Assembly (NCBI GenBank): GCA_905331295.1
Contig: CAJNYD010000075.1
Span: 1 to 47,799 of the forward strand
Direction of reading: 5' to 3'
Source of the DNA: Rotaria socialis
Lineage: Eukaryota
Length of the DNA stretch: 47,799 nucleotides
A program made the position numbers and the translations under genes. The notes under the pieces were generated by a model. The model was not told where the DNA came from and searched no databases. It worked only from the letters and a program-made list of their open reading frames with translations. The number at the start of each line of letters is the position of its first letter. Positions within the stretch are counted from its first letter, which is position 1. Below, piece by piece: positions 1 through 47,799 of the stretch.

Positions 1-539
1 TTTTATATAATAATAATAATAATTTTTTCGTTTCAGCTGCTAATCCTTTTTTTCTCCAATTTAGTTGTACGTAAAATGTAAGTATATTTTTTTATATAAT
101 ATTATATATTGGTGATGGGTGCCCTACGTCCTATGTCCTACCGGGGGGAGTGCCAATATTACTTTGGTGCCCATAGCACGTACAGGCCGCTATATAGTTC
201 TTCCTGAGGATGTGATATACACGCTAGATCTATGTCTGTACGTGAAGAGGCTCGCCTCTCTATGGCACCACCAAGGTAGTGCTTGGTCGCGCGAGCAACT
301 ATTAACTGGTAAGCAAAAATTTTCATTTTCATTCCAATGCAATTCATTTATTCTTTTTTCGTTTTAGCTCATCTCGATTTCTTCAACAGCAACGTAATTT
401 CACTTATCTTATTTCAAAAAACAAAATAAAATTAATTGCTATTTTTATGTTTTAGTTTCATTCAACAATTCAATTCCATCCAAACGAAAAAAGTTACAAC
501 TGTGTATTTTTTTCATGTAGTTTTATTGTTCTTTTGTAC

Positions 540-1160
540 TTTTTAATTTTTAAAATAAATAATTTTCAAAATAACTCAAATTTTTCTTTTTATTTCAATA
601 ATAAATATTTTCAAAATAAAATAAATTTTATTTTGATTCAAATAATGAATATTTTCAAAATAAATCAAAATTTATTTTTCATTTAAATAAAAATAATGCA
701 AATTTTCCAAATGATTCAAATTTTATTTTTTGTTTAAATCTAAATAATGCAAATTTTCAAATAATTCAAATTTTCCAAATAATTCAAATTTTTTTTTTTG
801 TTTAAATCTTAAATATTTTCAAAATATATTCAAATTCTTTTTATTTATTTAAATAATTCAAATTTTCATTTCAGTAATAAATATTTTCAATTCACTAATA
901 AATTATTTTCGTCGCGTTTCAAGAAATATTTTTATTTTACTACTAAAAATAATTATTTTACCAAAATATTATTTTATTTTACTAAAAATATACCTTTATT
1001 TTACTAATCATTTTTTTTTCATTTTACTACTAAAATTTGTAAAAATAATTCAAAATTTTATTTTTGTTTAAAACTAAATATTTTCATTTCAGGAATAAAA
1101 TATTTTTGAAGTAACAAATTAATTTTCATGTCAAGAATAAATATTTTGTGGAAAAAAGCA
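540..1160. repeat. Very AT-rich degenerate minisatellite-like tract (unit resembling TTTTCAAAATAATTCAAA)
   Basis: Recurrent variants of 'tcaaataattcaaatttt' / 'ttcaaaataa...aaatttt' between ~560 and ~1060. Confidence 0.55.
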
Positions 1161-1285
1161 AATTCTTTTATTTAATTCATTTCTTTTCGTTGAAGGGAAA
1201 GGATGAAAGGAAAATTGTTTTTTTTGTTCATTGATTTCAAAGTATGGAAAAAGGAACGAACAAACAAAAAACAATTTCACAAGTC

Positions 1286-3658
1286 TTATTGGATAAAAAA
1301 TCGTTGAACACGTTCATTATCCCGATCAACGACATAGAGATTACCATGTTGATCGAAAGACAAACCAACGGGGTAGTCGAACTGATTTGCTCCTGCTCCT
1401 CGACCATTTCCACCCACAATTACAGTGCTTTCTTTCGCTCCTTGGGTCCAACGTATTACACGCTGATTCCCCTGGTCTGCTACATAGAGTCTACCCAACC
1501 TATCAACGACGATTCCGACAGGATACTGCAATTGTGTCAGAGCACTCCCTGCGCCTTGTCCTCCAGCGACCACAATACCTTCTTTTGCACCTTTCTTCCA
1601 TTTCATTACACGATGATTGTCGCTGTCTGATACGTAGACTGAATGATCTCGATCGACAAAGAGAAATGTCGGTCCGTTGAGTTGATTGAGTTCAGCACCT
1701 TGTCCACTACCGCCAGCCACGAGAGTGCCAATGTTATCACCCAATTTATATCGTCTTACTTCATGTTTTCCATAGACAGAGACGTAGAGATATCTCTGCT
1801 CATCCATTGCTAATCCAAAACAACCGATGGTATCGATGAGTATTTCACCTTGTGTTGTACCACTACTACGAGACCATCGTACAACTCGGTGATTCCCTGC
1901 ATCACAAATAATGAGACTATCCGTCTCTTTGTCAATTAATACATCAGTTGAAACACTCAATTGATTCAATCCATTTCCTTGGAATCCACCAGCAGCAACA
2001 ACTTGTCCATTCGTTGTATCATCGTTCTTCCATTGCACAATACGACAATTACCGTAGTCAGCAATAACCACTGTTTGGTCATCATCAACAAAGAGACCAT
2101 GAGGGTAGTTGAGTTGATTAGTGCCACCCCATCGCCCGTTGCCTCCAGCAATAGTCCCTCCGTTCTGTGACCATTTAGCATTAGCAGGAATATTAACTAG
2201 AAGAGAAAACATAAGAATAAAAGGAGATCTCTCCCTCTATCGCGCTGAAGTGTGGGCGTGATTCTTCTGCTAATCTATACCCACACCCAATCATGAAGAT
2301 AATTAATCGATCAATCGAAATCGACCCTTAAGAATAGGTTTCTCAGTGGTGAATTGCATTATGGCTATACAAAAACTATTTAGTACCTATAAATTGAAGA
2401 TTATTCGTGCGATATACGGATTCTTGCTTCGCATCGCATTTCGTGTACGAGTGAAACTCGAATACCATCTAGTTTTAGCTCTTAATTTACGGAACACCAA
2501 CACCATTTTTTAGGAGAAAACAACCTGATCGGTAGACGAACACTTTGACTAATTCTGAAATTCAATCACAGGCTATTATAGCTTTCAGAATCATACCCAA
2601 TTTCATTAAGTAAGCTATGAAATTTCTTCATTTGCTTTAAAGAGAAAATAGTAGACCGCAATTTTTCCAGCTATAACTGATTCTGCTCATCTCATACCAG
2701 TACACTTTTCTTACAGGCGACGTCCGTGCTTATATGCAAAGAAAAAAGTAGTTAAGGAGCGAAAGACAATCTGATAATTCTTAGGAGAAACTTGCATTAT
2801 GAGAGTAAAAGGAGAATTAATTTCATAGATGAATTGATGAAGAACGCAATACAACACAACATTTCGCACAACACAAGAATGCAACAGCACAATATTTCTG
2901 CTTTTACTAGACGGATACCGTACCTGTGCGTATATCTCCCGATGCCGATCCTGTATCTGTGCGTATCTCTTCCGATGCCGATACCGTATCTGTGGGTATA
3001 TCTTCCGATGCCGATCGCATATCTGTGCAGACAACGTTGTCGGCGCTACCAGTGTTAGTATAACCAGCATTACAGGTGCATACCATTGCAAATGTAGTTG
3101 GGTCTTCTGAACAAAGAGCATTTGGATCATATCCGCCATTGTTGTCGTCATCGTAGTAGCCTAAAAGAGAGTAGTGGTTGTGAGGGTGTTCGTATCAGTA
3201 CCTGTGCGAATGTCGATGTGGACATGGCTAGTATCGTTCTTTGCTAGTCGACACGGATGATAACTAAATTTCGGAGAGAGTCGGAATTACGTGTATTTGC
3301 CTAGAGGTCCTGTTCGTCCGAATTCCTGAATTTTCAAAAATTTGATGGAATGTGTTCTGTGCATGAGACAGGTTTCGAAATGTTCAATATCACGCCAAAG
3401 GACGTATTCTCGCTAGATTGAAAGTGATATTGTTTACCAGGAAATTTATTGTCGTTGCATTAAGATCAAAGTACCAAGGAAAACCCATGCTACTGTAGGT
3501 ATAGGTTGGACAAGTGTCGTTCGTAAATCTGCAACTTAATGTTATTGATGTGATTCGGCATGAGGCAATAGGGTGGAATAGCTAAGATTGAAATTATGGT
3601 AGATTATTTCACTTGCAAAAGTTGGCAACATCATAGATGCAAGCAACAATATCAGCAT
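1286..3658 (-). CDS. Secreted protein: signal peptide, Cys-containing N-terminal region, degenerate EGF-like domain, 11-aa repeats and NHL-repeat beta-propeller. Exons 3658-3617, 3581-3438, 3412-3291, 3263-3202, 3160-2924, 2196-1286
   Basis: The last exon is a clear NHL propeller (QLNYPHGLFVD, LYVADQGNQRV, YPVGLSFDQHGNLYVVD) behind acceptor tctcttctag. Exon 3160-2924 encodes NNGGYDPNALCSEDPTTFAMVCTCNAGYTNTGSADNVVCT and joins it in phase 1. Upstream exons join in frame by manual splicing to start MLILLLASMMLPTF-LFHPIASC. The NHL exon is high confidence; the 5' exons are moderate. Confidence 0.75.
2246..2288 (+). repeat. Telomere-like inverted-arm cassette (copy A), in the last intron of the NHL gene
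   Basis: tgaagtgtgggcgtg-attcttctgctaatcta-tacccacaccc; near-identical in reverse complement to the cassette at 7158-7206. Confidence 0.8.
2914..3028 (-). repeat. 33-bp tandem repeat, about 3.5 copies, coding (D-x-x-SAS-x-D/E-I-R/P-T)
   Basis: Units start at 2914, 2947, 2980 and 3013 (gat(a/c)c.gta(c/t)ctgtg.gtat.tct.ccgatgcc). Confidence 0.9.
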
Positions 3659-5733
3659 GCGCTTGGTTCTTTTCTCAAGCATACAGAAATGAATTTCGTT
3701 GAAAAATTCATCAGAAAAAAGAAAGTGAAAGCATTTTTGGGATTGCATGAACAAACGTGATTGTTGAACTTTATGTTATCAACTCGGGTTGTCTTAGATG
3801 ACATGAAAGTGTCGCAAAACTATAACGAAAGTAAGAGAACTGAGCGACAGTTCTTATTTTGTTTAGGAAACAAGTTGAATCATTCAGATCAACCAATCTG
3901 CTAGAAGTGTAGCTATCACAACATATATTTTCATTATACAGCAGAATATCAAAGGTCTATAAGATTTAATCTATAAACTTACTTTGTGCAAATCCACCGT
4001 GAAATGCTTGTAACAAGAATACCAGCAATGGTAACCATACATAAAGCAAACAACCATATAATGCCATTTTGCGAACCAACAGCTTCGATTTGTATGAGTT
4101 GGAAAATCTTTTGAAAATGAAAAAAAAACGAGGATTTATAGTACTCGATAAATCTGGCGCAGCGAAAGGGAGCACATATTGAAGAAACAATCGAGCGTGA
4201 TCGCGTAACAGCTTGTGTCCATTAAGTTGCATGATTAGGGGCCAGGCAGATTTCACACATGTGTGTTTGATGAATAGTTAATGATTTGAAAAATCAACGT
4301 CGCATTTTAAATTAATCTAGAAATAGATTTAATAGCATCCCACGTTGTTGTCAAGTACTTTTTTCTGGGTACAATCAAATTTCCAGGATTTTCGTTATCG
4401 TGTCTTCAAGGTCTCCACCTTCAGAAATACGTTTTTTTTTGTAAAACATCGTAAAAGCAAGTTCATAATCATAATAAAAGTCATCGAAAAATGTATCGTT
4501 TTAGATCTTAAAATTTTTGCTGCAACATCAATACATTCACATTATTCTTCTATCAAGATGTGCAACAAGATTTTAGACACCGGTTTGTAAAAGTTTGGTA
4601 ACACGTATCATAGACCTGCAGTTTGTTTTTTATGAGTTTTATTATACTAGTATTTCATACAAGTAATTATATGCGTAGCTTCTCAAAAGAGATACTTTTT
4701 AATTAAGCATGCCGCTATTTAAAATCCTATTGCATGTGAAAATCTTACAGCTGGTTAAAACTATTAATAGTTAATAAACCTATTATATACTTATGCAAAA
4801 TCATGCATATCGATTTTAAATTATCTTCGAAAAGAAATAATTTTTTGAATTAAACAAACAGTTTTTATGTTTTTCTTTCATATTTATTAAAAAAAATTGG
4901 CTATTAAAAATAGTACATCTATTTCTAACATTATAGCATTCTTCAGTTACTTCCTTTTATTCTTTCTAATTCTGGTCTCTAACTGTTCTTTTTTTCAATC
5001 CTGCTCAAACCATATATGAGAAGCAATTTAAGATTTCGTTTGAATAAATATTAAGGTATTCCTGTAGGTATTTAAAATTATATATCTTTTCAGAACTATC
5101 TGTCTATTTAAAAAAAAGAGGAAAAGAGTGAAATAATAAACACTATGTAAAACTTTTATTTAGAATCATATATATGTATATTAAAATTATTTCTCAGAAA
5201 AAAAGATTTGCTTCAATGATACAAACAGTTTATCTATTCGTTTATCTTTAAATCTGTGTATCTATTAAAATTTGTGTATAACTATTTAATTTTTGGAATA
5301 GCTTTTAAAAGATAAATATTGTTATTAAATAAAATACAGTTACTTCTTGCAAAATAAATTAAAATTTATTAAATATTCTATCGAAATATGATGCTTTTTT
5401 AATCTATTATGCAAAATAATTTAATATGAAATTAAAAAAGAAAAAATTCATTCGATGTTTACGATAAAACTTTTCAAGTCCTTATGGGTGTATATTTCTA
5501 TATAAATACATATATCTGATATACTATATACTTATTTTAAATTACAATATATTACACATTTTTTATCTAAAATGAACAACCATTCTTTTTCAAATAAAGA
5601 TATCAAACATACATCAATCGTAATGGCTAGTACAATGTATTAGAAAGTAAAAATTGTTTTGAATACTATCAAAAATCTAATCTTATATCATTCTTTTTTA
5701 ATATCAGAGTTCAACAATTTACCAATATATATA

Positions 5734-7157
5734 CAGTAAAACCTCTCTTATCTGAACACTGTCGGTACTTTCAAAAATCGTTCAGATTAACAGGGTGATT
5801 ACAAAGGACGGGGGTCTGTAGAAATATAGAGATTTTTCGAATTAAATGGCACTATTAGTTCACTTCTGATGAACTGTTGTAATTTATTTATATAAAAAAG
5901 AATTATTTCACAAGAAATCCATAAGATTAAACAGGTACATATTTCAAATAATCCAGAATAGATCTTTGTTTTGATAAAGTAGAATCGAGGAGTGCATCAG
6001 TTGATTTAGACTATAATTCAATAATGAACGAATGTAATTCTGGTTGTTGCATTGTCGAGAAAAAGCGCAGACGACGAACTAGGTCTTAACATTCAGATAA
6101 GGAAGGTGGATCTTCACTTGGAACATCGTCATTCAGTTGATCTTCATTACTATCCCCATCATCATTGATAATTCCGCTAATTACTAATAATTTATTATTC
6201 GAATCATTCCATTCGTTAAATGATGGAGCATTATCATCAATACTCTGAAACAGTGAAACGTAAAAAATGAAAAATATTTTTCAAAATTTCTCTCCCACAT
6301 CTCACCACATAATATCATAGCCAGACATTGGTTTTCCACTGATGGTTAAATGTCTCAATACTCGATCTAATTCTTCAATTGATTTATCTTCTGCAGAAAT
6401 AATTTCATCTGTTATTGAAATTTGTTGTGATGCATCGATTCCATCGATAACAGAAATCTTTTCAAAACCGGCTGATTTGAATGTGTTCCTTATTGTTGTT
6501 TCTGACACTGCTTCACATGCGCCTTAAATCCAATAGACAACATCTAAAGCAGTGATATTAATATCGTCGGCCGTTACAGCAACACCAACACTGGTGATTA
6601 TATGCTTGACTAGATGATGTCGGTAATAAACTTTGAATGCTCGAATAACTCCTTGATCCATCGGTTGAATCTTTGCTGTCGTGTTTGGTGGAAAGATTTT
6701 TAACTTGATATTTTCTAATTGTACATCTGGAGAATGAACTGGTGCATTGTCAAGGAAGAGTGGAATGTGTCTTTTTTGTTTCTGCATAATCAAATCAGAA
6801 TCTTGCAATCATTCAGTAAAAAGTTAACAAGTCATCCGAGAGCTACGATTACTGTACCATAAGACGGGCAACTTCTTCAAGTCAATATTTCTGAAACATC
6901 TAGGCCGGGCTGATTTAACTATAACATGAACAAAAAAAGAGGTACAATAAAATAAAAATTGATGAAGACTAACATACCAATGACAACTGGTTTCAACTTT
7001 TCATTTTCGGCCCAATTGGTGCACAACATCACGGTATAGCGTTCCTTTGATTTATCGCTATTTCACAATCATTTCTGTCTACAGTTAACGATCGATCAGG
7101 CATCATCTTGCAAAAAAGTCCAGTTTCATCGCAATTTAATATGTCGACAGGATCATA
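5734..7157 (-). mobile_element. pogo/Tigger-family DNA transposon, degenerate and 5'-truncated, with an intron-containing DDE_1 transposase
   Basis: TA followed by TIR CAGTAAAACCTCTC at 5734. Minus-strand fragments include YDPVDILNCDETGLF, KLKPVVI/KSARPRCF, LFLDNAPVH, FPPNTTAKIQPMDQGVIRAFKVYYR and TIRNTFKSAGF, with stops and frameshifts. GT-AG introns at 6977-6919 and 6305-6245. Homology ends abruptly at 7157. Confidence 0.9.
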
Positions 7158-7206
7158 GGGTGTGGGTGTGGGTATACATTAGCAAAAGAATCACACCCAC
7201 ACTCAA
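7158..7206 (-). repeat. Telomere-like inverted-arm cassette (copy B), at the pogo / NHL-fragment junction
   Basis: gggtgtgggtgtggg-tatacattagcaaaagaat-cacacccacactcaa. Confidence 0.85.
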
Positions 7207-7286
7207 CGCATTACACGATGATTAAACAAGTCTGCTACATAGAGTGTACCTAACGTATCGATGAAGAGTCCATTAGGATAACACAC
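7207..7286 (-). pseudogene. Isolated ~80-bp fragment of an NHL-repeat gene
   Basis: Minus strand reads CYPNGLFIDTLGTLYVADLFNHRVMR. It is homologous to, but different from, YPVGIVVDRLGRLYVADQGNQRVIR in the gene at ~1450-1530. Confidence 0.85.
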
Positions 7287-7287
7287 T

Positions 7288-7377
7288 TGGGTGTGGGTGT
7301 GGGGTGTGCTAGAAATGCAACTGGTTGTATCTCTCGTATGTATGAATTGAAAGAACGCCCACACCCACACCCTCAAG
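7288..7377 (-). repeat. Telomere-like inverted-arm cassette (copy C), at the NHL-fragment / RT-fragment junction
   Basis: tgggtgtgggtgtggggtgtg, then a ~46-nt spacer, then acgcccacacccacaccctcaag. Confidence 0.85.
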
Positions 7378-7819
7378 ATAGTAAGATTGCATCAATCTTG
7401 AGATTTCTTATGGCACCATTCTTCAAATAATTTGATGCGATCATTTCGTGGTATCATGGTGTACAGATTGGTAACGTCAAAAATGACGAATAACATCGAT
7501 ACCACTGATTTAAGTTGTGTTTCGTGCCACTTTCAGGTAGAAAGCCGACAAAAGCTCGTTTAGAAAGTTAGAAACACAGCACTGTAAATCGTTGATAGGA
7601 TATGATCGGTCGTAGTGGCACATGCGGTTGATAAGAAGAACAAAAAGACAGATGATAATATTCAATGAACCTTTTGATTCGAAACTTACTTTGTGTGCTA
7701 TGGAAATAAAGTATGAATGAAGTAGCTCACATTTTGTTCTATCAGGCATCATTAGTCTCCATTGTTCCAAAGTGATGGTTTTCCTGTCTTTCAGATGATT
7801 CAATAACGACATGACTGAA
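7378..7819 (-). mobile_element. Degenerate Penelope-like (Athena/Terminon-type) reverse transcriptase fragment with an intron remnant
   Basis: Minus strand reads MMPDRTKCELLHSYFISIAHK|gtaagt ... VPLRPIIS ... VSNFLNELL ... FDVTNLYTMIPR, matching PLE RT N-terminal motifs and the first catalytic-Asp motif. Contains stops and frameshifts. Confidence 0.8.
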
Positions 7820-7909
7820 CTTGAGGGTGTGGGCGTGGGTGTTTCTCTGCACTTTGCCCACACCCCACACCCCAAACCCACAGCCACAGTCACAGCCACA
7901 GTCACACCC
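7820..7909 (+). repeat. Telomere-like inverted-arm cassette (copy D), at the end of the RT fragment
   Basis: cttgagggtgtgggcgtgggtgt-ttctctgcactttg-cccacaccccacaccccaaacccacagccacagtcacagccacagtcacaccc. Confidence 0.85.
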
Positions 7910-9057
7910 GTCTCCTATTGTTTTCATTATGTTTTTCAAGGTTATGAGGAACTGGAAAAATATACAAAGGTGCCAATTCTAGAATAATAATAAAAAGTAA
8001 ACTGAATCATTCTTGGAAAGGTATCCATTACGTCAAAAATTGTCATAACAGGCATACGAGTCGATCTGCTTTTGGGTCATTTTCAATTTATAATTTTCTT
8101 CTTGGATTTGTTGTGCTTCTATTATGCAGCCTCATGACGAGTATTTTATTTTCAAATAAAAAAGACGAGAAGCATCGGGAAAATTAATTTTGCATTGATT
8201 TCATTTTATTATTTTTGACTCAAACACATTCACATAGTTTATTTTCTCGATTAAACAATGAAAATGAAATATAAAATCATACGTAAAAATACTAATGTGA
8301 ATAGGGTAGTCAAAAAGAAAAAAACTTTTCTATGAAATAAAGCAATGAAAAGAATTGTCTGTTTACTATTCATTATCGAGTGAAACAACAGTCATCTTTG
8401 AGAGAGTGTAAATTGTTTTTTATTATTGTGATCCAAAAGAATATCTTTGTAATTAAAATGTTATTCTCTGATCATCTGCTTTTAGAGAAGTGGATAAAGG
8501 AAACGCAGTGAAATAAACATGAATAAATGTTTCTACGTACAGTAGATGTATGAAACCAACTATCTTAGCCTTGTTCATTACTTCTCATGTTCTTTCAATA
8601 TAATGTTGTTCAATCAAGCAACACAGTGCATTTCAAAGCTATCATAATTTAACCAAAAACAAACAAACTTGCACTTTAAGTCAACAATATATGAGTTTGG
8701 CCTTGTCTGATCATGCCTAGTGTGATAAAAGGCGAGTGAGACAGAAGCAAATTTATAAGGTATCGGAGAAAAAGAATTAAATTTCTTCAACAACATTATA
8801 TTCATAAAAATTTCATTATACTACTGATATAAGAGATTCGATAGCCTTTACAAAGAATACAAGCGTACTTATATAGTTTTGCAACGATTGACAATGAAAA
8901 CGTTAATATATGCTCATGTTACCGTTACACCACGATCAGACAGAGTATTTCAGACATGGTTATATAATAAACAACTATCGAACATTCACCGTTTTTTTTT
9001 AAGTTACAGGTAAAACTCTTCAATAATACGCAAATTCATACAATCGTCGATTTATCA

Positions 9058-11114
9058 ATGATCAAGAAGCATTCAAATCGTGCTAAGCATTTATTGTCCA
9101 AAAATTCATTATTCTCATCCAATCATCAGCAACATGTCGTTTCTGAGCCCATTTCTTCAGTAATATCAACAGATATGGAATTGTCATCACAACATAATCA
9201 TCAGTAAGACAAAAAATTCTCAGAACAATTCCATGCATTATTGTAAGAAAAGGTTACTATATTATATGTCATTTGCTAAAAAGGAATTACTTAACTGGAT
9301 GTTGAAACATGTGATGCAATATTCGAAAATCTTTGATCCATGATAATAAGTTTAATTGGATGATTCTAAATATGTGTTCTCTTTACTGTAGGATATCAAA
9401 AAATAGATTATGGATTATTTCTCTTGTAATAATACTTGTGATAGCCGGTTTCATTGCTCTGGTCATTGGTATTTATGCGCTGATATATCCAATCGGAAGT
9501 ATGACAAGTAAAAAAATAGTTGCTTTTCTTCAAAGTTAAAAATTGATTCTATCATGAATGAAATAGCTTGATCTATATGTTTTTAATCTGAAAAAAATTG
9601 TGAAATAACTTTAAGTCATTTATATCTAGCAGCAACAACGAAGCACACGATAACAACAGCCACTACAATGGGCTCGACAACGACAACTACAGCTACTAGT
9701 AAGTTGTCAACTCGTGTTGATGTTCTGAATCCAGAGTAATTGGAGTTCATAAGGCTTTTACTTAAGTGTTTCAGTACTGCAATAGGACAGATTCAAGTGC
9801 TTTGAACAAAGGAGTCTATGCCATACTTAGTATTGTAAATTCATTTATATTTTCGAAGAAAATAATGAGTATAAATTTCATGGTAGAAGTTTGAAGGCTT
9901 TCCTCTTTACAGGCGTTAGTAACAAAAAAACTTTCGAACAGTAAAGGTCATAGAAGTTCTCAAAGCTTACATCGAAATCTGATTCTTTGCAAATAGATTT
10001 TCGATGCTTTAAATGGTCTATATTCTTATTTTGCTTTAAATAAAGGTTTACATTTCAGATAACAGTGATGATGAGATACGCACTTTGGTAAAATTAGACT
10101 TCTCTTAAAAGTTAATGCAGACGCTTTTAAATTTATCAAGATATGTATGGTGGACTTATTTACCAGTTAATTCACTGTTTTCAAATGATAATAATAACGC
10201 TATATATAAAGAAAACAACATATCCTATGTAGCGAAAACCAAAGATTGAAAGCATTGAGGCGTTGTACATGTGCACTGAGAGGAGACCTCTACTTACTCG
10301 CATTCACACTCTCACACTAACACCTATTGAAGTGGAACCTAAGCTAGAGAATCTTATTAATTGTATTTTAATGAACTATTATCGAAACTTCTCTCTAGCT
10401 ACAACAACTACGGCATTCGTCCCTCAGTCATGTACTTCTGGAAGTCCAACAATGTTACTGAGCTTATTGAATCCTAGTGCCTTTTCATATACAGAATATA
10501 GTTACTCCTATACACCAACAACAGCCCAAGTAACAATCATGATTCAATTTGAACAAGATCCGAGTTCTTTCTCTATTGATGATGTGTCCGTCGTCAACCC
10601 GTCTAGCCCACAACTCCTTAGCAATGGTGGTTTTGAAACCGGAAGTCTTGCACCCTGGCAACATGGCACTGTAGTTAGTGGTAACGTCGCAAGTGGATGT
10701 GGACACTCTGGATCATATTGTTATAACGATGCAATCGTTGGTCAAACAGATAACATTCATCAGACATTTTCAACAGTACCAGGAAACACACTAAATGTTT
10801 CATTCTATTTACAAAACAATTCCGGAGGATCAGTTATCATCGCACGCGCCTGCATTTATCCACCCAGGACGAGCTTTACGACGGTAAATCGCCGTATTTG
10901 GCCGTATTACATGGCTCCGTATTACGATCGTAAATCTCCGTGTCGTAATACGGTGAAATACGTAAAGCGCCGTATTTCGCCGCATACGGCACGGAGATTT
11001 ACGATCGTAATACGGAGCCATGTAATACGGCCAAATACGGCGATTTACCGTCGTATACGACCGTGTATGTTCGACCTGGGCATATTGAAACAATTTCCTT
11101 CTAATTTGACATGA
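9058..11114 (+). CDS. Type II membrane protein with Thr-rich stalk and C-terminal carbohydrate-binding-like (galactose-binding fold / CBM_4_9-like) domain; C-terminus altered by a MITE insertion
   Basis: Exon 1 starts at ATG 9058 (donor uncertain). A TM exon at ~9392-9507 reads LWIISLVIILVIAGFIALVIGIYALI, and a Thr-rich exon lies at ~9630-9698. The last exon starts at 10399 (SIDDVSVV...QLLSNGGFETGSLAPW...VSFYLQN). Splice phases are compatible. Confidence 0.7.
10863..11080. mobile_element. Palindromic MITE (CCC...GGG termini, apparent 2-bp CA target-site duplication; CMC/EnSpm-like by inference)
   Basis: Termini cccagg and cctggg; long near-perfect internal inverted repeat (tacgacggtaaatcgccgtatttggccgtattacatggctccgtattacgatcgtaaatctccgtg and its reverse complement); CA on both flanks. 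Confidence 0.9.
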
Positions 11115-11372
11115 ACAACTATGAGGAGTCCAAGGAACCGAGACATTGCACACAATTTTTGATTTTTGATTAGATATCATAATCTTCTAAATCATTTGTT
11201 TTGACAGCAGCGAAAATAAATACTTAACGAATATAAAGAGAGACTACCATTTTGACGAAATTTACTTTTGCAGAAAAACTGCAAAAATAAATTCCGTATA
11301 GTCTAACCTTATATTGAATTATAATGTCATTGTGTAGTTACATTATAGCACTATTACATAGTGACGATATAC

Positions 11373-11435
11373 AGGGTGCTGGTGTGGGTAACTGCTCTCT
11401 TAACATGCCCACACCCCACACACACACACACACCC
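11373..11435 (+). repeat. Telomere-like inverted-arm cassette (copy E)
   Basis: agggtgctggtgtgggt-aactgctctcttaacatg-cccacaccccacacacacacacacaccc. Confidence 0.7.
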
Positions 11436-12576
11436 AATGAAATATCATTAAAGCATTAGTTTGATCTTGAGTATGAAATTCAATTATTAGTGGATTCCAA
11501 ATTCCAAATATATTTTAAACAAATCGGTTTTGTCATGAAGTTGGGTTCAACATTAGTTATACTAAAGTTCAATAAACTCACCGATGAATCCAACTAAAGC
11601 CGAACGTCAAGTATTTATGACATTGGTACTAGTGAGAGCTAGACCTACAAACTGCAACTACAATTAAACATTAAACATTTATTCTCTAATTCTAATTTTT
11701 ATTTTATTTGTCTATCTTTTTCACACTCTATGATTTTAAAAACGTTGTTCTCTCTTTCGATTCTTATTCACTTATAAAAAATTGTTTAATATTGACTCCG
11801 AAAATTCTTTTTCGTAACATTTTGAATTATTTTTAATGTATAGTTCATCAGTATACTCATTTATCTGTAATTTTCTCTTTCGTCCTTTTACTATTATGCA
11901 GAGCCGTGAAGAGTGTTCTATCATTAAAATAAATAACACGAAACGCGTCGCCGAAATAAAATTCTGCATTTCTTTTAATTCAAGCACAATACAAAATTTA
12001 GTATATTTATTTTTGACTTTGATCGATTGCTGAAAAACAAGAGTTGGGAATAGCAGATTAATTTGGCTGCTTTGTTAAGAGATAGGTTAATCTGTTTTCT
12101 AATTGATAAAGTTGGCCTCTATCTTCCAGAACCACACTTTTCGCACGGTCAGTTTTATACAGGATGTTCAAGAGCAAAAGGAATCTAATGGTTTAAAAAT
12201 TCAAGTAAAAGATACCACTAGACAGGGGAAAACGGATAATGGGCAAACAGTAATGGATAATGTTGTTCATCGGGAGATTTTTTCGTGAATTCCATATGCC
12301 TAATGTTCTGAGTCTATAACTTTAGTATTTCCTTTTTTATTTAATAATTCAAATAGCAATCCAAAAGTTTTTATTAAACCAATTTTTTCTATAATATTAA
12401 AGTTCAGTTGTTCACATGGGCCTTTAATTTATAATTATAATTGATATAAAAATTTATCTGTGATCGTTGTGGCTGTTTCGACATAAAAGTGTTGGTTCGA
12501 ATTTTTTCATTTATTTTCGAAGTGATATTAAGCTTTCAGAGTTTCATTTATATTCGAAGTCGAATTAGGTAACTCA

Positions 12577-14094
12577 TCAATCCGATACCAGGCTATAAAT
12601 TTTTGTATTAGCACATTTAGGACATGCTTTACCACCACAATCTATGTCAGTTTCATCTTGATTCTTCACACCATCGCTGCAATTGGGTACTACAGAGCAG
12701 ATAAAGAACTACATAATATTTTATATGAAGAAAAATATACCTTGACAGGTTTTAGATTTGCACACTTCACTAACACAATCTGAGTCGGCTTTGCAGGTTT
12801 TTCCATTGGGACATTTTGAACATTTTTCACCACCACAATCTATATCAGTTTCATTACCATTCCTATAACCATCGGTACAAGTGGGAGCTAAAAAGAGAAA
12901 AAGTTAGGAAAAAATTCGATTCATAGGTAGACTAAAATTCTCATGGCATGTTCACCATTATGTATGAGTGTTCTGAAAAGTAATCCTGAAAGTCAACCTT
13001 TTCTCAAACTTATGTAGATGCGAAAAGAAAGATTGATATAGCGATTGTTAAGACGATTCAAGAAAACTTTTCTAGTGAACTTCATTTGAATTGTTTTTTT
13101 GCAAAAACGTGGAACTATTGTTTGAACGATTTATTTTTATTATTACATCGATTTCAATGGTTGAGTATTGTTCAAATCGACCTCCATATATTTAATTGCC
13201 AGCAACATTTTGAGATTTGGATATGGATATGCGAGTTGCATGTATGATGAAGGGCAATAGTCAATTCAAAATGCTTTCGTAAATTATCATCAAATCCCAA
13301 AGGATCCGTCCTACGAACTGTAATACATGGGACGAAGTTTAATCGAGACGTGCACTTGTATCCTTTCTCGAGTCGAATAGTCTGAATAAATGACTAAAAG
13401 CGTCACTTTTTAGTTTAAATCTAAACATTAGCACTTTTTGAGTATCATATGTCTTAAAATCGATTTCCGAATTCAATATTAATTGTACTCCATCTAAAGA
13501 TGATAGACAAAATCCGTTCGAAATTGATTTTGGTAGAAAATTGACACACGAGGGTAGAAATGAACAAAGAGAAGGACAGATAGCTTCGCTAGAAGAATTA
13601 AAAATAGTTTGTTTTATATGTCTAAATAAATTATGTCGCTGTATTATCGGTTGAGTCGGGAAAGTTATGAATAATTAAAATGTGGTAGGTGAAGATGATG
13701 ATTTTTGCTTGAACATCATCCTCACACCCATAACTATATTCACCCTCAACTTTGTAAAAGTTCTGCTCTTATGCAGTTAGCATACCTTTACATCTTTTCT
13801 TGTCGCAATTACCGCTCGAACACTGATCGTTATATCTGCAAGGGGCTCCATCATTACCGCTCTTCATATCCTTGCTGTGAATCACTGAAAATCGACCTAG
13901 CTGAAGATCATCATCCAGCTAGAAGAACACTACAGAAGTAACAAGAGAATATGTATATAGATGAAGGTAAAGACACAAACCATTTGGGCCACATTGTCGC
14001 TTTTGAAATCTTCCTGTGATGACATAGCCACATTCAAACAAAATACAAGAACACCAATGGTTAGCCACATCCACCTATCAACAAAGATTTTCAT
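12577..14094 (-). CDS. Small secreted Cys-rich repeat protein (CxDGxxNxxETDIDCGG repeats). Exons 14094-13981, 13918-13786, 12887-12741, 12689-12577; last repeat truncated
   Basis: Manual splicing gives MKIFVDRWMWLTIGVLVFCLNVAMS...GAPCRYNDQCSSGNCDKKRCK-APTCTDGYRNGNETDIDCGGEKCSKCPNGKTCKADSDCVSEVCKSKTCQ-VPNCSDGVKNQDETDIDCGGKACPKCANTKIYSLVSD*. All introns are GT-AG with compatible phases. Missed by the ORF track. Confidence 0.85.
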
Positions 14095-15208
14095 GAACTC
14101 TCTTTCATATCACTGATCTAATTCGGTAATTGAAGGTCACAATGATAAACTGGTATACTCTTGCAGCTACTAATGGCTACATGAAATATTCCACCAAAGT
14201 ATACAGCAGTGTTGAAGAAAACAAATAATCATTTATGATTGTTTTCATTCTCAATTTTTACTTAAAATATACATTTCATATGATGGTTTCAGCTTTTAAT
14301 GACTAAAAACTTCTATCAAAATATTTATTCCAACAATAAAGATTCTATTTTTTCCGATGACCAGTGTAGTAGTACAGGTAAATTTTTCTTATAGTATATG
14401 TTGCGATAAATCCTTCAATCTTGAGGATTGGTTGTGGGTAACAGTGAGAGATTACTATAAACTCTCGCTCACTAGTCAACATTCATCACATTCTTACATT
14501 CACGGTAGTAACCTTTGATAAAATTGTTACCTAAAAAAAGTATTTTTCAGCCTTATCGCAGCCTAGAATCTGCTGATGAAGTATTGTGAGATCGATATCG
14601 ACACTTAGTCATGACATATACACCTGAAATTTCCCAACTATTCTTATGTTAATGGCCGCCAACTCTAACTGAGAATAGGATCTCTGATATTCGTTTTGTT
14701 CATACAAATCTCATCCTAAAGAGCCGTTCCTATTTTTTCTCGTGTATCACTAATTTCAAACGATTACGGCCCTTTTTCTTAACTCAATTCGTAGAATGAA
14801 AAGAAAAATTTAGCTTTTAAACGAAGCTAGATAAAAACAGTAGACTTACCTTTTTACGTTTCCATGACGCCTTTGACGTATTTGCATTATAATACCCGCA
14901 AAATTCGAATTAATCGAAAAATCACACTGAATATTTCCTGGAAACAGATATATATGTGAATAGATATGAATATATACATGTAGCGATTGATGTAACAGAA
15001 AAACTATTGAGTTTAGATATGACAAATAATATCCGTGACATCAATTAATCTATAGTGCATCATTCTTTTACAATATCGCGATTTTTTGTGTCTCTCTACT
15101 TCGTCACGACAATTAAAAGTAGAGACATATGAAACTAGATATTAATTGTACAGAGAGGAACGCAAATCCTGATGGCTTGATTTTTTTCTCTACTCCTCTA
15201 GTAATCAT

Positions 15209-15410
15209 TAGGATGCGCCAGCTTCATCTCAAAGTTCAGCTCTTCGGAACGAATGAACTGTTCGAACGTTCTTTTTCATAGAAACTGAACTTTTTCAACA
15301 GCTCTTTTTCAAGAACTGGTTGGCGAGATAACCCTTGAAAATCATAGAGACCATCCTATCCCGTCAACAGTTCCTTCGTTCAGAGCAAAAAATGAACTGT
15401 TACATCCCTA
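15209..15410. mobile_element. Decayed hAT-like MITE
   Basis: Right end gaactgttacatcccta and decayed left end taggatg; flanking 8-mers gtaatcat / atagtcat match 6 of 8; internal gaac/gttc repeats. Confidence 0.55.
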
Positions 15411-16670
15411 ATAGTCATTTAATCGCGTGGGAAGTACAGTTCATAGTAAGAATATAATCGAAATATCTATCTATAGTGCTACTAAAAATATATTCCTTAG
15501 AGGAGAAAAAAATCTAAAGGAGTGAAAAATAATGTTGATCATACATACTGTTAAAACCTGATTAAAAGCGCATAGCGCGCGTTACTTTTATCTAACAGCC
15601 ACAGATGGCAATGTAAACCATACTAATTGGAAATCAGCACAACAAAAAGCGAATCCCTTCGCCAATTCGATACTAATTCCAATCGTTTGAAGGCCTTTCA
15701 CACTAATTTAAAACAATAATAACTATCAGTAATGCAAAAAGCCTACCAATAAAATGCATGCGACAGGTGGAAAAAAAGAAATATGATAGTGCTATGGTTC
15801 GATTTTATTTCAATTTTTCTAATATTAATTTAAAAAATAGAGTATATGAGCGCCATTAGAATGATTACTTCGTTTTCTTGATCATTTTAAAACGACAATA
15901 GAGACAACGAAAAAAGACTACCTTTTGTGTTTGAAAATTGAACTTATTGGAATATCACGTTGCTACTGCTAATTATCTTATTAATGCAGTTGTTTTTACG
16001 ACGAATCTGAATATGTGTTTTTTTTTAAACTTCCAATGAAACGAAATATTTTTTTAATTGAAAAATCATCAAACTCGAGGGTAAGGGTATGGGTATAATA
16101 ATTGAAGACAAGTGATTTGTATCGTAGAAACCATCTTATTTATTTAAACATGTCTTAACTGTATTGATAGAATGAGTAGATTTCATGTTTGCATGTGTCA
16201 TATTTGGTGAGAAGAATTTGTTTTTCATTTCAGAACCGCAAACTCTACGATATGAGACGTGACTTTTCACCTTGGCCGTCGGAGCAAAGAATATGTGAGG
16301 ACATCAAAGACGTTGTCTAGATTCCTAATCAAAAAATAGAAAGAGATTCATATAATTGATGTTCCAAACATTCTTTATCTGTCACTGAATTCTTACAATG
16401 TAGCTCCATTATTGGGATCCCGGAAAATATTTCTGTTATAAGTTTATGTTTTCCTGAAGATCTTTATTATTAATTCAATAAATTTCTTTCAAAAGCAGCT
16501 CTGTTAAATGTCAATTGTTCAGCTTTAGAAGATTTTATGGTACACTATTACATTGCAATACAATAGTCAATAACATCACTTCGCTGCAATAGTAGGCACT
16601 GCTATGGTGAAGTATCGTGATTCTCTCTCATTGTCATGCGTAGCATGATTTCTGCATTTGCAACATAGAA

Positions 16671-16730
16671 TTGAGGGTGTGGGCGTGTACCCTCACCTTT
16701 CAGTCCAATAGACACACCCACACCCTCGAG
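16671..16730. repeat. Telomere-like inverted-arm cassette (copy F), with the conserved TYGAG end on both arms
   Basis: ttgagggtgtgggcgtgt-accctcacctttcagtccaataga-cacacccacaccctcgag. Confidence 0.85.
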
Positions 16731-19358
16731 GTTAAGGTTAGAATTAAGGGTTAAGGATAGAAATAAGAGGCTAAATATGAAATCAACGGCTGGATATAGC
16801 ATTAGTGGCGAGTACTAGACTAATTGAGTGTGGCGGACTACATTTTACCACTCTAGAACCACTTTTGGAAGAAAAAGGAAAAGGTTCCAGCTAGAACCAG
16901 ATTTTGCTTGAGCTTTAAATGGTTCTGAAAATGGTACTCAAATCTAGAACCTTAAAAGATTCAGTATGGCACCTTTTTTCTGAGTATTCATAACGGAAAA
17001 CTAATTTGGCAATGTCGCATACCTGCGTGAGTCGGTTACTGATGTGTAGCTGTGGGAAACGTTTAACAGGTTCCAGAAGTATCGGAAACCTATAAAGGGT
17101 TTCATATAGTGACAAACCCGGAAACCTCTTATTCGTTTCTCAGAACACGGATTTTATTTCGAATGTATCCGATTTTTTAATAAACAAAAGACAAACAATG
17201 GTATCGGCCTTTAATAAAACTCACCTTTCAACGAATGATTTCATTAGCACTTCGTTTCGAATTGTTTTAAATCATTAGATTTCATGAAATACCTTGATTT
17301 TCTTTAACAATATTAATGAGTTCTAGTTGAAAGCAGCGAATACTATATATGAGTAGTCTTATTAACAAAACGCTGCATAATTTAAATGGTTAAATGGTTC
17401 ATTTTTTTGAACAAATATTTTTTTCTATTTCATGAGCATTACGATAGCCCACGTAAATTATAAAACATTCATTTATACGAAAAGTTTTAATTTTATCTAT
17501 GATAAGCCGTCAAAACGTGTGCGTTTTTTATTCAAAAATAAAACCAACATTGATATTGAAGAAAAAACCACAGAAAAATAGATGGCAATTTGAAAACTAA
17601 TTGATGATATAAAACTATTCTTTTTTTAATCTTTTGTTGCTGCCTTGTTTTGTTTGTTTTCGCTCTAAAATGAAACTAGAATAATTTCACTTTGCATATA
17701 TGATTCTTACTTTTAATAAATTCTTCTACATGCTCATATGTAATTGAGTTTAACAAAGTCATAAAATCTATATTGTCTAAAACTACAACAAATATTTTCG
17801 ATCACAGATTTGTTAAGAAGGAAGCAAAATTTTACTACCTTGTTTGTTGACGCAATCTTTCATGGCGTCTCGAATTTTACTCATTTGATCGTGAATTTTT
17901 GATTTCCTGAATAATCAAAATGAAACTATTTATGTTAAAGTGGAGACACAGATATAATTATTATATCATTTAAGAGCCATCAAAGAGTCATCAATCTTTC
18001 CATGTTGCTCGACAAACTGAATATTAGTAAGTACATCTAAAGAAGAAACCTGCATACTGATATATTAAAAAACTCTTACAGGTACCTTCCCAGTTTTTCA
18101 TCTCGTAAAAAATAGTTGCACGTTTTGAATAGTATTCAATCAGATGAGATGTATTAGTAGATGAATTAATTAGGTTTTTCAAAAACTAGAATTAATGTCC
18201 TAATAAGTCAAAGAGAAAAAATGTAAAATATACCTTTAATTTCTCGACATTTGGATAGTCGACATTTTCAAACACATAGTTGTATTGAGATAACATTGCG
18301 AAAGATAAATAGTTAATAACTAAGAATCGATGATATCAACTTAAATTTTTGCTGTCAGTTGTTTGTTGTGTTCGTCTTATATATATATTGAATAGAATCG
18401 AACTAAATAAAGAGAACAAAGGACAAGGAATCGAAGAATCAGTCTATAATGTGATTAATCAACCAATAACGACGAGTAGTTAGATGAAAATGAGAATAAC
18501 GAATCCTATTAATGGCATCTGATTTCATCCTTAGTATATCAAAAAAATCCACGGTACAAAATCGAAGTGAAGGCTGAAGGTATTGTTTCGAATTTTTTTT
18601 TCTTCGAAAAGATTCTGAAATAATTAGCTTTTTAAACATTCCATAGATAAAATTGAACATTGTCGAATTCTACGTTAATTATTGTGGAGATCACACATAT
18701 TTTTGAAAAAGCTGTTAGCGCAATCCCTGTGGGATCAGAATGTAAAACACGATGTAGTTGATTTTTCATAAATACGAAGATAATTGAGGTTGATACAGCC
18801 CATGTCCCAAAAATCGACTCACTTTTGACGATTAATCGGGATTTTTCAAAAATAAATATACTAGAATATTCTATGTAAATAAAAGTTTATTTTTTATTAT
18901 TTTTAACTACGATAGAATCAACTTGAATTGTTTTTATGCGATATTTTATAAATTAAATACATCACTATAAGAGAAACTATTTCAAGTTCTAAAAAAACTG
19001 TTGACTTCAGTTTTCAAAATAAAGCTCTCGTTGCATTTTGAACTATTTCAAGCAATTCTCCGTAAAATTCTGCATCTTTGAATGCATGTTTTCGAGTTTT
19101 GCAAGAAACATTTGGGAGACAGGTTTGTTCCGAATTAAATTCTACATCGGATCGGATCGGATGTGTATGTTTGTGTTTTTATGTGATTACTAGCGACACA
19201 TTTGTAAGAATCTATTGATTGGTGCAATCTGACTATTCCACAATTGATCAATATAATCTATCTTCATTTAACTTCATCACAACAACACGATCTTATTTGA
19301 ACTACTATTCCTATTTTTTTTTAGTATTTTGATTATTTGTAGCAAAACCAAAACAACA

Positions 19359-22300
19359 ATGGTTAAGACGAAAACAAAACCTAAAAAACGTCGTACATTT
19401 GCTACTGATAAACATAATTCAAAAACTCGTGTCGATACAGTAAATAAAGTCAATCCATTTGATCTTCATGTTAATCGTTTAAAACATGATGTACTCGGTA
19501 AAAAACGTAGCTATGAAAGAGGTGGTCAACCACTTAAATCTCGATCACGAGGAATAGAAAAAGTATTTAATCAATTTTTTTGTGTTGTTTTTAATATAAT
19601 TTTATTTCATAGAGAAAACGTACACTATTAAAAGAGTTAAATTCAGTATTTAAACGAAATACATTTATTGATCATCGTATTGGTGAAAATGATCCAACAT
19701 TAACAAATGATGAAAAACTAATGCAACGTTTAATTGCAGAGCGAACCGTTAGTCTAATTTGTCAAATTCTATTTTTAATTAATTAATATCTTTTTTTTTT
19801 CGAACAGAAAATGCGTCCTGGTAAAGAAAGTCGTTATAATTTAAATGACGAAGAAGATTTAACACATTATGGTCAATCACTTTCGAAATCCGATGAACTC
19901 AATCAAAAGCCAATTATTGATGATTATGATGATGATGATGATTTACATAAAGGTCGTTTGAATTCTGAACATTTTTTTGGTGGTTTTAAAGCTTCAATTG
20001 AACAACGTAAACCACAATCAAAACAAGAATGGATTGAAAGTATGATTAAAAGTACAAAATTAGATAAATATGAACGTCAACGTGAAAATGAAAAAATCTT
20101 CGATATGACACAAACGCTTGATGAACAATGGAAAGCATTAAGTACAATTATGGGTATTAAAGATAAAAAACCGAAAGAAACAAGAGAAACATCGGATGAT
20201 TATGATAAACTTGTGGCTTCATTAAGATTTGAAGCAAAAACAACCGTTCGTTATTAAATTACTCATTTTAAAAAAGAGATCTTAACTTTTTTGTTGTCTT
20301 TTTACTCGCAAGGGTGCACCAGTTAAAACTATTGAAGAAACAGAAAAAGAAACAGCAGAAAAATTAAAAACATTACAAGTAAATAAAATAACATAATCAA
20401 ATTTTCTATTTAATTGGTGAATCACAATAGGTTGAAGAAAGACAACGTATGGAACAACCAACATTGAAATCAATTTTAGCAAAAAATAAACCACAAAAGC
20501 ATATTTTTGTTGAAGAATTAGATGAAAGGTTGGAAAGATTTTTTTTATTTCTAAAAAAAATAAAGTTTGTCAAATAGTTATTATATCATGGATGGATCGA
20601 AAAAACGGGTGACATTTGATGATGATGAGGCTATGAACAATGAGCCTGTACCACCGATCGAGTCAGATGAAGTAGTACCACATGAAAATGATTCGATGGC
20701 AATGGATAATGGAGAAGGCGAAGAAGAAGAAGAAGAAGAAGAAATTGATCAAACAGTATGCTCTATCAAACTTTGAAATATTGAATTTCATCGTTTATTT
20801 TAGACAAATGGCGATTTAATTGCAGAATTCGAAGAAAGTATGTTATTTGAATTTTTCTCACTCTGAAAATAATCCAGTTTATATGCTTAACACTACAGTA
20901 GACTTTCCAAATCTTGAGCGACTAAGACAGATCTAAGAGGTTGAAATAGATTCTAGTAAAATTTTCTTAGTTTCACTCAAACTTGCCCATAACCATAAAA
21001 TGAAGCCGAACAGCTAGTTATCTTCGTTTGCCCTTCTAGAAATCTATACATTTGTACACATTGTATTTTTCATTCTAGTTCCATCAGATATTGAAAAACT
21101 TCAAACTCGTCTATCTGAAGATAAAAATGCATTGAGCACTATCTGGAAACGAATCAACGATAAACGATTACCGCCTATACCAAGATTAGTTTTAAGTGTA
21201 AGTTTGTGTTTTTTCTTTATGTGCTAAAATAAATGTCATTCATCATCTAGAACTATTTCGATGTTCTGCTGGATTATTATGAATCAGTTACATCAAATCA
21301 AACGTTGTTGAATCACATTGGTAAAAATCTTCTTCACCTAGTACAATTAGCTAATAATGAACAAACAAAAGGCAATATACAAAGTCGCTTAAGGCAATAT
21401 CATGATAATTTAAGTGAACAAATTGAAAATGGTAAATTTTGCGAAATAGATTCATCATTCGTACGTTATGTCACGGCTTCTGTCTTTTTCTCTCTAATGA
21501 AAATTTCCTATTATTTATTAGATTGTTTTTTTTAAATTAATCGCTCATCTCTATCCAACATCCGATTTTTGTCATCCAATAACAACACCAGCCATAACAT
21601 CACTTGTTCAAGCGATAAATCATGTATGAATTCTATTCGAAAGAATTAGGAAAATTTATTTTCTTCGTTTTTTGTTTTTTTAAAGAGTTCTCTAAAATCT
21701 CTTCATTCATGTCGACAAGCATTATTTTTAATTGGCTTAGTAAAACAAGTAAGACAAGATTCATAAGTAGAATTTACTTCTATAACAAATTTTTTCTTCA
21801 GTGGGTATCAAAAAGTCATCGCTACGTTCCAGAAGTCACTGTTTTATTAACAAAATTAATTCAACTTGCATGTCCAATTGAAAAATCTCAATATGTTATA
21901 ACCAGTTCATCGAAACAGATCAGCAATAATCAATTACTCGTTTTGAATAAGAATAGTGACTTGTAAGTTTCTAAAAATCTACGACTACTTGACCTTGTCT
22001 CATACGCCATGTGGTGGTACCCTTAACTTTCGAATTGATAGCTAAACACATTTCATCTTTTATTTTATTGAGATGCATATAAATGTCACCCGAAAAATGA
22101 TCTTAATTATTTCGATTTTGATCAAAACATTATGAAAATTTCTTTATAAACTTTCGATCTCATTACAATTATGAGTTCAGTTTATTTCCTAGATAATCAG
22201 CATTGATTTTATAGGAGCATTTTCATCATCATTAGAACACTTCAATGAAAAACTACATATTTATATTTTATATTATTTTTTAGATCAAATTCAAATGAAC

Positions 22301-23121
22301 CAACCGTTTTTGACACCGATGATCTCGATGATGATAATGATCAGCATCGGTAAGAAATAGGAGTCTCAAGGAACTAGACTTCATCATTCTATAATCTTTT
22401 AAATTGATTTAGTGCTTTAATTCTTCGAACTTGTCTCAATCATCTAAGTGATTTTCTTAAAACTTACGAATCACTTTCGGCTATTGTGGAAATCGCCCAA
22501 CCATTTAAATCTTTTCTTACGACGATTGCTGATACATCCAAATGCAGTCAAATATCGGTAGAAAACTTCTTATGTTTTAATTATAATTCAATTAAGATTT
22601 TATTTAGTCTCAATGCCGAGAGATTTTAACTTTAATTGATAAAATTCAAACAGAATGTCTTTCAAATCGTAAATATCTTGAACAAGGCAAAGAGCAAGCA
22701 AAAATGTTACGATTATTTGAACCTCGTTTTGGACCAGTGTATGTTGAAAACATTTTTTTTTCTTTTTTTGTTTATTGTTTTGATATTTCGGAAATAGATA
22801 CGAAGGTAAAAAGAATACCCGCTTACCGAAAGATTATGCTGAACGTCTTCGTCTTCGGCAAAAATATAAACGTGAAGTTAAATCCGTTTCTCGTGCACTT
22901 GTGCTTGATAATCAATTTATCTCACGTGAAGAACTTAAACAACAAATGGAAAAGTATGTTTTTCGAAAATTTATATTTTAAATTGTTTTCTCTAACCATC
23001 TGCTTTTTCTCTCTCTCTCTCTCTCCCTAGAGATGCTCATCGAAAACGCAAAGTCAAAGATATTCAAGCCGAAATATCCATGCAAGAAGGAGAATACCGA
23101 AAATTACAAAAAACCAAATAA
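19359..23121 (+). CDS. NOP14: Nucleolar protein 14 (SSU processome), multi-exon
   Basis: NPFDLHVNRLKHDVLG, SRSRGIEK|RKRTLLKE, FIDHRIGENDP, LTHYGQSL, DDYDKLV, PTSDFCHPITTPA, SHRYVPE, and C-terminal KYKRE...DNQFI...RKRKVKDIQAEISMQEGEYRKLQKTK*. Confidence 0.93.
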
Positions 23122-23234
23122 TTGTTATTGCTGTTATTGTTGTTTTTGTTTTTGTTTTCGAAATAGAAAAAATAACAGAATTAACATCTGCTTTTTTTTC
23201 ATGTTGTTATTTTTTTCTATTCTGAAATTTATAG

Positions 23235-24319
23235 ATGACCGATACCGATCGTTCTCAACCATTGAATGTACCTCGTGGTGGTCGTTCATCACGATATCGA
23301 ACACATAGTTCAGGAAGTTTATCATCTTCATTTGGCTCTCCTTCGGGTTTAACCAATATAAATAATAATAATGGTGGAACAACATTGGCACATAGCAAAA
23401 AAACAGCCGCGAGTTCTAGTGGAAATAATAATATTGGTTCACTATCAACCTCTATGAATAGTGGTAATAGCGGGGGTACATTGCCACAATTCGATGAGAA
23501 GCATGCAGCAGCTGGAAATATTTTTGAACATCGTCAAGATTGGTCAATACTTAATCGTTTACCATTACATAAACGAAATGCCATACATATTCGACTTGAA
23601 GATGAAGGTCCTTATGGAAATGATGAAACACGATGTTTTGTTTTATCTCAATTATCTATGGTTGGTTGCACAGACGTAACATGTACAGTTTGTGGTCAAT
23701 CGATGGTTGTCTATGATCGATACCCTCTTGTTGACGGGACACTATTCTTGAGGTAATTTTTTACCAAATGACACTGTCACGATGACATGACCAATATTAG
23801 ACAGTTGCAGAGGATTTTCGACCTCGCATTATATTAAAAATAACAGACTATTTTAGCCTTCCACTTTTTTTATTTTGTTTTGCTTTCTAGTCCTATTAAA
23901 CATAGCGAAAATGGTAAAGTTTCGATCGCTGTTTATCATAATGATCGGCAATTATATTTGCATGGCATATGTCTAGAATGCTTATCCATGCGTTCATTAC
24001 ATGTGCTCTGTCGTCTATGTAAGACGAAGTTCAATTTTGATCCAATTATTTTTGGTACACTCTATTATTATGGTATGTTGATTAATCTTTTGTTTATCTA
24101 TAATTGATTTTGTTTTCTCGCTTGTTAGATCTGTTTGCAGCATTTCCATGTTGTCAAGCGAGATTATCATGTTCTAAATGTTTTCAACCAATTGTTTCTA
24201 TAAAAGATGGTCTTATTAATTTTAGTAATTATTCATCCGAATTTGAATGCGGTCATTGTGGATCGAAAAGTCATCATTTTGTTAAATCATTTGATGAAAT
24301 ATTTGAAAAACGATTGTAA
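23235..24319 (+). CDS. HECA: Headcase protein homolog (HECA-like, mainly the C-terminal Cys-rich region). Exons 23235-23752, 23891-24072, 24129-24319
   Basis: GNIFEHRQDWS, IHIRLEDEGPYGNDETRCFVLSQL, CTVCGQSMVVYDRYPLVDGTLFLSP, GTLYYYDLFAAFPCCQARLSC, HHFVK. Confidence 0.92.
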
Positions 24320-25685
24320 ATTACGCAACATTTATCTTAACTACTTATACATGTAACTATTTTCTTAGTTAGAATATATATTGAGATTTATGGTCTTCTA
24401 TATTTTTTCCTCATTGTAAATAAATCTAATTCAAAAGTGAATATTTTTCTCATCAATAACAATTTATTAGTGATAACGAGTTCAATATCAAATGGATAAG
24501 TATGTTTAATCTATTTATGCCTTGGTATTATCACATATGTTATCAAAATATCAAAATAATTAATTTACGCATGCGTCTATATTTCTAGTTGATTTGAAAA
24601 AAAAGGAATACGTGTGAGATAAGAAATAGAATTTATTGATATATAACGACCTACAATTGTACAAATGCACCTTGCTTTTCTTCTTTCTATTGCAGATGTG
24701 TCTGATTATCGTTATCTTCTTTTTCTTAAGTCTATAGAAGACGTTTATGAAACGACAAGACATAAGACCACAATGTATAACGCCTACGATTCTGCTTGTC
24801 GAATTATCCATAATACAAGCAGTACGCGGGAAATCGCTATGAGTATTATCTTTTATATACGTGTAGAAGAGATCGCGCGCGAGAGAGAAAGACAGAAGAA
24901 AAAAATAGAGGATAACATCAGAAAGAGACAGAGAAAGAATATATGTATAAATGTATATATATATAAGCCATTTTCCTTCTGATTTTGGTTCGTCGAACGC
25001 AAAGGGAGCAAGGATAGATTTGTGTTTTATCACTGTTTATTTACGGTTACGTGTTTCCACAAAAAGATTCTATTCTGGTAAGTAAGAAAATCAAGCATCA
25101 TTCCGATAAACTGAATACCAAAATTAGAAAAGAATGATGCTACATTGCTTGAAGAGAGAAGAAATATATACGAGCTATTACTAACATATATGTTATACGG
25201 ATATTTTGCATATCTTATCAAATACATTTATATAGAGAAATAATTAATAAAATCTCACTAAATATTTGAAAAAGAAATCAAACGATTAAATATATAATAT
25301 TGAAAAGAAATATTTTCTTTTTTGCCTATTTGTTAAAGAGTTAGCCTTACAGGCAAGGATATGTTGTTATTCCTTGGTGAATTGCGATTTAGCATCTACA
25401 TGTTTCCATAATGAAAATGTCAAGGATTTTGTCCTTGTATTCATTTATTTAAGGTTATGAGATCATCACAGCTATTTCTTAAGCAATACATCTATTGTTT
25501 TTCTTTCTATTAAGTACAATAATTTTGGCTATATTCCAAAATATTAACAATTACGATTAAAATCGACGATAATTTATACTCAGAAAATAAATTTACTCAT
25601 AGCTTTGAGTATGTTACAAGAAAATAATACATCAATAAAATATAAGATTACTAATAACAACAAAAGTACATCAGCAAAAAAAGTC

Positions 25686-27115
25686 ATGGGTCGTAAAAAG
25701 ATTAATATAACGCGGATTAATGATGATCGTACGCGTCAAGTGACATTTACAAAAAGAAAATTTGGTTTAATGAAAAAAGCTTATGAACTATCGGTATTAT
25801 GTGGCTGTGAAATAGCATTAATGATATTTAATAATAACGGTCGTCTATTTCAATATGCATCATCCGATATGGATAAAGTTTTATTAAAATATGCAGAATA
25901 CAATGAACCACATGAATCATGTACTAATACTGATATAGTTGATGTAAGTGTTCTTTTTTATCCTCTTCAATTGTTCTGAATTTCATCGACAAAAATAGAT
26001 CTTAAATAAAAAACATTCAGCTATGAAACCAGCAGCAAGTGGCAGCAGTGAGGATACTGAAATGATGGGAGATAACGATGAAAGTAACGAACCAACATTT
26101 GCTGAAAGTGTTAATAGTGTATGTATTTAACATATTCCTATGGATTCTTCAGTACAATCATTCGTTATCATTCATTTAGTTTCTTGTCACTAGCAATCTC
26201 AACTGTTCATCATCAAATAGCAATAGCCACAATATGACATTCCTTAGTAATAATAATAATAATAATAATTCTAATAATACTACAAGAACAGTTCTACCCG
26301 ATTTTCAATATTTAACATCTCCGTCTGATGAGCAACAATTATCAACAACCATAATAAATCACATTCCCATTTATCCTATTCCGAAATCTATTGATGCTAA
26401 TCAATATGGAAATAACATTACCAATAATGCTAACCTTCACTCAAGTACAACTCATGTAAGTAGGCGGAAAAAAAAGACGATTTACATAAGAATACAGAAC
26501 AGAATGAAAACAAAGAAGATTTTCAGGTAACACAATCTCCACATACACCGATGAATCATTTTGTAGCTCAGCAACCAACAACACATATTGGCCGTATAAT
26601 GACAGGTAAACTAGATGATTTCCATCTAAAGCAAAAACCTTGAAATCTTTCATTTTGTTTCAGTTGGTCCAGATATGAGTGTTTCGTCGATTGATCTCAG
26701 TGCACTTGCTTCACAATTGACGTCAAATTTTTTGGCATCTTTAACGAATGCTGCCGTTGTTACAACTGCTGATAATTCATCATCGGCAATACCTATGAAG
26801 TAAATATATATAAATATCTATGCATATGATTACCTCAGGCAAAAAAGTTTTTTCTCTCAAAATCTTAGTTTAATAAATCGAGATTGTCAACCAACAAGTA
26901 TTGGTCGAGGTCAAACAATTATGCTAACGAATAGTCCGAATACCATTGTACTTACTGGCCAACAACAACAATTGCAACCACAGCCACAATGCCGAAATAT
27001 TATTAAACAAGAACCCATTCTCTACACGACGACAACAGCAACAACAACATCAGCTGCCAGTAGAAACGATTTGTGCTATGAATCGAACATTAAGCAAAAC
27101 CGTTTATGGCAATAA
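25686..27115 (+). CDS. MEF2: MEF2 MADS-box transcription factor, multi-exon; an in-frame upstream ATG exists at 25611
   Basis: [49 protein letters not shown]...[25 protein letters not shown]. Donor follows 25943. Low-complexity C-terminal exons include IKQEP. Downstream exon boundaries are less certain. Confidence 0.92.
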
Positions 27116-27579
27116 TAGACATACATTTCCATCAAAATAAATTCCATCTAGAAAAACAAAAAGCAATTTTTCCAACGCATAATTTCAAAGAGTTCTTCGT
27201 TCTTTTCCGTAAACCATTTCTTACTGCTACCCCTTTATTATTCGTGTAATTCATACGACAATTTATCTTGTATCTATTCCGAATACTATCTATTTTTTTC
27301 TCTTTGTTTGATTTGTGTTTTTATACTATCGTAATCCTTTTCTCTGGAAATAAGTTATGCATCTATTTTAGAAAACTCGATTGTGTTTTTGGTTTTATTT
27401 GAAAAAAAAGCAGAAGAATAGCTACTATCTAGAGAAAAAAATAATAACTATTTTTATCTTCAAGGGCAAACAAAACATCAGAAAAAAATTTATAATTTAA
27501 AATCTCATATTCGAAATGTTTACGTGTAGAGATAGATCTAAGTTGCTGTCAATAGCTACAAAATTTATTAGTGTATATA

Positions 27580-28420
27580 TAGTAAAACCTCTTTACATGG
27601 GCACCCCTATAACACGGGGCACCTCACTTGTATGGACACTGGGCGGAACGACCGATCAATTTTTGCTGAGTATGAGTCTCTCTAACAAGTGCACCTCTAA
27701 CCTCGAATAATGGGCATTGTTTTTTCAGTCCATAGTGCACATTTACCTCTCTCACATGGGCAGATATAGTGAATGTTATAATAAGAGTATAAATACTATT
27801 GCTTTTCTTACATCACATATTGATATCATGTAAAAAATGACGTCGTGCCATTATCTTCCTATTGATAAGAAGATTGAATTGGCCAACGACTACGGTGATG
27901 GACCTGGGCTATCATAACGCGTAAGCTATGTGAGAGATACAAGGTATCGAGGGTGCGGGTGTACTTCTTTTATGAAATCACGCCCTACATCCACACCCCA
28001 CACCCAACCTCCTTCGCTCGTTGATGCACTTGAAATGGTTCGAAAGCTCCATCTACTCGCCAACCGGAACTTCATCAATTCGTCACTAATCTGAAATCAA
28101 AACTTACTGATGCCTACATCGAATCAAAAACTAACCGGCAAAGTTCAATTACAGATTTCTTTCGAAAAGCTTGACTGTAAATATGATGATAGAAAATAAA
28201 GTTAAATAAAAAAACTAATCAAATAAATTATACTACAATATTGGACACTATTCAAGATATAAATACCGATTGTATATATAAGTATCGGTACTGTCTATTA
28301 TGTTGCTTGTGAAAACATTAGTAATCAGTATATATTAAAAATAACTCTATAACGCGGGCACCGTAGGATGGGCGATTTTAAAAAGCCCCGTGGTGCCATC
28401 CAAGGGAGTAATTTATAGAT
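27580..28420 (+). mobile_element. Internally deleted pogo/Tigger transposon, related to the 5734-7157 element
   Basis: TA followed by TIR-like (T)AGTAAAACCTC. The HTH N-terminus remnant (MTSCHYLPIDKKIELANDYGDGPGLS...KLCERYKVS) is joined via a cassette to the C-terminus (QPPSLVDALEMVRKLHLL...ELHQFVTNLKSKLTDAYIESKTNRQSSITDFFRKA*). The right TIR is decayed, so the end is approximate. Confidence 0.85.
27947..28005 (+). repeat. Telomere-like inverted-arm cassette (copy G), at the internal deletion breakpoint of the pogo element
   Basis: tcgagggtgcgggtgt-acttcttttatgaaat-cacgccctacatccacaccccacaccc. Confidence 0.8.
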
Positions 28421-29133
28421 TGCTTGTTTTAGTTACTAATTTGTCTTTTACATCTGATAGTATTAGTATCTGTTGGACGTGTTTATTTTATTATTTAGCT
28501 AAGACAATGTCAACAGAATAAGATGAAGAAACAAAAAAAGAAATTGATAATAGTAAATTTTGAGGATAGCAAAGTGTACTTTTATTAGATAAATCTTTTG
28601 TTAGAAGTCTCATATATGATTCATCAAGAGAAAAAGATAGTATACTATTATATAATCTATAAAACTAAAGCATTTAAACGTATCATAAAACTTTTTAAAA
28701 ATGATTCATTGTTTTTTTGCTATGAAATAGTTCATGAGACGTAGAGACTGTTCTTCGCTGATTCAATTTGTTCAGCATTCTACATTCAACTTGACAATGG
28801 AAACATCAGCATACACTGTATGATATTGTATTTATCAAAAATATCATATCATGATTTGGCACGAAAGAAAAAAGGAAGTATTCGACTAGAGAGAAACAAA
28901 TGAAATTATAAGAGATTCATGCAATATTTGTTTGCTACTGCAAACACCTCGTTTTTTAAGATTTACTTCTCTTATCTTCGGACAACAAAAGCCAAGTGTT
29001 AACAATATAGCATCTCTATTTTCTTTCTTTTTTTTGTTACATTTAGAATATTTTATCTTATCATTTTTCTTATTTTACTTCTCTACAAGGGGATAGATTC
29101 ATATCATTTTCATTTATTCATTTTGAAATAGAA

Positions 29134-31503
29134 ATGATGTTAAACCGAGTTTTATATCTGCTTGCATTATTAATCTCCGGATATTATGCACAAGATACTA
29201 CAACAATTTCAATAGCTGACTGGAATGGTGATCCGCTGATATGTACAGTCAATCCATCAGCCCCGACTACTAGTGATAAACCATTCCCACAATTTCCGAA
29301 ACAAGCAGAATTCACTTTAGAAGCAGTGACAATAAGACATGTAGACAATGCAACATTACCGAGTCAATTAACTTTATTTCAATATCTATATGATTTTGAT
29401 GCAAATAAATTGATTATGATTAGAAATAATAATGGTTTTATTGATGTTGAATACTCTTATTATGAAAATTTGAAGAAATCAGTTTATATTCGTAACGAAT
29501 TCTGTCTTGTTGTTGAGATTGAAAAAGATAATCCCATAGGTATGTTCAAAATATATATAAATAATATTGTAAATCTAATTTCTCTCTCTCTCTCTCTCTC
29601 TCTCTCTGTTATTTTAGATGGTACATCAGCTATTCGATCATCAAATGGTACATGGCATATTCGTCCATTGAATGAATTTCTTCTTTTTTCAAGTAATGAT
29701 CCACGACAAGAACAAATTCGGCCGAGATATTTAGGTGAAAGTGTAGTACGTGGAATTCCAGTTGATCAATGGGAAACTTGTATAATCAATAAAACTAGTC
29801 TTAGAACTATCAAACGTACATGGTCATTTGCTAGAAGAGGTTTTGTAACGCCAGTTGGTCCTGTTGGTGATTTTGCTCATCCAATTCAAGCTCTTATAAA
29901 TGCTTCAATTTTATATCCTAATGGTTCACAATTTCAAGAATTTGATGAAGTATTTGATGTTTATGCATACAGACCTGGCATCGTAGAATCTGCTGAGCAA
30001 TTAGTTCCACCAAAAGGTGTCTTTTGCAATAGTGGCGTCGGTCAACAATTAGTATCTCTTCGAGATGCTGGCATTTCATGGCCCGAACGTTTTACTGTTC
30101 GCGTTGAAGCATCATCATCACGTAGTGCTGATATACAAAAATTTCATTTACGCTATGATCGTGGCCGCGAACGCAATACAAAACGTATTCGTTATGATTA
30201 TTTACCTAGAAATGGCGGTGATTATGTATCTGTTATACATGATTATGGTACAAATTTAACATATAATATTGATCGTCGTGTAGGTACATGTATAATCAAA
30301 CGTGGTGTTGACTTTCCTGATGTTAGTCCAACTCGTGATCCGGTTAGTTTTTTTATTAAACATGAAAATGAATTGATTTCTTCACGCGACCGACTATGGG
30401 AATACAATGGACTTCGAAGTATGAAAAATTTATATTCTAGTAGATTATTATCTTTTTTATTATAAATATAATGTATTTTAGCATGCCGAGGAAATGGAAT
30501 AAAATGCGCAACACTAACGACTGCAATTAATAACTTTCCTCCAATAGTTGAAGTGGATACTGGTATGCCAACTGGTGAAACATGGGATTCAACTAATGCT
30601 GAATATGCTTGGTCAGTACGTTCACCTTATTCACGACCACCACCTGATATGCAAAAAGGTTTTGATTATCCAGTATATTTATTCTTGAGATTTGTTCAAT
30701 CCAGGGATCCAAGTAGTCCACCAGCATTCAATTCACGTACAGAAGATATTGAATATGAATTTTATGAAATGTCATATGAAACAGAAGCATCCGATTTTGA
30801 TACAAGTATTTGCTATCGTTCGCGTGACTTTGAATATTTACATCTTGGTTTTACACTTAAAATTGATACGGCTAATGCTATTGATGGAAATCATTTAGAT
30901 AGGCGTTTTCTTCAAAGAGAAGTTCATGCGACCCTGGCTGATAGAATGGACATAAAGTATTCTCGTATTTCCGATCTTAATGTTTTTCATGAATCTGCTT
31001 CTAATGAAGTTACTGTTTTGTTTACTTTACTTGGTCCAACACCAGAACCTGAGTCACCAACCGGTGTTTCTAATACAGAGACAACAGCTGCAATATCAAG
31101 AGATACTCTTCAAAGTTCAATAAATGGTGGAAAATTTCAATTCTCCATGAAACTGTCTAATGACATGACTACGGATGTTGTATTCACAGGTGTGAGCGGT
31201 TCATTAAAAAGCTCAAAACAAATTATGTCATCCCATGCAGCTGGAAAAAAAAGTTATAATGAATACTATACAAGTGGTGCGCAAGCGGGTGCTGTTATTG
31301 GTGGGATAATTGTTGGATTGCTTATCGGTGTTATTTTAGCAGCTGTATTTCGAATATGGCGTAAAGAACCTATGCCAGATATAAAAGCGCTACCAACTTC
31401 ATTTTCAAATCCTCTACGACCACGAGATATGCCAAATAATCAAAAAATAAGTTTTTATAACAAAAAATCGGCAGCTGAAGAAAAACCTACAACCGATGCT
31501 TGA
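29134..31503 (+). CDS. Uncharacterised type I membrane glycoprotein with two ependymin/LolA-like repeats (inferred). Exons 29134-29539, 29618-30418, 30482-31503
   Basis: Signal peptide MMLNRVLYLLALLISGYYA; repeated motifs PFPQFPKQAEF / WPERFTVRVE, VVRGIPVDQWETC, IHDYGTNLTYNIDRRVGTC, FDTSICY; TM AVIGGIIVGLLIGVILAAVF; short tail containing SFSNPL. Confidence 0.85.
29581..29607. repeat. (TC)n microsatellite in an intron
   Basis: About 13 TC units, seen directly. Confidence 0.95.
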
Positions 31504-34407
31504 GACTATATAGATTTAAAAAAAACTTGAATATGTTTTTATTCCTCTATTTCATCTTCTTCTTTTTAAATAAAATCAAGAACAAACAAATATTGTTGTA
31601 ATAAATAGTAAAACATTATTATTATTACTATTATTGTTTATTCAAACTTTATCGTGAGCAGATATCCAAAGGAACGATGTCTGACTAACACGCGCTCCAC
31701 AACAAAAATATGTAGACTTATAAAAAAATTTCATTTCTTATTTTCCAATAACAGAACAATTTTCAATAGAATATAGCATCCGAAGACGGAAGAACAGTTT
31801 AAATCTTATGCCACTGAAATAAGACTGATCAAAACGGAAAATATTCAAATTTATTTTCTTGTAGTTATTCGTGATGTTTCTAGTTTCTTTTTCTCACTTG
31901 AATTACTATTATTTCGAAATGAGAATTCAAAAAATTTTAAAATGTGAAATAAAAAGAGCATTGCTCTATAATCAAATGTATAACATCATCCATATGGGTT
32001 TGATTTAAGGAAAAAATTTTTATTATTAAATTAACATGGCAAAAACGAAATCTTTTCTACTGATAACATTATAATAGTTATATCTGATTCTTCATTGATA
32101 AATCAATTTTTGTAGAGACTGGAAATGAAATACAAATTATATGATGAATGATTACTTTTGACACTTGTTTTGAATGCACGAACAGAAATTAGAAAGGAAA
32201 AATTCCGAAAATAAAACTTTTAGAAATGTCGAAAATGATCATGTACGGAAGGAGAAATTCTCTCGCCATCACTCTCACTGTTGCATCCGCATTTTCAGTC
32301 TTTGATTTTCTTTTCAACATTTTACCTTTCTATCTGTTCCCATCATACCGTTGTTTTGCTCAACAAAAGTGAATAAGAATCGTGAGCAGTCTATTGGGTT
32401 GTTCATAAGACAGGCAATAAAAGAACGAAGAAAACTATGCAAATCAGATAAAAAGCAGACATATCCATCATCGCTGCTGCGATGACATTCAAAATAGTGT
32501 CTTGATTTTTTAGACTGTGACTGGTTTAAACTAGAACTGTTTCTGTGGCTAATCGATCAGATTAGCTATTTCTTACGGTATAGAATAACTTAAACCTGAT
32601 ATTCTGCAAAAATTCATGAATTTTTGAAATCTCTTCTTAAAATAGCTGCCACCGCGACAAAATCGAAAATACCTCTCCCACACTTCTGTTGCTGTCGCGC
32701 CACAATAGACATCTCTGATGACAGTGACAAACCAAGTATAATTAATAGCGAGACTGGGGCCGCGATCAGAAAAATGTGGACCTGTAATTCCCTAAGAGAC
32801 AGAAACAGTAGTATATGACAGGTTAAACACATGACCGCAAACTGATAAAGCCTTTTTTCAAATATTTTATTGAATACTAATAAAACTACTATATTGATGT
32901 GTCAGGTTCAACTTGCAAATATAAATCCAAAACGATAAAGAGTTAAGTGCATTATTTTTGATTACATAATTTAAAAGATTCGATCAAATTATTGGTATCG
33001 TTACAAAATTGAACAGGTAATAGTGACATTGCTTGTTTACCGTGCTCTAGTTTTCATTTAATATATGTATTATCTATTCCATATCCGATATCGTGAACAA
33101 AAAAGCTCTAGCTTTAGCTATGTAACTTATATACATAAACTAATGCAATAGATATGTGAAAATAGTGTCATTCGACTGAGAGAGAAGTGGAAAAATCAAG
33201 CCATTTATATGAGATTTATGTAACTAAAAGTTGATAAAATTCACTAAATATCCAATTGTTTTTTTCGTGATCGATTAAACCTAAGTTCAAGTTGGTATGT
33301 TAAACACAGTATTCCGATTCATCCGTCTATTTCATAAGATTGTTTTACTATTTGACTAAATCCATGAATGAAATTCTTTTTCTCTTCAAAAACGTGGAAA
33401 ACTATTGAAAAAAGTTCTATATAATGTTATCAGCTAGTTGAGTATAGAATATCTTATACTGTTTCAAAATGCGGCAAAACTCAATTCTTCACTTGAATAT
33501 AGACAATGGAAGTGACGGCCGAGAAAATTACTCATTTAGCTAATAGTTACTTTTGCAAGTAGAAAACCAGTATTTACTGGACCAGTAGACCAGTATAATA
33601 CTGGTACTGGTGCGTCCCTACACCACAGTCATAACATTTTTCCAAGAGACTCTTTGTCATACTATTTATATATATCGAAAAATAATTTCTTGAATGCTAC
33701 CAAACAGTATATTTTTAAGCTATAAATATGAATTTGCATTGTTGATTAATGTTTCGTTATCGTTATGTACTTCAAAATTCGTGCAAAAAGAATCAGTTTT
33801 GCAAACGCTTGTTTATATTTTCTTTATTTTTTGAATTAATAAAGATCATAAACAATGATTAAAGTTTTTTAATAATTGTAATACTTCAATCGTGATTGTA
33901 TCTCCTTCTGTTTTCGATTTGGTTTAGTTTTTTTTTTGATATTCAATTGCCACCCACTGCAATATTTATACCAATATCAAGTATTATCATGCACTCAACG
34001 AAATGGTTCAACATTTGCACGGCTAACTTATTTTGCTAATTCAATTTTTCTTCTTTAAAATAATTCATCACTTCTATGTGAAACAAGTTTTAATTAAACA
34101 TTTCTTTTATTGTTTTGCAGCGCTATCTACAATGTACTGATTCGTTTTTTCGGTAGGCCCAATCGTGTCTTAAACACATATCAATGTTATTCACCAATAC
34201 TTTTAAAATGCCATTATTGAAAAAAAATAGGATTTCATTTGTCTAGTGTCGGACTTTAGGGAAATTTCCCACATAAAGATTCGAAGTATAAAGATTTGCC
34301 GGCAAAAAGTATCTGAACAACGAATAGAATCCAAGAAATAAGCTTTCGAAAACCATTGAGAACAATACTGTTTGATTGCTTTTTTTTAAATATTTTTAGC
34401 CGAAAGT

Positions 34408-36746
34408 ATGAATGAATGTCAAGATAATCGGTAATATTCTCTTAATTTTCATCTTCTTGAACAGTTTGTTGAATTTGTTTTTTCCCTAATTTAGAAAATC
34501 TGATATTTCTTCGCCAACTGAATCCAATGATAGCGGAATAAATATCAATACTCAACGAACAATAGAAGTTAGTGTTCGCAATGATTTCGATATTGTCTAT
34601 GAAAAATTTCATTTTAGACTACGGATGATAGTAATCTTCCATCAGGTTGGGAGCGTTTTGAAGGTAAAATTTTTCATTAAATAAAATTCATATGGAATAA
34701 CGAACATTCTTATTAGACGAAGAGAGTGTATATTATTGGCATAAACGAACTGGTACAGTAACACGTGAACGTCCAGAATTAATTATCGATTCTCCATCAT
34801 CAACACTTTCATCATCGTCATCATCAAATGATGCATGTTTTGAAACGAATTCATTACTATACAAAAGTGAATCACATTCTTCAATTAAAGTAAATAAAAA
34901 ACCAAGTAGAGAAATACAACTCGATATTTTTGTCCTATTTCTGCGAAAAATGCATAGCATGTGACATGCAACGTAAAATTTCAGCTTCTTTGAAGGATTA
35001 AGCTTAGAGCAGAAACTCTATCAAGATTATTTTTCGTCTCATAGATAGAAGTCAAGTAGTGAATTACTTTTCTAAATCAAATTTAACTTTCTAGAGAGAT
35101 GTACGACCATTCCTCAAGTCAAGGTCTCGATGAAACTTATCTATTTTGATAATATTATAATCTTTATGATTTTGAATCGAACGATATCACAAAAAAAAAA
35201 CTTTGTGTTTTAGCATTGTTTTGAACATTTCTAATACTATTGTGCTTTTTCTTGGCTACCTTCTATTGATTATTTGTTGGCATTATTTATTTTAGGCAAC
35301 TGATGAAACTACGCAACAGCATCGCTTTCATGTTCGGTCTCTTGGCTGGACTACCATTGAGGAAGAAGATTTAACGAATGAACGAAGTAGTCGTGCTGTA
35401 AATCGTTGTATTTATGAATCAACACGTGGCATTAACGATGGTATTGGTCGATGGGGCGAAGGAAAGGATCTCTATATGGATATTAACAATACAGATTTAC
35501 TTTTAATCGATCCAACTGAAATGACTATTTTACATAAACAATCGATACCATCGATTCGAGTTTGGGGCGTTGGAAGAGAAAATTCAAGGTTTTTATTTTT
35601 ATTTTATTTTATTAAAGAAATGAAATTCTTTGTTTTTTCAAGAGATTTTGCTTATGTAGCAAAAGATAAAGATCGTTCAGCACACACTTACAAATGCCAT
35701 GTTTTTCGATGTGATAATACTTCAGCGCGAACAATAGCTAATACATTACGTGATATATGTCGAAATCTAATGATTCAACGTGGTTTATTAAGTAAAACAA
35801 CTGAGATTTTAGGTGATGGCGTACCTCAACATATAAGGTGGTTATTGATATGAAAAAGAAAATGTTTACATATGTACTTATTTCTTTTTATAGATCAGAA
35901 TCTTTTACAGAATTGATAATAGCTGATACACCGAGTACTTAAAACCTATTTGCTTCGAATCATGAATTTACTTAAATTTTAATTTCAGTTACATTTCCAA
36001 CACCAATGGAAGAACCAAAAAATAATCTATCATGTACTTATTTGGGTTGTGTTTATGTAGAAAAGCCAGGTGGAATGGATGTTCTACGACCAGCTATCGA
36101 GCAAGTTGCAACAACAGTACCTGAAGATAAATGGCTTCCAGTTTTTGTTGATATATCGCCATCGTCATTAACCATTTCCTATGACAATGTAAGCTATTTT
36201 GAGTTTATGACTTGAAATTGTAGAATGCAAACGAGATGTGCATAAACTTTTTTATTACTACACAGCTGTTATGATTCATTTTAATAGGAGTCCAAGGGAC
36301 AATTACTCGATGTTCGTATTCGTTACTTATCATTTCTTGGCGTTGGACAAGACCCAAGGTAATTTTATTCGAATTTTTTCATATATATTTTTATAGAAAA
36401 AAATTTCTTTCAGCTTTTGCGGTATAATTATTCATTGTGCAGATAATTCATTTAAATGCCACGTATTTCATTGTTTACCTTCGTGCATTCAACTTTGTAA
36501 AAACATCGAAGTTGCTTGCAAAGTAAGCAAATGTTAAGATTTTCTTAAAAATGATTTTTTCCCTTTAGTTACGTTATCAAAAATGTCTCGATGCTCATCC
36601 ACAAGCTGCTCGACAAATCGAAACAACAAAAGTTTGTCATTCACTATAGTCTCATGTTTATCTCTTTACTTTTTTTCCAGAGTTATGGTGCTCAATTAAA
36701 AAGTTTTGTTGAATCATTCTGGCTTGGAAATAAACAAGCTACTTAA
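34408..36746 (+). CDS. APBB: Fe65/APBB-family adaptor (WW + two PTB domains), multi-exon
   Basis: WW: LPSGWERFE|DEESVYYWHKRTGTVTRERP. PTB1: RFHVRSLGW...SSRAVNRCI...GRWGEGKDL...SIRVWGVGREN|RDFAYVAKD...KCHVFRCD. PTB2: FPTPMEEPK...YLGCVYVEKPGGMDVL...RIRYLSFLGVG...FKCHVFHC...ACKLRYQKCLDA. Confidence 0.92.
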
Positions 36747-36949
36747 CTATATGCATTCTTTGTCTTATTTATGCTCGCTATCAGATCTTCGAACTCTTTT
36801 TTATATTCTTTTTGCTGTGTGATTTACCTTTTGGTTAGAATTTAAAATCTTGTTTTTTTTTTGTTTTCCAATTAAACTTATTTAAGAATAATTTATCTAG
36901 ATTACAGTATCAATTTTTCAGAGATCACCAAAATAGATTTTTATGAAAC

Positions 36950-39900
36950 ATGAGTGAATCAATTATGAATGTGGAAAGTACAGGTAAGTTGAATGATTAT
37001 GATAGTGTCATTTCTTTTTTTCTGAATTGGAATTTAATTTAGTTATTGATGGAAGTTTTACTCAACCACTTGAAAGTACACGTTTACCTCAAACATCTAA
37101 TGTAAGAAATTAATAGCATGCTTGTATTTGCTTTATTTTTTGAAATATTCTTTTAGTGGTCACCAAATAATACAACAATACGTTCTTCAAAAACTATACC
37201 ATGCGTTACAAAATGTATGAATACTATTTTTCATTTTTGACTTTGAATGAGTATATTTAGTAGCACTGATTCTCGTTTACTAGACATGACTTCCTATAAA
37301 TAGTATGAGTGAAAAGTACTGTATGACTTTTGTCAAGAAAGTCAAGATATTGTCAGTCAAAATTAGATATATTCGATATGTTTCACAAATAGTTGACTAA
37401 GATTAATGATGAGATGTGTCAAAGTCGGTTGTTTTGGTATCTGTCATACTAAATCCTTTTCTCCGTAGTTTGTGTCATCGTTCTATAATTAAAGATTAGG
37501 TCGCGACTGACAGGAATGTATTTTAGAATTTATTCACATCGCCTCTAGACATTTGATTGTTCCGCGTGATAAAATAATTTAGTACTAACCTCTTTCATTG
37601 TAATAGTTGGCGTCTCGTAGCTTTTCAACGTATCAATTCATTCCGATCAGAAATAATTTCTAGCCCAAAACAAAATTGCCAAAGCTGTGTTAGCTCAAGG
37701 ATTGTGTCCGGTTCTATTATAACATATCATTATTGATACTTGCTCACGAGAAAATAAACTACAGGGCAAAATGATTGTGCAGGAACCCTACCAAAATTTT
37801 CTTTCATGATCATCGCCTAAAATAACTTTGTTATCAGTTGTTTCCAACCGAGAATAAAAACATATTACTATATCGATGATATTTTGAAAAATGATAAACA
37901 TTTCCATAGTTCTTTTCGTGTATCAAAAAAAAAAGAAACGCTTAAGTTATATTTCATCTAAAAAATACTCGAAAACGGGTCTTCCCTCATTGTTCAATTT
38001 GAGATACTGATCCTATAAAACCGAGCAAACTATGCCAGATTCAAAGCATTCTACCGCCTGATTGTCTAGTTTCAATTCAAGAGTTTTTCGTTGACTAATG
38101 GGAAAATATATTCCATTTTAGCTGAACAACAACTATACAAATTATATGCTCAAGCATTAGCTGATTCAGAAGTAACACAAGATTGGAGTAGTTGGGTTGA
38201 AATGATGGCAATCAATTGTCAAAAGTGTTGTTCTGAAGCGGAAATCTCTCATCCAATTGCTTTTCGTACTGGTCGACAAACGTAAAAAGATGCACCACCA
38301 AATCAATTTCTTATCTCTTCCTGTTTTTATATTTATCTACTGTAGACAATTATCTCGCAATATTCGCATGTTACAAGTCGAACGTGATAGTTGGTTATTA
38401 TGGAATCGAGCACGTGACACATTAAATAATATTCGACAAGACCTCCCTGAAGTGGTAAATATTCGTCATTTAATTAGGCATGAATATTTTTTTTCTCGTT
38501 TTAATATTAATAAGATCCCAGGTAGTAGCGATCGATTAATTGTTGAACATCATCTTATCAATGATCCTCAATTACGTATGGCTAAAGCCGTACAAGGATG
38601 GTTACAAGCAATAAAACTCGATGAACGTTATCAAGCAGATCTCAAAATGGCTATGACAAAATTAGAACCGAAACGAATTTATTGGTTTGTTATATTCTTA
38701 GGTGTTTTTTTGGTATTTAATTCGTCATTATTTAGGGAAAAAACTTGCCATTTTCTTAAATCATCATATAATGCCAACCTTCCGAATCCATATATAACTT
38801 GTTTGGTAAATAAGAAAAAATGAATAATATTTATAGAAAATGATTTTTCATAGGATTTCGATGCTACACATAAACAAAAACGACGTTTGTGTGATACAGA
38901 TGAACAAGAAGAAAATGATTTACTTCAAATCGTTTTTTCTTTATTACGTGTTGGAGAATATTCCAAAGTAAATAAAAGAATTTAGTTCAAATAGAAAGAA
39001 AAACTTTTGTTTTTATTTAAGGCTAAAAGTATTTGTAAATCAACTGGTTATCATTGGTTAGCAGCGTTGTTATCTGCAAATGAATTATATCATGATGAAA
39101 ATTACTATTGTTCAGAAGCTAGCGATATTACTTATCCTGTCGAAGGAAATCAAAAACGTATTCAATGGATTGAAAGCATGTATGAACTATCTATGGATGT
39201 AAGCAGAATGAATTCTAATAAAAATAATATCGATTGATAGTTTGGCAAAATAAATTTCGGAATTATGTTTTTAAGAAATCTTTCCTTGTAATCAAAATCA
39301 TAAAATCAATTTACGTCTCATTACTCGCGCAGCGTACGAGGGAATTGTTACTCTTAATCGACTGCGTTTAATTGGAAATTATGTAGACTCAAGTGAGCGA
39401 TAAATGATTAAAAAGGAACTGGCACCTTTAAAGTATTGCTACAGAGATATTAGTTTCATGCATATTTTCTAATTAAAAAGACTAGCTCACTTCCAAGTCT
39501 TCTGATCTAATTGTATCTTGTAAAAGACCACCAGCTCTGTTGGCTTATATAAATGCTACAAGAGACTTGTTAGTACTGCAGTCTTGGCTTAGTCAAAATT
39601 ATCTGAGACTCATGCAACAATTTATTCTCTTTAAGCCCCTTCTCTATAGCAAGTTGATTCGAAATTGAGCTTTTCTAAGCGAATTCGCGACACTCATTTA
39701 AAAAAGTGACCGGTATTCTTAACATATTTTAGTCTAAAAATGATTGATCATTTGCAGAACTACTCTTAATAGATCACTTATATCGAACGATCATTTTCTG
39801 AGTGAAATATTGTTGCAATATTTTTTAATAGATGTATTGATTATTTTCTATTCATTAGATGCGTCTAAAATTGTACGAACGAGCCATCTATGGCCTTCTA

Positions 39901-42900
39901 TGTGGTCGAATCGAAGCTTTAATACCTGTTTGCAAGACATATGCTGATTATCTTTGGGCATATACTTCATGCTACATTGAACAAGAAATTCATTATATTC
40001 TTATGTAAGTTCAGTAAAACAAAAAAAATTGAAATTCTCCTTTTCATTCTCTGATTGTTTATTTAGGCGTGCTCATGAACATGAATTAACTGATATAGAA
40101 AAACATCGGGTTCTGTCTGATCATGGACTAGAAAATCATCAATTGAAGATGCCATCAATATTTGACGAAATTCTTGCTGGTTGTCCAACTCATATACGGG
40201 ATGAAGCTGTATTACCATTTAATGCAATTCAAAAATATTTGATACTCGCTGATTACGATCGTTTATTTCATAGTATATTATCGTTTTTACATACAAATAG
40301 TGAATCAAATGGAAGCTTATTACGTTTTGCCTCACATATTTGTTTATTTTTGTATGAACAAAATCATTCAGAAAAATTCAATCAAAATACTTTTATTGAA
40401 ATTTTAACAACCTATATTCATCATCTTATTGAACTTGAATTTAAAGATCTTGTGTGCTATTATATATCGAAATTACCACCGAATGATCAATGTAAGCTCA
40501 TATTTTGACTTTTTGTTTTTATACAGGATCTAAGTTGAGTGTTAAAGTGCAAAATTTCGACTCCTCCTCTCAGCAAAGTGCACATTTCTGTGCAAAAATG
40601 CCGAGAGTTCGACTACGAAGAAGAAAGATACGCGCAATATCCCATAGAAGACTAATGGCGTGTTCTAATTTATGATCTAATAATTTTTCTGAAGATTCAG
40701 TAAGACTATAGTGAAGGCTATATTTGTCACAAGCTATTATTCATTTCAAATTAAAAGACCTGTGAGTTTTTTTGGAGTGAGTTTTGCTAGGAACTAGTTA
40801 GAGATCTACGATTTTTATTTTTTAAAAGTGCAAAAGAAACTGCATCGAATTCTTGTTAGGAGATGTTTTATAAAAATTTGTGAAACAGAAAGTATAGTTT
40901 TAATATAAAAGTATTGGAATTTTGATTTTCAGTAGATCGTCAGCATCGTTAACTAAAGCTTGGTGTTAACATTTTAATATGAATTTTCGGCAGAGTTTTT
41001 GACGAAAAATCCACCTTCTAAACTTATAAAAAGCCCTCAAGTTTTGAAAAAAACTTGACGGTGGACCTGAGAAAATCTGGTGATGAGAATCCGATGCGGT
41101 TTTATTTCCTTTTTTTTTATAAACGCTGAAACTAGCAGATTTCATTCTAGTTGCTAGTAAAAATGATCCCTAAAAATACTCATTGTTGTTCTAATTTGAA
41201 ATGGATAATAGACATTATTCTATGAATAGTAACAGTAGTTAGTCATTGTTTTTCTTCTTCATTATTCACGAAGTATGCGAATAAGTTTTTTTCAAAAATT
41301 AAAATCTTTATGTTTTTTTATTTTAGCAACAATAATGGCAAAATTTTTGGATACATTATCGAATCGACAAGATAAAGAATTCTATTTAAAACAAGGTTTT
41401 ACATATAAAATTGATATTGATACATCATTATTAATTCTTGCGGGTAACCAACGACGAGATCAAACATTTGATAAAGAAAATAATGAAGAGATTATATCAA
41501 CAAATTCAAAAAGTCTTAATGAAGTATGTTTATTTGAATATAAGTAGACGAGAGATTTTAATATTTATTTATTTTAGAATGATCATAAACAATTAGAAGC
41601 ATTAAAATTATTAACAACGTTTTTATCAACACAGACAATAGATGCACTTCGCTTTGCTAATCTAATATGTCGATATTTTCTCAACGATGCAAAATATGAA
41701 GGAATTCGAATATCGTTATCGTATTTTCCACACGACATTGATGTTCATATTGTATGTTAAGGATAGACTTTCTTTTTTTTCTTCATCTAAAAGCGAATTT
41801 ATATTCTCTTTTGTTGGAATTTTAGATTGACGCAAATAATCGGCAACAATCAGAGGATGACATACGAGAATTTAAAGCATTCGGAGCTTATATTGTAAGG
41901 ATATTTTATTTCAATAGGCTAGTTTGATTCTAACTAGATAAATAGATGAAAAAATAGTGGAATTTATAAATAGTCCATAGCCCGACTGTTTTCTAGCATG
42001 GCACTCCCTCATAGTTATGAGAACTTAACTGACGTAGGTCAAAAATATTGAGAAAAGGTTTTCAAAATGAGATCCCATTTATCATTTACGAATCTAATTC
42101 TGACAATTTTTCTTCAAAGAAAAACATTTTGCGTTATTTATTGAAATACTAGTGAAAAGAATCATAGACATTGACTAATACTCTTCGAATCAGACCAAGT
42201 GTCGCTATATGCCATACTTTATACTAGAATTTCAGCACACTAAATTAGATCTTTTTTTCATATGATATTAATTCTGAATTAAAAAATTGTCTGACAAGAC
42301 AAACTTGAAGTCCTGCTTTAGTTTATATCCATACAATTATCATGCATCGTTTCGAATATCAAGAAAATTTCATTTTTGTGTTACAGGCAGCTCTAGAAGC
42401 TATTCAACGTTGGTCTGAATTACATCAAAAACAGCAAGAGAATACTTCCACGGCTACACGTGAAGATCAAGCTTATTTACCAATAGTAATAAAAGCTTGT
42501 TACGAGGTATTTGATTATCCACAAGGTTGGCTAGTTGATATCACGGTATGTTGTTTTGTTTTCCAAATCTGTTGTTATTTTTTATTAATAGAATGTTCAC
42601 CAAACACTACCCGATAATGAAAATCGTCAAATTGAAATGTCAATCTTACGTCATAAATATATACCAATGTTAGCATGTAATCTATTTCGTATATTTGATT
42701 TAGTTAAACACGAACAAGAAACATTTCGTTTAATTGTATTTCTATCTGATAGTCGAAAACAACAACTTTATACAGTAAATAAAAAAAGCAAGATAATTTT
42801 TGTTGCTCATTTAGTTCTTTTTCTTTCGTTTTCTTTTAGTTATTTTCCAAAGAAACTCTTAATTCAGTACTTCTATTAACTGAGCATGCAGCTGAACGAT

Positions 42901-42959
42901 GTCTCGATCGACAACAACAGCCACAGACTGATGATATAACAGTCAATCTTTTTCTATAA
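36950..42959 (+). CDS. NUP107: Nuclear pore complex protein Nup107 (Nup84 family), divergent, multi-exon
   Basis: ERDSWLLW, DPQLRMAKAVQGWLQ, WEKTCHFL, LDFDA, FSLLRVGEYSKAKSICKSTGYHWLAALL, VEGNQKRIQW, YERAIYGLLCG, TYADYLWAY, LLRFASHICLFL, GWLVD, LRHKYIPML. The 5' exons are less certain. Confidence 0.85.
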
Positions 42960-43359
42960 AAATTAGTTAATTGATGTCAGATATGAAATAAAATTTGTGA
43001 TGTGTGTTATCTATATGTGTCCAATAAATAGGTTTAGTTTCTTTTTCGTTTCATAAAAATCATTGAAATTGTGGAAAAAAAACAATATTACACGAGAGGA
43101 AATTGCTCTATTGTAATTAACTGGGAAAGAATTGAAGTTTTCTATTAGACTAAGATAAATAGTATTGCTACTCAAATGCATCGGATGTTGCGTATTTGAA
43201 AATAATCTATCGAATGTGATAATCGTTGGTTGTTCACAATCTTTTAATACCAATTGAAAAATATATTTGCAGTTCTTTTAAATCGTTTTATTATGGTGTT
43301 GTTGTATGGATGACCAAAAAAAATGTGGATTTTTATCAAAATAGTCTGGCGTCCACTGG

Positions 43360-43911
43360 ATGGCAGAAATGAATTACAAAGTAATTCTAAAATATGAATT
43401 ACAAAATAGTTCAAATTCTGTTACTGTCTTTCAAGTGACTAAGCAGGTACCATCAGGTACTAGCAGGTACTAGTAGGTACTAGAAGGTACTACCAGCTAC
43501 TAGCAGGTACTAGTAGGTATTAGCAGGTACTACCTGGTGTGGGTGTGGGTATGGGTGTAATTGGTCCCTAAAGTGAAATTACGCCCACACCCACACCCTC
43601 AAGGTTTGAAAAATCGGATATTTCTTGTGATGCTAGCGTTGAAATTGAATCTAGATCTATTGCACAATTTATATAATAGGAATATGTAAACATACAAAGT
43701 AAAAATATATGAGTTCTTTTATTCCAATTTAAATAACATAGCCTTTCTTTTTATGATTGTCCATTCATGTTCCAAGTCGAATTCGGCTGCTACCAATCTT
43801 CCAGTACCTTCTAGTACCTGGTAGTACCTGGTAGTACCTTCTAGTAATAACTGATACATGTATTAGTTGTATGTGTAAATTTTGAATTATTTTGTAATTC
43901 ATTTCTGTCAT
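43360..43911. mobile_element. MITE-like foldback element with imperfect TIRs and inverted subterminal 10-bp repeat arrays (AGGTACTAGY)
   Basis: atggcagaaatgaattacaaa at 43360 vs tttgtaattcatttctgtcat ending at 43911. The array at 43444-43533 has its reverse complement at 43802-43846. Confidence 0.75.
43535..43603 (-). repeat. Telomere-like inverted-arm cassette (copy H), ending the 10-bp array
   Basis: tggtgtgggtgtgggtatgggtgt-aattggtccctaaagtgaaatt-acgcccacacccacaccctcaag. Confidence 0.85.
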
Positions 43912-44610
43912 GAAGTCTCATAGTTGCTTAAAAGCAAATGTACATAGTTATTAAAACGATGATCGCGTTTATCATTTTCGATAAACCATACAAAAATCGT
44001 CATCAAATTGCATGCATCCAGGTAGAATTAAACATTCTAGGTACGACAGTAAACGGATAAAACGTGGCAGCTTTATCGAGACTTGTGATTTTTCTACGTT
44101 GATATCAGTTTTTATTGTTGTGACGAATAAATTGCGCAGCATTTTTAGCGGCAAATACAGAACGTCGTATAACATTGCTGAATAAATACTGCTGCTTGTA
44201 AATATAATCAGTAACTTAGAGCAGTGCGTTGAAGATTTGTTTTGATCATATTGACTTTTCATCCTATATTATTCCCAGGGTTGTGAGAAGACACACATTG
44301 TGCCAAACGACAACGATAGCAGCAGCACTAATTTAAAGTGGAAAATTGTTTTACATAGCAAGTCGCCTCGGTTTAAATCGCTGTAAGTAACCTGAAAAAA
44401 ATATGTCAGGCTCGATTTTAAGCTTTATTTTTGTATTATTCTACTAATAGTAAACAGAATCGTAAAAAATATCGAAAATAAATAGAACATTCATTTATTC
44501 GTTCTTTTTGGGATCAGCAGTTGCAGAATGCCTACGCAGCAGAATTCAGAATTCTGTAAACTTCCCATGTCACGAATACCGCATCAATTTTTGCGGTAAA
44601 CCGCGGTAAT

Positions 44611-44710
44611 NNNNNNNNNNNNNNNNNNNNNNNNNNNNNNNNNNNNNNNNNNNNNNNNNNNNNNNNNNNNNNNNNNNNNNNNNNNNNNNNNNNNNNNNNN
44701 NNNNNNNNNN
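44611..44710. other. Assembly gap (100 N)
   Basis: Run of N. Confidence 1.
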
Positions 44711-45009
44711 ATAATAGTTTGGCTCAAGCATTTCTTAGCAAAAGCCAAGCGGTTTTCGCACAATTGAACTCTAATGGGTCATTTGCGCAATTTCTTCAAC
44801 AAAAAGCACAGGAAGTAGCCTACATTCAAAATAGTGCCAATGTAGCTCTTCTCTCATCGAACTGTACGCAATATTTCAATGGTCTTGCAGCTGCACAAAA
44901 TGCTGACATGCAAAAAGAACGCCAACAAAGGGTATATGAAAATATTGGCGCTAGTCTCCTCCAGCAAATCATTCCAGCTATCTTTGGCTATGGGAGTCAA
45001 CACCACTAA
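44711..45009 (+). CDS. 3' part of an uncharacterised Q/A-rich, probably helical protein; 5' end lost in the gap
   Basis: The frame is open from the gap edge to TAA at 45009 (NSLAQAFLSKSQAVFAQLNSNGSFAQFLQQKAQEVAYIQ...). Composition is coding-like and an AATAAA lies near 45117. Confidence 0.65.
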
Positions 45010-45929
45010 AACATTCTTTATTTTCTGCTTGTCATTTCAACTATAAATCTTATTGAAATGTGAGAAAAATAACTTTTATTCACGCAATCTATATTTTACT
45101 TTGATAAAAATATTGAAATAAAATCCAGCTATCATAAAACATTGCATAATCTGTCGTTTGATTTTACAGTAAGACTGTGTTCTACTTGAGTAGTGATACT
45201 GAATAGCCTCGTGATCTCCTCGTCGTGAGTTTTTGAACATGTATTATCAGAGAAAAATGTGCAACCTCAATTTCGATTGTTTAATTTATTCAAATGCGCT
45301 TTTCTACAAATATTTCTCTCGGTATCGTTGTTGATTAATATCATATTCAGGATCGAAAATGGTAAACTACCGAATAACTTCTTCTTCCACCAGTGTAAAG
45401 ATAAATCGGCTAAGCATATTTTTTCATTTTCTTTTCTCTAGTACGTTGTCTACGAGTATGACTCCTTTTACTCTTCAGTACGCCTAGTATTCAGAATATT
45501 TATTGAACGGAATAACTATTTGAAAATATAATGTTCTAAATGGGTCTTCTGAAGCAAGTACGTAATAATCGGTCACATCGTAAGCGAGAAGAGATAAGAT
45601 AAAAGATTTAGCATGTAATTATTTGATGCGTTCAATTATTGCTACTGAACACAACCAGATGTATGAATTAATCGTCTAAATGAGACCATCATGGTTTATA
45701 TTTTCTTTGTCTTTCATCGTTGTAACGTTATATGCGGAGAGCGTTCAAATTCCATCCGGGGGTGTAATGCTCTCGTTCGAGTGTAACCTATACATAATAT
45801 TTGGTCTTATGATGCCATTTATTCTCATCACACATATTGCCTTTAAACTTTCTGTCCTTTAAATTTGTCTTTATCTATTCTTCTTCTTCATTCTCTCAAA
45901 TGATTGAGTATTTAAGCGTGTGCTTTATA

Positions 45930-46474
45930 AAGGGTGTTAGCTAAGTTCTGATTCCCTTATTAATTTTTCTTTTTTCACGCCATTGTTTGATTTGAAACGC
46001 TGATATTTACAGTAATATTCATGATATGATGGCGAAGTAGATTTGGAAGAGCAGGTAGCAGCCTATTGGAAAACATTTACTGCAGAGAAATGCCGACAAA
46101 TGATGGAAAAAATACCGAAACAGTTGAAATTAGTGATCGACCAAAATGGAGAACAAATATTTAATGATTAATTGATGTTATATATTTTTTATTCAAACGA
46201 GCCTTTTGATTTTTTAATTGGTTTTTGACTAAGACCAGTTCAGTTATTTATTGTAATCAAGTTCTCAAAACTGCTCGATATGAATGAAAAATTTTTCGTT
46301 TTGTCTTTTCTGATACTTTAATCCTGATATTAATAAAGAGTATAAAGCCCAAATTTTGGTACATAATAGGTCTTCATATCATGGATATGTACTGTAAATA
46401 TCAGCGTTTCAAATCAAACAATGGCGTGAAAAAAGAAAAATTAATAAGGGAATCAGAACTTAGCTAACACCCTT
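45930..46474 (+). mobile_element. Non-autonomous Tc1/mariner element, 545 bp, with perfect 85-bp TIRs, TA TSD and a transposase C-terminal remnant
   Basis: 45930-46014 is the exact reverse complement of 46390-46474, with TA on both sides. Internal remnant DLEEQVAAYWKTFTAEKCRQMMEKIPKQLKLVIDQNGEQIFND*. Confidence 0.92.
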
Positions 46475-47014
46475 TATGTAATCTATGCGATTTATGATTT
46501 GATGGGTTAAGTAAAGTGTAATACCATCAGCACAGACATCTCTTCTATCTAAAATCGTCACAATAGCTTCAACAATACCAAAAATAATCGTTGGTATCGC
46601 TAGTACGTAATTGAGCCAACGCGTAGCACGAACAATTCTATCTATGCTTGATATTTCTAATAAATGAGATTTTCATCTTTTGGATTTCCATTTATATAAA
46701 GAAAAAAATTTGCTTCAGGCCCATATATAATGCTGGCGTCATGGGGGAGACACATGCTAAATTCTGAGACATTCCCAAATACTTCAAAGTAATTTTCTCT
46801 AGGTAGAATTTTTTAAATTATAATTGTCTTTATTAGTTCGTTGCATATCTAATTTACACACAAATGCACGCAATGGCACTCATTCTACTTTAGTATGTGC
46901 AATAGTGTACACAAAAAACCGTAATTGGTAGTAAAGAGTAGACATAAAATCCATTGCATTTTATCACAGAAATTGAAGTTAGCAAAGGTTTCAGGTATAT
47001 TTGTCCAGATTTTG

Positions 47015-47286
47015 GCAGCAGTTGCAGAATGCCTACCCAGAAGAATTCAGAATTCTGTAAGCTTATAATATTTTTAAACAAATCAATGCCTATAGAATAA
47101 AATTCTATCTTGGCACGATTAAAGTATATCAATTTGGCTCGTCATATGATATTATAATTCTACTGTAACCTGTTTGAATTCTGCTCAGAATTATATATTG
47201 ACAAGATTAAAGTATATCAATTTGGATCTTCATATGATATTAGAATTCTATTGTAGCTTGTTTGAATTCTGCTTAGAATTCTAGGG
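47015..47286. repeat. AGAATTCT-rich repeat with an 88-bp tandem duplication; first ~48 bp also present at ~44515-44563
   Basis: gattaaagtatatcaatttgg occurs at 47117 and 47205; cagcagttgcagaatgcctac.cag.agaattcagaattctgtaa occurs at both 44515 and 47016. Confidence 0.8.
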
Positions 47287-47799
47287 TAATGGAATATGTT
47301 TTGTGTAAACAAATGCGTTGGATATGTTGTTCGCTTGGCACAAATTTGGAGGATTAAAGCTATTTTCGTAAATTTTATGGATAGAGGATAGATTTTATAC
47401 GAAATGAAGGGAATCTAAAACGTCTAGTTTAATTGAAAACATCGCCATTTCTAATTTATTTCAAACTTACTGATGTTTCTGGTAAACGTGAAATTTATAC
47501 ACAACAATGTTCTGTGCGCGGATCTTCCTGCTTCAAAAACAGACTGGCAGAACATAGTGCGTCAATTCAAAGGCAACTTTCCAAGTTATTGATAATATAA
47601 AAAACTGTTTGTATAACTATAACTGTTCAAGTGTTTTTGTAAGATAAGCTATATGTAGTTTTATTAAAAAGAAAAGAATGAAATTATAAAGATACGAAAC
47701 AACTTGTTCATTAAATAGTTTGTTTAATTCTGCAATCCTGACTTTAGCGTGTACAAAATATTTCATTCTCAATAATGCATGATATTGTTCCATGTTTGA

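What the first reader, a model, noticed from the sequence alone, without database searches (positions are those of the whole stretch)
2246..43603. Family of tiny telomere-armed hairpin cassettes at rearrangement junctions: candidate DNA-break repair scars or a new micro-element
Seen in sequence: at least 8 clear cassettes (2246, 7158, 7288, 7820, 11373, 16671, 27947, 43535) of 43-90 bp share one layout. A G-rich arm (GGGTGT)n is followed by a variable 14-46 nt spacer and a C-rich arm (ACACCC)n, so the arms always face inward. Most have a conserved end, (C)TYGAGGGTGTGGGYGT, on one side, in either orientation. I see no target-site duplication. In the five copies whose flanks can be identified, the cassette sits at a discontinuity. 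Established knowledge: TGTGGG and TGAGGG are reported bdelloid telomeric repeats, the conserved end reads TGAGGG-TGTGGG, and bdelloids tolerate extensive double-strand breakage. Inference: this geometry is what would result if telomeric repeats were added to two broken ends (by telomerase or an Athena-type RT) and then joined. Alternatively, a short templated linker or a deletion-causing foldback element could produce it. I do not know of a description of such a system.
Basis: partly seen in the sequence, partly recalled or inferred. Interest (0 to 1): 0.9.

Follow-up and report, generated by a model that had tools for sequence, protein, structure and literature searches.

The report
Inward-facing telomere-repeat scars at DNA joins
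Eight short units of two inward-facing telomere-repeat runs sit exactly where truncated genes and transposons are joined in this bdelloid rotifer sequence, and they are likely scars of broken DNA ends that were each extended from a telomerase-type RNA template and then rejoined.

Summary
All 8 cassettes exist at the stated places (43-93 bp, spacers 14-46 nt). All 8 run G-rich arm, spacer, C-rich arm. The motif is far above chance (16 matches against 0.29 expected). No target-site duplication exceeds the random-site control.

The window is Rotaria socialis, a non-desiccating bdelloid.

Seven junction sides in 5 cassettes could be checked. Six abut a sequence cut off at the arm: an NHL-gene fragment, two pogo-like transposase genes and a repeat family. 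Paralogue contigs continue differently at two of these cuts. The seventh arm starts inside the minisatellite of a foldback element.

The five junctions with a traceable flank end in TTG, TT or GGT, which is primer-like microhomology.

The arms fit one linear template: (C)TTG-A-GGG-TGTGGG-(TGTGGG)-CGT-GATT(T)C. This would be one pass over an RNA reading ACG-CCCACA-CCCUCA-AG, with read-through. It resembles vertebrate TERC-ITS repair insertions but is two-ended.

Not shown: empty sites, the RNA itself, and the species' own telomere repeat. At least one cassette, and perhaps a second, rides in a multi-copy transposon, and two are near-identical, so not every copy is an independent event.

This scan has noted the same structure in other bdelloid genomes.

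The parts
2246..2288 (.). Cassette 1. Arm TGAAGTGTGGGCGT (2246-2259), spacer 2260-2279 (20 nt), C-arm 2280-2288.
   Evidence: The right edge at 2288/2289 is where 27 (X1) and 16 (X2) paralogue contigs diverge from the window (table 7).
7158..7203 (.). Cassette 2, an inverted copy of cassette 1 (41 nt, 92.7% identity). G-arm 7158-7175, spacer 7176-7192, C-arm 7193-7203.
   Evidence: Its left flank is a truncated pogo-like gene and its right flank is an NHL fragment.
7285..7377 (.). Cassette 3. G-arm 7289-7308, spacer 7309-7354 (46 nt), C-arm with conserved end 7355-7377.
   Evidence: Bridged by X2 record 18 (7230-10757, 1 difference).
7820..7910 (.). Cassette 4. CTTGA plus G-arm 7820-7842, spacer 7843-7856 (14 nt), long degenerate C-arm 7857-7910 containing a CACAGCCACAGT repeat.
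   Evidence: Bridged by X1 record 2 (0 differences) and X2 record 18.
11373..11437 (.). Cassette 5. Degenerate G-arm 11373-11390, spacer 11391-11407, C-arm 11408-11437 with a (CA)n run.
   Evidence: It lies just right of a high-copy bin (10673-11339, table 2).
16671..16730 (.). Cassette 6. The conserved end is present on both arms (16671-16686 and 16714-16730); spacer 27 nt.
   Evidence: A repeated tandem array starts at its right edge.
27947..28007 (.). Cassette 7. TCGA plus G-arm 27947-27962, spacer 27963-27979, C-arm 27980-28007.
   Evidence: Its right flank is a transposase C-terminal tail that starts at the arm edge.
43535..43603 (.). Cassette 8. G-arm 43535-43558, spacer 43559-43580, C-arm with conserved end 43581-43603.
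   Evidence: (I5: 25-nt arms, 88% complementary). It lies at the inner edge of the left arm of a foldback element.
13716..13752 (-). Degenerate solo arm with the TTGAGGG end (read on the minus strand).
14421..14445 (+). Degenerate solo arm, CTTGAGG..GGTTGTGGGTAAC.
16073..16096 (+). Degenerate solo arm, CTCGAGGGTAAGGGTATGGGTAT.
7204..7283 (-). 80-bp fragment of an NHL-repeat gene, held between cassettes 2 and 3.
   Evidence: 78% identical to 1449-1525 (alignment). Joints 1428->7205 and 7281->1531, and a loose end at 7204, appear in paralogue contigs.
1289..2236 (-). NHL-repeat gene of a very high-copy family. Its upstream end lies 10 bp from cassette 1.
   Evidence: Pfam NHL, E = 2.6e-29. Word depth up to 6e4 against a baseline of about 50-70.
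5936..7157 (-). Decayed pogo-like (DDE_1) transposase gene, cut off at cassette 2 about 110 bp upstream of the DDE_1 domain start.
   Evidence: Pfam DDE_1 pieces. tblastn of P0114 against 6760-5936 gives 42% identity. ORF list.
28008..28174 (+). C-terminal tail of a DDE_1 transposase (with one frameshift), beginning at the edge of cassette 7.
   Evidence: P0114 (254 aa, PF03184) is 85% identical over 40 aa. The QPPSLVDALEM homology starts at 28005/28008.
43358..43915 (.). Foldback/TIR element with a 10-bp minisatellite in both arms, present at roughly 10-25 times the baseline depth. It carries cassette 8.
   Evidence: and (depth 500-1100 against about 40). In both X1 and X2 a contig has a differing telomere-like insert, not an empty site, at the same place (joint 43471->43537).

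Best explanation
The cassettes are likely repair scars. Wherever two DNA 3' ends faced each other, each would have been extended by a telomerase-type reverse transcriptase copying one short RNA template, and the two extensions would then have been joined. Such facing ends arise at a chromosome break, or at the gap left inside an excised or broken transposon.

Shown directly:
- the G-arm, spacer, C-arm polarity in 8 of 8 cassettes;
- the position of the arms at truncation points of identifiable sequences;
- the absence of a target-site duplication;
- flank ends of TTG, TT or GGT at the five junctions with a traceable flank.

Inferred: all 16 arms and 3 solo arms can be read as copies of a single RNA stretch, 5'-..GAAAUC-ACG-CCCACA-CCCUCA-AG..-3'.
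- A DNA end finishing in ..TG that pairs with the CA at the 3' end of this template would give TG|A-GGG-TGTGGG. This is the conserved 'TYGAGGGTGTGGG' end.
- An end that pairs with the inner CA would give TG|GG-TGTGGG. These are the arms that start TT|GGG.
- Realignment would add further TGTGGG or TGTGGGG units.
- Running past the template boundary would add CGT and then GATT(T)C.., which is the conserved start of several spacers.
- The two extended ends would then anneal by chance microhomology and be filled in, so the second arm appears as ACACCC on the same strand.

Some cassettes were probably then multiplied passively, by transposition of the element that carries them or by segmental copying.
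For: 1. Polarity is inward in 8 of 8 cassettes. With random arm orientation this has a probability of about (1/4)^8. That figure is my own arithmetic.

2. Truncated flanks.
- Paralogue contigs diverge from the window exactly at 2289 (27 and 16 contigs) and at 7204 (35 contigs). What they carry there is not the window's sequence from the other side of the cassette (table 7).
- The 80-bp NHL fragment at 7204-7283 is bounded by two cassettes.
- The pogo-like gene on the minus strand stops at 7157, about 110 bp before its DDE_1 domain.
- Transposase-tail homology begins at 28005/28008.
- The G-arm of cassette 8 begins inside a minisatellite unit.

3. No TSD exceeds the null.

4. Junction microhomology. 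The flank-derived 3' ends are TTG (7158 right, 7288 left, 27947 right), TT (2246 right) and GGT (43535 left).

5. A shared linear order in the arms.
- The outer end CTYGA is found on 8 arms plus 3 solo arms.
- TYGAGGG is followed by telomere-like repeats in 8 of 9 occurrences.
- Seven arms have GGGCGT as their last repeat or next to it. After four of them (2246 left, 27947 right, 43535 right, 7288 right) the spacer starts GATTC, GATTTC, AATTTC or TCTTTC. It does not after 16671 left. In 7820 left a GGGTGT unit follows and then TTCTC. 7158 right, the sister copy of 2246 left, has TGT plus GATTC.
- A contig from elsewhere in the genome joins a 27947-type spacer edge to a 43535-type arm (joint 27988->43584, seen in X1 and X2).
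- 7 contigs share the sequence up to 43603 and then differ from one another.

6. The two adjacent hexamers of the conserved end, TGAGGG and TGTGGG, are the two telomere hexamers reported for bdelloids (PMC7943196 supplement).

7. Precedents.
- TERC-ITS loci with read-through of the sequence next to the template, microhomology at the break, and one head-to-head Xenopus locus (PMC8537989, passages read).
- Telomeric repeats and Athena fragments at A. vaga deletion breakpoints (PMC13564844, passages read).
Against: - No allelic, homoeologous or orthologous empty site was recovered. Only part of the joint tables was displayed (15 of 219 rows; 15 of 30).
- The RNA is hypothetical. No telomerase RNA or hammerhead was found in the window, and I found no paper naming a rotifer telomerase RNA (search listing; one review checked for the word 'rotifer').
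- Beyond the first 5-7 nt, the presumed read-through sequences differ between cassettes (GATTCTTCTGC, GATTTCATAAA, AATTTCACTTT, TCTTTCAATTC). One template does not explain whole spacers.
- Cassettes 2246 and 7158 share arms, spacer and inner junction (92.7% over 41 nt). This points to copying of a finished unit.
- Cassette 43535 lies in a multi-copy foldback element, and 27947 in DNA repeated about tenfold.
- The sharp, shared outer boundary is also what a mobile unit, or an RNA with a fixed 3' end, would give.
- The telomere repeat of R. socialis itself was not checked at chromosome ends.
Confidence: 0.55

Rival explanations
1. The cassette is a small mobile unit of its own. One version is a foldback MITE. 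The other is a short hairpin-forming retro-unit, such as the 3' tail of an Athena-type endonuclease-free Penelope-like element, copied onto free DNA ends. On this reading the unit, not telomerase acting on each end, supplies both arms.
For: - Imperfect terminal inverted repeats with a conserved outer end.
- Hairpin potential in 5 of 8 cassettes.
- Two near-identical units in different contexts.
- A sharp shared boundary at 43603, with heterogeneous flanks in 7 contigs.
- Athena elements are reported to carry reverse-complement telomeric repeats next to a hammerhead motif at their 3' ends and to attach to exposed ends (PMC8557442, passages read).
Against: - No TSD.
- Arm length and repeat composition vary from 9 to 54 nt, and spacers of most copies cannot be aligned.
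- At the 3 junction sides that could be compared with paralogues, the flanks are truncated rather than interrupted, and part of the 'conserved end' (TTG) is flank-derived.
- No RT domain was found in any ORF of 75 aa or more, and there was no hammerhead match.
- Terminal addition of Athena, as I recall it from a 2007 paper that I could not open, gives telomeric repeats in direct orientation, not inverted.
Confidence: 0.2
2. Only a few cassettes were ever formed. The present copies were spread by transposition of carrier elements and by segmental duplication. Ectopic recombination between dispersed copies then created the chimeric junctions.
For: - Cassette 43535 lies in a foldback element present at roughly 10-25 times the baseline depth. 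Another contig of that element has a differing telomere-like insert at the same place (joint 43471->43537 with 25 nt in between).
- Cassette 27947 lies in DNA repeated about tenfold.
- Cassettes 2246 and 7158 are one unit.
- Cassettes 7288 and 43535 share 33 nt at 91% identity.
Against: - Similarity between cassettes stops at the arm edges.
- Most spacers are unrelated.
- Microhomology of flank ends with the repeat is expected for priming, not for recombination within arms.
- This reading still needs a first mechanism to make inward-facing pairs.
Confidence: 0.15
3. The cassettes are classical head-to-head telomere-telomere fusion points left by chromosome fusions.
For: The orientation is the same as at fusion-type interstitial telomeres.
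Against: - There are eight such sites in 48 kb, three of them within 750 bp.
- The arms are only 9-54 nt long.
- The flanks are internal fragments of genes and transposons, including an 80-bp piece, and not subtelomeres.
Confidence: 0.03
4. The cassettes are assembly artefacts or chance low-complexity matches.
For: Four cassettes lie in repeated DNA where no listed contig bridges them.
Against: - Shuffle controls exclude chance.
- Contigs from two different studies bridge cassettes 7288 and 7820 with 0-1 differences, and nearly bridge 11373 and 16671.
Confidence: 0.02

Closest known systems
TERC-ITS and short interstitial telomeric sequences inserted at double-strand breaks in vertebrates (PMC2246262, seen in the search listing only; PMC8537989, passages read)
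   Same: - Short telomere-repeat tracts at internal sites.
- Insertion accompanied by deletion or filler.
- Microhomology between the break end and the inserted sequence.
- Copied sequence from just beside the template. Type B loci read through the sequence 5' of the template. One Xenopus locus has head-to-head arrays plus a fragment from 3' of the template.
   Different: - Here both ends carry a tract, in 8 of 8 cases. This is the rule rather than a single exception.
- The tracts are only 1-9 repeats long.
- The density is far higher (8 in 48 kb).
- The template RNA is unknown, so the homology to telomerase RNA that defines the class could not be tested.
Neotelomeres and short interstitial (TGTGGG)n stretches in bdelloid subtelomeres (PMC2861651; PMC13564844; PMC8494291)
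   Same: The same animal group and the same repeat. Association with truncated transposons, repeat-family genes and foreign-type genes. Telomeric repeats have been seen at deletion breakpoints in A. vaga lines.
   Different: The passages I could read describe single stretches or terminal additions. They do not describe a fixed inward-facing pair with a spacer and a conserved outer end. The two papers most likely to show orientation (PNAS 2007 on Athena; MBE 2017 on Terminons) are not held.
Athena / Terminon endonuclease-free Penelope-like elements (PMC8557442; PMC5537684)
   Same: Reverse transcription primed from exposed DNA 3' ends. Reverse-complement telomeric repeats (ACACCC)n in the template RNA. 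5' truncation.
   Different: No Athena body, RT domain or hammerhead lies beside any cassette. The spacers are at most 46 nt. The inverted orientation is not the expected product of terminal addition (my inference).
Internally deleted DNA transposons formed by interrupted gap repair, with filler DNA at the deletion junction (recalled general knowledge of P, Ac/Ds and mariner elements; not checked in a paper here)
   Same: Cassette 27947 sits beside the C-terminal tail of a pogo-like transposase gene. The rest of that gene is missing on the cassette side. In interrupted gap repair two 3' ends face each other, as the model requires.
   Different: Here the filler is a pair of telomere-type tracts instead of short random or locally templated filler.
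Foldback elements and MITEs
   Same: Inverted arms, small size, many copies, hairpin potential.
   Different: No TSD, variable arms, unrelated spacers, and truncated rather than interrupted flanks.

Membership tests
Telomerase-mediated ITS / TERC-ITS repair insertion | The repeats are the species' own telomere repeat. | tested here: inconclusive
   TGTGGG is the repeat of A. vaga. TGAGGG, with TGTGGG as a minor variant, is the repeat of Philodina roseola (PMC7943196 main text and supplement). The chromosome ends of R. socialis were not examined.
Telomerase-mediated ITS / TERC-ITS repair insertion | One-step appearance at a break, shown by an orthologous or allelic empty locus. | not testable with these tools
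   No genome is held. Contigs of a second organism gave no bridging piece at any cassette. Paralogue comparisons show truncation at 3 sides but are not empty sites.
Telomerase-mediated ITS / TERC-ITS repair insertion | A flanking fragment homologous to the telomerase RNA. | not testable with these tools
   No rotifer telomerase RNA was found in the literature searches or by Rfam in the window. Only internal consistency was tested: CGT followed by GATT(T)C-like sequence in 4 of the 7 arms that have GGGCGT as their last repeat or next to it.
Telomerase-mediated ITS / TERC-ITS repair insertion | Microhomology between the break end and the first added repeat. | tested here: met
   Flank-derived TTG at 7158 right, 7288 left and 27947 right; TT at 2246 right; GGT at 43535 left.
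MITE / foldback DNA transposon | A target-site duplication of fixed length. | tested here: not met
   The best flanking repeat is 3-4 nt with shifted boundaries, no better than at 2000 random sites.
MITE / foldback DNA transposon | Clean insertion, with flanks contiguous in copies that lack the element. | tested here: not met
   At 2289 and 7204 the paralogue contigs continue with sequence different from the window's opposite flank. At 7283 the NHL homology ends.
MITE / foldback DNA transposon | Terminal inverted repeats and a family-wide internal sequence. | tested here: inconclusive
   Imperfect inverted ends are present. The internal sequence is shared only by 2246 and 7158 (92.7%) and partly by 7288 and 43535 (33 nt at 91%). 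The others cannot be aligned.
Athena-type terminal retroelement addition | An Athena body (RT ORF or 3' UTR) with a hammerhead motif next to the (ACACCC)n. | tested here: not met
   No RT domain was found in the 67 ORFs of 75 aa or more, all of which were scanned over two calls. No hammerhead match at E up to 1.
Telomere-telomere fusion ITS | Long head-to-head arrays flanked by subtelomeric DNA, one per fusion event. | tested here: not met
   The arms are 9-54 nt. There are 8 sites in 48 kb. The flanks are internal gene and transposon fragments.

The most novel reading that the evidence does not exclude
Bdelloid rotifers routinely patch two-ended DNA breaks and transposon gaps by letting telomerase extend both facing 3' ends before joining them. 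This leaves an oriented, diagnostic scar. The conserved parts of the scars (CTTG-A-GGG-TGTGGG-CGT-GATT(T)C) are a direct readout of the still unknown bdelloid telomerase RNA around its template, 5'-..GAAAUC-ACG-CCCACA-CCCUCA-AG..-3'. That template also explains why bdelloid telomeres use both TGAGGG and TGTGGG.
Probability: 0.35. Interest if true: 0.85.

Novelty: new variant of a known kind. Interest (0 to 1): 0.7.

Why it matters
Bdelloid rotifers are the textbook case of animals that survive shattered chromosomes and that carry patchwork, foreign-gene-rich genome regions.

A sequence scar that marks each rejoined break would let past breaks be counted and dated from genome assemblies alone. 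It would show how fragments as small as 80 bp, transposon remnants and foreign-type genes get stitched together. It would also connect the neotelomeres reported at A. vaga breakpoints in 2026 with a fixed genomic footprint.

If the conserved arm really is a pass over the telomerase template, it gives a specific search string for the unidentified bdelloid telomerase RNA.

The presence of many scars in a non-desiccating species bears on whether this repair route depends on desiccation at all.

Tried and rejected
- **Metagenome scan** for the conserved end. All but a few are G+C-rich chance matches, and 0 of 120 have a C-arm downstream. The four A+T-rich loci showed nothing further. This used the only metagenome scan.
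- **Viral-contig scan** for both arms. It returned 1 locus, a perfect G+C hairpin in unrelated DNA of about 43% G+C.
- **RNA evidence.** No RNA holder is listed for the stretch.
- **Contigs of a second organism** (X9, X10). They cover the single-copy parts only thinly and gave no piece across any cassette. No conclusion is drawn from this.
- **Rfam at E up to 1**. Only weak microRNA-like matches to a palindromic repeat were found, with no hammerhead and no telomerase RNA.
- **Intron reading.** Rejected by eye, because the cassette edges do not fit GT..AG boundaries.
- **Snap-back cDNA hairpin.** Rejected, because the two arms of most cassettes are not exact complements.
- **Hammerhead core inside the spacers.** None seen by eye; the spacers are too short.
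- **Terminal inverted repeats around cassette 27947.** No convincing pair was found. The left flank has no Pfam match, so 'internal deletion of one element' is shown there only for the right side.
- **Papers not held:** PNAS 2007 on Athena and MBE 2017 on Terminons.
- **Literature search** for rotifer + 'telomeric repeats' + 'head-to-head'. It found 1 paper, in which the phrase refers to Penelope repeats and not to telomeric tracts.

Full report
**What is there.** The window is metazoan. It holds Nop14, Headcase, SRF, PTB and Nup107 exons. It comes from the bdelloid rotifer Rotaria socialis. One ORF is 100% identical over 81% of its length to an R. socialis protein. Another is 93% identical to an R. 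socialis protein and 82% identical to an R. magnacalcarata protein.

Each is a G-rich arm of TGTGGG-type units, then a spacer of 14-46 nt, then a C-rich arm. Total length is 43-93 bp.

The motif TYGAGGGTGTGGGYGT with up to 3 mismatches matches 16 times against 0.29 expected, and no shuffle reaches that number. GGGTGTGGG with up to one mismatch matches 31 times against 0.79 expected.

The polarity is G-arm then C-arm in 8 of 8 cassettes. I also found three degenerate single arms carrying the same outer end, at about 13716-13752, 14421-14445 and 16073-16096.

**Not an artefact.**
- Contigs built from the reads of two different studies cross cassettes 7288 and 7820 with 0-1 differences (X2 record 18 at 7230-10757; X1 record 2 at 7626-10099).
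- Cassettes 11373 and 16671 are crossed with only 27-29 nt on one side, below the tool's 31-nt rule.
- No listed piece crosses the other four, which lie in repeated DNA.
- One of the two run sets may be the data the window was assembled from.

**Where the cassettes sit.** Bases 1 to about 7337 are repeated DNA. Word depth there is in the hundreds to tens of thousands, against a baseline of 50-70. From about 19 kb onward the window is a core-gene region with islands of repeats.

Seven junction sides in five cassettes could be checked. Six abut a sequence that is cut off. The seventh starts inside a repeat unit, and no loss is shown there.

- *Cassette 2246, right side.* 27 (X1) and 16 (X2) contigs of a repeat family match the window from 2289 rightward. 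To the left they carry a different sequence. It is neither the cassette nor the window's left flank (table 7).
- *Cassette 7158, right side, and cassette 7288, left side.* The 80 bp between them (7204-7283) is a fragment of an NHL-repeat gene, 78% identical to 1449-1525. Paralogue contigs jump 1428->7205 and 7281->1531, and 35 contigs diverge before 7204. The alignment shows the gene continuing on both sides in the paralogue.
- *Cassette 7158, left side.* A decayed pogo-like transposase gene runs on the minus strand from 7157 down to about 5936. It was identified by Pfam DDE_1 pieces and by a 42% tblastn match to P0114. Its DDE_1 domain starts about 110 bp from the cassette. I recall that DNA-binding domains normally precede DDE_1, and there is no room for them.
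- *Cassette 27947, right side.* A 46-residue ORF matches the C-terminal end of P0114, a DDE_1 protein, at 85% over 40 residues. The homology (QPPSLVDALEM...) begins at 28005/28008, which is the arm edge. The left flank could not be identified, and I found no terminal inverted repeats around it.
- *Cassette 43535, left side.* The G-arm starts inside a unit of a 10-bp minisatellite. That minisatellite forms the left arm of a 560-bp foldback element at 43358-43915.

No flanking direct repeat exceeds what random sites give. A simple insertion with a duplication is therefore excluded for the sides that could be tested.

**What the junctions look like.** The flank can be traced from a paralogue, a protein match or a repeat unit at five junctions. 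In each case the strand that carries the G-arm ends in T/G letters just before the repeats:
- TTG at 7158 right, 7288 left and 27947 right;
- TT at 2246 right;
- GGT at 43535 left.

In a genome with about 31% G+C, three exact TTG ends in five is very unlikely by chance. That estimate is my own arithmetic. This is the kind of short primer-template match reported at telomerase-mediated insertions in vertebrates (PMC8537989).

**A single linear template fits all arms.** This part is inference. Reading each arm from the outside inward gives two classes.

*Class I* has eight arms plus the three solo arms. They read (C)TYGA-GGG-TGTGGG-(TGTGGG), often ending CGT:
- 7288 right and 43535 right: CTTGA GGG TGTGGG TGTGGG CGT
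- 7820 left: CTTGA GGG TGTGGG CGTGGG TGT
- 16671 left: TTGA GGG TGTGGG CGT
- 16671 right and 27947 left: TCGA GGG TG(T/C)GGG TGT
- 2246 left and 7158 right: shortened variants.

*Class II* has eight arms. They start directly with GGG or GG after TT, TTG or another flank end. They contain irregular units such as TGTGGGG.

Seven arms have GGGCGT as their last repeat or next to it. After four of them the spacer begins GATTC, GATTTC, AATTTC or TCTTTC (2246 left, 27947 right, 43535 right, 7288 right). It does not after 16671 left. In 7820 left a further GGGTGT follows and then TTCTC. 7158 right, the sister copy of 2246 left, has TGT plus GATTC.

TYGAGGG occurs 9 times in the window, and 8 of these are followed by telomere-like repeats.

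All of this is what one RNA stretch, 5'-..GAAAUC-ACG-CCCACA-CCCUCA-AG..-3', would give if copied from DNA 3' ends:
- An end finishing in TG and paired to the last CA is extended to A-GGG-TGT-GGG.
- An end paired to the inner CA is extended by GG, and then realigns.
- Running past the 5' limit adds CGT-GATT(T)C.

The two hexamers laid down in one pass, TGAGGG and TGTGGG, are the two telomere hexamers reported for bdelloids. TGAGGG with minor TGTGGG is the repeat in Philodina roseola, and TGTGGG is the repeat in Adineta vaga (supplement of PMC7943196). That agreement is the main reason I favour telomerase over an Athena-type element as the copying enzyme. It remains indirect.

**How the pair forms.** Extension can occur only at 3' ends. 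If both ends of a break are extended, or both nascent ends in an interrupted gap repair, the repeats lie on opposite strands. After joining they read G-arm, spacer, C-arm on either strand. This explains 8 of 8 inward pairs and the absence of outward pairs. The spacer would then be read-through from one or both sides plus filler.

Cassette 27947 abuts the tail of a transposase gene whose remainder is missing on the cassette side. This fits interrupted repair of a transposon, although only the right side is established there. For cassette 43535, only the start of the arm inside the minisatellite is shown. No loss of element sequence is shown.

**What does not fit neatly.**
- Beyond 5-7 nt the presumed read-through differs among cassettes, so one template does not account for whole spacers.
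- Cassettes 2246 and 7158 are one 41-nt unit at 92.7% identity, including the inner junction, in different surroundings. That is better explained by copying of a finished cassette.
- Cassettes 7288 and 43535 share 33 nt at 91%.
- Cassette 43535 belongs to an element present at roughly 10-25 times the baseline depth. Another contig of that element has a differing telomere-like insert at the same place.
- Cassette 27947 lies in DNA repeated about tenfold.
- Seven contigs share the sequence up to 43603 and then differ from one another. A contig from elsewhere joins a 27947-type spacer edge to a 43535-type arm. So similar units are common in the genome and have sharp edges.

These points keep a mobile-unit reading alive, and they show that some copies were spread passively.

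I obtained no empty site. The genome is not held. The one metagenome scan returned only chance matches.

**Comparison with what is known.** Short telomeric stretches among transposons, repeat-family genes and foreign genes are a known feature of bdelloid subtelomeres (PMC2861651). Telomeric repeats and Athena fragments were seen at deletion breakpoints in A. vaga lines in 2026 (PMC13564844). Vertebrate ITS and TERC-ITS loci are accepted as telomerase-mediated repair insertions. They include read-through of the sequence beside the template and one head-to-head locus in Xenopus (PMC8537989).

In the text I could search, I did not find the paired, inward-facing form with a spacer and a conserved outer end described as a recurrent structure in rotifers. 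The two papers most likely to show it are not held.

Earlier notes of this scan describe the same structure in other bdelloid genomes (Rotaria spp. and Adineta steineri) and reach a similar reading. They gave me the TERC-ITS lead. I treated them as leads only.

**An extra point.** R. socialis is obligately aquatic and does not survive desiccation (PMC7943196). These scars are therefore either old or formed at breaks that have nothing to do with drying.

**Verdict.** The repair-scar interpretation is the best supported (0.55), with the template model as a specific and testable refinement. A mobile-unit origin (0.2) and passive spread from few origins (0.15) remain open. I class the finding as a new variant of a known kind, namely telomerase-type insertions at breaks. 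Interest 0.7.

Noticed in passing
window 10877-11055: A 71-nt inverted repeat, 99% complementary with a 37-nt loop, lies inside ORF 10233-11111. The bin holding it has word depth of about 18,000 against a baseline of about 50. It gives a sub-threshold match to a microRNA model (38 bits against a gathering score of 60). It looks like a very high-copy palindromic mini-element.
   Followed up: partly
window 10233-11111 (+): A 293-aa ORF, 100% identical over 81% of its length to an R. socialis protein. It belongs to a bdelloid family whose distant relatives carry CBM_4_9 and PEP-CTERM domains, so it may be of bacterial origin. It lies in the 3.4-kb block between cassettes 7820 and 11373.
   Followed up: partly
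window 43358-43915: A foldback/TIR element of about 560 bp with a 10-bp minisatellite (AGCAGGTACT)n in both arms, 9 copies on the left and 5 on the right. It is present at roughly 10-25 times the baseline depth.
   Followed up: partly
window 1289-2236 (-) and 1-1200: An NHL-repeat gene of an extremely high-copy family (word depth up to 6e4), preceded by A+T-rich tandem repeats with periods of 16-51 bp.
   Followed up: partly
window 32870-34043: Another repeated island, with depth 1400-2200 against about 50, inside the core-gene region. It has an opposite-strand joint at 33527/33605 in contigs of both studies. No telomere-type cassette is present there.
   Followed up: no
window 45927-46029 and 46374-46477; 47101-47280: A 104-nt inverted repeat pair at 98% identity, and an 88-bp tandem duplication, both beyond the 100-N gap at 44611-44710.
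   Followed up: no
window 16730-16767: A tandem repeat (GGTTAAGGATAGAAATAAG-like, 19 bp) starts exactly at the right edge of cassette 16671. Its copy number varies between contigs (joint 16764->16729).
   Followed up: partly
window 27857-28361: Single contigs at about single-copy depth join 27857 to 27997 (3 letters in between) and 27997 to 28361 (1 letter in between). Both breakpoints fall at the same place inside the C-arm of cassette 27947. These could be allelic deletion variants or other copies.
   Followed up: no

Follow-up and report, generated by a model that had tools for sequence, protein, structure and literature searches.

Bdelloid rotifers survive massive DNA breakage, and the way in which broken ends are rejoined outside homologous repair is an open question. 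The telomeric repeat is TGTGGG in A. vaga and TGAGGG in P. roseola (PMC7943196, supplement 10). In A. vaga, neotelomeres are described at deletion breakpoints (excerpts of PMC13564844). In vertebrates, types B and C of the TERC-ITS are described as copies of the RNA immediately adjacent to the template, on its 5' or 3' side, and a head-to-head arrangement, found in 3/41 TERC-ITS, is explained by a second enzyme (excerpts of PMC8537989).

The window (the whole stretch of 47,799 nucleotides analysed here) is bdelloid, Rotaria-like DNA and carries eight cassettes, A to H, each made of a G arm, a spacer and a C arm. The TGTGGG arms are short runs of the host telomeric repeat at internal sites, as in short ITS. 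In 8/8 cassettes the G arm faces a C arm less than 90 bp away, whereas simulated sequences (order-3 Markov, n=30) gave 0 pairs; the polarity is single, all eight being head-to-head. The cassettes have terminal inverted repeats, as MITEs do, and six of the eight fold as hairpins with z below -2. In H, the stem extension into the spacer that had been noticed by the sequence-only reading is confirmed and runs through GTAATT/AATTAC. Such structures may already be described by Gladyshev and Arkhipova (2007) and by Arkhipova et al. (2017), or in the supplements to these papers. The features are as follows, the cassettes being given without strand:

1286–2206, minus strand: last exon of an NHL-repeat (beta-propeller) gene of a high-copy family (Pfam NHL, E 2e-29)
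2249–2289: cassette A, short G arm, spacer and C arm, within an intron of the high-copy NHL-repeat gene family unit
5733–7157, minus strand: decayed pogo/Tigger-type DDE_1 transposon, matched from residue 160 of ~526, the match starting at 7157, exactly at B
7158–7203: cassette B, inverted near-copy of A, linking an NHL exon fragment to the pogo transposase, which is truncated at its 5' end
7204–7288, minus strand: NHL exon fragment of 85 bp between B and C, 75% to 1449–1537
7288–7377: cassette C, spacer of 48–54 nt, trailer 7348–7360, leader 7368–7377 (minus strand)
7378–7819, minus strand: decayed fragment between C and D, possibly a reverse transcriptase (ESM Atlas RVT_1 cluster 0.87, below the 0.9 line)
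7820–7880: cassette D, GGGCGT variant, leader 7820–7829
11381–11436: cassette E
13715–13750, minus strand: one-armed site, partial leader and decaying repeats
14417–14455, plus strand: one-armed site, leader and decaying repeats, read by eye
16074–16110, plus strand: one-armed site, leader and decaying G-strand repeats, without C arm
16670–16730: cassette F, leader at both ends, adjoining a high-copy repeat (unit start 16729)
27946–28005: cassette G, placed between the first ~35 and the last ~60 codons of a pogo transposase, which it joins; trailer 27973–27985
43536–43603: cassette H, GTAATT continuing both arms and lengthening the stem, trailer 43574–43586, leader 43594–43603

The cassettes are very probably scars at breaks. 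They are likely repair scars in which both break ends were extended by a telomerase-type reverse transcriptase and joined nose to nose, B likely having copied an A-like scar. All the cassettes with readable surroundings (A, B, C, F and G) appear to lie at breakpoints between unrelated or deleted DNA. Around B and C the order is pogo, B, NHL piece, C, and contigs carrying copies of the NHL family run past both ends where B and C cut the fragment 7204–7288. The summed contig depth over 1286–2206 is 4e4-6e4 vs ~50-65 for unique DNA (run X1), and other copies of this family differ just before 2289 in 27 (X1), 16 (X2) and 17 (X4) contigs among the matches listed. Cassette G replaces about 430 transposase codons and joins pogo residues ~1–35 to residues ~458–521; the N-terminal piece was missed by the HMM search and found weakly by pairwise tests (shuffle p 0.001–0.45 over eight comparisons, seven of which align to the N-terminus). 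One contig of run X2 (7230–10757) contains C and another (11344–12103) spans E; no contig piece spanning A or B was among the matches listed. A word search found no homologue of 7378–7819, whose possible identity as a reverse transcriptase is a lead only. No target-site duplication was seen by eye in the cassette flanks printed, and no RNA holder was listed for 1200–11100.

For comparison, 24 of 63 metagenome loci were kept by eye as AT-rich and of the same anatomy; the 39 loci dropped were GC-rich hairpins, perfect-hairpin families and duplicates, plus L049 and L065, which entered only the flank comparison and part of the Pfam search given below. Only two of the 24 (L067 and L074) are tied to bdelloids by protein. 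Their masked flanks have no similarity among themselves or to the window, Pfam gave families for seven of the 92 ORFs searched (out of 119) and no mappable junction, and one ORF of L035 had no match in the ESM Atlas. The 26 matches to a generic cassette pattern in viral_contigs, with 42–73% GC and none with the leader presented below, were taken as unrelated hairpins.

The sequence-only reading had reported that a 23-mer of A and the reverse complement of a 23-mer of B differ at two of 23 positions and that the two cassettes do not share flanks. Both observations hold, the flanks being within the shuffle range in 4/4 comparisons (300 bp; 84 bp right of B), and the shared unit is longer, as A (2249–2289) and the reverse complement of 7163–7203 in B match at 38 of 41 positions (mismatches at 2257, 2267 and 2275). 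This pair is the top of 496 spacer pairs, with a score reached by 0/3000 shuffles, and a degenerate spacer pattern matches only A and B in the window, two matches being obtained in 0/100 shuffles. The A/B spacer pattern had 0 matches in genome_contigs and viral_contigs, collections with little animal DNA in which blanks mean little. A and B have the same inner junction and the same unusual AGTGTGGG arm end, outside of which 8 of 12 bases match (attained by 0.44% of window 12-mers). Because they also share arm ends, the best reading of B is that an A-like cassette was copied whole; this copy was probably made as DNA, perhaps by template switching. A difference at three of 41 positions is more than expected of a recent copy, which counts against this reading; the donor of B may be a third, unseen copy. 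A spacer consisting merely of host sequence left in place between a pair of nicks is at odds with B: its spacer does not code for the pogo residues that are missing there. Local templated copying was also rejected for the spacers of C to H, as no other window spacer has a template within the window.

It could also be proposed that A and B are remnants of one duplicated NHL gene unit with an intronic cassette, scrambled later, since B adjoins an NHL exon fragment, A lies within an NHL intron and the family is high-copy. However, the fragment is only 75% like the gene of A whereas the cassettes are 93% alike, the orientation relative to the exon is opposite and the 300-bp flanks are unrelated, so that this scenario is extremely unlikely.

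Other cassettes share shorter sequences, named here leader and trailer, both defined on the same data as those on which they were tested; it is at these edges of the spacers that templating is visible. The trailer TGAAANNACGCCC adjoins the C arm in C, G and H, which hold all three of its matches in the window (three matches at one mismatch being attained by 1/100 shuffles). A 5-mer at one offset is common to 3/5 GGGCGT ends (p 0.0003–0.0006), and the five occurrences of GGGYGTRATT are all inside cassettes. The right ends of C and H match at 28 of 30 positions; trailers diverge beyond about 10 bases. The view that all spacers other than those of A and B are unrelated is thus inexact for C, G and H. 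Of the 61 outer ends from the window and the metagenome loci, 13 have the leader ATCTYGA ahead of the repeats. At least five letters of it are found at 4/16 outer ends of the window vs 2/232 other GGG sites, and at 9/45 outer ends of the metagenome loci vs 4/369 other GGG sites; CTYGAGGGTG, with at most one mismatch, occurs nine times vs 1.04 ± 1.12 expected. Besides the one-armed sites, there are long degenerate tracts that begin with the leader. The leader-plus-cassette pattern had 0 matches in genome_contigs, a collection with little animal DNA, so that this blank means little.

The outer ends are ragged and nested and the arms vary from 1.5 to >12 repeats, rather than having the fixed ends and uniform length of a MITE. 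The inverted arms, their recurrent outer end and the hairpin folding could be accounted for by a miniature inverted-repeat DNA transposon, or the footprint left by its excision, if its terminal repeats were telomere-like and it formed subfamilies. Such an element is very unlikely, however: the arms are variable tandem arrays with ragged ends, the outer motif is inverted and not a direct duplication, the cassettes lie at deletions and fusions, and one-armed versions exist. The micro-element that had been put forward from the letters alone is likewise disfavoured by the ragged ends, the location at deletion or fusion points and the fact that no target-site duplication was seen by eye in the flanks inspected.

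Scar-to-scar copying might instead be the main route, broken ends invading cassettes via the arms and copying from DNA the leader, the arm and some or all of the spacer, with leader and trailer inherited from old scars and not written from an RNA each time. The resemblances of A to B, of C to H and of the metagenome loci L043 to L088 (93% over 73 bases, arms included) would agree with it. The same leader is nevertheless shared between this genome and metagenome contigs that are unrelated, arm lengths are highly variable and a first source is still required; as the main route, such copying is quite unlikely.

Frequent recurrence of whole spacers was not observed. Seven of the eight window spacers are distinct, the 24 metagenome spacers all differ and there is one full-length pair among 496, partial pairs being L040/L066 (13/13) and L043/L088. 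In one metagenome assembly, 15/15 spacers are without a full-length twin; if they belong to one species with at most 20 equally used types, P is at most 0.0008, but they may stem from several species. It is unlikely that the spacers stem from a small number of masters, and a larger repertoire of 50–100 spacer types fits the counts. The finite repertoire copied from master templates that the sequence-only reading had deduced is, as far as a small repertoire of whole spacers is meant, not supported by the distinct spacers of the window and of this assembly. Its broader proposal, that spacers are templated and not random filler, is sustained by the shared descent of A and B and by the recurrent leader and trailer, which keep the register of the repeats and point to a template in common, but not as regards whole spacers from masters.

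The spacers could also be abortive Athena/Terminon cDNAs: new G-rich ends would pair with (ACACCC)n at the 3' end of retroelement RNAs and the first 10–25 bases would be copied, so that the spacers would stem from a large but finite set of element families, in line with the template idea of the sequence-only reading. Terminon 3' ends with (ACACCC)n or (TCACCC)n by a hammerhead are described as pairing with G-rich ends (excerpts of PMC6431247), and Athena fragments are described at A. vaga deletion breakpoints (excerpts of PMC13564844). The trailer common to C, G and H, the A/B identity, the two partial pairs and counts compatible with 50–100 types are also in favour of this origin. However, it leaves unexplained the leader, whose place would be 3' of the repeats in the RNA, as well as the identical A/B junction and arm end; the trailers diverge after about 10 bases, and at E≤1 the window has three Rfam matches, none of them a hammerhead, although minimal hammerheads could be missed. 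This origin is considered unlikely.

The pooled spacers are purine strand-biased (0.17 vs 0.109 ± 0.015; 0/2000). In purine orientation, hexamers 2–4 keep the TGTGGG register at 138/375 positions vs 109.5 ± 7.0 in the pooled set (0/4000); this signal is not significant in the window alone (27/85 vs 24.2, p 0.24) or without the six strongest of 31 spacers (p 0.15). At G positions in register, the main substitute is A (93 A, 46 T, 18 C, 118 G). Decay of a hairpin loop by C-to-T changes alone is disfavoured, as T positions are replaced too (36 A, 24 G, 35 T, 9 C). The spacers show no left-purine/right-pyrimidine polarity (14 vs 14), which means that symmetric spacers made of two tails are not general.

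Taken as a whole, extension of both break ends followed by joining could be viewed as follows. The enzyme would prime on a few matching bases 3' of its own repeat template, and priming there would write the nested leader (ATCTYGA, CTYGA, TGA, GA) before GGG(TGTGGG)n. Extension would end in one of two ways: the enzyme would read past the template boundary, which in this genome would give the trailer CGTRATTTCA, or its copying would become more and more inaccurate and A-rich; the spacer would therefore be mostly one or both tails. These tails would then be end-joined. An existing scar could in turn serve as the donor for a new break through template switching primed by microhomology, the step that would have produced B. 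The chances that leader and trailer derive from the flanks of a template RNA appear evenly balanced, types B and C of the vertebrate TERC-ITS being a precedent. The enzyme may be an Athena-type reverse transcriptase, because one survey did not find TERT in Adineta vaga (excerpts of PMC5405514). No template RNA gene was found, nor any bdelloid telomerase RNA in literature searches or in the Rfam matches to the window. The spacers had been said to argue against pure de novo telomere addition; the evidence modifies that idea rather than opposing it.

Such scars mark and orient past breaks, and the A/B pair suggests that they seed further rearrangement. From a leader and a trailer that keep the register of the repeat, a short and specific sequence of the template RNA can be predicted; it can be searched for in public assemblies and RNA data and, once found, would show whether telomerase or an Athena reverse transcriptase makes the scars. 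More tentatively, bdelloids might routinely join broken chromosomes by a telomerase-type route in which both ends are capped, the sequences flanking the RNA template are written into the scar and older scars serve again as bridging patches. In that case 43574–43603 would closely copy the template region of the bdelloid telomerase RNA, as read from thousands of scars; this is possible rather than probable.

As far as the excerpts of the papers cited here go, the cassettes resemble several known systems and differ from each. Like vertebrate short ITS and TERC-ITS, they are short stretches of telomeric repeat at repaired breaks, accompanied by deletions and additional bases (PMC8537989, PMC7215372); unlike TERC-ITS, they are head-to-head as a rule (8/8 in 48 kb), their tails are A-rich and error-prone and whole scars appear to be recopied. 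As in A. vaga neotelomeres, bdelloid TGTGGG repeats are added at internal breaks, but whereas neotelomeres cap unrepaired ends, two caps are here joined within a chromosome, with leader and trailer (PMC13564844). The endonuclease-deficient Penelope-like elements Athena/Terminon also involve reverse transcriptase priming on G-rich ends and leave short telomeric stretches at junctions; their arrays are head-to-tail, with a hammerhead by (ACACCC)n, whereas the cassettes are inverted and of 40–90 bp (PMC6431247, PMC3846280). Fusion-type ITS such as human 2q13 are head-to-head telomeric arrays too, but 2q13 is a one-off fusion of true chromosome ends, in contrast to many arms of 1.5–3 repeats with a spacer at internal breaks (PMC7215372). 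Finally, microhomology-mediated template switching likewise leaves small copies of neighbouring DNA, frequently inverted, where rearranged pieces join (PMC8421209, PMC11724301), except that the piece proposed to have been copied in B is itself a telomeric scar.

Each of the eight G arms of telomere-type repeats found in the window lies opposite a C arm, and no such pair occurred in 30 simulated windows. The resulting cassettes (G arm, spacer, C arm) are as follows:

A, 2249-2289
B, 7158-7203
C, 7288-7377
D, 7820-7880
E, 11381-11436
F, 16670-16730
G, 27946-28005
H, 43536-43603

They lie in AT-rich animal DNA that includes a decayed pogo transposase (5733-7157) whose nearest named relatives are from Rotaria magnacalcarata, R. 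sordida and R. socialis (best matches at 80-89% identity), which marks the window as DNA of a bdelloid rotifer. Motifs alone point to a MADS-box (MEF2-like) gene at 25548-27115 and to a NOP14-like gene at 19272-23030, so that towards its right the window is ordinary, gene-rich DNA.

The transposase match adjoining B begins only with residue 160, and does so precisely at 7157. On the other side of B lie 85 bp of NHL exon (75% like 1449-1537), and contigs of the NHL family continue beyond both ends of this piece. The order in the window is B, the NHL exon piece, C, a decayed fragment that may be a reverse transcriptase (a lead only) and D. G links two ends of another pogo, its N-terminal ~35 residues (a weak match) and residues ~458-521, so that ~430 codons are absent. 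Just before 2289, at A, other sequence is found in 27, 16 and 17 contigs from the sequencing runs X1, X2 and X4, respectively; F adjoins a high-copy repeat whose start is 16729. Among the matches listed, no contig piece spans A or B. The block holding C and D is probably present on one homologue only, as it has about half depth both in X2 (7230-10757, within one contig, depth 35; 12219-16758, depth 63) and in X1 (37 versus 50-67). In X4, most pieces of the block are at ~5 versus 11.5, except 7230-7862 (16.6). The cassette-rich stretch 7230-12103 is at about half depth in several contigs, which suggests that all of it is confined to one homologue. The NHL gene unit (1200-5500) is very high-copy, introns included, with a summed depth in X1 of up to ~1000 times that of unique DNA; its exon type is fused to the same pogo DDE region in P0042, a predicted R. 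magnacalcarata protein.

The edges of the cassettes carry recurrent motifs. At 4 of 16 outer ends in the window and 9 of 45 in metagenome contigs, at least 5 letters of the leader AATCTYGA stand immediately before the first GGG, versus 2/232 and 4/369 other GGG sites, respectively, although p values for leader and trailer are optimistic because both motifs were defined after viewing these data. Shorter versions form a nested series. Of the nine window matches to CTYGAGGGTG with one mismatch allowed (1.04 expected), six belong to cassettes and two to one-armed sites, and one lies elsewhere. Six of the seven window occurrences of GGGCGT are inside cassettes, all five of GGGYGTRATT are in A, B, G or H, and the trailer TGAAANNACGCCC is confined to C, G and H. 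C and H are identical at 28/30 positions across trailer, arm and leader. The stem of H extends into its spacer, as the sequence-only reading described, because GTAATT continues both arms. That reading also held the spacers to be templated: leader and trailer do recur, but the spacers are probably not templated whole, and no template for those of C-H was found within the window. In metagenome loci, TTACGGCTG precedes the repeats at two outer ends (L043:1560-1570 and L058:802-812) and is possibly a second leader type, and L064 and L066 share the inner end TGTGGCTGG.

H lies within a larger element (43355-43916) that resembles a foldback or MITE element: its ends are inverted (43355-43404 and 43867-43916), and a 10-bp repeat forms inverted arrays at 43442-43532 and 43798-43860. 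Another element (10877-11055), a 71-bp inverted repeat (99% complementary), breaks the end of a CBM_4_9/DUF642-like ORF and matches Rfam mir-2941 under the gathering score; a third (45927-46477) has perfect 88-bp inverted repeats and, by eye, a short transposase-like remnant.

One strand of the spacers is purine-rich. On this strand, hexamers 2-4 of 31 pooled spacers retain the TGTGGG register (138/375 versus 109.5 +/- 7.0), the chief replacement for G being A. The window spacers by themselves show no such signal (p 0.24); leaving out the six strongest spacers gives p 0.15, and spacers that lack an internal GGG give p 0.015. Leader-led decaying tracts without a C arm are found at 16074, 14417 and 13750, and long degenerate tracts in the metagenome loci L050, L073 and L058. 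In L073:77-216, a G-strand tract of ~95 bp, strongly degenerate and headed by a leader, runs straight into another leader and then a full cassette, which looks like a restart of synthesis.

Once B is reverse-complemented, its spacer shows 2 differences from that of A in 23 positions, as claimed earlier, and the whole cassettes are identical at 38/41. This spacer pair ranks first among the 496 pairs of 32 cassettes and was equalled in 0/3000 shuffles; its pattern has no further occurrence in the window. The absence of common flanks was confirmed (4/4 comparisons unrelated). Outside the trailer-like part, A and B are still identical at 13/15 positions, and the inner junction and the odd arm end are shared as well; separate syntheses should not coincide in all three. 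The 12 bases outside the odd arm end, intron in one cassette and exon in the other, are identical at 8/12, a value equalled by 0.44% of window 12-mers. These sequences fit a model in which an NHL end would have switched template onto an A-like scar, which would have been copied whole into a patchwork junction, giving B. Age, error-prone copying or a third donor may account for the three mismatches.

Scanned for further cassettes, metagenome contigs yielded 63 loci, of which 24 AT-rich ones with matching anatomy were retained by eye and 39 left out. Two of the 24 have a bdelloid link by protein (L067, whose named matches are mostly Adineta and Rotaria, and L074). Flanks are unrelated and none of the 24 has a full-length twin spacer; partial pairs are L040/L066 (13/13), L031/L070 and L043/L088, and four pair scores reach at least 20 versus 0.55 in shuffled sets. 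In one assembly, 15/15 spacers are distinct, which, if from one species, makes a repertoire of 20 or fewer equally used types unlikely (P 0.0008); the finite repertoire proposed earlier could comprise 50-100 types. In a separate repeat family (L028, L034, L054, L062 and L080), the TGTGGG hairpins are long and perfect and the tandem units measure 50 bp.

Taken together, the following model can be drawn. A reverse transcriptase would use one short RNA template: priming 3' of the repeat template would give the leader, misalignment into the leader the TGAGGG variant, and the same single template the variable repeat number. Read-through past its 5' boundary would yield the trailer, and inaccurate copying the remaining spacer, before two extended ends are fused by end joining. 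A bdelloid TERT was reportedly cloned before A. vaga was surveyed. In the part available of one survey, TERT was not detected in A. vaga (PMC5405514). The telomeric repeat is TGTGGG in Adineta vaga and TGAGGG in Philodina roseola (PMC7943196).

Title searches on bdelloid inverted or head-to-head telomeric repeats and on rotifer or Adineta telomerase RNA returned no description of such cassettes (two key Arkhipova papers lying outside their scope), and the latter search none of a bdelloid telomerase RNA. The literature compared, available in part, includes PMC7943196, PMC3846280, PMC2861651, PMC11258130, PMC7215372, PMC8494291, PMC6431247 and PMC12133305. In the available parts of two further papers, neotelomeres and Athena fragments are observed at A. 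vaga deletion breakpoints (PMC13564844), and 3/41 vertebrate TERC-ITS are oriented head-to-head, types B and C likewise copying template flanks (PMC8537989). What the cassettes would add to these known kinds is a putative, testable footprint of the template.

Follow-up and report, generated by a model that had tools for sequence, protein, structure and literature searches.

Facing pairs of short telomere repeats join three broken gene fragments in Rotaria socialis

Bdelloid rotifers survive the shattering of their DNA, and their genomes contain mosaic, gene-poor regions and much foreign DNA; how the pieces are joined is unsettled. The question is raised in compact form by a locus of Rotaria socialis that lies within the 47,799-nt stretch of contig CAJNYD010000075.1 analyzed here (hereafter, the window). 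A first-pass annotation, made from the sequence alone, had described three unrelated coding fragments lying side by side on the minus strand, with a cassette at every junction, and this description was borne out with small corrections of coordinates (Table 1). The fragments are broken pieces of a pogo transposase, an NHL-repeat gene, and a reverse transcriptase (RT), and the cassettes that join them are facing short pairs of the bdelloid telomere repeat, which is TGTGGG according to the available text of PMC7943196 and PMC13564844.

Table 1. Gene fragments and telomere-repeat cassettes in the window, in order of position.
Feature	Position	Strand	Description
Cassette A	2250-2288		Directly upstream of the intact NHL open frame 1286-2236(-); spacer family as in cassette B
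pogo/Tigger-type DDE transposase remnant	6302-7157	-	5'-truncated at 7157; N-terminal DNA-binding part missing; frame broken into several
Cassette B	7158-7203		G arm GGGTGTGGGTGTGGG 7158-7172; 19-nt spacer 7173-7191; C arm CACACCCACACT 7192-7203
NHL-repeat gene fragment	7204-7289	-	86 bp, about one blade (...YPNGLFIDTLGTLYVADLFNHRVMR); both ends cut
Cassette C	7290-7379		G arm 7290-7309; 46-nt spacer 7310-7355; C arm CGCCCACACCCACACCC 7356-7372; outer TCAAGAT 7373-7379
Decayed internal RT fragment	about 7380-7819	-	Residues 744-881 of a 1204-aa Rotaria homologue; both sides truncated
Cassette D	7820-7909		Outer CTTGA 7820-7824; G arm GGGTGTGGGCGTGGGTGT 7825-7842; 14-nt spacer 7843-7856; long degenerate C arm 7857-7909
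Cassette E	11375-11437		G-then-C polarity; GGGCAT at the spacer end of one arm
Cassette F	16671-16729		Outer edges TTGAG and CTCGA
Cassette G	27947-28005		2 kb downstream of an SRF-type transcription factor frame, 25548-25979
Cassette H	43535-43603		About 650 bp downstream of the last Nup84/107 match

The pogo remnant is recognized by Pfam DDE_1 (PF03184) in the frames 6524-6808(-) (E 2.6e-13) and 6919-7062(-) (E 6.6e-05), and the frame 7029-7178(-) contains an upstream ...NCDETG... stretch before it enters cassette B at 7158, in agreement with the end at 7157 proposed earlier. A contig carrying a pogo paralogue (record 13 of run X12) matches 6978-7163 and continues past 7163 with its own sequence. 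Presumably, the usual N-terminal DNA-binding domains of pogo/Tigger elements would fall where cassette B and the NHL piece now stand.

The NHL piece is present as annotated, but its extent, previously given as 80 bp (7207-7286), has been corrected to that in Table 1. The frame 7203-7391(-) matches Pfam NHL with E 8.9e-4 and 19.6 bits, just below the 20-bit cut-off, and 7204-7259 shares 82% identity with 1449-1504, a stretch of the intact gene 1286-2236(-). The family is large (5415 database proteins at E <= 1e-10), and the closest database protein, at 99% identity, is from R. socialis itself. Paralogous NHL contigs, 30 in run X1 and 3 in X12, diverge exactly at 7204: after ...GCGTTG, the paralogues continue with GACTCAAGG, whereas the window has AGTGTGGGTGT. 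At the other edge, paralogue alignments stop at 7279-7289. The same behavior is seen at the edge of cassette A, where paralogous contigs sharing 2289-2335 (17-27 per run) diverge exactly at 2289. Run X12, presumed to be RNA, contained paralogue contigs only.

The presence of the RT piece was confirmed by HMMER and tblastn, while its start was moved slightly from the 7378 of the annotated interval 7378-7819. The piece contains ...PLRPI... and FDVTNLYTMIP motifs and is interrupted by in-frame stops and frame changes. With the 1204-aa Rotaria protein as query, tblastn placed residues 744-838 at 7815-7471 (E 4.9e-18) and residues 847-881 at 7499-7395, the limits of homology at the protein level being 7815 and 7395. 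An exhaustive HMMER search with the piece returned 4 matches (best E 3.5e-05); Pfam gave zero matches on three RT frames, and in a word-based protein search with the 134-aa RT frame, not one of 464 candidates scored. Database entries for the homologues read 'reverse transcriptase domain-containing', and precomputed/atlas annotation assigns them RVT_1, HTH_animal, and DUF8422. In Pfam scans of 5 of them, RVT_1 was found once, below its cut-off, and GIY-YIG in none; since in 4 homologues these scans also overlooked the RT domain, the missing endonuclease is a weak point. We tentatively take the piece to be Penelope-like on the basis of its motifs.

At the edges of all three fragments, relatives diverge or homology ends: to the nucleotide for the NHL piece, within at most 6 nt for pogo, and within 4-17 nt for the RT at the protein level. 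Because homology to relatives stops at the cassette edges, the cassettes, as the first-pass annotation had supposed, mark joins and are not insertions into continuous sequence. Its further suggestion, the capture of foreign DNA, is speculation: all three fragments stem from families native to the rotifer genome. Foreign DNA has no part in this locus, which by itself is one well-resolved example, and only of the shuffling of native fragments.

What the annotation had missed is the telomere identity of the cassette arms and their fixed polarity. The arms consist of TGTGGG-type repeats, and all eight cassettes of the window follow the order (TGTGGG)n, spacer, (CCCACA)n. With at most one mismatch, GGGTGTGGG has 31 matches in the window where 0.79 would be expected, and none of 100 shuffles reached 31. 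At all six fragment ends, the G strand, read 5' to 3', points away from the flank; through this fixed polarity of G arm, spacer, and C arm, each fragment is G-rich-capped at both ends, like a small capped chromosome. Arms are between 9 and 53 nt long, and within a cassette the two are unlike both in length and in repeat variants. An origin of one arm by fold-back self-copying of the other was dropped because the two arms differ. The reading of cassettes as introns, considered for their GT...AG-like ends, was likewise dropped, since they connect fragments of unrelated origin and are located outside intact exons. Around cassette G (26180-31500), Pfam gave zero matches.

Spacer length is between 14 and 46 nt, and most spacers show no relation to one another. 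The view that each cassette has a spacer of its own holds only in part, the spacer of cassette B being common to A: in a self-comparison of the window, B and the region of A (2242-2289) are 89.6% identical over 48 bp in opposite orientation. Furthermore, the spacer edge of cassette C resembles that of H (90.9% over 33 bp). As single-stranded DNA, cassette B folds at -11.6 kcal/mol (z -4.3) and cassette C at -20.2 kcal/mol (z -4.9); together with A and H, they fold well below shuffled sequences (z -3.1 to -5.9), whereas cassette D folds no better than shuffles (z -1.0).

Several features of arms and spacers bear on how they were made. In the window, TYGAGGGTG occurs 7 times (0.13 expected) and GTGGGCRT 6 times (0.46 expected), the latter once each in six different cassettes. 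In five of these six, GTGGGCRT is the last repeat before the spacer, while in D one more GGGTGT repeat follows. Many arms open with TYGAG at the outer edge. Judged by the GGGCRT variant and the TYGAG start, the arm structure looks templated. Among arms that the search pattern had not selected, the strict form T[TC]GA is scarcer at the edge: it was found in 2 out of 14 arms from metagenomes and in 3 out of 9 from the window, and 'GA' directly before GGG in 8 of the 14 metagenome arms (one locus is counted twice in these numbers). The outer edge is denoted (C)AATCTTGAG or TYGAG. A local source for the spacers was not found, the longest exact spacer match elsewhere in the window being 13 nt, which is chance level. 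Within the genome, the spacers have only a loose start in common; several templates (Athena families) or decay therefore fit better than a single telomerase RNA.

The cassette architecture is also present in independent metagenome contigs. A scan yielded at least 119 loci, of which 50 rotifer-like ones (GC under 0.43) were kept and the others set aside. For the window together with these 50 loci, neighboring arms within 90 nt were arranged as GC 14 times, CG never, GG 11 times, and CC 4 times among the matches listed, in counts made with an arm-pair regular expression that missed window cassettes A, B, and E. With a TTGAG-repeat pattern, 42 distinct rotifer-like metagenome flanks were retrieved; in 15 of them TTGAG is immediately preceded by the three bases ATC, with unrelated sequence farther upstream. 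Moreover, an 11-nt spacer, TCTTCTCTTTA, was found repeatedly, in several rotifer-like metagenome loci among the matches listed. In viral contigs, the cassette pattern (75 loci) and ATCTTGAGGGTGTGGG (16 loci) gave unrelated matches and no rotifer-type repeat arrays; all but a few were GC-rich prokaryote- or phage-like hairpins or chance matches.

Given telomere-repeat arms in fixed polarity, a cassette is likely the scar of end capping and joining and not the agent that did the stitching. We consider it probable that the cassettes arose when broken ends, each after extension from a C-rich RNA template, were joined to one another end to end. A break would expose a 3' end, in many cases with TTG or TG as its last bases, on which telomerase or an endonuclease-free Penelope-like (Athena-type) RT, the candidate enzymes, would prime and copy a C-rich RNA, either telomerase RNA or an Athena-type tail. 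Copying would yield the optional outer TYGAG and then TGTGGG repeats; extension of a TTG-ended primer would begin AGGGTGTGGG. At one of the two ends, copying may have overrun the repeat template, leaving the variant last repeat GGGCRT and 14-46 nt of nontelomeric spacer, and this uncapped tail would then have been joined, by end joining or annealing, to the second end, which would have carried no more than a short seed of repeats. The presence of three cassettes in 770 bp could reflect one shattering event or, more simply, repeated breakage beside an earlier scar. R. socialis is described as a non-desiccating species in the available text of PMC7943196, and breaks caused by desiccation are therefore no obvious cause. 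It should be noted that an 86-bp fragment capped on both sides needs two very close breaks, and that a recurrent outer motif is equally expected of mobile-element termini; both points speak against the scar reading, as do the scarcity of the strict T[TC]GA edge in unselected arms, the loose likeness of the spacers, the lack of a hammerhead motif in the Rfam searches described below, and the lack of a contig bridging cassette B among the matches listed.

A stronger form of this proposal, which we regard as possible but doubtful, is that bdelloid telomerase or an Athena-type RT routinely seals double-strand breaks, so that the cassettes would directly record a single kind of RNA template together with a repair path dedicated to such breaks. 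Priming would then occur on both broken ends and start immediately 3' of the template, in a stretch complementary to CAAUCUUGAG; one end would be copied past the template boundary into a hairpin, and its C-rich tail would anneal to the G-rich tail of the other end.

Alternatively, the cassettes could be copies of a small mobile fold-back (MITE-like) element or a recombination signal, with terminal inverted repeats (CTTGAGGGTGTGGG...) that resemble the telomere repeat by chance; it would insert into unrelated sequences or recombine between them. The hairpin shape and the well-folding cassettes B, C, A, and H would suit such an element, as would the outer TYGAG, which recurs in metagenome loci in the longer form (A)ATCTTGAG like conserved element termini, the spacer common to A and B at unrelated places, and the 11-nt spacer repeated across metagenome loci among the matches listed. 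However, a target-site duplication is visible at none of the eight window cassettes, arms are unequal within one cassette, spacers vary in length and are mostly unrelated, and no open reading frame or longer parent element with such ends was seen. Since, moreover, the flanks are discontinuous at every cassette tested (pogo/NHL, NHL/RT, and the edge of A), we consider this origin unlikely. A former chromosome end of the ordinary Athena/Terminon kind, in which head-to-tail endonuclease-free Penelope-like elements are capped by telomerase and the cassettes are normal chain junctions, appears more improbable yet. It would account for an RT fragment of Penelope-like type, in the homologues of which our weak scans found no endonuclease domain, and, as described in the available parts of PMC6431247 and PMC3846280, 5'-truncated copies with short telomere caps and host genes between units are known from such chains; the GGGCRT and TGAGGG variants beside the spacer also recall the (ACACCC)n or (TCACCC)n tails described there in part. 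But a chain predicts equal repeat polarity on both sides of a unit, while polarity is opposed in all eight window cassettes; the RT piece is internal and lacks the 3' end that terminal attachment would retain, and of the remaining two fragments, one comes from a DNA transposon and the other from a host gene. Nor was a hammerhead motif found by Rfam: there were no matches at gathering score in the whole window, and no hammerhead ribozyme was among the 14 weak matches in 7050-8000 (E <= 10) or the 32 matches in 20 metagenome loci (E <= 0.1), searches that a 5'-truncated hammerhead would escape. The Rfam matches at loose thresholds are chance microRNA-like hairpins, a reflection of the cassette shape.

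Two further explanations concern the contiguity of the locus. A misjoining of multi-copy pogo, NHL, and telomere-like repeats by the assembler might be suspected, because pogo and NHL are high-copy, with a summed contig depth of 4416 in the bin 6671-7337 compared to about 45-60 nearby (X1), because no contig bridging cassette B was found among the matches listed, and because the window is a scaffold, as indicated by a 100-N gap at 44610-44709. We nevertheless hold such an artefact to be highly improbable: contigs from two runs and two studies match 7230-10757 and 7230-8690 with 0 differences, including cassettes C and D and the RT piece (C is covered by X2 record 19 and X6 record 26, D by these and X1 record 2), the arms of 9-20 nt are too short to mislead an assembler, and the architecture recurs in the independent metagenome contigs. 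Likewise, there is very little to be said for the whole block 7158-7909 being one composite repeat unit that was copied in as a whole, a possibility raised by the first-pass annotation. The bin 7338-8004 has a summed depth somewhat above its neighbors (93 versus 45-60 in X1 and 101 versus 49-74 in X2), but the excess is small and no sign of a high-copy composite, summed contig depth does not equal copy number, and telomere-like arms alone would add contigs. Contigs from 7230 onward enter low-depth flank, with alternatives absent among the matches listed. Three parts of 7140-7909, and no others, have a match elsewhere in the window: the NHL piece at 1449-1504, cassette B in A, and the edge of cassette C in H. 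Contigs without a cassette at its site, that is, empty sites, were absent among the matches listed.

At this locus, the breakpoints of three joins in succession are resolved at the nucleotide level, and each join is sealed by opposed telomere repeats around a structured, apparently templated center. If the cassettes are scars of capped and joined ends, they would document, throughout the genome, breaks whose repair involved a reverse transcriptase, and would offer a handle for finding the telomerase RNA, and their presence in a non-desiccating Rotaria would mean that this path is not tied to drying. If breaks are moreover sealed in this manner routinely, the template of the bdelloid telomerase RNA, its boundary, and its flanks could be read from genomic scars, each cassette in a bdelloid genome would be a dated break, and the bridging path would stitch unrelated DNA, in principle also foreign DNA, into chromosomes, even without drying.

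A literature search, outside which the primary Athena/Terminon papers lay, found no published description of opposed telomere-repeat cassettes in bdelloids, and the known systems each resemble the locus in part, as far as the available portions of the cited sources go. Bdelloid neotelomeres and short interstitial (TGTGGG)n likewise have the species' telomere repeat added directly to broken or truncated sequence (PMC13564844, PMC2861651, PMC3846280), the subtelomeric setting of (TGTGGG)n is likewise rich in transposons and multigene families, and in Adineta vaga, telomere repeats and Athena fragments are reported at deletion breakpoints (PMC13564844). However, in these portions neotelomeres are described as single caps, whereas here paired opposed stretches with a spacer lie between unrelated fragments. 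Athena/Terminon elements share the priming of an RT on exposed DNA 3' ends and the host genes between units, and carry C-rich reverse-complement telomere repeats, including the TCACCC variant, at the RNA 3' end (PMC6431247, PMC8557442); their described head-to-tail polarity, hammerhead beside the repeats, and intact 3' end were not found at this locus. Inverted telomere repeats at rearrangement junctions are also known from neotelomere fusions and telomere-spanning arm fusions in human cancer, but those are described as somatic, long arrays in tumors, in contrast to germ-line cassettes with few repeats and a spacer (PMC11293586).

By this comparison, the closest described case appears to be the rare head-to-head form of the vertebrate TERC-ITS, found at 3 of 41 loci and attributed, in the available text of PMC8537989, to telomerase at work on the two sides of a break, with read-through into the telomerase RNA. 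Common to both are internal telomere-type repeats, there at repaired double-strand breaks, facing stretches, and an adjoining nontelomeric piece. For the vertebrate loci, the same text reports that the telomerase RNA origin of the flanking piece and empty orthologous loci were demonstrated, while the origin of the spacer is only proposed here. Furthermore, the head-to-head form that is rare in vertebrates is taken by all eight cassettes of a 48-kb window in R. socialis, and where the vertebrate repeats are described as lying between the two sides of one break, the flanks joined here are unrelated fragments.

The window is AT-rich (G+C approximately 31%), with transposon remnants, an NHL-repeat gene, and repeats in its left 17 kb and ordinary animal genes (Nop14, Headcase, an SRF-type factor, a PTB/PID protein, and Nup84/107) from approximately 19 kb rightward; a scaffold gap of 100 N lies at 44610-44709. 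At 7140-7909, Pfam, tblastn, and the sequence itself confirmed what a first-pass annotation had described, namely three fragments accompanied by cassettes B, C, and D. The layout was retained, with the NHL piece revised to 86 bp from the 80 bp at 7207-7286 originally assigned.

Coordinates of the joined fragments and cassettes; the three pieces and cassettes B-D are given in the minus-strand reading.
Feature	Position	Strand	Evidence or context
Pogo-type transposase remnant	frame up to 7157	-	Pfam DDE_1 at 6524-6808 and 6919-7062
Cassette B	7158-7203		between pogo and NHL pieces
NHL-repeat piece, 86 bp	7204-7289	-	Pfam NHL, E 8.9e-4, just under cut-off
Cassette C	7290-7379		between NHL and reverse-transcriptase pieces
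Reverse-transcriptase piece	~7380-7819	-	HMMER and tblastn
Cassette D	7820-7909		beyond reverse-transcriptase piece
Cassette A	2250-2288
Cassette E	~11375-11437
Cassette F	16671-16729
Cassette G	27947-28005
Cassette H	43535-43603

Neither Pfam nor a word-based protein search matched the reverse-transcriptase piece; an exhaustive HMMER search with it gave 4 short matches, one of which led to 11 long Rotaria proteins. With tblastn, residues 744-838 of a 1204-aa homologue aligned to 7815-7471 (E 4.9e-18) and residues 847-881 to 7499-7395 (E 1.6e-4). The window copy contains in-frame stops and frame changes and is therefore an internal, decayed fragment. Precomputed and atlas annotations give RVT_1, HTH_animal, and DUF8422 for the homologue family; a Pfam scan of 5 homologues recovered RVT_1 in only 1, below its cut-off, and an endonuclease domain in none. 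By its motifs, the piece is putatively Penelope-like.

Each cassette consists of G-rich telomere-type repeats (G arm), a nontelomeric spacer, and C-rich repeats (C arm), the bdelloid telomere repeat being described as TGTGGG in passages of PMC7943196 and PMC13564844. In the window, GGGTGTGGG occurs 31 times with at most 1 mismatch, compared to 0.79 expected, and the G arm precedes the C arm in all 8 cassettes (reverse order, 0/8). A regular-expression survey of the window and 50 rotifer-like metagenome loci, in which window cassettes A, B, and E went undetected, yielded 14 GC, 0 CG, 11 GG, and 4 CC pairs of neighboring arms no more than 90 nt apart; the GG and CC pairs may be interrupted arrays. 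Owing to the fixed polarity, fragments between two cassettes carry outward-running G-rich repeats at both 3' ends, and such a fragment resembles a small capped chromosome. Two of the cassettes, G and H, are located in the right half of the window, which is rich in genes. G is 2 kb downstream of the SRF-type frame, in DNA with no Pfam match, and H is approximately 650 bp downstream of the final Nup84/107 match; this scar type is thus not confined to transposon-rich DNA.

Lone or very degenerate half-arms, each with a TYGAG edge and without a clear partner arm, were found at 13721-13749 (CACCCTCAAC...), 14425-14440 (CAATCTTGAGGATTGGTTGTGGG), and 16079-16097 (CTCGAGGGTAAGGGTATGGG) and may represent older, decayed cassettes; the former two enclose 700 bp of sequence and are ordered C...G. 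A 184-bp palindrome immediately to the left of cassette E (10877-11055), 91% identical to its own reverse complement, may be a high-copy fold-back repeat; summed contig depth in its bin (10673-11339) is 18,414 in sequencing run X1 versus approximately 55 nearby. Cassette F is bordered on its right by an array of GGTTAAGG/GGTTAGAATT-like units (16729-16830), which shows high contig depth and a unit number that varies among contigs (joints from 16764 to 16729 and to 16812). Window self-matches revealed tandem repeats at 2914-3028 and 532-1106; a 33-bp coding-like tandem unit lies inside open frame 2711-3160 (-), and AT-rich tandem units of approximately 50 bp each are found near the left end.

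In each cassette, one arm ends in a variant repeat beside the spacer. GTGGGCRT occurs 6 times in the window against an expected 0.46, with a single copy in each of cassettes A, C, D, E, F, and H; cassette G has GGGCGT at this position, and cassette B has GGGTGT, within its copy of the spacer of A. Past the variant repeat, spacers have only a loose T-rich start in common, and no spacer source was found elsewhere in the window (longest exact match, 13 nt). The initial claim of a different spacer in each cassette held only in part: cassette A aligns to B in the opposite orientation with 89.6% identity (48 bp), and the spacer edge plus arm of C aligns to that of H with 90.9% identity (33 bp). The two arms of one cassette are unlike in length and variants, so that one did not arise by fold-back copying of its partner.

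Many arms start with TYGAG, and TYGAGGGTG occurs 7 times compared to 0.13 expected. Scanning metagenome contigs for TTGAG plus repeats yielded at least 119 loci, with G+C below 0.43 in 50 of the loci listed. Among the matches listed, TTGAG is directly preceded by ATC in 15 of 42 distinct upstream flanks; 20 flanks have C at -1, 26 have T at -2, and 26 have A at -3, with unrelated DNA farther upstream. The strict edge is rarer in arms not selected by pattern (2/14 in the metagenome loci listed, 3/9 in the window); GA immediately precedes GGG in 8 of these 14 metagenome arms, one locus being counted twice. Several metagenome loci among the matches listed have in common an 11-nt spacer of the TCTTCTCTTTA form between TGAGGG-type repeats. 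Near the pattern match at one metagenome locus, L189, three tandem units each start with ACTTGAGGGTGTGGG, as would be expected if repeats had been added in three rounds, each beginning at the same template position.

Public contigs from the same organism, aligned to window positions 1-20000, place breakpoints at cassette edges. Paralogous NHL contigs (30 in run X1, 3 in run X12) align from 7204 onward and, upstream of this point, carry further NHL sequence where the window has cassette B; following the fragment end ...GCGTTG (minus strand), the window reads AGTGTGGGTGT and the paralogues GACTCAAGG. At the opposite end of the NHL piece, alignments to paralogues terminate at 7279-7289. A pogo paralogue contig (X12 record 13) matches 6978-7163 before continuing with its own sequence, and at 2289, the right edge of cassette A, 17-27 contigs per run that have 2289-2335 in common diverge. 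These breakpoints bear out the proposal that cassettes mark joins and support this over insertions. The NHL piece is 82% identical to 1449-1504 in the window self-comparison, and the protein encoded by the NHL frame at 1286-2236 (-) is a member of a very large Rotaria family (5415 proteins at E ≤ 1e-10 among 7997 candidates scored). Cassette A lies directly upstream of an intact, six-blade NHL frame (1286-2236, -) and adjoins the 47-bp segment 2289-2335, which recurs in many contigs with differing neighbors; over 1335-2668, summed contig depth exceeds the single-copy level several hundredfold.

Assembly error is unlikely to have produced cassettes C and D. Contigs from two runs of two studies cover 7230-10757 (X2) and 7230-8690 (X6) with 0 differences, and together with an X1 contig over 7626-10099 they thus reproduce the reverse-transcriptase piece with both cassettes. 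None of the contigs listed bridges cassette B; the join there therefore derives solely from the window assembly, which is where misassembly could apply, and contiguity was obtained for part of the block. Its recurrence elsewhere as one composite repeat unit (7158-7909), an alternative raised in the first-pass annotation, is highly improbable, as neither contigs nor summed depth support it. Over 7338-8004, this depth, which is not equivalent to copy number, is 93 in X1, 101 in X2, and 14 in X6 (next two bins: 45-60, 49-74, and 6-9) and does not point to a composite unit of high copy number.

The arms are telomere-type and fixed in polarity, their starts and ends are nonrandom, and breakpoints coincide with cassette edges. 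Most likely, broken ends were extended from C-rich RNA and then joined. Each broken 3' end would be extended by a reverse transcriptase copying C-rich RNA into an optional TYGAG followed by TGTGGG repeats; on one end, copying would overrun the repeat template, adding the GGGCRT variant and the spacer, and this tail would be joined to a second end bearing only a short seed. Three cassettes within 770 bp could reflect one shattering event or repeated breakage beside an earlier scar, and interstitial telomere repeats are described as promoting rearrangement (in passages of PMC11626172).

A mobile fold-back element with telomere-like ends would account for the conserved outer motif, for spacers common to different cassettes, and for the hairpin shape (predicted folding of B, C, A, and H, not of D, is well below that of shuffles), but target-site duplications are missing, arms are variable, and flanks are never continuous, rendering this explanation improbable. 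A normal chain of Athena elements (Penelope-like retroelements) predicts repeats of a single polarity and retained 3' ends, neither of which was seen, and is less probable still. Within the end-extension mechanism, spacer diversity in one genome is better matched by several RNA templates than by a single telomerase RNA, the other possible template. One candidate is the 3' tail of Athena/Terminon elements, in which a hammerhead ribozyme precedes (ACACCC)n or (TCACCC)n according to passages of PMC6431247. Rfam models detected no hammerhead in the window, at 7050-8000, or in 20 metagenome loci; a 5'-truncated copy would escape these models.

Thus, the first-pass annotation is supported with respect to joins and only partly in its remainder. 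Of the sequence shuffling and foreign-DNA capture it had suggested, the locus displays shuffling of native gene fragments, without evidence of foreign DNA; the protein of NHL frame 1286-2236 (-) is 99% identical to one labelled Rotaria socialis, and Rotaria is likewise the source of the homologues found for the reverse-transcriptase piece. R. socialis is characterized as a non-desiccating, obligately aquatic species (in part of PMC7943196).

None of the papers covered by our literature search describes cassettes of opposed repeats with a spacer as the usual way in which bdelloid fragments are joined. Passages of PMC13564844, PMC2861651, and PMC3846280 report that, in bdelloid subtelomeres, short telomere stretches cap truncated elements and lie between genes, and the first of these also places telomere repeats at Adineta vaga deletion breakpoints. 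The locus at 7140-7909 provides a well-resolved case of probable telomere-repeat scars left by break repair. For vertebrate TERC-ITS, interstitial telomere repeats with a telomerase-RNA copy, passages of PMC8537989 propose read-through into telomerase RNA; there, head-to-head repeats are a rarity, present at 3 of 41 loci and attributed to another telomerase working at the opposite side of the break.
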